From assembly GCF_006345805.1 (NCBI RefSeq), contig NC_043017.1, positions 8,184,001-8,248,000 of the forward strand: 64,000 nt of DNA. The letters run 5' to 3'. This stretch comes from Octopus sinensis. Taxonomy: Eukaryota. The notes under the pieces are model-generated. The model was not told the DNA's origin, ran no database searches, and was given only the letters and a program-made list of their open reading frames with translations. Positions 1 through 64,000 of this stretch are shown here, piece after piece (position 1 is the stretch's first letter; every line of letters begins with the position of its first letter). A program made the translations under genes and the position numbers.

Positions 1-207
1 TAGTTTGTTCCAGGATGACTCCGTTTGGTACTCGATATATATATATATACATATATATATACAAAAGGCTTTTTCAGTTGCTGTCAACCAAATCCACTCA
101 CAAGGCTTTGACCAGCCCAGGGCTATACTAGAGTATGCTAGCCCAAAGTACTACACAGTGGAACTGAACCTGAAACAATGTAGTGGGAAGCATTAACAAA
201 ATCTTAC

Positions 208-348
208 CAGGGGGTATGCATCCAAAGGAAGAACTTTTGTTGAGAAATGTCGTTTCTTTGCATCCCGTCCAATTCGTTCAGCGACTTCTTGAGCCGTACC
301 AGTTTGACTGCCATAAAGAACACAGATTTGGTTCTCTTTTTCAATCAT
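208..348 (-). CDS. NDOR1: NADPH-dependent diflavin oxidoreductase 1, first coding exon (flavodoxin N-terminus); gene continues off the left edge
   Basis: Manual translation [47 protein letters not shown] (47 codons) matches the NDOR1/Tah18 N-terminus (human [31 protein letters not shown]...LDSYPV). Strong acceptor ttttttccatcag (AG 356-355) gives exon start 354 with 6 nt of UTR; phase-0 donor CTG|GTAAGA at 208/207. Confidence 0.94.
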
Positions 349-2086
349 GACAAACTGATGGAAAAAAATGAAGAAAATGGAGATAAAATTTAGATTTTAT
401 CGAAATTATCATATAATTAAAATTATCCTATAATGGTAAATATGATGTACTTTTTTCCCCAAAAAATGTTCCCAAAAGATATTTGATTATAAAAATATAA
501 TGGGATTTTTTAAATATCAAATGGCTATGGAGTCCCATAGAGTAAAATAGGGTTAAGATTACCAAAACATAATTTTGAATTTATATATATATTTCACATG
601 ATCAACCAGACTATCATGTGTTGTTATACATTGCTTATCTTAATGTGCTTTGCACTGTTTTAGCTTTCAAATAATATCCCCCAGCTGGCTGGGTGAGCAG
701 GCCAACATTATCCCAAATCAGAAGCCCATCACAAGGTTATGGTTAAGTGGACTGGAGCAATGTGAAATGAAATGTTTTGCTCAAAAGCACAATGCATTAC
801 TCAGTCCAGGAATCAAACCACAATTGCTAGATAGTGAGTGCAATAACCCTAACCACTAGGCCATGTACCTTTGCACACACACACACACACATAGATAGGT
901 GACACGTTGAGTATTTGAGCAAGACACTTCATTTCCTACTCCTCCAGTCAGCTCCTATGAAAATTATTACCAGCTGCATGCTAATACAACTCTCACTCAC
1001 TCTCTGAGTGTTACATCCTCAATGTGCCACAAGGAGTATCTATGCCTATACACAACTGCATAGGTACCTAAAACAACTATTTTCTTTGTATCGGTTGGTG
1101 CTGGTACCATGTGAAAAGTATTGGTGCTGGTGCCACATAAAAAGCACTTGTGTTGATACCACGTAAAAAGCAGCCAGTACACTTTGTAAGGTGACTGGTG
1201 TTAGGAAGGGCACTCAGCTGTAGAAATCATGCCAAAACAGACAATGGAGTCTGGAGCAAATTTCCGGTTTGCCAGCTCCTGTCAAACCATCCAACACTCT
1301 GCCAGCATGGAAAGTGGACGTTAAATGATGATGATGATGGCAGTACATGTTACCAAGTCATACCTCCAAATAAGTGATGTGTCTGTGTGTGTGTATGTAT
1401 GGATGCATACAATTATGTAAGCACGTATACTTGCATGCATGTTCATATATAAGTGGATGTGTATTTCAGAAGTATGTATGATATATATGTATTATATATA
1501 TATCATCATCATCATCGTTTAGCATCTGTTTTCCATGCTAGCATGGGTTGGACGGTTCTACTGGGGTCTGTGAAGCCAGAAGGCTTCATCAGGCCCAGTC
1601 AAATCTGGCAGTGTTTCTACGGCTGGATGCCCTTCCTAACGCCAACCATATATTATATATACATGCATATGTATATATGTGTTTGTACATTTATGTGTAC
1701 CCTTGTCTTGGCATCACATGATGGTTGTAAGCGAGTGTCACCATCATACATTTCCATTCTCCCGTGGAAAACATATTCAGTCATGAGGAAATATTACCTT
1801 GCTTTGAGACATTTGCAGGTTCTGCAACAGGACGGTCATCCAGTTAAAGGTCTGCCTTAACAAATTCTTTCTGACCATACAAAAATTCTCACGTTTGTGC
1901 TTACATCTGTCTTTACACTGGTCTAAAAACCAGTATTGTTTAATATCCTATAACTTAGTAGTTCAACAAATAAGACTGATAAAATAATTACCAGACTGAA
2001 ATAGGTACAGGGGTCAATAAAATTGGACAGGGCTTCAGCAATGATACAGTCCAATGACTAAAACCAATAAAAGAATAGTGTATATT

Positions 2087-2952
2087 TATGTGTGTGATGA
2101 ATAAACTGTCATCTAAATTACGCAAAAAAAAAAAAAAAACAATGGCATCTCATTTTAACAGATATATTTACCAAAATTACATAAAAATATCTCGGAATTC
2201 TAAACAGTGAATTTATTTAATAAAATCACCATTGGCTTCAACCACAGCCTCCAGACAGCTTCGGAATCTCTTGCAACTCTTCTGGATAGTTTCCTTGTTT
2301 AAGTTGGTGAATGCTGCCATAATCCTTGCCTTCTTTGGTGTTACAAGGAGTTTTGTTGGTCTCTTGCTCAACTGCACCCCACACATAATAATCAAGGGGG
2401 TTACAGTCTGGGAAGTTAGGTGGCCAGATGTTAGGGGTGATGTGGTTGCAGAAATTGACTGATAGCCATGACTAGGTTCTCCTGCTTGTGTGGCATGGTG
2501 CAGAGCTCTGTTGCCAGAACATAAGGTCTTCCAGCAGCCACCCTCTTGACCTAGAGCAGCACTACCTCCTCTTAGGCACTTGATGTAGGGCTCTGTATTG
2601 AGTCTGAGGCTGTGTAGGAAGATGAATGGAGGTATAACATCTCCATCACTAATTGTCATTCCAAACACCATGATGTTGACTGGATATTTGATTTTTATCA
2701 CTTTCAGTACATGTCCTCAGGTTGGCACCCAAACACTCTAAAATGTACCTATTGGAGCATCTGGCACGAATGCCAAGCAGTACAGCATGTCGTTTCCAAA
2801 TTTCTGGCAGAGTGAATTGCATCATGGTCCTCTTTTTCTCACAGATGGTGCCCAACTGACTCTACTATACTATGTAGTTGACAAAATCAAAAACTGTGTA
2901 TGTGTGAAATTAAAAATATAAGATGGCAACAATTTACCCATCACACCCTGTA
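2087..2952 (-). mobile_element. Internally deleted maT/DD37D Tc1-mariner transposon
   Basis: TIR tacagggtgtgatgggtaaattgttgccat at 2952-2923, degenerate partner at ~2087-2113. Relic WQQ(S)SAPCHT...WPPNFPDCNPLDYYVW has 37 residues between the second and third catalytic positions; C-terminus ...LEAVVEANGDFIK. Stops and frameshifts present. Confidence 0.9.
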
Positions 2953-3551
2953 GATAGAAAAATAGACAAATACGTATATTTTGGGTTCAGTGCCTTCTAC
3001 TATGGACCCTGGCTAACAGAAGTCTTGTGAGTGGCTCTGATAAGAAGAAACTGAAAGAAGCCTGTTGTATGTATATGCATATATGTGTGTGCACATGTGC
3101 ATAGGAGAGGGAGCTGTCATCTTGCCTTGGTTTTTGTGATAGTTATAAACAGGAATACCCATCATGCAAGCTGTGTCCATTTTCAATCTTTCATGAAAAC
3201 ATGTCTGGTGAAGGGAAAATATTCCCTTCCTTACAAACAGGTGAGGATTGGCAACAAGAGCATCTGGCTGTAGAAAAATCTGTCTCAGCAATTTCTGCCC
3301 AATTCATGTAAGCATGGAAAAGTGAATGTTAAAACAAAGACAATGATGGCAGATATATGTAAAAACATTGTCATAGAAATTATCTTCGTCTTTATCCTCT
3401 GGATTACTGAAGAGTTGCTTTTTAAGTGCTAAATTTCAATAGGATTAGAGACGGAAAAGGCATCCAAATTCAAAATAATACCTTAGTAATATGTATTTGT
3501 CTCACCCAGGGTAGCATGGAATAATGTACATAAAAACAAACATACATATAT

Positions 3552-4490
3552 ATTATTATTATTATTAGTTCATCTGTCATTGACAATGACCAACGACATC
3601 ATTTGGGAGAAGAAAACAGGGCACAGTGCACCTGGTTATGGCTGATCAATCTGAGGTGTACTTGGAAGGCTCCACCATAGGACACACACTGGTGGGCTGC
3701 AGGGAGTGAAGGGGTGAAGTTGGCTCTGGACTTGCACACCTCACATTTTCTTTGTACCCCAACAAGCCTGTCCTCATTGTAGGAGGTGGAACCTCTGTTG
3801 GTGTAGGTTTGTCAGGCAGGACAGTCTTGGGCTTGTATTTCCCAGATGTTGGGGTTGATCTCAAAGCTCTTCAATGAGGCTTTGAGTATATCTTTGAAGT
3901 ACATTTTCTGTTCACCTTGCATGCCTTTACCTTCCACCAGTTTGTTGTAAAACAATCTCCTGGGGAGTCATGCATCAGGCATTTGAACGAGGTGGCCTGC
4001 ACACTAAATTTGAGCTCTCTCCAGCCTCAGCAGTGTGTAAATGCTTGGCTGATAAGCTCAAGAGAGGACCTCTATGTCTGAGACCTTGTTTTGCCAGGTG
4101 ATTTTTGACAGCTTTCTCAAGCAATTTATGTGGAAGTGGTTTAGTTTTTTGGTGTGGTGTTCAGAAACTGTCCAAGTCCCACAGGTGTACAGTAGTGTAA
4201 GCAGTACAACTGCTTGGTGCATCTTCAGTTTAGTGACCAACCTAATACCTCACCTTTCCCACACTGATTCATATAGACTCGAATGCTGAGCTTCCCTTGG
4301 CAATGCATATATCAACTTCATCATTAAAGTTCACAGATCTGGAAAGTGTGCTGCCAAGGTAGGTGAATTTATCAACAACCTTCAGGGTTTTCCTTTTGCT
4401 TCCACATACAGCTTCTGCAGAGCAGGTTCATACACGGCATCTGTCTTCTGAGTACTGACTGTGAGGCAAAAGGTGGTGCAGGTGGTGGAA
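3552..4490 (-). mobile_element. 5'-truncated RTE-clade LINE (BovB-like), degenerate
   Basis: FGLTVSTQKT..., DKFTYLGSTLSR, TKLKMHQAVVLLTLLYTCGTWTV...KKLNHFHINCLRKL; (TAA)n tail at ~3552-3566. Confidence 0.9.
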
Positions 4491-5034
4491 AAGTACTGTA
4501 TGTATAAGTGTGGCTATGTGGTTAAGAAGCTTGCTTTCCAACCACTTGGTCTCTGATTCATTCAGTCTCAGTGCATTCTACAATAGCTCTAGGCCAACCA
4601 AAGCCCTGTGAAGGGATTTGGTAGACAGACACTGAAGTATATGTATGCATGTGTATGTTTGTGTACATGCATCTCCACTTCTACACATTGTGTAATGGTT
4701 GTAGATGAGTGTCACTGTTATACAAGCAGGGTTAGTCATTTTCAGTCTTCAAAGAAACGTGTCCAAGGAAATACCTTGCTTGGAAATGAGTAAGAGCAAG
4801 TAACCAGAAGGGCAGCCGGCTGCAGAAAATTTGCCTTGATAAATTCTGTCTGGCCCATGCAGCCAGAAAAACAATGATGGTGATGATGATGATATATTGT
4901 TTGTTTTCTGTGAAGTTATATATAAAAACAATTTAACATTAACATATTTATTCTTTCAAGCTGAATATTCAAATTCACCACCAGCCATTTTCTTATATAT
5001 ATATATAAGGAAATGTTAGTGCCAATATATCTCT

Positions 5035-5406
5035 TTTTCTCTTTTTACTTGTTTCAGTCATTTTGACTGCAGCCATGCTGGTGCACCGCCTTTAATCGGG
5101 CAACTCGACCCCAGGACTTATTATTTGTAAGCCCAGTACTTATTCTATCGGTCTCTTTTGCCGAACCGCTAAGTGACAGAGACATAAACACACCAGCATC
5201 GGTTGTCAAGCAATGCTAGGGGGACAAACACAGACACGCACATACATATATATACATATATACGACGGGCTTCTTTCAGTTTCCGTCTACCAAATCCACT
5301 TACAAGGCTTTGGTCGGCCCGAGGCTATAGTAGAAGACACTTGCCAAGGTGCCACGCAGTGGGACTGAACCCGGAACCATGTGGTTGGTAAACAAGCTAC
5401 TTACCA
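5035..5406 (-). mobile_element. Young tRNA-derived SINE, family 1
   Basis: tRNA-like head (ggttccgggttcagtccc), ggcaccttgg(g)caagtgtctt body, TA/TG spacer, tail gactgaaacaagtaaaa. Confidence 0.85.
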
Positions 5407-5694
5407 CTTTTTAAAAAGCTTTTACAAACATATTTCAGATGGAGTAGATTATGATGAATTTGGAATTTGACATGAAAAAATAATTTGTGTGGGGTCGGAT
5501 GATTCACGCACACCCACTTTCTTTCCACATACGTTTTGATGAGGCATGTGAATTCCCCACCCTTCCATCCAATGAAATTCTGAGGCAATCGTAATCTGCA
5601 CTGTTTGACGTGTATTTGTGGAAAATTTTATTTAAAAATATCCATTAATCAGAAAGTTATGAGGAAACAAAGTCGATGGAGGGATACACTTCTG

Positions 5695-6120
5695 CAGTTA
5701 TAGTGATCTCAAATTCCACCAAACAAGCCATCACTTGGTAATTGACTACGCCTTGGGAGAAACATAAAGAGGAAGCTTGCAAAATATCAATAGTTGATAG
5801 GGAAGTGCAGAAATTGGGGCTAAGTCACCTTGAAAGGAAACTGACGTGGACTGTCGAGGTTTTTTAGGGCGTTTCTTTAAGCAAAATCTGACTGGGCTTT
5901 AAATTACTGGTGCAGTAAAAAGGAGGGCTTTAACACCCATCACTGAAGCTTCAGAGAAGGGCATTAGGTTGCTTTGGATAAAGACAGAAGACCGGGGTTT
6001 GGTGTTCCTGGGACTTGATGAGCCCCGGCCGGGTGAACTGGGCAAGAGAATCTGATGCTGAAAGACCTGAACCACTTAGACTCCAGAAATATTTCTGATG
6101 ATGCATCTGAGGGCATCTAT
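5695..6120 (+). mobile_element. 3' end of a HERO-like non-LTR retrotransposon (restriction-like endonuclease domain plus 3'UTR)
   Basis: Relic VIVISNSTKQAITW*LTTPWE...KRKLAKYQ*LIGKCRNWG...DCRGFLGR...ITGAVKRRAL...EASEKGIRLLWIK resembles the PD..ELTVPWE..K..KY..EVGCRGF REL domain; following sequence resembles the HERO 3'UTR as recalled. Confidence 0.8.
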
Positions 6121-6446
6121 GAGATGTATCTTAAAACTATATATATTTATATAAGTCCAACATGTGATATATATCTATGCAGTATAAAATTACATATAAC
6201 AACAGCTACTGCTCTGCTCTGCCTTATCCTGTAGTATCAATAAATATCCATAGCATGTGAGAAAATGACCTCGTTGTCCCCCAAAGCACTTGTTGGAAAT
6301 CATCGTCGCTGAAATAACGAATAGTTTTCATGCTCAGTGACCACTGAGTAGATGTGAATTTAATTTACAATGATATATGAAGATAATGGTGAATGATGAC
6401 TAGGAAGATCGCTCAGGAACACAGACCTCTTAACGTTTCTACTTAC

Positions 6447-6700
6447 CGAAACAATATTATCGCCTCTTGAAAACAGCGGTGAATTCTTTCACAATATTGA
6501 TTATTTTAGAATACTAAAGTTGAACAAAACATACTTTTATTCAAATTACAAACAGTTTGGACACTAAATAGTATATAAACTAATACAATCAAACTTACTG
6601 TGATTTTTTCAAACAAAATTTAATTTTTTAAACTTATTAATTAAGTGCTCAGACTTCTTTTAATTCGGTAACTATTTTCAGTGAAGGACCGGTTTGTCCT
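6447..6700 (-). other. NDOR1: Putative non-coding first exon of NDOR1 (5' boundary unknown)
   Basis: Consensus donor TCG|GTAAGT on the minus strand at 6447/6446 in a CpG-containing region. The exon at 354 needs an upstream exon. An in-frame TGA upstream of the donor makes this exon UTR. Confidence 0.5.
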
Positions 6701-6950
6701 CAAAACGTGATATTTTACTGAGGGTTCAGTTAAAGCTAATAATTCCAGCGATTTTCTAAGAACTCGTTTATTTATAAAATATTAGTATGTATAATTTTTT
6801 CTGAAAGATTATTTTATTCGGCTGAACATTTGATTTTTTTAAATAGCAGTTTTAGTAAATTCACGGGAGAAGGAATGCAAATGTTGTTACGAAACGAAGT
6901 GTTCGTTATAGCTTTACTTTCGTTTGCTGAGTGAGCAGCGAGTGAAAGTG
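6450..6950. promoter_or_regulatory. Candidate bidirectional promoter between NDOR1 (minus) and TMEM203 (plus)
   Basis: TE-free stretch with retained CpGs, bracketed by divergent strong donors (minus 6447, plus 7318) and followed by a GAGA-rich tract at 6960-7150. Confidence 0.5.
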
Positions 6951-7318
6951 AGATCGGGGTAGGAGTGAGCAGCAGAGAGATATAGAGAGAGGAGGACATA
7001 GAGAGAGGGAGAGAGGGACAAAGAGAGATCGAGGGAGGGACGTACACAGAGAGAGGGAGTTACATAGATTCAGAGAAAGAGAGATCGGGAGAGAGAGACA
7101 TACGGAGACTTAGAGAGAGAGAGTGACATACCGAGAGAGAGAAAGACGGCTTGTGAGATTGACAGCTTCTCTTTCTCACTCACTCACATCGTCTCTACAT
7201 TTCTTATTAATTCATTACCAAAAAAAAGAAGAGGATAAAGAAGACCAACAGCTTTTAAGACCGAAATTTGATACAAAATTTCACAGAGAGGGATGCTGTC
7301 TTGTTAAACTGATCAAAG
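6920..7318 (+). other. TMEM203: Putative non-coding first exon of TMEM203 (5' boundary unknown)
   Basis: Donor AAG|GTATGT at 7318/7319; contains a short uORF ATG CTG TCT TGT TAA at 7293-7307; no other plus-strand coding gene recognised before 28589. Confidence 0.5.
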
Positions 7319-7949
7319 GTATGTCGGAATCAACCATCTCTTTCCCCCTTTTCTATATATATACTTATATGTATATATATATATATACATTTATATATTC
7401 ATATGTGTATTTGTATAGATCATCTTTGGTTTCAATCAACCCGTTTGGTAGTTTCTAACGATAAATCGGGGTTATTTTTTAATTAGATGCTTCACGATGG
7501 CAATAATAATAGTTAGAAGAAAATATTGCCATAGATGAAGTATGATAGAAAGTCCTTGCGAAGCTCGACCTACCGATATTATTAAAAGGAACACTATTAG
7601 CTATTAGTGGTGTCGACGGGTTAGTAGCCTTTTGTTAGTGTTTCTATGTGTTTATATAGAAGGACATTAGTATGCGAGTTGATATGTAATAACAGGAACA
7701 TGTCCGTATAGTAGTAGTAGTAGTAGTAGTAGTGATGGTGGCAGTAGCAGGATTTAGAAATACTATATATCACCAGTGATAGTGTCGTGGTGGTGGAGGC
7801 GAGATAGAGTGTAAAATACACTCATTATATCATATCTCCTCGGGTTTATTAAGACATTAATATATTTCCCCCATTTATTATGAACGTTCTGTTATATTGC
7901 TATGCATCTATGTGTGTTTGTCTTTATATTCCCGTACATTAATTAATGT

Positions 7950-7963
7950 GTACGTATATATAT

Positions 7964-8036
<73 letters not shown>

Positions 8037-8250
8037 CATACACACATATATATATACGCACACATATATATATACACACACACACACATATATATATATA
8101 CATACACACACATATATCTATACACACACACAAATATATATCTATACACACACACATATATATCTATACACACACATATATATATATATATACACACATA
8201 TATATATATATACACACACACAGACATATATACAGATACACATCGCATTA
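7950..8250. repeat. Compound (TA)n/(CA)n microsatellite
   Basis: Direct reading; source of several spurious YI/HT ORFs. Confidence 0.95.
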
Positions 8251-8972
8251 CGTATATTTAATTAATTTTGTATTACCTCGACTGTTTTTTTATTATACAC
8301 ACTATATATATATATCTATAGTGTATATGTCTATATATATATGAAGTGACGTTCACATGTCATGAAAGATCACTCAATATAATGAACTAGAGTTAAATAT
8401 AATTTATGTTACAATTCGGCGTTTATTCGTTTCCCCACCATCATCAAAAGGGTTTTGGTCGTCACGGTTAGGGGAGAGGAAACAGAATAAGCGCCATACA
8501 TAATCTGTGTGTATTTATAACCCACATGTGTGTATGCATATATGTTTATATATATGAAATCACATGCACGTATATACACATACATATATGGGTGCAATCG
8601 TGGCTGTGTGCCTAAGAAGTTTCCTTTGCAACCACGTGGATCGGTGTTCGATCCTACTGCGCGACATCTCTCGTTAGCGTCTTCAACTATAGCCTCGATT
8701 TGACAAACTACCTTGTGAGTGTAATTTAGTAGACGGAAATTGTACACACGCAAATACCTACATAAATGTATGTGTGTGTGTTTCTGCTACACCGGTCTCA
8801 AAACCGGTGTTTTTCATGTTACGTCCCTTTATGTCGTTTCACAGCTGTACGACAAATAGCTATCGTCAAAATGCGTACTAGGCGGAGTGAGAGCGATGTT
8901 ATCAACCTCCAGTTATTTGTCACAAGTCAATGGCCGAAATGTGTGTGTGTATGTATTGTTTCCACGAGTGTG

Positions 8973-9033
<61 letters not shown>

Positions 9034-9564
9034 GGTCAAGTTCCCTGAGACCCTTTTCAGGGTCTCCGAGGCATGTGGAAGGTAGAGGAAAGTACAGTTT
9101 TTTCAAACTAGGAAGCTGACTAGAATTCTAGTAATAGAGTGAATTTTACTAAACACACCCAGAGGACAGGGGTAGAGTGTTGTGTGTGTCTATATATAAT
9201 ATATATATATAGAGAGAGAGATGCACAGATATACCTGTGCATTCATGCATATCAACTCAAACATGCATGAGTTCATCTATTGAGGTATTTGTTTACATTA
9301 TAAGTCAAGAATTTTTACAACCGTTCTGTGACAGTCGTTATTTTTCATTGATATACATACATGTATATTCGTAGACTGCATCATCTCATTATCTGTTCAT
9401 GGGTGAGTTATAGACAAGTCGTTTGTTATGTCAACAATTACTATATATTGTGTGGTTAAACAAGTAACCAACTGTCTTTAGTTCAACGCTGGCTGAGAAG
9501 GTGAGAGGTCACTGAAACGTCTAGGGGTCCTACAAGGGAACTCAGATATTTCATGTTTCCTTTC

Positions 9565-9855
9565 ATCATCATCATCATCATCATCATCGTTTAACGTCCG
9601 TTCTCCATGCTAGCATGGGTTGGACGGTTCGACCGGGGATCTGGGAAGCCAGAAGGCTGCACCAGGCTCCAGTCTTATCTGGCAATGTTTCTACAGCTGG
9701 ATGCCCTTCCTAATGCCAACCACTCTGTGAGTGTAGTGGGTGCTTTTTACATGCCACCTGCACAGGTGCCAGGCGAGGCTGGCAACGGCCACGGTCGGAT
9801 TGGTGTATTTTATGTGCCACCGGCATCGGCCACGAGTCGGATAGTGCTTTTTATG
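9565..9855 (-). mobile_element. RTE-tailed SINE-like repeat, family 2
   Basis: 3' end ggttggcattaggaagggcatccagc...ggagaacggacgttaaac(gat)n; other copies at ~1040-1340, 1500-1650, 10172-10365, 14255-14485, 36730-37030, 37585-38045, 42000-42305. Confidence 0.85.
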
Positions 9856-9952
9856 TAGTATATTTGTGTGTTATTCTTCCTGTTTGTGTAATTCACAAGG
9901 ACGTAAATTCACAGTGTCAACAGTCTTTTGGGCTGTTTTGCTCTTTCAGTGA

Positions 9953-10131
9953 TTAACTCTTTAGCATTTGAACTGACCAGATTCAGCCTCTCACACGTAC
10001 TCTACAATGTCATTCTAAAAATGAACAATCACTCCACTGAAATCTCAAAGCCACAAGACAATGCATGGTTAATTCAAAACAATGTGAATAAAGATTGCAT
10101 TTGACAGAGTAATCTGAATGCTGAAGGGTCA
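9953..10131. mobile_element. piggyBac-type MITE (degenerate)
   Basis: ttaactctttagcatt...aatgctgaagggtca; homologous to 22530 and 35382 copies. Confidence 0.6.
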
Positions 10132-12286
10132 GCTGTCTCATTTCAATAAACCAAAATAGTACTGCATAGGTTCATCATCATCATCATCATCGTTTAACGT
10201 CCGTTCTCCATGCTATCATGGGTTGGACGGTTCGACCGGGGATCTGGGAAGCCAGAAGGCTGCACCAGGCTCCAGTCTTATCTGGCAATGTTTCTACAGC
10301 TGGATGCCCTTCCTAACGCCAACCACTCCGTGAGTGTAGTGGGTGCTTTTTACGTGCCACCTGTCATAATCATCATTTTTAATGTCTACTTTTCTATGCC
10401 TATATGAATTGGACAGGGTTTTATTGAGGCAGATTTTCCTACACTTGGGTGCCCTTCCTGTTGCCAAACCTTATCTGTTTTGTAGCAAAGTAATATTTCC
10501 CTAAGGCCAGACATGTTTACTTAGAATATTGGAATTGAATGACACTGCTTGTATGAAGGTGACACTCATTTACGACAATCACCTAATGTGATGATAAGAA
10601 GATGCAAAACATACTCTGATGCGTACGCACACACAAGCTCTTTTCAATTTCCATCTATCAGATCTACTGATGAGGTTTTGGTTGGCCTAGGGCTGTAGGA
10701 GAAGATATTTGCCTTAGGTGCCATGTGAACATGGAAAAGTGAACACTAAAAATCCTGAAGATGAAGTGTGTGTATTTGTGTATTTCTCAACAGACACGGT
10801 TGTGTGGTAAGAAGCTTACAAAAGAACAATGTTTTAGAGAAGCAAAGATTGGCGGGCGTCTTTAGCCTTCTCTCATTAATATCATCCTGTTCATCATTCA
10901 TCTCATCTCATTAATGTCTGTGTCCAGCCCGTAGCTTCTCCATCTGTGTATGGCTTTCATAGCTAATATAATGAAATAAAGAAGCTTACTTTCCAACCAC
11001 ATGGTTTCAGGTTCAATCCACTGCATGGCACCTTGGGCAAGTGTCTTCTATAGCCTTGGCCTGACCAAAGCCTTGTGAATGGATTTAGTAGATGGAAACT
11101 GAAAGAAATCCATTGTGTGTGTCTGTCTGTCCCCCACCACCACTTGACAACCGGTGTTGCTGTGTTTATGTCCCCATGGCTTAGTGGTTCAGCAAAAGAG
11201 ATCAGTAGAATAAGTACTAGGCTTTAGAGAAAAAAAAGCACTGGGGTCAGTCCATATGACTAAAAATTCTTCAAAGTGGTGCACCACAGCCTAATGACTG
11301 AAACGTAAAAAAACATTCCTCTTTATCATTACTCATCTTCACGGATATCATAATTCACTTAGTGATACATGAGATAAAATATTTACGAGTGAGAAATGTG
11401 GATGGAAAATATGTCAGCTGGAAAATGATATTAAGTTATGTGCATGTTCAGCAAAAATAGAATTATATATAGAATCATCATCATGATTTAATGTCCAACA
11501 TACAATGCTGGGATGGGTTGGGTGACTCAACAAGCTCTGACAAGTCAGGGGATTGTGTTGTGCTCCAGTGTCTACTTTGACATGGTTTCTGCAACTGGAT
11601 ACCCTTCTGAATGCCAACCACTTTATGGATTATATAATGTGTCCACTTATAAAGTTACACCAACACTAGTGAAAATCATTACTAATTGGGAAGGAGTATA
11701 GCAGAGAACACAGGAGAGGTAAAGGGTTATTGAGAGAGGAGGGGGTTGAATGGAAAGGTGATAGGGTGAGTTGTTTAGGGAGAGATCTTAGGCTATTCTG
11801 CATTATGAGGGCGAGTATGGACAGATAGTGTAATGAGAAAGGGGACAGGTTGGGTGCAATAGACTGGAGTAGAAAGGAATCCCAGGAGAGTTAATGTAGA
11901 AAAGAGAGGTGTAGTGGTTTTCAGGGTAGAACAAAGGGGTAAGATGGGTAGGGGTATTGAGAAGGTGGAAAAGTGGTGAGAGAAAATGAAGCAAAGGAAG
12001 AGGGGGTAGTAAATGAGAGCATTGATGAAGAGAGAAGCTAGTGGGGCAAAGTAGAGGTAAGGAGAAGGGCTGATGAAGAGGCAGGGAAGAAGGATGGTGA
12101 GGGAGAAGGGTAAGAAAAAATCGATGGATGATACTATAAAGGCTAGAGGGCATCCTAGAGATGTAAGGCCAGATAATGTGATGAAAGCAAACTAGGAGAG
12201 AGTATGCTGTGAGTGATGAAGAGATTGGGTCATGGAGGCAGGGGTGTAAGGTGGGATTGGCAGAGCATGCACATACACACACACAC

Positions 12287-12506
12287 ACAAGGGGGTGCTG
12301 AAAAGTTCCTGGCTTTAAGGATATTGTGAAAGGTCAGGTTGGAGGCCCAGCCTTCCAAGTTCTTTTACAGGGCTTAGAAAAACTGAAGGACCGCTGCAAT
12401 AAGTGTGTGAATCTGAGAGGGGAATGTGTTGGATAAAACCATAATTAACTGATCCTCCTGTATTTTCTTTTACCCAGAGCCAGGAACTTTTCAGCACCCC
12501 TTCGTA
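12287..12506 (+). mobile_element. Mariner-derived MITE
   Basis: TIRs gggggtgctgaaaagttcctgg / ccaggaacttttcagcacccc, TA flank; internal LQGLEKLKDRCNKCVNLRGE is the mariner C-terminus. Confidence 0.85.
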
Positions 12507-15500
12507 AGTTGATCCAAGAATATTTAGGCCTTTGTCAGCAAGGTATAACATTCACTGTAAAGCTATCAGGAACAAAAGAATGCATAGATTATGGTATTAG
12601 TTTAATGCTGTTAGGAAGGAATAAGAAGTAAGAAGTTCAATGTTCATCCATCTTCCTTCAACCATATAAGCCACTTATTCACAAAATGTATATTTTTTTT
12701 TGTGTTTTTTCTCATCTTTTTTTATCAAAGGATTATTGTCTGAAATATCAAACAGTTCTTGTTTTCTGTTTTCCCTCTGTTGCAACCTTAAGTTGATATT
12801 AATATAGTGTTCAATAGGCACGGGCATGGCTGTGGGCTTAAGAAGTCTGTTTCCCAACAACATGGTTTCAGGTTCTCTTCCACTGTGTGGCACCATGGGC
12901 AAGTGTCTTCTACTATAGTCCTGGGCCAACCAGAGCCTTGTGAGTGAATTTGGTAGATGGAAACTGAAAGAAGCCAGTTGTGTGCATGTATGTACATATA
13001 AACATATGTGTATGTGTGTACCTATGTTTGTCTCCTTGTCTTGACATTGTGTGATACTCGTAAATGAATAACACAGTGTCGTTTATTTCCAGTATTCTGC
13101 AAAAACATGTCTGGCCTTGGGGCTTGCTTGAAAACAACTGTTGGTGGCAAAAAGGGCACACAGCCATAAAACATCTCCCTTGGTAAACTCTGTCCAATTC
13201 ATGGAGGCATGACAAAGTGGACATTGCTACAATTATTATGATGATGATCACTTTGTGTTTTTTGTTTCATATTCTTGACACCTTTCCACTAATAATGATA
13301 ATCATCCTTCAGTTTTTCCATCTGCTTTAGAGTTCGCCCACTCAGCACTTTTGTTACGATATTTCTGTTGAAATACTCTGCTTTTGTTGCAGTTAATTTT
13401 GAAAGTAATGAAGAATTTATCAAAATAACTTTGTCATTATTAAGCTTCATGTTTGGAACGTAACTTTACTTGATAGCAGCTTTTAATTTAGATCATTTTC
13501 ACCGTCATTATTTTAACGACTGCTCTTCAATGCTTACGTGTGTTGGACAGAGTTTATTGAGGCAGATTTTCTACAGCTGGATGCTCTTCCTTACCTGTTT
13601 CCAAGCAACGTAATATTTCCCCATGACTGAATGCATTTTTGCAGAATATTGGAGAGGAATGACATTCATATACATCAGTCACTTGATGTCAAGACAAACA
13701 CACACACACACACAAATGGTTATTTTCATTTTCTGGTCTAGTTAGGCCCATGGCTGTAGTAGATAACACTTGCCCCTTGTGCTACATGGTGGGAATGAAC
13801 ATGAAACCATGTAGCTGGAAAGCATGATTCTTAACCACTTTGAAATGGAATTTGTATCCTAGAATGAGAAGTGGTCTCAAGTGGGTTGATATAAAAAGGA
13901 TTAATGTATTTTCCTCTCCTAACAAACCTAGTTTCACACTACTCTCTCTTCACCATTGGCTTTGTGTTTTTTGTATTCAGTGCATTTCTGGTTTTATCTC
14001 AGTGCCTGGTCCCTGGTTTTATTTTGATCGGATCAAACCTTGTTTTGGACTCTTGCAGATAGATGCAAGCTTAGTTGTGTGGTTGAGAAGCTTACTTTAC
14101 TACCACAGGATTTCAAGTTCAGTCCCACTGCATGGCACCTTGGGCAAATGTCTTCTACTATAGCCCCAGGCCAATCATTCCCTTGTGAATGAATTTCGTA
14201 GATGAGTACCATGTAAGAGTCTATCATTTGTGTGTGTGTGCGCACACACATATTATCATCATATCATCGTTTAACATCTGCTTTCCATGCTGGCATAGGT
14301 TGGATGGTTTGACTGAGGAGTGGCAAGCCAGGAAGCTGCACCAGGATCCAATCTGATCTGGCAAGGTTTTTACAGCTGGATGCCCTTCCTAATGCCAACC
14401 TCTCCGAGAGTGTAGAGGGCACTTTTTATGTGCCACCAGCATGGGAGCCAGTCAGGCAGTACTGGCATTGACCCCGTTCAGATGGTGGGCTGCTTCACAA
14501 CTGGTGTTGGTTTGTTTTACACCCCACCCCTAATAACTTACTATTCTGCAAAAGAGATCAAAAGAGTAAATAACACCCTTAAAAAGAAATAAGAACAGGG
14601 GTCTATTTGCTCAACTAAACCCTTCTGGCAAGTGCTCCAGCATAGCCACAGTCAAATGACTGAAACAAGAAAGAAGATACTTCTGAGCTATTTATTGCTT
14701 ATCAAGATTCTTGAAACACCACTTTGACAATACAGTCAAAACAGCTGGTCATATGCGTCTTTTTGCTGCTGTCACAACCACCCTGTAATTCAATAGCCTA
14801 CCTTCCTTCTTATTTATAGTTGACATTGTTCTGATACATTTGAGAGATGTTCTGAGCATCATGTGGCACTTCAGTTCTTATATTTGCAGGTGTGGCTGTA
14901 TGATTAAGAAGCTTGCTTCCCAATCACATGGTTTTGGGTTCAGTTCCACTGCATGACACCTTGGGCAAGTGCCTTCTACTATAGCCTTGGGTTGACTAAA
15001 GTTTTGTGAGTTTGATTTGGCAGACAGAAACTGAAAGAAACCTTATCACACATACATACTTATCATCCTCTGTTTTCCATGTTGGCATGGGTTAGACAGT
15101 TTGACCAGAGTTGGTATGGCAAGAAACTGCACTGAGCTCCAATGTCTGTTCTGACATGGTTTCTAATGCTGGATGCCCTTCCTAACACCAACCACTCCAA
15201 CTGGATGCTTTAATCTGGCACTAGCACCGATATCAATTCTGCTGTGGCAGATGGATCTTCTCGAGTACAGCAATGCGCCAGGTGTTTCGCTTCTTAGTCA
15301 TCTTCTTTTTAATGCTCAGTGTTTTAAGATCAGCCTTCAATACTTCAGCTCATGCCTTCCTGGGTCACCCTCTTATATGATTAATAGCAACAGAAGCAGT
15401 ATGAATGCCAAAACGCAATCTTTATATCCAGCTTAACATGAATGTTGTGTTAGAACACGGAATACTGCATTATTTACCTTGAGAAGCCCTCTCATGGATT

Positions 15501-16709
15501 TGTGGTTAATGAAACTACTCTATATTTATATCATTGTCAGATAAGCACCATCTAGTCCCTTTAATGTTGACTGTTGGAAGAAAGAGTATTTGGTCCCATA
15601 GTATTTATTTTATTCTTTTACTTGTTTCAGTCATTTGACTGCAGCCAATCAATCCCCAAACTTATTTCTTGTAAGCCTAGTACTTATTCTATCGGTCCAA
15701 ACTGCTAAGTTACAAGGACATAAACACACCAGCATCGGTTGTCAAGTGATGGTGGGGGAGACAAACGGACAAACATATACATATGTGTGTGTGTATATAT
15801 ATATATATATAAATTTGCACGAAGTGTAATGATGCTTAAAAAGTCTTCACCTGCTAGAAATAAGAGCTAAAGTCTTAAATTAAGACTTTAGCTCTTATTT
15901 CTAGCAGGTAAATGCTTTTTAAGCATCATTACGCTTCATGCAAATTTACAATTCATAGCTATATAATGGTATTGTGCCTGCAATCCTCAGATGATATTAA
16001 CAGTAGAGACATCTTATTTCAAATCTTAGTGTTTGAATGTTTTGCTTATATATATATTATATATATTTATATTTATGTATACATCAGACTTCTTTCAGTT
16101 TCCATCTACCCAATCCACTCACAGGGCTTTGGTTGGCCCAAGGCTATAATAGAAGACACTTGCCCAAGGTGCCATGCAGTGGGACTGAACCTGGAACCAT
16201 GTGGTTGGAAAGCAAGCTTCAAACCGCAGCCATGTCTGCGCCTATGGTGAAGTCAGTCTCTTGCTACTTGGTGTTTCACCTGTAGGTGCATGGGGGTCTT
16301 CAGGCAAGTTACAACTTATTCTAGATGTGTGTGTGTGTGTACATATATATGTATATGGACGTGAGTGTGCATTTTTCCGTCTCCTTGTTTTGACATCATG
16401 TGATTGTTGTAAAAGAAAGTCGTTCATTGCCAGTATTCTGCAAACGACATGTCTGACCACTAGGAAATATTACCTTATTTGGAAACGGGATGTTTTGATA
16501 TTGTTTTTACTGTTGCTGTTTAAGTCCAGGTCACTTCCGATTGAGCAGACCTCTGATCAAAAGCATTCCAGCCATGACCATACTATTTAGTTTGAGGTAA
16601 ATTTTTCCATGGCTGGCTGCCCTTTTTGTCACTGATGCTCACCTATTCCCAAGCAAGGTTTATATTTCCTCATGGCCTGATGTACCATGTTCAGTAATTT
16701 GGTGGGCTC

Positions 16710-17020
16710 TGGGGAAACTAGGTGTTGATGAATGGCATGTGCAGGCAGTTCAAGCTATGTATGATGATGCAGTATGGTAAATTACTCTTGTAATGAATTT
16801 AGCATGAAAGTAAGAGTCTATCGAGGTTCATTCCTCAGTTCCCTCATTCATTGTGGTCCTACAAGCCATCATAGAAAAGCTGAGAACTGGCTGTCCATGC
16901 TGATGATCTAGATCTCATACCCAAGTCTATAGGGGAATTAAAAAAGGAATTTTAGGGATGGAAGCTAAACCTAGAATAGAGAGGCCTTATGGTAAATCCA
17001 ACAAAGGCAAAGGTTTTTTA
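16710..17020 (+). mobile_element. Degenerate RTE-type reverse transcriptase fragment
   Basis: Frameshifted KLGVDEW..VQAMY...GS.LS..FIVVLQAI.EKLRTGCP..ADDL..., typical RTE-clade RT core. Confidence 0.7.
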
Positions 17021-17299
17021 ATAAGTAGGAAATAAGAGTGGGACCCTGGTACCTTCAGGAGGATGGCCTTACTCAGTATGCAGAAAAGGGGTAGGTATAT
17101 GCTGTACCATATCATCTTTACTACTCCTGCTACTTGCCCCCTCACTCTCACTTCTGCACCCCTCTAACTTTCCCAGCTCAATTGTTCCTTCATCTTACAA
17201 ACTGCCCACCCAGCCACCTACTACTACTCAGCTTGTGCCCCCTGCCTTCACCTGGGCACTTCATTGCTATTATTTATCTTGTGCTGCTCCTACTGATCA

Positions 17300-17338
<39 letters not shown>

Positions 17339-19134
17339 AACATGCAGATCCCTTCACAAAAACTTGCTCTATCCCACCCTCATAGTAATCACTTTGTCCT
17401 CTTGCATGAAACTGCCCCTCACCATCTCCCCCAGGGTTTGTAATCCTGCGAACTGCATGGTAGCCTTAATAGTGCAAGTGACATAAAAACAACAAAAAAA
17501 AACACCCAGTCCATTCTGTAATACAGTTGGTATCAAGAAAGGTATCCAGCTGTAGGAGCCATGCCAAAGCAGATACTGGAGTGCAGTGCAGTCCATGGAC
17601 ACATTTGAATCCATGTCAGCATGAAACTTGATGATAAATAGACACACACACACACAAACACAGATGTGTGTATGTACAAAAGCATCTCACATATAGCTTT
17701 AATCTATCCCTAACAATTATTATAATCTCCCTTAATAACAACTATTAATCTTGTGATCATACAGTCATTTAACATTTGCCTATTTCAGTAATTCAGTCGC
17801 TAAATTTTTGTGAGGTTGAAATTTAAACTGACAACTGAGAATGAATAATAATAATAATAATAATAGTAAATAAAGATAGTTCCAGGTTTAAAATGTTTCT
17901 ACTGCTGCTTAACTCTGCCTCTCCCTCTTTCTTTTTAAGCATATGGTCTATATCTCTTTGTATATATTTACAAACACACACACATGTATTTCTCTACACA
18001 AACAATACTACATATTTTCTTACCTGCTCATGAACACACCTTTCTTTCCCTGTGCACATACCTGTGTGAAGAGGTAACAACTATACAAGCCTAACACAAA
18101 AGGTTTAATGTGCTGTGTACACACATATTGTCTAGTCTGTTGTTTTTTTTGCTCTGGTTTTTAATTTAGTTCACTGAAAAGTGGGTGCTGCTTGTAAGTA
18201 TTTCCCTGTTTAGATTAGAGAAGTGAACACAAGTTAATGGTCGACTTGTATCCTATTTATATGAAGGTAGAAAATTCTAGAGTTGTAGGTCTGTGAGGTG
18301 AAAAGACTGAACAAAGGGCAGGTTGACATGTGGTAGTTGAAAGGGTGCTGCATCAGATGGATTTAATCAGGGTGGTCTGTGACTTCCTGGTTCAGAATAG
18401 CTTAAAGCTTTTGTTATATTTGCTTGTGTGTGTGTGTGGTGACTAGGATATGAATGCAACTTCAGGTGTGTGTGTGTGTGTGTGTGATATAAACACAAAC
18501 TTTATAAGTAGTAATATTGTATTGAAGATTAAACACGAAAGTAATGGGAGTAAGTGTGGTGAATGGGATACCAGCACGAAGCTTCTGAAGTATGTACACT
18601 GTACATAGATTAAATTTGATCTTCTGGCATGGCAGAAAGGAACCTCTGTGTGGTCACTCAACCTGCTAACAATAACAAACAGATCTCCAACAAATCACAT
18701 GTTGCTGTGTTACAATTAGAAAACAGACGTTTTAGATAATAGGTCTACTTACTGAGGATTGACCTGGGGTTAAACAACAGCCTATGTGTTAATCAAAATA
18801 ATTTATGAATCTTATGAACATGTGTATCATTTGTAGTTGGTCACTGTCTGTCCTTAAAGAGGGCAGAAATTTTTGTCTTTAATCCTTTTTCCTCTTCGCA
18901 GCCCTCTCTTTCTACACCCTCATTGAACTGGCACATCATATTTAATGACAGTGTCGGCCTCTATATACACACACATAGTCTGATGAAGGCTAGCAAGTCA
19001 AAACTTCAAAGTCACAGTCAATCCCCTTGTTAAAGTTTCATAAATAGATTCTCTACTAAAAGCATGGAGTCATCCTTCAGTTTAATGTTGAACTGTTTTT
19101 ATATATAACTTGATGTTAAAAAATAACTTTAACA

Positions 19135-19458
19135 AATATATATGTGAGTGTACATTTATATGTATATGTGTGTATGAATATATGTATGTACGTATATGTA
19201 TATGTGTGTATATATGTATGTATATGTCTGTATTTATTTATATGTATGTATATGTGTGTATTTATTTATATATATGTATATGTGTGTATTTATTTATATA
19301 TATGTATGTGTGTATTTATATATATGTATGTGTGTATTTATATATATGTATGTGTGTATTTATATATATGTATATGTGTGTATTTATATATATGTATGTG
19401 TGTATTTATATATATGTATGTGTATATATGTATGTGTTTATATGTATCTGTATGTGTG

Positions 19459-19489
<31 letters not shown>

Positions 19490-19545
19490 ATCTATATGTG
19501 TATATATATCTTTGTGTTCGTGTGTGTGTGTGTATACATACACAC
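19135..19545. repeat. Compound TA/TG microsatellite with higher-order units
   Basis: Repeated tatgtgtgtatttatatata units. Confidence 0.95.
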
Positions 19546-21519
19546 CAGAGAACAGTTGGACTTCTCTCTTTGTGCAGTGTTTATTCTTGAGATTGTTTAT
19601 TTTTGTCTTCCTCAACTTCAGCAATGTCTTTTGTGGAGGAGGGATGAATGTTGGTGTGGTAGTAGTGGCTGAGACAAAGGTTCAAATTGAACCACCTGCT
19701 CTTTGGCAGGGCAGATTGTAGGGAGATGAATAAAATAAAATATTGTGTTAGTAACCAACCATCCCTCCTATTGTTGCTGTTTGTTGTTGTTTCCTTGCTT
19801 TCCCCTCCTTGTACATCCTCCCATATCTCTTCTTTTCTTTCCTTGCAGTCATTGCCCTACCATCCATCCATCCATTCCAAAAGTAGTAAACACATTTACC
19901 AGGAGAAATATATTTATATTATACTTCCAGTCACCTGCCACCCTACTCAGCATCTACCATCTTTCTGCTTTATCATCTTAGCCTTTGGCTAGAGTAATAC
20001 TTCATTATTATTATTATTCTGCTACGGTCGACTTTGCCTTTTATCAATAAAGTACCAGTGAAACACTGGGGGGGGGGGGGCAATGTAATCATCAAGTCCC
20101 CTCCCCACAAATTTGAGATCTTGTGCCTTCAGTTGATAAGATTATTATTATCATTATTATTATTATTCTGCCAAAGTCAACTTTGCCTTTCATCCTCTCG
20201 GGGTTGATAAATTAAGTACTGAGGTCAATGTAATTGCCTATCCCTCTCCCCCCAAATGTCAGGCCTTGTACTTTTAGTAGAAAGGATTATTATTATTATG
20301 ATGCATGTGGTCTTCCATCTTTATGTTCTGAGCTCAAATTTGCCTTTCATCCTTTCGGGGTCGATAAGATAAGCACCAGCCGAACACTGGGATTGATGTA
20401 ATTGATTTACTCCCTCCTCTGAAATTGGTTGCCCTGTACCCAGATTTAAAACCTTAATTAATGCATATGTTACATTCTGTTGGCTAGCATCATCGTCAAA
20501 CATCCACTTTTCTTTGTCAATCTCTTTTGCCAAACCACTAACTTATGGGGACATTACCAAACCAAATACCATTTGTCAAATAATGGTGAGAGGGGCAAAC
20601 ACAAAGGTGCGTGTGTACGTGCACACACACACACACACACCTCTTCCACACTGTTTCTGTCTGCCAAATGCACTTACCCCAAAGTGATGTACAGTGGGAC
20701 TGAACCCAAAACCACAAAACCATAGTTGCAAAGCAGGTTTCTTAACCATCTTTTTAGGGTTGATAAATGTAAGTCGATGTAATTGATTTGCCCCCTCCTC
20801 CAAAATTTCAGGCCTTGTGCCTTTGGCAGAAAGGGTTATTATTATTATTATTAATAATAATAATAATAAATTTGATTCCAAAAAAAGTAACAACTACTTG
20901 AATTTCTTCAATTTCTTTATTACTATGGCAACTATGTTTCTGCTGTCGCCATCTCTTGTGGTAATTATACATCCAAGTTTACAGAAATTACCAGTAACTG
21001 GGGTGTTTTTTTTTCTTCTTTTTTGCTTGTTTTAAACATTTTGTGGTCTTCGTTGTATGAGTCGTCATCATAGATAACTATTCTTGTACATCTTTTATTG
21101 TATGAGGTGTCCTCACTAATTCTTTTATATTTGGCTCATCTAAAGCCCTGATTTCCTGTCAGTCTGCCAGAGATCCCACAGCATCTTTGCATATGAGCAA
21201 TAATTGAATGACTGAGAACATTACATTAAGTTCTTGCCAACTTCCTTCATATTGAACTTGGCCATTTCCCAGGTGGTAACTGGTTTTTGTACTCCTCGTT
21301 ACTGTCTAGTACTGTGGACTGGCTACTAATTAGTATTATGCTTACATTACTAATTAGTATTGCGGTGTCGTAACTAACCCCTTTGCTACCAGAAAGCCAT
21401 CACTACTAGCTGGCCCTCAACTACCTGATATACTGTTTAATTACAGGTTGATAGTGTGATAAGAGTGTAGGAGTCTTCTGTTATTATGCCATTCACATCT
21501 TGGATCACACATGACCGAT

Positions 21520-21770
21520 TAGGTTGTCAGATGTTGTTACACATCATTGGTCACAATGCAGATTTGCATCGTTTTAGCCTTCAAATGATGCCACCCTGCT
21601 GGCTAGGCTAACAGGCCGACATTCCCCCACTAATCGAAAGCGGGGAACTGGAGCAATGTGAAATGAAGTGTTTTGCTCAAAAACACAATATGCCGCCCAC
21701 TCGGGGAATTGAACCTACAATCTGGCAATAGTGAGTGTAGCAGCCTAACCACTAGGCCATGCACCTTCAC
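21520..21770 (-). mobile_element. tRNA-derived SINE, family 4
   Basis: gtgaaggtgcatggcctagtggttagg head, ggttcaattccc B-box, ttgagcaaaacacttcatttc body; copies at ~650-870, 27710-27880, 39680-39990, 47830-48125. Confidence 0.75.
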
Positions 21771-22529
21771 ACTTGTTGGATACTTTATAAAAATAATAGA
21801 TCAGCCCATGCCAGTGCTTGACTGGTTCTTCATTTCATCAAATGCAGAAACATAAGTGAAGTTGACTTTAGCTGGTTTTGAACTCAGAATGGAAAGGCCT
21901 ATAAAACATACGTGTTAAAACTGCAGGTTTTAACATGTTAGCTGCCACATTTTACTGCTGGTGGTTCATTGCAAACTTCACACAACCATCATATGCACAA
22001 CCGGTGGTACATTTTTGTAATGTGAGAAAATATCTTATTTTGTATCTTTGTCATGGTTTCGAGGTTATTTAAATAACATAAATGCTAAATATTAAAATTT
22101 AATTATAAAATAGTGTAAAAATGCAAAAATAAAATTTCCTTGTAATTTAACAGTGTAACCAGAAAATATGTAGTATCACCAATAAGTTCCAGTAACAGGC
22201 CATGGCAGTTAATATATTGATGAATTTTTCTTGGTTTAGCCCTGTTGTTACCATATTTATGCTGAAATATACTCCCCTTCTTTCAATTAATTTTAAAAAT
22301 AAAAAAAAAATTAAAATTTTGCTGCTATTAAGCTGGGGTTTGAAATATAAACTAACAAAATTTTGTTGGATGGTTTTAATTTAGAGCACTTTAAGACTGG
22401 AAATTTCTATCATAAAATGAAGTACTGCTTCAGGTGGGTTGGTGTCAAAAGGGCCAAATAGTACTGTTGTTTTATTACTAATTAGTACCATGGTCTTGTT
22501 ACTGCTTAGTACTAGGGCCACATTACTAA

Positions 22530-22738
22530 TTAACCCTTTCGTGTTCAGATTCTCTGTCAAAGTATTCATGTCATTTTGGAGTAATCATGCATTATTTCAT
22601 AGCTTTGAGATTTTGATGATGTGATTGTTTATTTTTACAATGACACTATAAAGTAAAAGACCAGATCTAACCAGTTTGAAGATAAAACAAGTAGAATATT
22701 TTGGCCTGATATGACTGGTTTAAATGCTAAAGGATTAA
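22530..22738. mobile_element. piggyBac-type MITE
   Basis: TTAA-ccctttcgtgttc...aaatgctaaagga-TTAA. Confidence 0.75.
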
Positions 22739-23239
22739 TGCTATTGCTTTGATATTGTTTTTAATAATTATTGATGTCAGTTTGTTTGACTAAACCCTTC
22801 AAGGCAGTGCCCCAGCATGGCCACAGTCCAATGACTAAAACAAATAAAAGACAAAAAATAAATTTTAAAAATGTTTTGTTTTGTGTAACAGGAACGTCCA
22901 GTCTTCAAAACACAGAAATCCAAAAGTTGTTTTAAAAATAAATCAGAAATAGAATTTTAAAATGTAAACAAATTACAGCAATGTACATAATTTGATTATT
23001 TGAAATCATTTGTTTATTCATTCCAGTAACCCAAGGAAACCAGATTTAGATTTTTGTATTCCCTTTTATTGCTGGTCCAGTTTTAATGATGCAGATTTCA
23101 TCAATTCTTACTCTTTCATCATCATCATCATCTTCATTTTAACATTCACTTTTTTCATGCTTGCATGGGTTTGACAGAATTTGTTGAACCCTGTTTTTCT
23201 ATGGCCAGGTGCCCTTCCTGTCGAAGACATCACTTCTCA

Positions 23240-23535
23240 TATTCACCCCTTCCAAGTTCTTCCAAAGTCTTCCTTTAACCAACCCCAAATAAAGAAGTCA
23301 CCGGGTGTTAAGTTGGGACTTCTGGCTGGCCACTCATGCAGACAACAATGACCCATCCATCTCCTAGGGAAGCAGGTTTTCAGTCATGTGTGAATGACAT
23401 GAACAATGCAATTAAAGAATAAATTCTCATACCTCAAAAAAACAAACACAAAAACAAAATTTGAGAAAAAAATTACAATTAATAAATAATTTCTAAGTAT
23501 TTTAAAATTGGGAGTTACTTTTCAATCACCCTGTA
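23240..23535 (-). mobile_element. Tc1/mariner remnant
   Basis: WPARSP(N)L.PGDFFIWGWLK relic; TIR tacagggtgattgaaaagt at ~23533-23515. Confidence 0.7.
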
Positions 23536-24018
23536 TATGCAATTCACTCATAAACATTCATACACTCCCACCCTGTCCTTTCTCTATCTCTTTCTTTCCT
23601 CTTTCCTTCTCTCTCTTCTCTATCACTCTCCTCTCTCTCTCTCTCTCTCTCTTGTGTGTTGTCTCCCCAGCCACAGTTGTCCTTCATGACCAGTCACAAG
23701 GAATCGATGTTTGTGATGTAATGTAAGAAATCAATACGTGTGTATTTGTATATTTTGTTGCTATATCCTGTTTGTTATTTACTGGTTTCAGTTATTGAAC
23801 TGTGGCCATGCTGGGACATCACTTTCTTTTGTTTCATTGATGATATCAACCTCGATGCTTATTTTATCTTTATTTTCAAATGGCTAAATTATGGGCCATG
23901 AAGTGGCCCAACATTGCTGCAGTCCTCTGGCTTGCCAGCCCTTGTCAAGCTGTCAAACCCATGCCATCATGGAAAACAGACATTAAATGAGGATGATTAT
24001 ATATATATATATATATTC

Positions 24019-24437
24019 ATATAGGTGCAGGAGTGGCTGTGTGGTAAGTAGCTTGCTTACCAACCACATGGTTCCGGGTTCAGTCCCACTGCATGGCACC
24101 TTGGGCAAGTGTCTTCTACTATAGCCTCGGGCCGACCAAAGCCTTGTGAGTAGAAACTGAAAGAAGCCTGTCGTATATATGCATATATATGCATATATAT
24201 GCATATATATGCGTGTGTGTTTGTGTGTCTGTGTTTGTCCCCCTAGCATTGCTTGACAACCGATGCTGGTGTGTTTATGTCCCCATCACTTAGCAGTTCG
24301 GCAAAAGAGCCCGATAGAATAAGTACTGGGCTTACGAAGAATAAGTCCCGGGGTCAAGTTGCTCGACTAAAGGCGGTACTCCAGCATGGCTGCAGTCAAA
24401 TGACTGAAACAAGTAAAAGAGTAAAGAGTAAAAGAGT
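24019..24437 (+). mobile_element. Full-length tRNA-derived SINE, family 1
   Basis: aggtgcaggagtggctgtgtggtaag...gactgaaacaagtaaaagagtaaagag. Confidence 0.9.
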
Positions 24438-26202
24438 ATATCCAAAATCTATGTAAATACCCATTTCTTTGACTGCTTCCTTCTGAAGATAGGCCTTTGC
24501 ATCTGTGATATAAAGGGTTTTCAAACTTTCTGTATTGTTAGAAGCTTTCTTATTTCTCATTTCATTCATTTTTTCTACTATTATACTACAATGCTTCTAG
24601 TGAACTACAACACACTTCATATATAGACACAAGCATGGCTTTGTGATTAAGAAGCTTGCTTACCAACCATGTGGTTTTGGGTTCAGTCCCACTATATAGC
24701 ACTTTGAGCAAGTGTCTTCTACTAGAGCCCCCCATGCTAGCCAAAGCCTTTTGAGTGGATTCTGTGGAATGGAAACTGAAAGAAGCCTATCACGTGATAG
24801 TTTTAAATGAGCATCATTACCATGCAGGTGATAGTGTATATTTCCAGTATTCCTTGGGAAAACATAGCCTGACCATCAGAAATATTACCTTGCTTGGCAA
24901 CCTATAAGGATTTTCTATGGTAGGATGTTCTCTCTGTAGTAGGATGTAACAGAGAGAGCATCCTGTCATAGATAATCTGCCTCAACAAATTTCATTTGAC
25001 TCATAGAAGCTTGGAAAAATGGACTTTAAATTATATGATAATAAGACTTTCTTGTCAGTACATGATCTTGTTGTTATTGATATATTAAATATTCTTGTTT
25101 GGCACGTAAATTATGACGTGTTTGGTGTGCTGGTGCCTTCTGGGTAAATATGCTGTTTACTTTTTAATTTAGAAATCTAAGCTCTTATCTTTTATCTGTT
25201 TCAGTCATTAGAGTGTGGCCATGTTGGGGCAGTGCCTTGAAGAGTTTTTTTTTTTTGTTGAACTTACATTTTAAAACCTGGTATTTATTCTATTGGTCTC
25301 TTTTGCTGAACTGCTAAGTTAGAGGGATGTAAACACACCAACACCAATTGTCAGGTGGGTGGGGGGTCCATGCACATAGATATTTATAGAATGGGCTTCT
25401 TTCAGTTTCCAAATCTACTCACAAAGCCTTGGTCAGCCTGAGACTGCCACGCAGTGGAACTGAACCTGGAACCATGTGGTTGGGAAGTAAGCTTTTTACC
25501 ACACAGTTATGCCTGTGCCTTAGTTCAAATTCACTCTATATTGGATACAAATGAGAGTAGGTTTGAGCAAGGAACTAAATAAGACTATATGAGGTAACAT
25601 AGCAAAGGCCATAACTGGAAGGCCTTTCATTATATAGGATTACTTTGTTGGTGCTGACCTGGGGCTAAATACCAACAAACATGGTAATGTATTGCACATG
25701 ACTTTGATCAGCCCAGGGCTATAGTAGAAGACAGGCCCATGGTGTCATATAGTGAGGCTGAACCTAAAACTAAGTAGTTTAGAAGCAAAATTCTTAACCA
25801 CTGTTATATTATCTGTTCTGTGTTATCTTCACAAGTTAATTTATCTGTCACTTAGTGCTAGCAAGATAATTTACAATACTAAAGTCCAACATAACAAGTT
25901 GTCCCACCTTAGTATGATGTTTGTAGCCAGAATTAACCCTATATATATATATATATATTTCACTTTCCTTCCGTTAAGTGTAATGTTATTTCTCCTTGGA
26001 AACATCTTTTCTGTGGCTATACTAGTAACGGAGCTATTTTTAGCACTAGAGTTATCCACATAGTGGTAACTCTCTTATAATTTATGTATAAATTTGTATT
26101 ATCTCCCTAGTTTTATGTGCTAAGCCACTTGGTGTTAAATTGATGGTGTTATTAAATTAATATCAAATTTTTCACCCTCATTTATAAATATATATATATA
26201 TA

Positions 26203-26608
26203 CTCTTTACTCTTTTACTTGTTTCAGTCATTTGACTGCGGCCATGCTGGAGCACCGCCTTTAAACGAGCAACTCGACCCCGGAACTTATTCTATTGTAA
26301 ACCCAGTACTTATTCTATCGGTCTCTTTTGCCGAACCGCTAAGTGACGGGGACGCAAACACACCAGCATCGGTTGTCAAGCAATGCTATGGGGACAAACA
26401 CAGACACACAAACACACACACGCATACATACATATATATATATACATATATACGACGGGCTTCTTTCAGTTTCCGTCTACCAAATCCACTCACAAGGCTT
26501 TGGTCGGCCCGAGGCTATAGTAGAAGACACTTGCCCAAGATGCCACGCAGTGGGACTGAACCCGGAACCATGTGGTTGGTAGACAGGCTACTTACCACAC
26601 AGCCACTC
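26203..26608 (-). mobile_element. Near full-length tRNA-derived SINE, family 1
   Basis: Reverse complement of the 24019 copy. Confidence 0.9.
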
Positions 26609-28110
26609 ATAAATACAAAGATAGAGGAAGCTGGCTTTAATTGCAAATTACAACATTTGTTTCTTTGCCAAACACCAGCTTTAAGCTGCTGAGTTTTTAT
26701 TTATATGTCATTCCATAAAATTATTCTATATCTGAATGAAAATTTAGCAACTTAAAGCTGGTGCCTGGTGTAGAAACAAACGTAATTTGCAAATAAATTT
26801 TTATATTTATACCATAGCAGAGTTCCACATGTTTATCCAACCTTGGAAAAAATCTTGCTGCAAGATGGCATGTGGTAACTAGTATAGGAACTTTCAAACG
26901 CCTGTTGAGGTTGTTACCCAAATTATATTGAATACATATAGTAAGAGGAGGGATATAATATCCAGGCGGATACCGAATTTTTCTGTGTAAAATGCAGAGG
27001 CTGGTTCCTTCAGATGGTGTGTTTTTGGTAAACATGTGTTGGACAATTATTATGAATAAACTAACTGGAAATAAACAAAGTTCAAATTCTTCATTCTTGT
27101 TATTATTGATCTCAAGTATAATCAGCCGAAATTGCAAAGATAATCTGGTACTTGACTGAGGACAGAAAACTTTGAATGACCCGTCTTTGTTTTCTTTGTA
27201 TCATCTAACTGGATGTTTCGTTGTCCCATTTTTGTATCACCTAAGCTGTCCAGATGTTTTGCATTCTTGTCTCATTTTAATTTTATGTGTGTACACACAC
27301 ACACACACACACATTGGTAAGTGGTTGTAGTTTTGTTAGTGGGGCTCTTGTTTTTCTGCCACAAACTGATGACTGATGTTAATAATGTCAAAATATCATA
27401 AACAAACATCTTCACTGTCATTGCTTTAACATTTTTTTCTCCCTTTCCACTGTTAGTATGAGTTGAACAGGTTTGTATGCAAATTTACACTCCCTGTTCA
27501 TCCTATGTGATTTCCCATCATCCCCTTTTTATCTCACTCTGCCTCATCCCATCCCCTGCCGTTTTTCATCTTAACCTTATTTCCTCCTGTCTCATCCCAC
27601 CTCTTCTGTTACTCAGCAAACATTGCTTGCTTCACCCCATGTGTTGAGCCTCATCTAGTCTCTACTTGTTAGACCACATTGCCCTTTCCCGGATTCTCTG
27701 ACGTGTATAATCCTCCCTGTATAAGATGCTGGTACCGTGCAGGATTACTTATTCTTACCAGTTGAGTGGACATGAAATGAAGTGTTTCGCTCAAGAACAT
27801 CACACATCGCCTGATCCAGGAATTGAAACCACAACCTTATTATCATGAGTCCAATACCCTAACCACTAAGTCATGCACCTCCTACTCATATTGTCTCATC
27901 ACATCCTCTCCCTATCCATCCTGTGTCATCTCTCACCATATTCTGTTCCCTTTCATCTCATCCTTCCTTGTCCCATCCTTTGTCCCCCTTGCACTTCATC
28001 CCATCTCCTCTCAACTCTGAAGCCCTGATCTCTTTACTCTTTCCCTCTTGGGCTTCACTACCATTTGTCACTCAGCAAACCTTGTCCCCTTCCCATCATG
28101 TGTTCCTGTG

Positions 28111-28588
28111 CTAACATTTACTCTCTTTTTCTCTATTCCATAGGTGCACCTAGAATGTTGTCATTGGCTCAGGGATATGGAATCTACCTGTTCTGATCTA
28201 ATGTCTACGTGGCACACCAACGTCAGTTCCACTCATGTCACCAGGACTTCTAAACTTAACAATAAGGATTACTTCAGGAAAAGAACCCACATGAATCACA
28301 ACCAAAACAACAACAACAACAAAAACAATCTTTAAAAAAAATCACAGAAAAAGAAAAAAAAATAATAAAACAACTAGGATCTACAATTTAAGCCGATCAG
28401 AACCATACTACCACCAACACTTTCGTGTCGGGGGTGGTAGCAGCCCGTTGCCTACATGCAGATTTCATCGTTAACGAGACAACCGCCTGCCGTTCAGCCA
28501 AGCTTGCTGTATTGCAGCTGTCGGTACCGTGAATGTCTACTTCAGCACCATCACCACCACCACCACCACCACCACTACCACTACCATC
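28111..28588 (+). other. TMEM203: Branch point, acceptor and 5'UTR part of the TMEM203 coding exon
   Basis: tgCTAACat branch point at 28111-28115, polypyrimidine tract ttactctctttttctctattcca, AG at 28142-28143; exon would start at 28144. Confidence 0.6.
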
Positions 28589-28996
28589 ATGCTCTTCACT
28601 CTACGAGAACTTGTACAATGGATTGGTCTGACGGCCTTTGAGATCTGGATGCACCTGATAGCGGTGTTTGTCTTCTCTATAATGGCTGCACTGAAGTACG
28701 AACGCGTGATGGATACGTCGTGGTGGATGGTGTTTGCACCCATGTTCGCCATCGACGCCATCGATGCTTACTTCATCATCATCGTGTTCATCCGAACTAT
28801 AAAAGAACTGGACCTGCTACGTCCAGCCGGCATCCGACTGGTCTCATCCTTGCTAGTTGTCATGCTGATCTTTATATTCAAAACACTACTGTGCCAGAAA
28901 CTAAGCCATGAAAAGATGATCTCGTGTTCTGAGATAATGATTCCCTTGTTTATACTGTTACAGATTATCATGTTTCGGGCCTGCCAAGTACACTAG
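28589..28996 (+). CDS. TMEM203: Transmembrane protein 203 (135 aa), uninterrupted CDS
   Basis: MLFTLRELVQWIGLTAFEIWMHL...LLCQKL...PLFILLQIIMFRACQVH is colinear with human TMEM203 (MLFSLRELVQWLG...LLCQKL...PLFILLQLLMIRACRVN). First in-frame ATG is 28589; in-frame TAA at 28472. Confidence 0.96.
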   Translation: MLFTLRELVQWIGLTAFEIWMHLIAVFVFSIMAALKYERVMDTSWWMVFAPMFAIDAIDAYFIIIVFIRTIKELDLLRPAGIRLVSSLLVVMLIFIFKTLLCQKLSHEKMISCSEIMIPLFILLQIIMFRACQVH

Positions 28997-29243
28997 CCTT
29001 TCAAATGCCACAGTCTACTGTAATATTTGTATATATATATAATGACTGGTCGAAAAAAAAAAAAAAAGAAAAAAAAATTTAGGAGTTATATATTTATATA
29101 TAATAAATTTGTGAGCTTCTGTGAGTGACTGCGTTTGTATGCTTGTGTGAGTACTTGCTGTCGCATGTGTGTGGATCTCTCTCTCTCCTTTCCTTTATGC
29201 ATTATAAATGTATCTATATGTATGTATATATATATATGTGTGC

Positions 29244-29277
<34 letters not shown>

Positions 29278-30811
29278 GCACACACAATTATATATGCTTA
29301 TCATAAATTTAATGTAGATAGGTATATAACATGTGTATGTGTATATATATATACATATGCACACTCACATGTGTGTATATGAATATGTATATATATATAT
29401 ACATACACACACTCAAATGTATGTATATATATATACACACACATATACATATAATTTTGTGTGTATGTGTATATATATATACATACACACACATAAATAT
29501 ATACACATGTATATAATGTGGGTGGGTGTATACATACATATATATGATGTATAAAGCATATGCATATATTCCCCACTTTTTTTTTAATAATCCCATCCCC
29601 TTTTTTTATTCCTATAAAACACTGATGTTATGAAAGTTTCTAAAATATTTTTTTTTTCTGTGTGCGTGTGTGCGCATGTTTTTTTTTTTTTTGAATGGTT
29701 GTTTTTCTTTCAGCAGATCAGTGAGTTTTTTTTAAACCAAGATGGATGAATTGATGATGATGATGATGATGACAATGATGCTGATGATGATAATAATAAT
29801 TCTTTGATATTTCTGATTGGTGTTTTTTTTTGTTTTGTTTGTTTTCTAAAAAAAAATTTTTTTGATGATTCACTAAAGAATTCTTCTTGTAATTAAAAAA
29901 AAAAATGGTTTCTTGTTATTTATTGCAAAGAAAGAAAGAAAAAAAGAGTCTTGCTGCTATTTTTTTGTTGTCATTGCTGTTGCTGCTGCTTTTCTTCCAC
30001 TTCATTCAAGATACTGTCCATGGCAAAAAAAAAATAAATAAATGGTGGCGGGGGGGGGGCAGAGAAAGAATATATATAGGCATGTATATTTATATATATA
30101 TTGGCATATATAGATAAATATATATATTGGCATATATATATAACTCAGAGAAAGAAAGAAGAAAACGATGAAATATGAAGAGTGTATGAGAAGAGGAGGA
30201 GGTGACAGATGAACCGATCTAGTGCCTTCAGATGCTGCTTTTGTGGTTGTGCTAGGATCCAAAATTCACCGTGTTCCCAGTTCCGACATCACCTGCTGGC
30301 CAGAGGTTCAGAAACCAAACACATAACTGCGTAAACCTTTTAACCTTTAAAACTCTGATTATATTTCAGGGCTGGTATTTCCTTTTTCATATATTTTCAT
30401 TTTGTATTATTATTATTATTATTATTGTTGTTGTTGTTGATGCTGGGTGAGGATTTTTTCTCTTTTTTTTTGTTGTTGTTGTTGTCTTTATGGGAGAGAG
30501 GTGATGGTTCTTTTTCTTGCTTTTCAAGTTTACATTTTTCAATTTATTAAAGATTCTTTAAAAGAAAAAAAAAAGAGTGTGGCAAGATACACAGACAACA
30601 CATAAGCACACACATGCATGTACATACAGGCGAATAAATTTTGTCAGAATCAAAGGCAATCAAAAGAAATTCTCTCCCAGTAGTATTTAATCTAAGTTAT
30701 AAGTCTGAATATAGTTAATGGAATGAGATGATCAGGTGTGGTTGTTTGGAGTCTGACAATGTGCACAACTGACTGGACATTGAGCGACAGTACTTTTTGG
30801 CCCTAGAAAGA

Positions 30812-31240
30812 GACACATAGAGAATACCAAACGAGTTCCCTATGGATACCGTATTTATTACGAGTGGCTTGTAAACGTATCTAACTCGCTTTCACTCGTT
30901 AGATACATTTACAAGCCACGAGTTGTAATAAATACGGTATCCATAGGGAATGAGTTTGGTATTTTATTTATTACACACGAATAAACGACCATATTTTATT
31001 AACCCAATAACTAAATTCTTCACGTTTAGTCGTAACTTATGAATGACAAAAGTAGTGCTGTCACCGTGACCTCATTTCATCATCATGGATTGACCAATTA
31101 GAAGCAGCGCTGTCACCGTGATCTCGGGTCATCACCATGGATTGACCAATCAGAAGCAGCGCTCGCAGTATCTGACATATGTTAGATACCAAAAATATCT
31201 CAAAGTGTTCTCACTCACATGTGTGTAATAAATACAGATA
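30812..31240. mobile_element. Palindromic non-autonomous element, Crypton-like (tentative)
   Basis: 141-nt foldback at 30823-30963, inverted tatttattacacac/gtgtgtaataaata pair, and an internal ~52-bp tandem duplication containing GACCAAT(T/C)AGAA. Confidence 0.45.
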
Positions 31241-32563
31241 CATTACAATTTCTTAATTGAGCACAGGTGACACAAATACTTTCCTTCTCCTCATACATAT
31301 AATGAGAAATATGCTTGTACACATATACACAGAGAGAAATATTGTAATTTGAAATGACAAGGGACTGGGAGTTGTGGCGATTTGCTGTACTTGAGAAGAC
31401 ATATCAAGATAAAATCACTGTCATCCATATATACAGACTTGTCCTTTATAGGTGGCAGTGCCACATAAAATGCACTCATGTCGATGCTGCGTAATTACAC
31501 TGTAAAGTGGTTGGCATTAGGAAGGGCATCCAGCTGTAGAAACCATGCCAAAACAGCTCCCTGGCTAACCAGCTCTTGTTAGGCTGGAAAACGGACATTA
31601 AACGATAATAATGGTGATTAACATTCTCCATTCTCGTCATACACATTGGAATATACTCGTACACATAAGTAGTGAGAGAGAAGGAGAGAGGGGTCTTAGA
31701 ATTTATTAACTGAACAATATAAACATTTTCCCTCTCCTCATACACACAAAGAGAAATATGCTGATACGCATAGACAAAGAGAGAGAGATTATTAGACATG
31801 ATGAAACAAAAACACTTACCCTCTCCTCACAGAGAGAGAGAGACAAACATGCCCACATATATATAGAGAGGGATTAGAATTTGTTAATTGGACATGATTA
31901 ACATAAACACCTTCCCTCTTATGCACATGAACAGTGATGTCAAATAGGTCAGCATTGAATCAACAGCTCCAAACAACTATGCCAAAGTCTCTCATACCCA
32001 CCTCCACCCCACCCCACCCAGTTTGCAAGCACTGAAGATGAGGTCTTCAGTACATGTAACTACATTCCTGAAGGTAGTGTCCTCCATAGCCCACAGTCTC
32101 ATATCGACCAATGCCTACTTAACACTCCTTTCACTATTCCCATCTATATAAACCACTCAGCCACCAGTTTCTGTTGTACAAAATAACAATTCCATTTCCT
32201 CGTCCTGCTCTTATTTAAAAAAAAAAAAGTGATATATCTCTTCTGATTCTTACAAGTATGGAAAAGTTGCTGTTTTTTTTATAATTGTTGAAAGCCCACT
32301 TTCCATTTAATTCTCCGATCAGCTGGTGTAAAAAAAAAAAAAAAAAAATGAGAAATTTTAGCAACTAAAGCTACCCCACTTGTATCAATCTTGCTCTCTT
32401 TCATTGTCTGAATGCCCACCCACCATCTCTCTCTCTCTCTGTCCCCTTCCAGCCCCTCCAGTATAACAGCTATCCATCAACGAGCAATTCACATCGCTTG
32501 ACCAACTCATCAGTCCATCCAGACTCATTAACTTTTCTAACTGATCTCACTTTAAAACTACAT

Positions 32564-32595
<32 letters not shown>

Positions 32596-33426
32596 CATAC
32601 ATACATATATATACACACACACATACACAAGTATTATTAGTGACTCTAAAAGCATTGAGCTCACAGAATTATTAGCCTGTAAGACAAAATGCTTAGTGAT
32701 GTTTCCTTCAGCTTTTTTATGCTCTGAGCTCCTATACCGCCATGGTCAACTTTGCCTTGCATCCTTTCGAGACTGATAGAATAAAGTACCAGTCAAGTAC
32801 TGGGGTTGATATAATAAACTAACCCCTTTCCCTTAAAATATTGCTGGCCTTGTGCCAAAATTTGAAACCATTAACTGTAAAAGCTTGGCAAGTTTTTGTG
32901 GGACCTTTTTTTTTTTTTTCACAAATTTGTCTCTTCATTGCATATCTGTATGTATATATGTGTAAATATATATATAGAGATAGAAATATATATATATATA
33001 TATACACACTCACACATATACACATTAGTGTGTATGTTTGTGTCTATATAGATTTGTTGAACCTCAGCCATTTTTTGTGTTTGTTTTGTTTTTTATATTC
33101 CTTCACACAGACACACTTATAACAACAAAATTATATAATGAAAAAAAAACATATAAACAAGATGGTAAATCAATCAATCAATCGATCAATCAATGATGCC
33201 ATCATATATCTGAGGATAAAAATTATCAAACCTAAAAGTCTTCTGCATTGATTGGCCCAACAAACATGTTAAATATTTCTAAATAAATGTGAAAAGTTGT
33301 TTTCACTCCATTTGCATATTTTGTGGTTGCATATCATTTGGGAAATTTGGTTAGGGTGAGCTGTATGAATTGTTTTATATATAATACACACACACACACA
33401 CAGATATATATATTTATATATACACA

Positions 33427-33858
33427 CACGATGGTATCAAAAAGATCTTGGACTAGTTATGTTTAATAAAGGAATAATTTATTTACCCTAAGTTTTAACA
33501 TAATCTCCTTCAAACTAGTCACTTTGCACAGCAATCTATCCGTCCCAGTGTTCCTGCCACTTTTGGAATCCATCCTGGAAATTATTTTCCTTAAATGAGT
33601 TGAGGACCTTATGCGATTCACTTTAAGATCTCGACAATGATGTTAAAGCAGCAACCTTTGAGCTGTGTTTTCATGTTGGGAAAGCTATGGAAGTCTGCGA
33701 GTGCTAAATCTGGTGAATAGAGCAGGTGTGCAAGTGATACCATGTTGTTTTGGGCAAGAAATTCATGAGCTCAGCGATGTCACTCAGCACACTACCTCAT
33801 GAATGTCGCTGTTGGCACACTACAGAACTAGTCTAGGAACTTTTTGATACCACCTCAT
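33427..33858 (-). mobile_element. Mariner (DD34D-type) deletion derivative
   Basis: TIRs acgatggtatcaaaaagatcttggactag / ctagtctaggaactttttgataccacctc; YSPDLALADFHSFPNMKTQLKG relic. Confidence 0.85.
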
Positions 33859-34146
33859 TTATATATGCACACATACATAGATGTGTGTTTGTCTGTGTAT
33901 ATATATAAACATATACTAGGCTGGAAAGACAGTCCTGTTGCATTTCAAGATGGGAAAGTGACAAATGCTTCTTTGGTCTTAACTGATATATTTAATCAAA
34001 ATAATATTTCTCCTCGTTATTGATAACTTAGTAATCAGTCCAAGTTATTTGGCAAATTGTTGATCCCTCTTCAGATTTTGAAGGAGGGAAATGCTCAGTA
34101 ACATTTTTAACTTCCTCACGGTTAATAAACAGTTTTTACTCTAAAT

Positions 34147-34662
34147 CAGGGGTTCTCAACCATTTTTTTTTTATCAGTGGACCCTTTGATTACTATTTTA
34201 TTGTTGTGGACCTCAATAGCCATTCAATGTTTAAAAACTAGTTTTATAGAAACTTCTTTCAAAATTTCTATATTTCAATTTTTAACCCAGGTTAACCCTG
34301 TAGAAATTTTGAAGATAGTTACATAGACAGGGATAACAAACATACAGAAGCGTCCAGTTAACCTTTATTGCAGTAAATAAACCAAATACAATGGTTAAAT
34401 AAATACAACAAACACTATTTTGCATTCAGTTAAGTTTTATACAAGTAAATAAACCAAATGAAATCATCCTCAAACGAGGACAGTGGGTTAAATTATAACT
34501 TGGTTGAGCTCTGTAAAAGAGAGAAAGAAACCAAGCTGTTTCTTGCAATACATCTAAATCAAAACTTTTTCAGGGTCCCTTAAAATACTATTGTGGATCC
34601 TGATTTACTATTTTGTTGTATGAACCATCAGGGGCCATGTGGATCCTGCTTGAGAATCACTT
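34147..34662. mobile_element. hAT (Charlie-like) MITE
   Basis: TIR caggggttctcaacc / cttgagaatcactt; 8-bp TSD ctctaaat / ctctcaat (7 of 8). Confidence 0.75.
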
Positions 34663-35381
34663 CTCTCAATAATGTTGCAGTGACTTGAAAAGATGATAGT
34701 CAAAGTAAGGGGGATGTAGAAACACCTCCACCATTATCATCTCTCTCTCTGTCACTATCCCATCCACTATTCCTGAGAGGGTTGTGGGGATAGAATTGTC
34801 AGGTTTGAATCATAGGGAATCTTTCTTTAGCTGATTGCGCAACCACCCCTATGGATGCATTGCAGTTTTGGGTTGTCCCTTTGGCAAAGCATAACACCCA
34901 TTCAGCCACCCTGCCAGGGATACAGCAAAGTCATGGGATTGTGAAGAGTCAGTGGAAGAGCTCAACTGAGCCAGCAGTACATCTTACATCAATGCTAAGC
35001 AGAGGAATCCTAGATCAATGGTCAGCAAAACCTCTATATATTTAGTGTCGTAATTTTTTCTTGAGTGATTTGAGCATTATGTGGTCTTGCTGTGAAAGAG
35101 CAACAAACACCTGTATACAATTGACCAGTGATGGGTGCTTCCCCCCCCCCCCCAATTTTTGTGCAATGCTTCCAATTGGCAACATTCATGACAAACCCTT
35201 CATATGCCACCAAACACAGCATAACTTTTTTGTTGATGTAATCTGGATTTAGAGATAAAGTCTTCTTGTTCATTACATGTGTTTATAGAAAACCCACTTT
35301 ACCTCAATTGTGATGATTCTACTCATGTATGGTTCAGTAGCAAGTCGACTCTTCAATAATGAACAGAAGACAACTCTTTGA

Positions 35382-35598
35382 TTAACCCTTTAGTATTTAA
35401 ACCAGCCAAAATAGTTAATCTGTTTTATGCTCAAACTGACCAGATCCAGGCCCTCACACCTACCCTACAATGTTATTCTACATTAAGTAATTACACCATC
35501 AAGATCTTGAAGATATGAGATAATGCATGGTTAATTCAAATTAATGGGAATCAATAGGCATTATGTTTGATTGAATAATCTGAACACTAAAGGGTTAA
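35382..35598. mobile_element. piggyBac-type MITE
   Basis: TTAA-ccctttagt...actaaaggg-TTAA. Confidence 0.8.
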
Positions 35599-35599
35599 G

Positions 35600-35950
35600 C
35601 TGAGAAGCAGTCAGATGAGGAAGGACCCACAGACCAATTTTAGACACATTTTTGGTAACTTATGAAGGTGTTCTATCATCAAAGTGTGACTTCAATTGAA
35701 CTGTTTTGTCAATTCTTGTGCAGTTTTCTTTGGATTTTCCTCCTGTGCTGTTTCCAGAAGCTCATTTGTTGACAGAACTTGATCAATAAGATTGGAAAGG
35801 AAAAATTTTCTGAGCGAAACTGGCCAAACCATCATTGACAAGTCCTTAAAGCTTCATTGCCATAACCAGAATATTTCTTGCCATTTCCATTGCTGAAGAA
35901 CTCCTTTTTAACCCCATACAGCATGTAGTATCTGATATGAGACTGATCTA
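35600..35950 (-). mobile_element. Mariner transposase N-terminal (HTH) relic
   Basis: HIRYYMLY...RTCQ*WFGQFRSENF...EENPKKTAQELTKQFN*SH...GLWV.PHLT (WVPHEL-like). Confidence 0.7.
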
Positions 35951-38900
35951 ATTCACTTTAAAAGAAGTAAAATTGATCCAAACGTAACCATTATGGCATC
36001 ATGTAAACTGCAAAGAAGGTAAACATTAATGCTTATTTTACCATAAGTGTTCAAACAGTGTCCTTAAAGTGATCGTTTCAAATATGCAACAGTACTTTTT
36101 TTTCCCACCTAATATATATATATATACATGTGTATACATATGCATATATTTGTGTGTATACATGGCTATAGTTAGTTGTCTGTCTATCTTAATGACTTTG
36201 GAATAACTGGGACTGTTAGCTTTATTTTTAGATATGTCTTAAAATTTTTATTGCTTTATTGTAAAATCGGTAAGTGACTTGTACTATAGCCCTGGGCCAA
36301 CCAAACCTGTGTGAATGGATTTGGTAGCCAGAAACTGAAAGAAGCTTGTTATGGCTGTGTGGTGAGAAGCTTGCTTCCCAAACACATGGTTCTGGGTTCA
36401 GTGTCACCTTGGACAAGTATTTCCTACTATAGCCATGGGTCGACTAAAGCCTTGTGAGGGGATTTTGTAGACGGAAACTGAAAGAAGCCTATTTGTGTGT
36501 GTGTGTGTGTATATAAAGTATATATCTATATGTGTCTGTCATCACCACTTGACAACCTGTGTTGGTGTGTGTGCATCCCCGTAACTTAGTGGTTCAGCAA
36601 AACAGGCCAATAGAATAAGTACTAGGCTTAAAAAATATGTATGTACGTTTGTGTTCATATAAACCCACGTGCGTATGACTGAGTCTCTTTCCAACTGACT
36701 GGTCATATGTCAGATTTATATTTTTCAACTCTCATCATCATCATTTAATGTCTGCTTTCTATGCTGGCATGGGTTAGATGGTTTGACTGAAGGCTGCCCC
36801 AGGCTCCAATCTGATCTGGCAAAGTTTCTACTGCTGGATGCCTTCCTAATGCCAACCACTCCGAGAGTGTAGTGGGTGCTTTTATGTGCCACCGGCACGA
36901 GGGCTAGTCAGGCGGTACTGGCACTGACCATGCTTAAATGGTGCTTTTTATATGCCACCTGCACAAGAGCCAGTTCAATGGCACTGGCAACGACTACGCT
37001 TGAATGGTGTTTTTTACATGCCACCAGCACAAAAATTTAATCCATAATGTGGGGAAACATAATATGTACCCTATTTTTTGTGGTCGTAGGTCTTCCATAC
37101 AGTTTATCATGTTCACTTACATTTATTCCATATAATTAACACAAGAGGTGGTTGTAGCAGAAACAGCCAAAATTCCTCAAATCATAACTAACTGTTTATC
37201 TTCTTTCTTTTACTTGTTCCAGTCATTAGACTGCTGCCATGCTGGGGCACTCCTTGAAGGCTTTAGTTGAACAATTCAACCCCAATCCTTCCCCTTTTTT
37301 ACTTAGTGTGGTTCTTATTCTATTGATCGCCTTTTGGCAAACTACTAAGTTATGGCCATGTAAACACAAGGTGGGCTTCTTTCAGTTTCTGTCTACCAAA
37401 TCCACTCTCAAGTCTTGGGGTTATAGTAGAAGACGCTTGGCCAAAGTCCCTTGCAGTGGGATTGAACCCAGAGCCATGTGGTTGGGAAGCAAACGTCTTG
37501 CCAAATAACAAAAGTTACATAAAACAGGCATGGTTGGAATAAGGTTGACCTTCAGTTAACGAAGATTTTGTTTCAGCCATGGTACGTAAAAAGCACTATC
37601 CGAACGTGGCTAATGCCAGCACCACCTTGATTGGCGTTCGTGCCAGTGGCACGTAAAGAGCACCCACTACACTCACGGATTGGTTGGCGTTAGGAAGGTT
37701 GAACCGTCCAACCCATGCTAGCATGGAAAACAAACGTTAAATGAGGATGATGTATGTATATATATATATATACACACACCCACATATGTATATATATATA
37801 CACCCATATATATCATCATCGTTTAACGTACGTTTTCCATGCTAGCATGGGTTGGACGGTTCGACCGGGGTCTGGGAAGCCAGGAGGCTGCGACAGGCTC
37901 CAGTCTGATCTGGCAGTGTTTCTACAGCTGGATGCCCTTCCTAATGCCAACCATTCCATGTGTGTAGTGGGTGCTATTTATGTGTCAGACAGCACTGGCA
38001 TCAACCACGTTCGGATGGTGCTTTTTATGTGCCACTGGCACAAGTATCATAACTACAATTTCCATTTGATTTTTTTATTTTGATATTGATGTTGATGTAC
38101 TTGACTCAATCGGTCTCCTCAAGCACAGTGGGTCACTCTATGATCCAAGGTTAGCACAGCAGATCGTCCTGCAAGCCATGAACTCACTTCATTTGTCGGG
38201 TCTTAGCATATCTCAGAGGTCTCGATCTTTCATTTCCTCTGTGAGGCCCATATATATATATATGCATGTGCACACACACATATATATATATTGGGTTACA
38301 TTCGTAAATTAAATTCATAAATGAAAGATGTGACACAAATACTTTAACAAAGTTTGAACCATAAATTTCCAGTTTATTGAATATATAATACACATAACCA
38401 ACTGATAGAGTTTAAATAACAATCTCAGTTACTAGCAGTGCAAGAATTGTTAGAGATGTGTGAAACTGCTTTATGGTATTTAGTGATGTTTTCTTAATGA
38501 AGTGACTTTGAATTCTGCTTAGGTCAACCTTGCTTTTCAGTGGGTTGATAAAATAAAATACTTTTTATAGCTGTTGTTTAACCCCGAGTTAGCCCTTACA
38601 GAGCAGTCCTATAGTGCACTATATAACCATATATGTTCAAGCTATGATCATCCTATTTCATATTTTTTAATGTTTTTTCTTTTTTATTTTCAAATAAAAT
38701 TTACTCATACTTTTCCACAATAAAACAGTATGGTGTGTGTTAGGAAATATTTAGTTGCTATTTCCAGCAGGTCAATCTAGAAAGATATATATATATATAT
38801 TATAATATCCATAGCTGTGTGCTAAGAAGGTTACATCCCAGCCACATAGTTCTGGGTTCAGTCCCACTGTGTGGCACCTTGGGCAAATGTCTTCTACTAT

Positions 38901-40742
38901 AACTTCAGATCAACTAAAGTCTTGTGAGAAGATTTGGTAGACAGAAACTGAAAGAGGTCTGTCATGAGCGTGTCTATATATATAAATGCATATACATACA
39001 CACACACACACACACACATATATATATGTGTATAAACAAAAGAAGAAGAAAATGGAGATTTTGAAGTTAATAAGAGTTTATTATCAGCAACAAATCGATA
39101 ATTATCCTTTACAGCTGTTTCTATTATGTGTGTGTATATATATATTATATCCATTGGCTTATATTATTGCTACAAATCCTGATCAAGCAGACCTATGATC
39201 ATAGATATTCCACTCATATTGAGAATGGAATTTTTATTTTCTAGACATAAAGAAGAGGCTCTCTTATTAGCATAATTTACCAGTTAAGTACCATTGAGTA
39301 TTTGGAATCAGAGGATAGGCAAGTGTACCCAGCATCTGATCCCAAATTTACAGCTTCTGTTTCTGCTAGAAACCATTAATTTCACAACACACAATTGTAA
39401 TCGTTACTATACATACTAAAAAAATCTATCCCTCTGGACTGCTCCATGTAAATATCAAAATATACTGTTTTATTCCATAAAGATACAATATTATCACTGT
39501 ATAAAACTTCACTCACCTGATATGATTATCATACCAAAAATGATATCATTGAAAACAAAATATACCTCAGAAAAATAATAAAAAAACCCTCAAAACAACC
39601 TTTATCAATTTGTTTACACACACACACAGACACATTATATTTTATATATAAATATGTATTATATATTATACATATGTGTGAAGGTGCATTGCTCAGTGGT
39701 TAGAGCATCAGGCTTACAACCATGAGGTTGTGAGTTCAATTCCCAGACCAGGCTGTGCATTGTGCTCTTCAGCAAGACACCTTATTTCATGTTACTCTAG
39801 TTCGCTCGGCTGTAGAAATGAGTTGCGACATCACTGGTGCCACGCTGTGTCGGTCTTTCCTTTAGACAACATCAGTGGAGAGGGAAGACTAGTATACACG
39901 GACAACTGCTGGTCTTCCACAAACAATCTTGCCCGGACTAAAAGAGAGGGGGACTTCTTTCTAGGTGTAATTCCATTATCATTCATGACCAAAGGGGGCC
40001 TATATATAGATATATTGTATATGTGTGTGTGGTGGTAACTCTCTTGCTGGACAATGATATCCAACTGTCTGATCAACCTGCATTACAAGTGTAAGCACCT
40101 GAGTATCCCACATACACACTCAATGTAATTCTTGGGCAGAATCAGTATGTCACACTGTGCGACAAGGCTGTACCAGATAAATTACTGGTACAATCCATGC
40201 AGCAGGTGTCTATATGTATTCTGCGAAAACCCAGTTAAACTCACAAGACAAAGGTCGATGCAAGGCTGTAGGGAATGACATTTGCCCAAGATTCTACAGG
40301 GTGGGACTGAACCTGGGACTTTATGCAAAGGGAACTGCTTAACCATTTGGTTAAGTATATTCATGATGACAATGGTGAATATATGTGTGTGTATCTGTCT
40401 ATGTATAGACAGACATTATATAATATATATACATACATGTGTATACATATATATATATGCATACATACATACACACACACGCATATACATATACACACGT
40501 GCACATATTCATGATGTTAAGGATGATTATGATAATACAATTTTTTTTTTTAATTATCTAAATTAAATCTCCAGTTTCCATAATGCAGCAAGCTTGGCAA
40601 GTTAATTTGGTTTGAAAATATAATTAATATAATTATATAAAATTTCCCCATTTAGCTTTTTTGTTTTTGATTTAAAAAAAAAATTTTTTTTTTACTTTGT
40701 TTCTCTTTTTGTTTATTAAAATAATTATCTTTCACCAGTCTC

Positions 40743-40937
40743 TTAGTTCTGTGATGATGCTATAGACAGGAGGAAATTATAGAGTAATCTATGAAAAGCA
40801 TCAGTGTGAGTTAGATATGCAGGATGCCCTGCTCCTTCCAGAATGAAAACTTCACTATTCGGTAACTGCTTCAAATTCTTGGTAGACACAGGTCCCAAAG
40901 ACACATCAAGGGAACCACACACGATCATTGTTGGGAT
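40743..40937 (-). CDS. ABHD14A: ABHD14A/B-like hydrolase, terminal coding exon (catalytic Asp and His)
   Basis: IPTMIVCGSLDVSLG...LPNSEVFILEGAGHPAYL...FHRLLYNFLLSIASSQN*; acceptor ttcctaatttcag; stop TAA. The joined exons give 280 aa from ATG 46887. Confidence 0.95.
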   Translation of the reverse strand: MPTMIVCGSLDVSLGPVSTKNLKQLPNSEVFILEGAGHPAYLTHTDAFHRLLYNFLLSIASSQN

Positions 40938-41581
40938 CTGAAATTAGGAAAGGAAAAATTACTTTAGTTATTTATATATTTTTGAAACTCTAGGGAATGC
41001 TGAACAGCAGAAGGCCCTTGGAGAAGAAACCCCCTGCAACCATCAAGCAAGTGTCTTGACCCTTAATTCCTAAAGGAAACTACAAATAAGGATTATTGGA
41101 ATCTGAAATTAGGAAAAGTAGCTTAGTCATTTATTATATATTTTTGGAAATTACTAAATTATAACTTTGCATTACCCCCTCCCCCAAAACTGCTGGCCTT
41201 GAGCCAAAATTTGAAACCAATATTTTAAAATGGGCAGCAAGCTGGCAGAATTGTTAGCACGTTGGGCAAAATGCTAAGCAGTGTTTTGTATGTACGACTG
41301 CAAATACAAGCAACCAGAATGGGGTTTCCCCAAAGGATCTCTGGAATAACATTCAACAGGGTGGATAGCTCAGAGATCAAGGTATCTGTCCGGGTCAAGT
41401 TGCTACTTCTTCACATTGAAAAGTTACAGTTCCAGGGTTACAGACGAGATTAAAATTACTATTTTTAGAAAATTACTATTTTTAAATCTCACAACATGAC
41501 CACTGGTTTCTCAGCACCATCAGGATTTGACTTGGGGTTAACTAAACAAGAATAATATCAGGGAAATTTATATTTTTTTAC

Positions 41582-41817
41582 CTTTAACTTTGAATACTCC
41601 ATTTTGGTATACTTTTCTGTGAACACTGGAGCAATTGGAACATAGCCAATTGAACTTTTCAACCGTTTGCCAGCGGAATCCATCAAAAATGGTAAGGAGT
41701 ACATGCCACTCATGGAAGGGCTGATGATAACAGGGTTGTTCATATCCAGCAAATCAATTACTTTGTCAAGGAAATCACCGCCATCAGTGACTGAAATCTT
41801 TGTACTTTTGCCTTTAC
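41582..41817 (-). CDS. ABHD14A: ABHD14A/B-like hydrolase, exon with the nucleophile motif
   Basis: (G)KGKSTK...PVIISPSMSGMYSLPFLM...GYVPIAPVFTEKYTKMEYSKLK; SPSMSG matches the ABHD14-type SxSxS elbow (human SPSLSG). Acceptor ttgcag, donor AAG|GTAAAA; 236 nt, phase 1 to 0. Confidence 0.95.
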
Positions 41818-43278
41818 CTGCAACGAGAATTTATAATCAACTGGGGTTAGTTTAAATATTCTATTGCACAAGTGGGGAGAGGTTGATTAATTAGTGTAGT
41901 AAATATAGAAGTGAAGACACTTATAAAGAAAATAGGGTGTAGTTATTATAGGGGCAAGAAAATTAGTGTAGAATATTTCTTTTCTTTACTACATTGCCTC
42001 ATGGAGGCAATGACAAATGACCGAGACTTTTGGCAATATGCAATGCTTGAGAAAAAGACCCATCAAGCCAAATGAAACTGTAGTTGTGGCAGATACTGGT
42101 GTCATACAAACTGACACCCGTGCCAGTGGCACATAGAAGCACCCATTATACTCTCAAAGTGGTAGGCATTGGAAAGGGCATCCAGCCATAGAAACCAGAC
42201 CAAATCAAACTGGAGTCTGGTGCAACCCTTCAACTTATCAGCCCTGGTCAAACTGTCCAACTCATGCCAGCATGGACAACAGATGTTAAATGATGATGAT
42301 GATTACTGTCTCAATTTCTCTGGTTTCAATAGCATATAAATGACTGAGAACACAACATTTCCCCTAAATGGGAAACCAGTTTAATTGCAAGGTTACACAT
42401 TTACAGATGAGTGGACTGAGGCAAAGCACAACACTGCTTGGATGAAATACACAACATTTCCAGAACTCAGTTCCACTGAGGTGGGTGAGTCTTCTCAAGA
42501 ACCTCATATTGGTCCACTGTTATCTCCTCCATGAGGCCCAATATCTTGAGATCAGCCCTTACCACTGCATCTCATACATTTCTGGGTCTCCTTCGTCCTC
42601 ATGTGCTATCCATTCTAAACGATCAGTATGTCTTTGCACAGCTGTCTTCATTCATATGCATCATATATCCAAACCATTATAACATGTGTGTGTGTGTGTT
42701 TATATCTGCATGTGTATGCATGAGTGTGTGTGTGTCTGCATGTGGGTGTGCATGTATGTATATGCATGAGTGTGTGTGTCTGCATTTGTGTGTTTGTCCC
42801 CACCACCAGCTGACAACAAATGATGGTTCATTTACATCCTTATAACTTAGCAATTTAGCAAAAGTATCTGACAGAATAATTGAGACTTTCAAAAAAACAA
42901 GCCCTGGGTTGGATTTGTTCAACTAAACCCTTGAAGGTGGTGACCCCGTATGTCCACAGTCCAACGAGTCAAACAAGTAAAAGATAAAACAAAGAGAGAG
43001 ACTGAAACATCAAATAAATAAAAACAAGTACATATCATTGCTATTTTGTTAAACTGTTGTATGTCCAAATTTGGTGAAATGTGCTTTTTCTCAATATTTA
43101 TTTTCACTTGCAATAGCTGGTTCTTTTGGTCAAACTATCGTATCTCCAGCTGCTTCAGACGTCAAGATATCAAAAATTGTCAAAGTGTAATACAACGGTT
43201 TTGCTATGGAATGGTGAAACTATTTTTTCGTTTTCTGAAAAAGCAACTTTTTAGACTTACAACACTTTTGCATAATAG

Positions 43279-43343
<65 letters not shown>

Positions 43344-43666
43344 GATGAAAAAAATGTATTGTAAATAAATATACTTGGCCCTAAGGCTATATTTTGCTTA
43401 ACACTTCATCCTTGTCCACCATCCTAAATCACAAATTTGACCAAATGGTTTTTTTTTCAATATTTATCTTTGCTGGCAATAGCTGATTCTTTTGGTCAAA
43501 CTATCGTATCTCCAGCTGCTTCAGATGTCAAGATATCAAAAATTGTCAAAGTGTCCTACAACAGTTTTGTTATGGAATGGTGAAACTATTTTTTCATTTT
43601 CTGATAAAGCAATGCTTTGGACTTACGACACTTTTGCATAATAGTAAGAAAATAAAGCAGTGTTAC

Positions 43667-43829
43667 CTGGAAGATCGATTGCAACTGCCTGGTAGCCAGC
43701 TGCAGCAAGGAACTGAAGTGTGCCAATGTCCTGCCAGTTCTGTGAACTGAATGCAGCACCATGCAACAAGAGAACCTCCATTGTTGGCAACTTCTTTGGA
43801 ACTGCCTCCCTTGTGGATATGACAATGTT
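43667..43829 (-). CDS. ABHD14A: ABHD14A/B-like hydrolase, internal coding exon
   Basis: [55 protein letters not shown] (ABHD14 motifs LLHG.AF, A.A.DLPG). Acceptor ttccacag; donor CAG|GTAACA; 163 nt, phase 0 to 1. Confidence 0.95.
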
Positions 43830-45695
43830 CTGTGGAAACGGCAGAAAGGTAAATGTGATTAGCAATTAAAGGTACAGGATTAGCAAGTAAAGGTACTCTG
43901 TCAAGAGGTAGAGTATAAGGGGTGGTGGCAATAGGATGTAAGTGTCTATGTGCATGTATGTACATGTGTGTGTGTGTGGTAGCAGTGTGTTAGTGTCTAT
44001 GTCTTATGTGTGTGAGTGTGGTGGTGATGGCAATGTTGGCGTGGTGTTGCTGTTGGTGGGGGTGATAGTTCAATGTCTGTGTAGAGCAGTGATTCTCAAG
44101 CTTTCCCAAAAATTTTACTTGCTGGTCTCCTTACAGTTTTCTCAATGATTCTCGGTCCCCTATAAAATGCTGGATAACCAGCATGGAAAAAAATGACATA
44201 CATTCATACACCGTAATTTCCAGACTATGAAACGCACTGCCCATAGACCGGCAACCCCCAAAAAACTACAACTTAATCCAGGCAATGCCCCATTTGGATA
44301 CAACAAAAGTACATGAAAATATGGGGAAACAGTTGATCAATTGGTTACAAAACAAATAAGAAACGAAAAATACCGACAGCACATGCACGGTCAACCATTA
44401 TATCCACATTTTTTCTATTGGCCAGTCACACTTGTTGTACAACAAGCACGATTAGCAATGAGTGTGTAGGAGTGGTGTGGGTTTTTGAGGCCAACGACAA
44501 AAAGGGATGATAGCATGCGAAAAATTGAAAGTCTTATAATCTTTAAATTTAACTGTCTCAAGCAACCCCGATTTCGCAATACTTCAGTGTCCCTTTGCGG
44601 TCCCCTTAAAATCGCTTCACAATCCCAGAGGGGACCTCAGACCCACTGGTGTTGAGACTCAGTGTCTATGCCTGATGTGTGGTGAGTCATTGAATATACC
44701 TGAATAGTTGGTGACCTCACCAATGCCGGTGCCACAAAAAAAAGCACCCTTTCTACATTCTGTAAAGTGGTTGGCATTAGGAAGGGCATCTTGCCATAGA
44801 AAGCATACCAAAGAAGATATTCTAACTCAGTGAAGACATTTGGCTTGTCAGTTCATGCTGAACCATCAAACACACACCAGAAAGGAAAAGGGGACATTAA
44901 GTGATGATGATAAGGATGAGGATGATGTGTTATATTATCAGGCAATTTTAACAGAACTGAACATAAACAACTAGGTGCAATGTGATACCATAAAGGAAAT
45001 ATTCATTCATCACTAAGTTTGACTAAGGGTGCCAACACACCTACATTGCTAGAAATAAGAGCTGAAATACTCTTAATGCTGTAGGAAGAACAGACATGCT
45101 GACAGGGGAGGCAACTGCTCCATGCCGACATGAAAATCCTCACATCAGACGTCTAGTTTCATCAATTCTCTAGAGATCATCAGTGAGGACTGCTCGACCA
45201 GCGCATGCTTTGGCTAATACATATGCAATGGGCTTCTATCAGTTACCAAATCAACCCACAAGGCTTTGGTTGACCTGGGGTTATACTAGAAGATACTTGC
45301 ACAATGTAACACATAGTGCAGTGGGATTGAACTTGAAACTATGTGGTTGGTTACCCACACAGCCGTACTGTCACCTGATATTAACAATATTGATTCTAAG
45401 GGCTTCTATCAGTCAGGGCTGACCATGTATCTGCACCTATATATGTAGGCCCTAGGTAAGGTTAATGATTATGTGTGTGTGTGTGTATGTGTGTGTATGC
45501 ATGTGTGTGTCTGACAAACACACACACACACACTCTCTCTCACTTTCTCCCCATTCATCACCCTCTTGTACTATCTTATATCCCTCCCCATCACTACACA
45601 CTCAATAACACTATAAAATGGTCAAAGTTTTTCCACAGGAACTTAGTTCAATTTGAAAACTCCACCAGAATGGACGAAAGCACTAATATATGATA

Positions 45696-46078
45696 TCTCT
45701 CTCTATATAAATGGCAGTTTGTCTGTGCGTGTTTCTGTGTGTCTGTTTGCTTGTACCCTCACTCTGATCACGGCTTTCATCCGATTCTGATGAAACTTGA
45801 CACACACATAGCCCAATGTCATAATTCAAAACTAACGCAGCGAAAATTTTGAAAAGTTCCCCCAGTTCTGAAAAAAATCGATAAATTCGACATGGGGTCG
45901 AGAATCAGAAACACAAACCGCAAACTGTCTAGGGGACGCAACTCCACCTTTTTTAACTAAAAAAAAATTTACCATCATTTTTTTTCCATTTTTTTGTTAT
46001 TTTTTGGCTATAACTCTCTAAAAATGCTTTATAGTTATTTCCCTTACAAACCTGAGCAACGCCGGGCGATACTGCTAG
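45696..46078 (+). mobile_element. Non-autonomous Helitron
   Basis: A|TC 5' end, subterminal hairpin cctgagcaacgccggg, 3' CTAG|T, no TSD. Confidence 0.8.
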
Positions 46079-46224
46079 TATGATATAAGATATATGATGT
46101 ATAAAACCATGTAATATACAAATAAATATCTGTAAATATAAAACCGTCCGAATTTCTGAGTACCTCATTTCTTCTAATATAAAATACCTGTACATCATCT
46201 CCAAACCTTCTAATATATATATAT

Positions 46225-46440
46225 ATAGGGGGAAGCTTTATGAAAATAAACAAAAGACGAAGGCAGGTGGAATACAAACAAACAATTGTATCAGTATGGC
46301 GGTCAGGAATATAAATAAAACAAGTCTTTTACGTTTCGAGCCTACGCTCTTCAACAGAAAGATACACAGAAAAGAAACACGGAGAGAAACAAGGAGAGAA
46401 AAAAAATGCGTGCAGAAGCTAGTGAATCAACATGGCGAAT
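46225..46440 (-). mobile_element. Short Penelope-type terminal-repeat element with hammerhead motif and (TA)n tail
   Basis: Same layout as 47160-47370: pyrimidine tract, CTGNNGAA-stem-GAAACGT, ttcctgaNcg, then (TA)n. Confidence 0.6.
46325..46362 (-). ncRNA. Minimal type I hammerhead ribozyme-like motif (core variant)
   Basis: TCTTT-CTGTTGA-A-GAGC(GTAG)GCTC-GAAAC-GT-A-AAAGA: 5-bp helix I, 4-bp helix II, A6 replaced by U, GUA triplet. Confidence 0.55.
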
Positions 46441-46638
46441 ATACACACACACACGCACAGACACACAAGAAGCTTCTTTCAGTTTCTATCTACCAAATCC
46501 ACTCACAAAGCTTTGGTCAGCCCAAGGCTATAGTAGAAGACACTTGCCCAAGGCGGCATGTACATTTTAAGAAAGGAATGAAAGTCACCAAATCTCATTT
46601 CCGTATCTCCAAATCAATGCAGTTCAATGATCGCTTAC

Positions 46639-46887
46639 CTCAGACTGGTATACCATTTCAATCACTTCAGAATTTACATTTATGGATTTCGCTGCCTCAA
46701 CAACTTCTGACGGGACATTAACGAAGGCCTGGTTGTGCCATGTAACTCTTTTGTGAAGCTTGCTAGACGTGTGTTCTGAACTCATGTCTACTGGATTTAA
46801 ATTGATTAAGAAGTAGACAATAACAACACCAATAAACCCAAGAAATAAAAACACCAACTTGTTTATTCGGATAACATTTGCCACCAT
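46639..46887 (-). CDS. ABHD14A: ABHD14A/B-like hydrolase, coding exon with N-terminal membrane anchor (exon 46922..46639)
   Basis: MVANVIRINKLVFLFLGFIGVVIVYFLINL...VIEMVYQSE. Acceptor ttttcattttcag at 46924-46923, ATG 46887 in strong context (attATGG), phase-0 donor GAG|GTAAGC at 46639/46638 matches the next exon's phase. Confidence 0.8.
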
Positions 46888-46966
46888 AATATTCCGCTCT
46901 TTAACTAGAAATGAATTAGCATCTGAAAATGAAAACAAAAACAATTTTAATTTATTAAAATATCAT

Positions 46967-47008
<42 letters not shown>

Positions 47009-47159
47009 CATGCACATGTGTGTATCCTTGTGTCTGTGTTTGTCCAGCCACCACTACTTGACAATCGGTGTTGGTGTGTTTATGTCCCTGTAACTTAGCA
47101 ATTCAGCAAAAGGGACCGGTAGAGTAAGTACTAGGTGATTTGTTCGACTAAAGGCAGAG

Positions 47160-47354
47160 AAAACAGCTAGGATTGTGACCGCATGTGTACCGTTGGCGAT
47201 TTTTTTTCCTGTCTTCCCTTCTCTGGATCTTTCCTTCTCCTATGTTTCTGACGAAAAGCTTCGCTTGAAACGTTAAACCCTCCTTCTTTCCTGAGCGTCC
47301 AATAATACTATATTTGTTCCACGTCCTCGCGTTGTTGTGCTTTCTTGTTTGGAT

Positions 47355-47370
<16 letters not shown>
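47160..47370 (+). mobile_element. Short Penelope-type terminal-repeat element with hammerhead motif and (TA)n tail
   Basis: Diverged homolog of 46225-46440 in the opposite orientation. Confidence 0.6.
47244..47278 (+). ncRNA. Minimal type I hammerhead ribozyme-like motif
   Basis: GTTT-CTGACGA-A-AAGC(TTC)GCTT-GAAAC-GT-T-AAAC: intact core, 4-bp helix II, 4-bp helix I, palindromic ACGT helix III, GUU cleavage triplet. Confidence 0.65.
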
Positions 47371-47391
<21 letters not shown>

Positions 47392-47744
47392 TATTCTGAA
47401 TATGAGGGTAATAAATAATTTATTACCAGTGGTTAGCATGTGTAAATAAAAGTCATAACATGTTTTTTTCTTTTTTAAATATAAGAGTGTATAAAATATC
47501 TTTAAACACAGAGAGGAGACCTTTGACAGGACTCCTTACATGCTAGAAAGGGCAGTCAAAACCCAAACCACGAAAAAAAAGAATTCATGAGGTAAGCCGT
47601 TATAACACCAGAACAAACAAAAAAATGAATCTGTTAATCCTAAACTCGAGATTCGCTATTAATTGCCAAATATACTAATTTGGAATCTGTAGATCGTCAG
47701 CATGATCGCTAATTTATGAATAATTATGTGTATGTATGTATATG

Positions 47745-47805
<61 letters not shown>

Positions 47806-48829
47806 TATATCTGTGTGTGTGTGTGTGTGTGTGTATGGCCTAGTGGTTAGGGTGTTGGATGTTGCACTCAGAATTGTGAGATCATGGTTTCATTTCCTAA
47901 ACAAGGTGGTGTGTTGTGTTCTTGAGCAAAATATTTCACCTCACATTGCACTACAATCACTTTGACACCTGACATGTGGTATGCAGGGCACGTGTTCAGG
48001 TAATGTTGACTTGGTGGAGAAAGTGAGCTAATGTGCAGCATGAACATTTGATCATTATCAACAGATCATTTGTGCAGGTCAACTGATAAAAACTGAACTC
48101 TCATATGTTGTCTTCCATGGGAGAGTCCATCACACGCACACACACACAATGAGTTGAAAAAGAAGAGCAAATATGCGTTTGGCTAATTCATTGTTGAGCA
48201 CAAATACAGACATACACTCAGTTGAAAAGACAGACATATATTCTCTTTATCAGCTTGTTATATTTAAAATTACAATACAAATTGGTCAAATATAAAAGGT
48301 TGAAGTAGATTAAAAGTTGATCTACAGAGACATTGTTTTATCAAATTATCAAACCTGTCAGTGTGGGGTCACACACACACACATTCTTAACAGATTTATT
48401 CAAAAGACCACACCAACCCTAATTAATTAAATAAATGATAAAATGAAATAAACAAGCAAATAGTTGAAGTCACACTTGTAAACTAAAAAATAATCCTTCA
48501 AACTGTATTTGCAGGCATAGTTTTGTAGTTAAGAAGGTAACCTGACAACCTGACAACCATGTGGTTCTTGGTTCAATCCCACTGCGCTGCTGACCAATAA
48601 CTTGGAAATGGAATTAGATAATCTGATCGATAGAAGCTGAGCAGAACCTGATTGTGTGTGTGTGGGGGGGGATAGTAGTAACAGACATAAATAATAGTCA
48701 CAGGTGTAGTTGTGTGGTTAAGAAGTTTGCTTCACAACTACATGATTTCAGGTTCAGTCCCACTGATAAGTGTCATCTAATGTAACTGTGGACCTGCCAA
48801 AGCCTCATGCCAGAGAAAATCAATAGAGA

Positions 48830-49090
48830 AATCACAAAAGTGGGGTCTGAAATTCTTGATGGTGTTATGGTGCAAGTTTTGGAAAGAGCACAGGCATGAA
48901 AAGCCAAAAACGGCTGCCATTTAAGCGATGTCATTTTGCATATGTGATGCAGTGGTGTTGCAAAATTTGACTTGTGCATATTAATTTCCATTATGTCCTT
49001 TATATTGTATCAAACTTCCATGCATTTATTTGAAAGTTAAGGAAGTTATTAAAAATTGAAACCCATCAGTGACTTTGGGGACACCTTGTA
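48830..49090 (+). mobile_element. Tc1-like 3' end
   Basis: EILDGVMVQVLERAQA*KAKNGCHLSDVILH relic; end tttggggacaccttgTA. Confidence 0.6.
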
Positions 49091-49365
49091 TATGCCACTG
49101 GCCACATTGAGCTATTTTTTTGCTTTATATATCTTTCATCATTTACTTGTTTCAGTTATTAGGCTGTGGTCATGCTGGGGCACCACCTTGAAGAATTTTA
49201 GTCAAACAAATTGACCCAAGTACTTATTCTTTTTAAGCCAGCTACTTATTCTATCGGTCTCTTTGGCTCAGCCATTAAGTTAAGAGCATGTAAACACACT
49301 GTCACCAGTTGTCAAGCAGTGGTAAGGAACACACACACACACACACATATATCTTTTAAATTCAT

Positions 49366-49772
49366 ATAGGTGCAGGAGTGGCTGTGTGGTAAGTAGCTTG
49401 TCTACCAACCACATGGTTCCAGGTTCAGTTCCACTGCGTGGCACCTTGGGCAAGTGTCTTCTACTATAGCCTCGGGCCAACCAAAGCCTTGTGAGTGAAT
49501 TTGGTAGACGGAAACTGAAAGAAGCCCCTCGTATATATGTATATATGCGTGTGTGCGTGTGTATGTTTGTGTGTCTGTGTTTGTCCCCTAGCATTGCTTG
49601 ACAACCGATGCTGGTGTGTTTATGTCCCCGTTACTTAGCGGTTCGGCAAAAGAGACCGATAGAATAAGTACTGGGCTTACAAAAGAATAAGTCCCGGAGT
49701 CGAGTTGCTCGATTAAAGGCGGTGCTCCAGCATGGCCGCAGTCAAATGACTGAAACAGGTAAAAGAGTAAAA
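49366..49772 (+). mobile_element. Full-length tRNA-derived SINE, family 1
   Basis: Close match to the 24019 copy. Confidence 0.9.
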
Positions 49773-50444
49773 GAGAGAGAGAGAGAGAGAGAGAGTATAC
49801 GAGAAATATTTTGAATATGCACATAAAAGTTTGTATTGTATTACACTGGCTGCAGCCTAATGATGACAACTGGCAATACCAGTTATTTGGTGTTGCACCA
49901 AGCTGTACCGATATAATGTAGGATAAATATAGCAATAACAATAATAATCCTTGGATAGAATTTATAAATATTTTAATGCTTCACTACATACATTTCCACA
50001 AATTACATGTTTCTTAAGATCATAGTCCATATTCCTGGGAAACGTGTGTAGCGATGCATTAAAATATTTGTAAATTCCATCCATTGTTTATTATTGTTGT
50101 TACTATATATATATATATATATATATATGCATATATACAAACATACATGTACACACCTACATATATATGTATATATACATGCATATATGGGTACAGGACA
50201 TCAAGAAACGTGAACAAAATTAAATATGAGAAAATACGAAAAAGCAAAAGCATGGAAAACGAACATTTTTTCGAACAACGAAAGAAAGAAATAGAGAAAC
50301 GAGACAGGCACATAAAAAGCACCCATACCAGTGACATAAAAGGCACCCGTGCTGGTGACACGTAAAAGGTACCCGTGCAAGTGACACGTAAAAGGCATTC
50401 ATGCCAGTGACATGTAAAGTACACTTTTGCTGGTGACATAGAGG

Positions 50445-50495
<51 letters not shown>

Positions 50496-50858
50496 GAATA
50501 AAAGTGAAACAATTAGTGAAAGAAAAGTGAAATAATAAAAGTGAAACTATAGTGTTATGAAAAGTGAAACTATTATACCACTGCAAAAGTAATTTGGAAG
50601 AGTCGTAGTGGAGGGGGGGGCTACAGACCCCTATATGGGCAAGGGCCAAAATTTGACCCACACAGAGGATTTTATATATACAGATATATAACAGAGTAAC
50701 AGTAGCGGTACAGGTGTCAATCCATTCAGACACCTGTTTCTAACGACTCTTTTAATTGATTAATAAAAACATCACAACATTGTAAAGAAACCGTTTTCAT
50801 CAGATGAATTCATGACTTTCAAAATAAAAAAAAAAGACATTTAAAATGATTTAACATA

Positions 50859-50958
50859 TGTACCTGTACCTCTACTGTTACTCATTTATATTTTCTTCAC
50901 CTGTCCTTTGTACCTGTACCTCTACTGTTACTCATTTATATTTTCTTCACCTGTCCTT
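50859..50958. repeat. Perfect 50-bp tandem duplication
   Basis: tgtacctgtacctctactgttactcatttatattttcttcacctgtcctt x2. Confidence 0.95.
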
Positions 50959-51654
50959 TGTAAATATTATGGACCGTATATTTAATATAATGCACATGTC
51001 TGAACAGCTCAAGAGTGGATTTATTCACTCAGCTGGGTTTAATTGCCTCATACACAGCATGAATATCATTCAGCAAGTACTTATATACCAAGTTTGATAT
51101 TTACATAATAATATTGTCTGGGTATATTATTTTGACCTAACGAGGTGTCTCAATTTAATTACCTAATTCAACTGAATCTTAATTCATATATATATTCATG
51201 CTTAAATACACACATATTCATTCAGACATGTGCTTCAAGTCAACAGCAACCTTCATATACACACTCTTATATATCTGCTTTGCCAAGTCACAAAAAATAT
51301 TAATTGGTTCTGTATAAAAGTTTCTGAATTTGGCAATACAATATCATTTAATTAAAGTATCTCCTCATTAACTATTATATTAAAATTGAGTAAAATTCAG
51401 AAACCAAGAAAACTGGTGATAGTCTGCACTGACAAAAATCAGACAATATAAAGTTTATTGGCCATGAGGACTGTAGAATGAGGTTCTATTGCTTTTGCCC
51501 TTCATCTGATAGTGAGAAAACCAGAGCTGAAACTGATGGTGATTTGGCAGTGGAGAAGGACCAGAAAATCACCTAGTGAAAGGATGAGAAACTAAAAATC
51601 CAAGACAAATGAAGGTGCTATGTTAAACAGTTGGACAAGAAGGTAAATACAAGA

Positions 51655-51855
51655 GAGTACTGGAAAGTTCCATGCTTTGGGTAAAAGAAAATACAGGAGG
51701 ATCAGTTAATTCAACATATTCCCCTCTCAGATTCACACAATTATTGCAGTGGTCCATCAATTTTTCTAAGCCCTGTAAAAGAACTCAGAAGGCCTCCAAC
51801 CAGGCCTTTCATGATACCCTTAAAGCCAGGAACTTTTCAGTGCCCCTTCATATAT
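51655..51855 (-). mobile_element. Second copy of the mariner-derived MITE
   Basis: Reverse-complement homolog of 12287-12506 with TIR ccaggaacttttcagtgcccc. Confidence 0.8.
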
Positions 51856-52877
51856 TGATCCTTCATACAGCACAAGAGATAAAGTTAAAGTGACTGGTAA
51901 CACATGCACACATGGCATTGTACTTTTCCTAAAAACTTACATACACATATGTTCCTATTCATACACACGAACACACACACACACACACACATATACATAT
52001 TTATACACTGTGCGGACAAGAAGTTTACTTCTGAACCATAATGACCTTGGGTTCAACCCCGCTGCAAGACATCTTGGTTGTGTTTGCTTTTGTCAGAATA
52101 GTTTACCTTTAAAGCGAAAAAACAAAACCGACATATACGACTGGTATGTAAACCATATTTCTGTTTCTGAAAAAAACGTTTAGAATTTAGTGTGCTCCCC
52201 TGTCAAAACCTTCCCTGAGTAATGAAAAACCTTCATGCCAGATTTGGTTCAGATTGATCCAGTGGTTTGGCCATAAAGAACAATAGGCCGTATGGCTAGG
52301 GGGGAAATTGGAGATTCGATTTTGAATCTGAGGTAGGACCAATATCCAAGTAGAAATAGTGAAATTGAATCTAAATATGAAATACCGAGTGCACACTGGT
52401 GTGCCATGAGACCATGCCAGGTGTGCCACAGTTTAATCTGAATACAATTTTTTTCCCTATACTTTTAGTTATATTTTTAGTTCAGGTATGCTGCGAAATT
52501 CTGAAAAGAATATAAGTGCTCTGCAAGTGGAAAAAGTTTGCAGAGCACTGCTAAAGCCTCAAGATGACCAAAGCCTTGAGAGTTTTCCAGTTTCTATCAA
52601 CCAGGTCAGAAGCTGGAAGAAGCCCATTATATACATATACAGTGATACCTCACAGTATGAGTTTAATTCGTTCCATGACTGAACTCATCTTATGAGTTAC
52701 TCGTTTTACAAATCAATTTTCCCCATTGAAATTAACTAAAATATAATTAATCGTTCCAGCGCCCATAAACCACTCAGAAATAATTTTTTATGGGTTTTAA
52801 AACAAAAAAAGGTGTAGTTACAAGTAAAAAGAGAATGCAAAAGAAATATGTAAACTGGTTTTATTAACTGAATTACC

Positions 52878-53105
52878 TTAACCCTTTCGTTACTGTATTT
52901 CTGTTGAGATGTTCTGTGTTTCTTTCAATTACTTTAAATATAACAAAGAATTTAGTAAAATGACTTAGTTATCATTCAGCTAGGGTTAGGAACATAAATT
53001 GTGACTAAGGTTTGGTGGAAGATTTTAATTCAAAACTTATGAAATAAGACATTTGTACTACAGAGCCAGAGGTGGTTTCAGCCAGGTTGGTATCGAAAGG
53101 GTTAA
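52878..53105. mobile_element. piggyBac-type MITE, second subfamily
   Basis: TTAA-ccctttcgttac...gtatcgaaaggg-TTAA; close copy at 60072-60301. Confidence 0.85.
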
Positions 53106-54239
53106 AGATGGGGTGATTTGTGTGCTTGTACTGTGGATTTCTCCTCATACTTCAAGACAAAAATTTGCATGAGTCTCAGCTTGTGGAGCAATGGTGCACT
53201 TGTTCTGTGAGGTTCTACTGTACATGTGTGTATGAATATGTGTGTGTGTGTGTACTCTTGCTTTAACATTGTGTGATGGTTGTAAATGAACATCATTGTC
53301 ATACAAGCGAGGTTGTTAGTTTCCAGGTCTTTGTAAAAAACATGTCTGGCTATTAGGAAATATTACCTATCTTGGAAACAGGTGAGGGTTGGTGATATTT
53401 TCTACATTTTCTAAACAGACACATGCAAACATTTTTAGCCACACACACCATCATCATCATCATCGTTTACACACACACATATATATATATAATATATACA
53501 TAAATACACAATTTATATATGCACATACAAACACACACAGAGTGAGAATAACATACATACACACTTAATTAAAATGTATCTTTGTTAATATAATGATAAA
53601 AATTTAGTAAAATTCATAATCCAGGGAAACTAGTGACAGTCTGCAAAGGTAAAAATCTGACATTATAAAGTTTAGAAGACAAATAAAGTTTATTGACCAC
53701 GAGAATTCACAAAAATACAGACATGCATTTACAAAACCACACACGTTCACAAAGCACATTTTCAAAACATACACACACATACAGAAACTTGAGCACACAT
53801 ACACACACACACCTATACATACTTGTTTTTTTGTTTTTTGTTTTTTTCTGTCCTTCGTTGTCAAAGATGTCTATAAATTATGATTGATTTGTTCATATGT
53901 CTGGTCTGATCTGGTCTAGTCTGGACTGGACTGGACAGGACTGGACTGGTGGGGCTTGAGATGGCTTTACACACACACACACATATTAAAACAAAAAAAA
54001 TCAACTCACCTCATCAAATGAAATGCATTGAACGGACCATTAGAATTCGACATGGGTGTGTGCAAGATGTTGGATCACACACACACACAAACACACACAC
54101 AGACATACAATAATAACCACCACTTCTGCACAGGCACAGGACACCAACTGTTGCAGAAAAAACTACAAATAGTTTATTCTAGATTAACTGACCTTAAGTA
54201 CTATCACAATTATACACACACACACACACACACAACATG

Positions 54240-55000
54240 CAAATACAAACTTCCTCTGTCTCATATTTCTCTAGTTCTTCACCACCTCCGCCTCTATTTC
54301 TCTTCTTTTTTTTTATATTTTTATCTCTAGATATTCCTCTCCCCACCCCCACCCCGATCAGTCTCTCTCTCTCTCTCTCTCTCTATTTGTTGCTTTTTAT
54401 CAATTCTTCTCTCTCTCCCTGTTTGTTGCTTTCTTTTATCTATTCCTCTCCTTCTCCCCCACCCTCTTTCTGTATTTTTTGCATTTTTAAAAAAAAATCT
54501 ATTCTACTCTCCCTCCCCCTCTTCCCTCTCTCTATTTCTTGCTTTCTTTCTTTAAATCTCTCCCCCTCTCTCTCTATTTCTTGCTTTTTTTTATATCTCT
54601 CCCCCTCTCTCTGTAGCTTTTTCATCTTTACCTCCTTCTATTCCTCCCTCTTTATCTGTCAATATATTTTTACTCAAACTCCTCTCTCTCTCCCTCCCAA
54701 GTTATCACTTCTTTATCTATCCACTCCCTATCTCCTCTTCACCTCCTCCTTTTCCTCATCTCTATCACTCCTTTATCTATTCCTTCCTTCCCCCTCCCCC
54801 TCTCAAGCTCTTTTTTCCTCAAATCATTCTTAATCTATTCATTTCCTCCCCCACCTCTCTCCCTCTATCTTCCACTCCCACTGTGCCTCCCTCACTCCAA
54901 TTCCTCTAATACCACCCCCAACCACTACCTCCCACCCCCTACGTGCTATAAAATTCCTCCCCCTTCCTCTTTATAGCATGTCTTAAATCACTAAATCACT
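54240..55000 (+). repeat. Long polypyrimidine (CT-rich) low-complexity tract
   Basis: Almost G-free C/T-rich plus strand over ~700 bp. Confidence 0.85.
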
Positions 55001-55307
55001 TTGATGTTATAAGTGGCCTCTCATCCAGCAATAAAATGAAGCAAATTCCAAACTTGCTACAACTCATCTAAAACACACACACACACTAAAATCTACACCA
55101 CTACCACATACTACCATCCTAAGGTCACAATCATCTTCACAATTCCCTGCCATCACCACCACCATCACCATCACCACAGCCATCACCAACCATCACTGTT
55201 ACCCCCTCTCACTTCCACTTGACACCACAACCATCTTCACCAGCATTCTTAATACCAACACCACCTTCATCACCTTAAAAGTCTAACCAGTAAGAGAACA
55301 TCTATAT

Positions 55308-55579
55308 CAGGGGTCTCCAAAGTGGAGATATCAACCCCTGGGGGTCGATGGGACTATTCAAGGGGTTGATAAATACACAACATCATCATCATCATCATCA
55401 TTTAGCATCTGTTGACCATGCTGGCATGGATTGGACATTTTGTCCAGGGCTGGTAAGCTGGAAGGCTGCACCAGACTCCAATCTGATCTATTTAATTATT
55501 ATTAGTATTTATTTTCTTGTACATGCCTGGGGATTGATGAGGGGTCAAGGTCGATGGTCTAAAAAGTTTGGGACCCGTG
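55308..55579. mobile_element. hAT (Charlie-like) MITE with a nested SINE fragment
   Basis: TIR caggggtctccaaa / tttgggacccgtg; perfect 8-bp TSD atctatat (55300-55307, 55580-55587); RTE-tailed SINE piece at ~55380-55490. Confidence 0.85.
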
Positions 55580-56276
55580 ATCTATATGGTCAATCATATT
55601 GCTAAAAATAGTAACCAAATCTTCACAGCACCTTTTTATTACAGGTTTACTTGATAAGTGCTGATATGCACAACAACTCTACACACACAAACACACACAT
55701 ATTACATATATACCAATAAGAAAGCCTCTATATGGTCATCTGATTTGCTAGGAACACCTGTCAAATCTTCCTCAAACCACATTCTACTTTATTAAAAAAG
55801 AAAGCACATAGGCACAAGCATGGCTATGTGGTAAGATGCTTGCTTCTCAACCACGTGGTTCCAGGTTCAGTCCCACTGCATGCCAGCTTGAGCAAGTGTC
55901 TTCTACAATTGCCTTGGGTCAACTGAATATATGGTGGGTTTCTTTCAGTTTCCATCTACCAAATCCAATTACAAGGCATTGGTCAGCCTGAGACTATAAT
56001 AGAAGACACTAGCCCAAAGTGCCATTCAGTGGAACTGAACTCAGAAATACAGGATATCTAACCATCTGTTACTCTCCCTCCTGATCCGCTGCTTGTATCA
56101 TTTCTTGCTTCTTGAAAGTTTTGCTCTGGCAACTCACCCCCTCCTATAAAAAAATTGGGTTCTCTTCCCCAGTTTTACGACAAATATCGGTACTTTTGGT
56201 TATCTCCCTCAACTAAAAAAATTGTTTAACCCTCAATAAAACAAAAACAAAGTGGAAAGACGAAACATCTTACTGA

Positions 56277-56666
56277 CTCTCTTTTACTTGTTTCAGTCAT
56301 TTGACTGTGGCCATGCTGGAGCACCGCCTTTAGTCGAGCAAATCGACCCCAGGACTTATTCTTTGTAAGGCTAGTACTTATTCTATCGGTCTCTTTTGCC
56401 GAACCGCTAAGTTACGGGGACGTAAACACACCAGCATCGGTTGTCAAGAGATGTAAGGGGAACAAACAGACACACAAACATATACACACACTCATACATA
56501 CATATAAATGATGGGCTTCTTTCAGTTCCCGTCTACCAAATTCACTCACAAGGCTTTGGTTGGCTTAAGGCTATAGTAGAAGACACTTGCCCAAGGTGCC
56601 ACGCAGTGGGATTGAACCCGGAACCATGTGGTTCGTAAGCAAGCTACTTACCACACAGCCACTCCT
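56277..56666 (-). mobile_element. Near full-length tRNA-derived SINE, family 1
   Basis: Reverse-complement copy; many older fragments of the family occur across the window. Confidence 0.85.
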
Positions 56667-58199
56667 ATAGTGAGAAAATAACCCAATTTTTTAATGGGGG
56701 TGAGATAACCAAAAAGTACCATCTCACCTTGTTCTTAGATACTCCCACCCTTATATAAATGTGAGGTAGCCAAATATTTTTTCCATAGCAAAACACTTCT
56801 GCTGGTCCCTGGCATAAAAATCTCACCACCCCCTTGAACACCCTCTCCTCCAACACACACACACTCTTAGCAAAGAAGGTTTTTTTCCTTTCTCCCTTTT
56901 CTTGTTCTTCCTTGTTTTGCAAATAACTTAACAACCGCACTAGTGCTGGGTGGGATCACAAAAAAGCCACCCCAGGTACACACTGTAAAGTGGTTGGTGT
57001 TAGGGGAGGACATCCAACAGTAGAAGCGATGCTAAAGCTGACATGGAGCATGATGCATCCCTGCGGCTCAACAAATCCAGGCAAACTGTCCAAGCCATGC
57101 CAGCAGGGGAAACGGACATTAAAATAATAATGATGATGATGATGATGTGCTGCCAGTGAAACTAAAGATAGCAGTGATTTCTCCTTGCACAAAACATTTC
57201 ATTCCAGATGTTCACCCAAGCATCATGGCTTCTAAGCCCAGTAAAACAGTACATTGCCACCCAGCAGCCAACAACTTTGAAGTTGTTGAGATGAAGGTTA
57301 CTTAACAGTTTAGCATTCAGGTTACTCTGTCTAATGAGATGCTAATTTATTCACTTTGTTTTGAATTAATCATGCATTATCTTAGAGCTTTGAAATGTCT
57401 ATGATGTGATTACTATTTATCTTTTACTTGTTGCAGTCGTTAGTCTGTGGCCATGCTGGGGCACTGCCATGAAAAAATTCTTGTTGAATGAATTGACCCT
57501 GGAAATTATCTTTTGTCAAACCACTAAATTACAAGGGCATAAACACATCAACACCAGTTGTCAAGGAGCAGTGGTGGGGAACAAACATGCAAAAACACAC
57601 ACACACACATAGATATGGTGGGCTTCTTTCAGTTTCTGTCTGCCAAATTCAGTTACAAAGCTTTGGTTGGTCTGGGACTATAGTAGAAGGCACTAGCCCA
57701 AGGTGCCATGTAGTGGGACTGAACTCAGAAATATGGGGTTGGGAAGCAAGCTTCTTACCACACAGCCATGCCTTATTTTTAGAATGACTATTGTTGGGTG
57801 GGTGTGAGGGGCCTGGATCTGACTGGTTTGAACATAAAACTGAACTGGTATGGTATTTGGGCCACATATGGTCAATTTCAAGGCTAAAGGTTTATTTTCT
57901 CAAGCCTCATATGAATAAAATGAAAACATGTCATTAAACATACACACACATATTTAACGTGCATATTTACACAGACATGGCTATGTGGTAAGAAGCTTGT
58001 TTCCCAACCACATGGTTCTGGGTTCAGTTCCACAGCATGCCACCTTGAGCAAGTGTCTTTTCCAATAGCCTTGGGCTAACCAAATCCACTTGTGAATGGA
58101 TTTGGTAGACATAAACGTTTGCCAAAACTGCTAAGTTACATGGTTATAAACAAAATACTGTAAACAGAACAGGAATATTCTCTATAGAGCATTACTGTC

Positions 58200-58550
58200 G
58201 TTAAGGCAACCTCTGCACTTCTAGCAATGTCCAGCAAACGGTATATTGTACAGCATTTTGTTTTCAGTAGCCAAATGTGTCTTGCCAATGTTGTGACATT
58301 ACATCTGTTTTGAATTTTAAAAGACAACTTGTGATTGTTGATTCTGATCTTGAAAAACCTTCCATTGCACCAAGCATCTCTGTACTTTTGTTGCTTTGCT
58401 AGGATCCTTCAATACAATGACGTTTATGTTATACTGACCATTTAGTGGACATGTGGCATACCTCTGTATGATCAGTCTGCCTTAGTGACTGCTTTGGGCC
58501 CATTTAACAGAATTTATTTTATACTCGGTGTACAGACTCCAGAGATGCAA
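58200..58550 (-). mobile_element. Penelope-like element GIY-YIG endonuclease relic
   Basis: TCPLNGQYNINVIVLK...FKIRINNHKLSFKIQNRCNVTTLARHIWLLK...YRLLDIA matches PLE motifs CPLNG.C, RYNNH..SF, T.LSK.IW.LK. Confidence 0.75.
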
Positions 58551-59029
58551 GTCTTTTTCAAATCAAAGGACATAAAATCACAGCACTAGCTATTGAGAGA
58601 AAACACTGCACAGTATGAGATCGACTGGAGATTACTGGAAAAGAGCAGAACTTACCTCAATAGCTGTAGCAGATGCAGACTTTGTTTAGCAGAAAAAAGA
58701 ATTATTCTGAAGAACTGCTCAACCCAGGAGCTTTCCTGAACTCTAAAAACAAGATCTTTTCTCTTTGTCCTAACGACAGGAAATATATTTAAGGCAACTG
58801 CTCAATTCCATCCTAGCAGTAAGGGCTTGTTTTTACCACATTTGAAATACTCTCAACATAAAATGATATATTCCCACACATCCAGTACTTATATATACAC
58901 ATACATACACATATATACACTTTAAGGTCTTTCATCCCCACCACCGCCACTTCTCCCTCCTTCTCTCTTTTCACTACATCCTTAATTTTTCTAGATACAT
59001 ACCTATTTCTTTTTACTACCCACAAGGGG

Positions 59030-59235
59030 CCAAACACACAGGGGACAAAAAGGACAGACACACGGATTAAGTCGATTACATCGACCCCAGTTCATAACTG
59101 GTACTTAATTTATCGACTCCGAAAGGATGAAAGGCAAAGTCAACCTCGGCGGAATTTGAACTCAGAACGTAACGGCAGACGAAATACTGCTAAGCATTTC
59201 GCCCGGTGCGCTAACGTTTCTGCCAGCTCGCCACA
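59030..59235 (-). mobile_element. tRNA-derived SINE, family 3
   Basis: ggcgagctggcagaaacgttagc head, gagttcaaattcc B-box, core gactttgcctttcatcctttcgg.gtcgataaa; fragments at 20020-20860, 32700-32880, 41160-41300. Confidence 0.8.
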
Positions 59236-59695
59236 ATCACACATTTGAATACTTGTGTGCAGGATAATGATAAAAAGAAAAAATAACAGGTCCGATTTAA
59301 GGGACATAGCTCTTGTAGGCTTAAGGACCTGCTTTCTTTGTTATTTTTACTTTTTTTTTCATCCCTAGATATTTTTTTTTTACCATTTCTAGAATTCGTA
59401 GACCAAATTAAATATTTTCAGACCTCCAGTACAAATCAGTCCAACTCGACCCATTCAGCCATATCTGACGAATGTTGAATTACCCTAGGAAAGTTCTTTT
59501 AACACGAAACTGTTCAGTAATATGAATTGGCTGTTGAGATTAAATTTATAATATTGTATAGATAAACACACACACATTTTTAATTCTTTCTATAGAATAA
59601 ATTTCGAAATTATTTAGTGCACCAAAACCGTAGTTTCTTCGGATCCGTGAGTTATTTTAGTGTCGTAGCATTTCTATAAGAAAGAAAAGAAAAAA

Positions 59696-59725
59696 ACTAG
59701 CAGCGGTGTGGCACACGCCCTTTTC
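59696..59725 (-). mobile_element. Possible Helitron 3' terminus
   Basis: Hairpin ggtgtg-gca-cacgcc next to CTAG|T on the minus strand; 5' end not identified. Confidence 0.35.
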
Positions 59726-60071
59726 TGTAATGTTTCATTATTTTATTTTATTTTATAAGTTTGCTTTGAAGATCTGAAATATATCTGAAGAAATTTTCAA
59801 AAAAGCTGAAAATATACAGAAATGTGAGGTTGCGATTGGTAATCTACGATGCTTAAAACATACAGATCCGAAGAAATTAGTCTTTTGGTCCACTAGATAA
59901 TTTCCGACTTTATTCTATACGAATGCCTACACACGCCTACAGTCATACATGTATTTATACATAAGGTTCTCCGTCGTTCAATGATGAGGATAGAGCTGTT
60001 GGTTCAACGGAATTACATGCTCCTTCCTCAATTATGGTGTGAGCGAGTGAGCATTTCAGACACGTGCACCA

Positions 60072-60301
60072 TTAACCCTTTCTTTACTGTATTTCTGTCG
60101 AGATGCTCTCTGTTTCTTTCAATTAATTTTAAATATAAACAAAGAATTTAGTAAAATGAATTAGTTATCATTAAGCTACTGTTACGAACATAAATTGTGA
60201 CTAAGGTTTGGTGGAAGATTTTAATTCAAAACTTATGCAAACAAGACATTTGTACTCAGAGCCAGAGCTGGTTGCAGCCGGGTTGGTAACGAAAGGGTTA
60301 A
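60072..60301. mobile_element. piggyBac-type MITE, second subfamily
   Basis: TTAA-ccctttctttac...gtaacgaaaggg-TTAA. Confidence 0.85.
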
Positions 60302-60549
60302 GGCAATTCTCAGGAAGAACCAGTGTGATAGAAACTGTGACTTGGAATCATAGATACAACGTCTAACCAGTTTCACTTATAAGGTATGGGAAGACACCTA
60401 CGAAAGATATAGTACATAGGGATGGGATCGAACCTGGCACAACGTACTTGCGGAGCGAACTCAACTATTCGGCCACTGCACACACAAACAAATCGATTCT
60501 ATGTGTGTGTGTATCATATATACACATACATATATATGTAACGGCGGAG

Positions 60550-60569
60550 TTTTATTTAGTGTATGTATG

Positions 60570-60608
<39 letters not shown>

Positions 60609-60803
60609 TATATATATACACACATACATACACATATACATATACATCATATGTGTATGTATGTTTGTGTATGTATGTATGTTAGTTGTGGTGTCCTGTA
60701 CTCACGTGTATATATATTATATATATATATATACACACATACATACACATATACATATACATCATATGTGTATGTATGTTTGTGTATGTATGTATGTATA
60801 TAT

Positions 60804-60847
<44 letters not shown>

Positions 60848-60950
60848 ATATATTGCTCGACCACGACGAGACCCGAACTCGCAATCTTCTGATACATACA
60901 TATACATACATACATATATATATACATATGTATGTATGTGTGTGTATACA
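60550..60950. repeat. Compound TA/CA microsatellite with an internal duplicated block
   Basis: cacacatacatacacatatacatatacatcatatgtgtatgtatgtttgtgtatgtatg occurs twice (~60620 and ~60735). Confidence 0.9.
60858..60893 (-). pseudogene. 3' half of a tRNA-Arg(TCG)-like sequence
   Basis: ATCAGAAGATTGCGAGTTCGGGTCTCGTCGTGGTCG: anticodon 3' stem, paired T-arm GCGAG/CTCGT, acceptor 3' strand. No 5' half; embedded in microsatellite. Confidence 0.55.
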
Positions 60951-61076
60951 TGATTATATGCATGGTCATACGCACTTGAGTCGTAAAAGATAAGTTAATA
61001 TCAGATCCGAAGATAAAACGACAGACAAATCTTGTGTGCCAGTCTGTCAATGAATTGTATATAATTAAATAATTAC

Positions 61077-61230
61077 CTTGCATCTGTAAGCGTTGTTTAA
61101 AAACTCTGTCGAGTTTTAGAAATAAGAGAGAAATTCAGTAAAAGAAACAACACAAGGTTTACATGACAAGTCGAAATATCAACAAAAAGCGATGATTTGT
61201 TTCCGTAAATATTCGTTACTTTCCGGTATT
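61077..61230 (-). other. ABHD14A: Putative first exon of the ABHD14-like gene, possibly with 7 coding nt (ATGCAAG)
   Basis: Donor CAAG|GTAATT at 61077/61076. Splicing to 46922 makes an open in-frame extension MQDANSFLVKERNI-MVAN. CpG- and TTCCGG-containing region at 61200-61250. Confidence 0.4.
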
Positions 61231-61651
61231 TCCGTCAGGCAGCGTTACACCAAAGTTATTTATTGGGATTTTTGTTTTTATTAGTAGTATTATTATTTTA
61301 TTTATTAAAGTATTATTTTACATGATTCAGATGTGGAATCATTTCTCCCATTTACTTAATATTATTGTCAATACTAACACCGATACACCCACCACTACCA
61401 TCATCATCATCATTGTCAACACAAATATAAGAACACACATCATCATCATCATCATTATCAATATCACCAGCAACATAAATACCAATAGCATTATCAACAG
61501 CACCAGCTATACTGCCGCCAGCGTTATAATTGTCGACACCAAATACTGTATACCGTCGTGATGATCATTATCAACAACACTAACCGCAACAACACCCCAC
61601 TTAGTTTCACAATCATCAACGCTGACCACCACATCCACAACTATCATCATT

Positions 61652-61742
61652 ATGGATTTGGGATCTTTTCATTTTGAAGGCCAGATTTGTTTTGGTCTAC
61701 TAATGATACTTGTTTTCTTCGCCAACATTCCCTTGTACACGT
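61652..61742 (+). CDS. Possible first coding exon of an unidentified secreted or membrane protein
   Basis: attATGG start; MDLGSFHFEGQICFGLLMILVFFANIPLYT has a hydrophobic core; followed by a phase-1 donor T|GTATGT at 61742/61743. No homology recognised. Confidence 0.35.
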
Positions 61743-62217
61743 GTATGTAAATCTGTCTATACTTACACACACGCATATACTCACAAAATTTATGAATGAG
61801 GTGGAGGACAGGCACGTACACACGCGCGCTGGGGCGTGCCCAACAGTCATACAACGCATAATTTGTTTTTAATCGGAAGGGAGGAAAGATGTCTTCACAT
61901 GGAAATTATGATTCTAAAATAAACAAATGAGTTCCAGTGTCGGCATGGTTTCTACGGCCGGGTACCCTTCCTAATAACAACACTTTAGAGCGTGTACTGA
62001 GTGCTTTTTCCGTGCCAACAACACTAGTAAGATTGCCATGCAGTTCACAAGACTATGAAGCCCAAAGAAAAGGCGGGGTGGGACTTTTATGTTTGAGATG
62101 TGATGTCATATATAAAGTTGTTGACTCAAATTTCATGTTTGTTCAATGATCAATGTTTCTATATAAATGCATATAATTATATTATATATAAAATGTGTGC
62201 GCGTGTGTATATATATA

Positions 62218-62670
62218 TCATCATCATCATCATTTAACGTCTGCTTTCCATGCTAGAATGGGTTGGACGATTTGACTGAGGTCTGGCAAACCAGATGGCT
62301 GCACCAGGCTCCAGTCTGATCTGGCAGAGTTTCTACAGCTGGATGCCCTTCCTAACGCCAACCACTCTGAGAGTGTAGTGTATGCTTTTACGTGCCACCT
62401 GCACGAGGGCCAGTCTGGCGGTACTGGCAATGGTCATGCTCGAAATGGTGTTTTTTACGTGTCACCTGCACAGGAGTCAGTCCAGCGGCACTGGCAACGA
62501 CCCCGCTCAAATGTTTTGTTCACGTGCCACCGGCACAAGTGCCAGTAAGGCAACGCTGGTAACGATCACGCTGAAATGGTGCTTTTTACGAGCAACCGGC
62601 ACGGAAGCCAGACAGCTGCTCTGGCAGGAATCCCGCTCGGATGGAGCTGTTAGCGATTCACTGGCACAGG
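62218..62670 (-). mobile_element. Longer family 2 repeat with internal tandem units
   Basis: (CAT)n tail at 62218-62232, conserved 3' body, repeated gtgctttttacg.gccaccggcac units. Confidence 0.85.
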
Positions 62671-64000
62671 TAGACACACATATGCATATATTCACAGACA
62701 CACACACACACATTATGACTCTTGCTTATTAATGAGCTGGCAAAGATTACTTTTCAGCCTCGATGCAAACTCACAGTTTTTACTACAGCTATCACACAAT
62801 GTCTCCTTTCATTTAAATGCAATGCAGAATCATGCCCACCCACCAACAAAAAGACAGTCTTTCTTGCATGACCTGTTAAGTGACAAAAGCAGAGATATTT
62901 CTTTGTCACTGTAAATTCCATTTGGGGAGTTGAATACCTGCGAACAACTATGCTATAAATTATAAATTGCAACAGAAAGAAAATAAAGACGAGGCAAAAA
63001 TAATACAACCCACATGTCTCTGTCCCTGTGGTTTGAAGGGTTTGGTTGCTCAATTGAATGCCCTTCATTCAGCTGTGCTGGAAGAAGAGGAGGAAGAAGG
63101 AGGAGGAGGAGGAAAAGAAGAAGAACAACAAGGGGTGGGGAGGAGGGCAAGGGGTAGAGAGGATGCAGAGGAAGAGAACTCATGGTTCTAGGTTCAGTCC
63201 CACTGCAAGGTACCTTGAGCAAGTGTCTTCTACTGTAGCCTCAGGTTGACCAAATCCTGGTGAATGGATTTGGTAGATGGAAACTGAAAAATGACACTTG
63301 TGTGTATGTGTGTGTGTGTATGTGTGTTAGTGTTTATCTCTTACAACCATCTGACAACTGGTATTGGTTTGTTTATATTCCCATTTTTGGTAAAAAAAAC
63401 AACAGACTAATAGAAAATGTACTGGGTTTAATTTGTTCAACTAAAACCTTCAAGGTTGTGCCTTAGCATTGCCACAGTTCAATGACTGAAACAAGTAAAG
63501 CATAAAAGACACACGCATGATGAAGATGTTGAAGATGATGATGATGGTGATCATCATCATCATCATTTAACGTCCACTTTATATATATATGTATGTATGT
63601 CAGTCCACAATCATCTTGATAGCTTCTTGCTCTCTTCTCCTCCATATGTCCAGTCAGTTTGGTCTTGGACAATTGATTCTTGGAGTATGTCTAAAATACG
63701 AGTCCTAAATAGACAAAATTCTTTTGAATGTGGCTTTGCTTGATAAAGATTGACCAAGGGCTAAACGGCAACAACAATAACAACAACAAATCTAATAATC
63801 ATTATGTGATACAATGTCAGTTACTTAAAGAAAGCAATCCCTTTTTTCTCTTCTATTTCTTAACATAAACATGAATATATTTTTTATTTCCTTTTTTTGC
63901 AATTTAGGCCAACATTTTTCAGTTTTTTGTGGTAACGACTGAAAGGAGCAGCCTTAAACAATAGGTTTTTTTTCTCTATATTACTTCCCCAATGAGCAAT

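What the first reader, a model, noticed from the sequence alone, without database searches (positions are those of the whole stretch)
208..28996. NDOR1-TMEM203 head-to-head pair, as in human, apparently kept although the start codons are 28 kb apart
Seen: NDOR1 first coding exon (minus) and TMEM203 CDS (plus), each behind a strong acceptor and so needing an upstream UTR exon; the two best divergent donors (minus 6447, plus 7318) bracket a TE-free, CpG-retaining island. Known: human NDOR1 and TMEM203 are divergent neighbours at 9q34.3 with very close 5' ends. Inference: a bidirectional gene pair conserved across the protostome-deuterostome split, with the shared promoter intact while both 5'UTR introns (~6 kb and ~21 kb) filled with TEs. 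It would link cytosolic Fe-S electron supply (NDOR1) and an ER membrane Ca2+/STING regulator (TMEM203). I cannot tell whether this conservation has been reported.
Basis: partly seen in the sequence, partly recalled or inferred. Interest (0 to 1): 0.85.

Follow-up and report, generated by a model that had tools for sequence, protein, structure and literature searches.

The report
Ancient NDOR1–TMEM203 head-to-head gene pair
An octopus keeps the same back-to-back arrangement of two housekeeping genes (NDOR1 and TMEM203) that is found in mouse, amphioxus and an acorn worm, so the pairing is very old, but whether the two octopus genes still share one promoter across 28 kb could not be tested here.

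Summary
Both genes are real. The NDOR1 first coding exon is at 348..208 (minus) and an intronless TMEM203 CDS is at 28589..28996 (plus).

The head-to-head pairing is not chance. I found the same divergent arrangement in amphioxus (about 285 bp apart), in Saccoglossus (7.9 kb, one inserted gene) and on an unnamed, probably lophotrochozoan, contig (3.8 kb). It is published for mouse. It is absent within ±10 kb in a nemertean, in termite-type insects and on some unnamed contigs.

The shared-promoter part is plausible but unproven.
- **For:** The longest stretch in the first 30 kb with no second copy in the window (5412-8570) holds the only CpG-retaining island that is not a repeat copy (o/e about 1.0 at 6447-8570, against 0.22-0.27 in the flanks).
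- **For:** A splice acceptor just upstream of the NDOR1 ATG recurs in other species, and the amphioxus gene model requires an intron there.
- **Against:** Donors 6447 and 7318 rank only about 15th on their strands across the interval.
- **Against:** A deeply conserved CpG-retaining block lies 40-185 nt upstream of the TMEM203 ATG and could be its own promoter.
- **Missing:** No transcript data were available.

This is a new example of a known class, the conserved ancestral divergent gene pair.

The parts
208..348 (-). NDOR1 first coding exon: 47 codons, the start of the FMN-binding flavodoxin domain. The donor GTAAG begins at 207. The rest of the gene lies off the left end of the window.
   Evidence: Translation. 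Pfam Flavodoxin_1. Best PDB hit is human NDOR1 4H2D, E=1.5e-10. 63-66% identical to the equivalent exon in amphioxus and Saccoglossus.
349..375 (-). Six transcribed bases (TTTGTC) ahead of the ATG, preceded by a polypyrimidine tract and an AG acceptor (tcttcatttttttccatcag|TTTGTC ATG).
   Evidence: PWM 8.49, 0.047 expected per 60 nt. An equivalent acceptor lies 4 nt before the ATG in another cephalopod (L013). Saccoglossus has one 33 nt before the ATG, PWM 9.56. L008 has a weak one 2 nt before. The amphioxus gene model requires an intron here.
376..6446 (-). Putative NDOR1 5'UTR intron (inferred). CpG-depleted, with SINE-like and other repeated copies.
   Evidence: CpG o/e is 0.22 for 349-5411. 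Repeated copies are shown. The splice junction itself was not observed.
5412..8570 (.). Longest stretch of the first 30 kb without a second copy in the window. It holds the CpG-retaining island (about 6250-8570), a GA-rich tract at 6960-7160 and a TA/CA microsatellite at 7950-8230. This is the candidate promoter region.
   Evidence: Self-BLAST. CpG o/e 0.95-1.05. No Pfam hit in six of its ORFs. No ETS, YY1, NRF1 or SP1 consensus site, only three TGACGT half-sites.
6447..6447 (-). Candidate donor for an NDOR1 non-coding first exon (TCG|GTAAGT). The coordinate is the last exonic base.
   Evidence: PWM 8.85. It is the best minus-strand donor within 5412-9600 but ranks about 16th in 349-28588.
7318..7318 (+). 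Candidate donor for a plus-strand non-coding first exon (AAG|GTATGT). The coordinate is the last exonic base.
   Evidence: PWM 8.81. It is the best plus-strand donor within 5412-8570. Donors at 9402 and 9500 score higher. It ranks 15th in 349-28588.
8570..8780 (+). Young SINE copy with a tRNA-like head. It accounts for part of the CpG signal at 8.5-9.0 kb.
   Evidence: Ten further copies in the window at 70-75% identity. Sequence read.
27881..28143 (+). CT-rich tract with no CpG at all, ending in the acceptor ttctctattccatag|GTGC.
   Evidence: 0 CpG in 263 nt at 46% G+C. Acceptor PWM 9.54, the best within 1.6 kb upstream of TMEM203.
28144..28588 (+). TMEM203 upstream region, either 5'UTR or 5'UTR plus proximal promoter. 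It carries 7 upstream ATGs.
   Evidence: Weakly alignable to another cephalopod contig (L005) back to about 28189, z=2.8. Upstream ATG count 7 against 7.9 expected.
28405..28549 (+). Non-coding block conserved in three cephalopods. CpG o/e is 0.89. It contains two conserved upstream ATGs (28456 and 28533).
   Evidence: Local alignment z=21 against Argonauta and z=14 against L005, with 0 of 200 shuffles reaching the score. CpG count.
28589..28996 (+). TMEM203 coding sequence: 135 codons plus stop, no intron.
   Evidence: ORF. Pfam PF10269. 124 homologues, most of those named being TMEM203. Identical to a UniRef/EukProt entry.

Best explanation
NDOR1 and TMEM203 form an ancestral bilaterian divergent (5'-5') gene pair that this octopod has kept. 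In chordates the two 5' ends are a few hundred bases apart. Here the two start codons are 28.2 kb apart because non-coding DNA between them has filled with SINEs, other repeats and microsatellites.

NDOR1 has an old intron just upstream of its start codon, so its transcription start lies further upstream. The most likely place is the repeat-free, CpG-retaining segment at about 5.4-8.6 kb, spliced for example from 6447 to 354.

TMEM203 is probably also transcribed from that island through a long 5'UTR intron ending at 28143. In that case one bidirectional promoter would still serve both genes.

What is shown and what is inferred:
- **Shown:** the identity of both genes, the orientation, the conservation of the pairing, the CpG and repeat landscape, and the recurring NDOR1 acceptor.
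- **Inferred:** the positions of both transcription starts, both splice junctions, and any co-regulation.

My separate estimates: ancient linkage 0.95; an NDOR1 upstream non-coding exon 0.8; the NDOR1 start inside the island 0.6; TMEM203 sharing that promoter 0.4.
For: **Gene identity**
-.

**Conservation of the divergent pair**
- Amphioxus L006, Saccoglossus L007, the unnamed contig L008 with a colinear NDOR1 exon series, and mouse (PMC4440627).

**NDOR1 5' intron**
- Acceptors lie 2-33 nt before the ATG in the window, L013, L008 and Saccoglossus.
- The annotated amphioxus CDS starts 1.1 kb upstream of the conserved Met exon, 285 bp from TMEM203.
- No CpG island lies next to the octopus ATG exon (o/e 0.06-0.5 at 1-5000).

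**The island**
- Within 349-28588 this is the only CpG-retaining stretch that is not a repeat copy.
- Internal control: the putative first coding exon of the neighbouring ABHD14-like gene (46.6-46.9 kb) also lies in a CpG island, at 45.75-47.75 kb.

**TMEM203 5'UTR intron**
- The best acceptor is at 28144, preceded by 263 nt of CT-rich sequence without any CpG.
- Strong acceptors lie 0.1-0.7 kb before the ATG in Saccoglossus (12.05), Lineus (11.06), L009 (12.65) and L008 (9.95).
- In L008 and Saccoglossus the CpG-rich part of the intergenic region lies toward NDOR1, not against the TMEM203 ATG.
- In Saccoglossus the best minus donor (3035) and the best plus donor (3231) of the whole interval lie 196 bp apart around an ETS site.
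Against: - No transcript, CAGE or chromatin data could be reached, so every splice junction is predicted.
- Donors 6447 and 7318 are ordinary. About 15 equal or better sites exist per strand in the interval.
- The island has none of the ETS, YY1, NRF1 or SP1 motifs seen in the amphioxus, Saccoglossus and L008 intergenic regions.
- A 145-nt CpG-retaining block directly upstream of the TMEM203 ATG is conserved in three cephalopods. It could be a local promoter.
- Upstream ATGs are not depleted in 28144-28588.
- In amphioxus TMEM203 has no room for a long 5'UTR intron, and from general knowledge the vertebrate gene has none.
- The 28144 acceptor could not be shown to be conserved in Argonauta. 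That region is not alignable (z=-0.2) and is replaced there by microsatellites.
- NDOR1 was not found within 10 kb upstream of Argonauta TMEM203, so the octopod arrangement is seen in one genome only.
Confidence: 0.55

Rival explanations
1. The pair is ancestral, but in the octopus the promoters have separated. NDOR1 starts in the 5.4-8.6 kb island. TMEM203 starts from its own small proximal promoter at about 28.3-28.45 kb, at the conserved block, and the 28144 'acceptor' is a chance match.
For: - The block 28405-28549 is the only non-coding sequence near either gene that aligns across three cephalopods (z=21 and z=14). It retains CpG (o/e 0.89).
- Conservation ends abruptly upstream of the block in Argonauta.
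- An acceptor as good as 28144 is expected 0.31 times per 800 nt by chance.
- Seven upstream ATGs in 28144-28588 equal the chance expectation.
- Amphioxus TMEM203 must start close to its ATG; from general knowledge, so does the vertebrate gene.
Against: - The block contains two upstream ATGs conserved in all three species. That fits transcribed 5'UTR better than promoter.
- The 263 nt upstream of 28144 have no CpG at all and 28144-28404 has o/e 0.38, unlike the other gene starts in this window.
- Strong upstream acceptors recur in several invertebrate TMEM203 loci.
Confidence: 0.28
2. The shared promoter has stayed next to TMEM203, as in amphioxus. NDOR1's non-coding first exon lies on the minus strand near 27.6-28.3 kb (for example donor 27759), and a single NDOR1 5'UTR intron of about 27.4 kb took up all the inserted DNA. 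The 5.4-8.6 kb island would then be an intronic element, an alternative promoter or an unannotated transcript.
For: - In amphioxus NDOR1 exon 1 lies 285 bp from the TMEM203 ATG, followed by a 1.1-kb intron before the conserved Met exon. Expansion of that one intron is the most economical route.
- Minus-strand donors at 27759 (9.03), 27601 (8.8) and 27937 (8.7) are as good as 6447.
Against: - No CpG island lies at 27.0-28.4 kb. The stretch 27881-28143 has zero CpG.
- The only large CpG-retaining unique segment is 20 kb away.
- In L008 and Saccoglossus the CpG-rich part of the intergenic region lies toward NDOR1.
Confidence: 0.1
3. The adjacency in the octopus is a coincidence of gene order and says nothing about ancestry.
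For: - Linkage is absent within ±10 kb in Lineus, Zootermopsis, an insect-like JGI contig and two unnamed ENA lineages.
- It could not be seen in Argonauta.
Against: - The same two orthologues are in the same divergent orientation in mouse, amphioxus, Saccoglossus, L008 and this octopod.
- The chance of immediate divergent adjacency of two given genes is of order 1e-5 per genome.
Confidence: 0.01

Closest known systems
Mouse and human NDOR1-TMEM203 head-to-head pair
   Same: The same two orthologues lie in divergent 5'-5' orientation. [quoted passage not shown]
   Different: In mammals the 5' ends nearly touch, and from general knowledge TMEM203 is a single-exon gene. Here the start codons are 28.2 kb apart, NDOR1 clearly has a 5'UTR intron, and TMEM203 may have one.
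Conserved ancestral microsyntenic pairs (CAMPs) of Irimia et al. 2012, for example HSPE1-HSPD1
   Same: These are unrelated neighbouring genes kept together across metazoan phyla. They are enriched for 5'-5' orientation and are explained by shared cis-regulation or bidirectional promoters (PMC3514665).
   Different: I found no text naming NDOR1-TMEM203 as such a pair. The CAMP supplementary lists are not held, so prior listing cannot be excluded. Short intergenic distance, a signature of the co-regulated class, is not met at the CDS level here.
Metazoan microsyntenies retained in coleoid cephalopods (Schmidbaur et al. 2022)
   Same: That work describes ancient blocks surviving the large cephalopod genome reorganisation, with enlarged non-coding spacing (PMC9023564).
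   Different: Those blocks were defined with at least 3 genes. This is a two-gene pair and is not named in the held supplements.

Membership tests
NDOR1 (NADPH-dependent diflavin oxidoreductase 1; yeast Tah18) | An N-terminal FMN-binding flavodoxin domain that begins within about 10 residues of the start Met, with no membrane anchor. | tested here: met
   Pfam Flavodoxin_1 covers residues 10-45, matching profile positions 1-36. The alignment to human NDOR1 4H2D starts at residue 9.
NDOR1 (NADPH-dependent diflavin oxidoreductase 1; yeast Tah18) | Closer to NDOR1 than to the paralogous diflavin reductases (POR, NOS). | tested here: met
   NDOR1 scores 43.8 bits (E=1.5e-10). The best POR scores 23.9 bits and NOS 16.4 bits.
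NDOR1 (NADPH-dependent diflavin oxidoreductase 1; yeast Tah18) | C-terminal FAD-binding and NADPH-binding domains. | not testable with these tools
   Only the first coding exon is in the window. The syntenic genes in amphioxus and Saccoglossus do carry FAD_binding_1 and NAD_binding_1.
TMEM203 | A protein of about 135 aa that matches the TMEM203 / PF10269 family over its full length. | tested here: met
   135 aa. PF10269 at 34.3 bits against a cut-off of 23.1. 100% coverage and 44-48% identity to named vertebrate TMEM203. 24 invariant columns in a 16-species alignment.
Conserved ancestral microsyntenic pair (Irimia et al. 2012) | Orthologues are adjacent in several distantly related metazoan lineages. 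| tested here: met
   Octopod (window), amphioxus, Saccoglossus, unnamed contig L008 and mouse. Lost in Lineus and insects.
Conserved ancestral microsyntenic pair (Irimia et al. 2012) | Conserved relative orientation (5'-5'). | tested here: met
   The genes are divergent in every linked case.
Bidirectional-promoter gene pair (Adachi and Lieber sense: opposite-strand transcription starts less than 1 kb apart) | Transcription start sites of the two genes lie within about 1 kb on opposite strands. | not testable with these tools
   No transcript or CAGE data are available. The candidate donors 6447(-) and 7318(+) are 871 bp apart but are unremarkable PWM matches.
Bidirectional-promoter gene pair (Adachi and Lieber sense: opposite-strand transcription starts less than 1 kb apart) | A CpG-rich, repeat-free shared promoter region between the genes. 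| tested here: met
   5412-8570 has no second copy in the window. CpG o/e is 0.95-1.05 at 6447-8570 against 0.22-0.27 in the flanks.
Bidirectional-promoter gene pair (Adachi and Lieber sense: opposite-strand transcription starts less than 1 kb apart) | Typical shared-promoter motifs (ETS/GABP, YY1, NRF1, SP1). | tested here: not met
   None is present in 5412-8570. ETS sites are present in the amphioxus, Saccoglossus and L008 intergenic regions. Whether these vertebrate motifs define cephalopod promoters is unknown.
Bidirectional-promoter gene pair (Adachi and Lieber sense: opposite-strand transcription starts less than 1 kb apart) | Co-expression of the two genes. | not tested

The most novel reading that the evidence does not exclude
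A single bidirectional promoter has been held together since the bilaterian ancestor while the coding exons of both genes were pushed 28 kb apart by repeat-filled 5'UTR introns. Selection would then act on the shared transcription start region itself, tying supply of the cytosolic Fe-S assembly reductase (NDOR1) to an ER calcium/STING regulator (TMEM203). CDS-based measures would also underestimate how many ancient bidirectional promoters survive in large invertebrate genomes.
Probability: 0.35. Interest if true: 0.45.

Novelty: new member of a known kind. Interest (0 to 1): 0.3.

Why it matters
Deeply conserved divergent pairs are the best natural evidence that promoter sharing constrains gene order. 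This pair links two genes with no known functional connection. It was kept from at least the protostome-deuterostome ancestor in several lineages and broken in others. In insects, for example, TMEM203 sits 30 nt behind Rpp20.

If the octopus still uses one promoter across 28 kb, the constrained unit is the promoter rather than the intergenic distance. That would matter for how microsynteny screens are designed in large, repeat-rich genomes.

As it stands, this is an ordinary and credible addition to a catalogue of several hundred such pairs, not a new mechanism.

Tried and rejected
- **Exact look-up of the window's TMEM203:** no contig on record. An identical protein exists only in UniRef/EukProt, without a contig.
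- **Search with the 47-aa NDOR1 exon:** it returned only exon-sized ORF fragments and no full-length cephalopod NDOR1. Argonauta NDOR1 therefore could not be located.
- **Argonauta ±10 kb:** no NDOR1 exon. Only SINEs, the TMEM203 CDS and the downstream ABHD14-like exons align.
- **My eyeballed 'GGATATGGA' match** near a strong Argonauta acceptor: not significant (z=-0.2) and dropped.
- **Logan contig L005 (another cephalopod):** colinear with the window only back to about 28181-28189, short of 28144. It cannot tell splicing from a local start.
- **Logan contig L004 (termite):** fully colinear with the genome and uninformative.
- **L013 (another cephalopod, NDOR1 exon 1):** only the exon aligns to the window. 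No non-coding homology to the island.
- **SINE orientation bias** as a proxy for transcribed strand: no usable signal.
- **Pfam on 10 ORFs** from the interval and the island: nothing. My impression of mariner-like and LINE-like fragments is therefore from memory only.
- **Rfam and tRNA scans** of the whole window: nothing.
- **Saccoglossus Rad51-like gene:** no counterpart in the window.
- **Cluster look-up** to name the unnamed contigs: no names returned.
- **Literature:** no paper names the pair beyond the mouse knockout paper.

Full report
**What is in the window**

The minus strand at 348..208 reads [47 protein letters not shown] and is followed by GTAAG. It matches Pfam Flavodoxin_1 from profile position 1. 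Its best solved-structure match is the FMN domain of human NDOR1 (4H2D, E=1.5e-10), about 20 bits above any cytochrome P450 reductase. This is the first coding exon of NDOR1. The rest of the gene lies beyond the left edge of the window.

The plus strand at 28589..28996 is an uninterrupted 135-codon ORF. It matches PF10269. It is 93% identical to an Argonauta hians protein and 44-48% identical over its full length to proteins named TMEM203 in vertebrates.

An identical 135-aa sequence exists in UniRef/EukProt. The source is therefore an octopod already in public protein sets. I infer Octopus bimaculoides, but did not show it.

The two start codons face away from each other and are 28.2 kb apart.

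**The 28 kb between the genes**

One third of 349-28588 has other copies inside the window. These include a roughly 150-bp SINE-like family that is also abundant in Argonauta and a SINE with a tRNA-like head. Microsatellites are frequent.

CpG is strongly depleted overall (window o/e 0.36). By segment:

| Segment | CpG o/e |
|---|---|
| 349-5411 | 0.22 |
| 5412-6446 | 0.49 |
| 6447-7318 | 0.95 |
| 7319-8570 | 1.05 |
| 8781-27880 | 0.27 |

The stretch 5412-8570 is also the longest part of the first 30 kb without a second copy in the window. Part of the CpG signal at 8.5-9.0 kb comes from a young SINE copy at 8570-8780.

Ten ORFs from the interval gave no Pfam match. Rfam and tRNA scans were empty. 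I found no sign of another gene, but this is weak negative evidence.

As an internal control, the putative first coding exon of the next gene lies inside another CpG island at 45.75-47.75 kb. That gene is an ABHD14-like hydrolase on the minus strand, and the exon is at 46.6-46.9 kb.

**Splice signals**

I scored sites with a generic position-weight matrix.

| Site | Score | Context |
|---|---|---|
| NDOR1 acceptor, first exon base 354 | 8.49 | 6 nt before the ATG; 0.05 such sites expected per 60 nt |
| TMEM203 acceptor, first exon base 28144 | 9.54 | best within 1.6 kb upstream; 0.31 such sites expected per 800 nt |
| Donor 6447 (minus) | 8.85 | about 16th on its strand in 349-28588 |
| Donor 7318 (plus) | 8.81 | 15th on its strand in 349-28588 |
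| Known NDOR1 exon-1 donor (208) | 9.03 | for comparison |

The two candidate donors are the top-scoring sites for their strands only inside 5412-8570. On the plus strand, 9402 and 9500 score higher just outside it. 'The two best donors' is therefore not confirmed. Their only distinction is that they flank the island.

**Is the pairing ancient?**

I fetched ±10 kb around TMEM203 in other genomes. I checked for NDOR1 through called genes, through tblastn with exon-1 peptides, and through tblastn with all amphioxus NDOR1 exon fragments.

| Lineage | Result |
|---|---|
| Amphioxus (L006) | A 616-aa Flavodoxin_1 / FAD_binding_1 / NAD_binding_1 gene on the opposite strand. Its annotated CDS starts 285 bp from the TMEM203 ATG. 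|
| Saccoglossus (L007) | A 598-aa diflavin reductase, divergent, 7.9 kb away, with one intronless Rad51-like gene between. |
| Unnamed ENA contig (L008) | A colinear series of NDOR1 exons (6293 down to 1740, minus strand), divergent from TMEM203 and 3.8 kb away. |
| Lineus longissimus | Not linked within 10 kb. |
| Zootermopsis and an insect-like JGI contig | Not linked. TMEM203 follows Rpp20 on the same strand. |
| Two unnamed ENA lineages | Not linked within 10 kb. |
| Argonauta hians | The 10 kb upstream are empty, so linkage could not be tested. |

The TMEM203 of L008 is closest to a group that includes the nemertean sequence. Identity is 63-70% to that group, against 52-57% to the deuterostome and 55% to the insect proteins. 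I therefore treat L008 as probably lophotrochozoan.

Immediate divergent adjacency of two given genes has a chance probability of order 1e-5 per genome. The linkage is therefore ancestral to bilaterians, with several later losses.

**Is the promoter still shared? The NDOR1 side**

The evidence here is reasonably good.
- The annotated amphioxus CDS begins 1.1 kb upstream of the conserved Met exon. An intron must therefore lie just upstream of that Met.
- Acceptors lie 4 nt (another cephalopod, L013), 6 nt (window), 2 nt (L008, weak) and 33 nt (Saccoglossus, strong) before the ATG.
- In L013 a CpG cluster with two CCAAT boxes, a GC box and a TGACGTAG site lies about 0.65-0.85 kb upstream of the exon.
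- In the window the sequence next to the exon is AT-rich and CpG-poor. The first CpG-retaining stretch upstream that is not a repeat copy is the island.

An NDOR1 non-coding first exon in 5.4-8.6 kb is the most likely arrangement.

**Is the promoter still shared? The TMEM203 side**

The picture here is mixed.

In favour of a distal start:
- The 263 nt before 28144 are CT-rich and contain no CpG at all.
- Strong acceptors lie 0.1-0.7 kb before the ATG in Saccoglossus, Lineus, L009 and L008.
- In L008 and Saccoglossus the CpG-rich part of the intergenic region lies toward NDOR1.
- In Saccoglossus the best minus donor and the best plus donor of the whole interval lie 196 bp apart around an ETS site.

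Against a distal start:
- The block 28405-28549 aligns strongly across three cephalopods (z=21 and z=14) and keeps its CpGs (o/e 0.89). It may be a proximal promoter. However, its two conserved upstream ATGs suggest transcribed 5'UTR.
- Upstream of that block, the window and Argonauta do not align (z=-0.2). Argonauta has about 0.8 kb of (CCACTA)n there. The acceptor's conservation could therefore not be tested.
- Upstream ATGs in 28144-28588 are at chance frequency.
- Amphioxus TMEM203 starts right next to NDOR1 with no room for a long 5'UTR intron.
- The island carries none of the ETS, YY1, NRF1 or SP1 motifs present in the other species' intergenic regions.

A third arrangement is also possible. 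As in amphioxus, the shared promoter may have stayed beside TMEM203, and NDOR1's one 5' intron may have grown to about 27 kb. Minus-strand donors at 27601-27937 are as good as 6447. No CpG island supports this option.

**Comparison with what is known**

Conserved ancestral microsyntenic pairs are a described class. They are enriched in 5'-5' orientation and are explained by shared cis-regulation or bidirectional promoters (Irimia et al. 2012, PMC3514665). Retention of metazoan microsyntenies in cephalopods is also described (PMC9023564).

Apart from the mouse knockout paper, no held text mentions NDOR1-TMEM203 as a conserved pair. The Irimia supplementary lists are not held, so earlier listing cannot be excluded.

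**Verdict**

The genes, the orientation, the acceptors and the island hold. The 'best donors' claim does not.
Ancient conservation is supported. An intact shared promoter with two long 5'UTR introns is plausible but untested, at about 0.4 for both genes together.
- This is a new member of a known kind, of modest interest.
- The decisive test is to map existing octopus transcript data to this window.

Noticed in passing
window 40728-40958, 41573-41818, 43665-43826 (minus); putative first coding exon 46624-46944 (minus): An ABHD14-like alpha/beta-hydrolase gene lies downstream of TMEM203 in convergent orientation. The same neighbour follows TMEM203 in Argonauta hians, with exons 78-83% identical at protein level. 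Its putative N-terminal exon, which has a transmembrane-like stretch, lies inside a CpG island at 45.75-47.75 kb.
   Followed up: partly
window 28405-28549; L001 9462-9700; L005 about 247-376: A 145-nt non-coding block just upstream of the TMEM203 ATG is conserved in three cephalopods (z=21, 14 and 8). It retains CpG and contains two conserved upstream ATGs (CCTACATGC and GTGAATGTC). The second opens an out-of-frame upstream ORF that overlaps the main start, which may mean translational control.
   Followed up: partly
L003 8311-10411 (Zootermopsis); L010 8827-10411 (insect-like JGI contig): In termite-type insects the TMEM203 ATG lies 30 nt after the end of the Rpp20 (POP7) CDS on the same strand, with CSTF1 upstream. 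JGI even names some TMEM203 proteins 'RPP20'. This looks like a dicistronic or tightly tandem arrangement that replaced the NDOR1 partnership.
   Followed up: no
L007 3558-4631 (Saccoglossus): An intronless 357-aa Rad51-family gene lies between NDOR1 and TMEM203 on the TMEM203 strand, inside the CpG-rich part of the intergenic region. It may be a retrogene that landed in the shared promoter or in a TMEM203 5'UTR intron. It has no counterpart in the octopus window.
   Followed up: partly
L001 8100-9475 and 9570-10000 (Argonauta hians): More than 1.5 kb of microsatellite, (CATCAG/CATCAC)n, (CCACTA)n and CAC/CAT runs, surrounds the conserved block upstream of TMEM203. The octopus has only a short ACC run there.
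   Followed up: no
L006 13685-20930 (amphioxus): A large gene with a eukaryotic RNA-dependent RNA polymerase domain (PF05183) lies directly downstream of amphioxus TMEM203. The amphioxus TMEM203 CDS also carries an intron after codon 36 that the octopus gene lacks.
   Followed up: no
window 6860-7160: Just right of the AT-rich core of the island there is a pair of inverted GAAACGAA / TTCGTTT motifs (6890-6930). They are followed by a 200-nt GA-rich tract interspersed with CpGs. A mirror-image CT-rich tract without CpG precedes the 28144 acceptor (27881-28143).
   Followed up: no
window 58750-62250 and 30750-31250: Two further CpG-retaining stretches (o/e about 1.0-1.6) lie in the window, and no gene was identified near either. 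The one at 59-62 kb is as large as the island studied here and is partly microsatellite.
   Followed up: no
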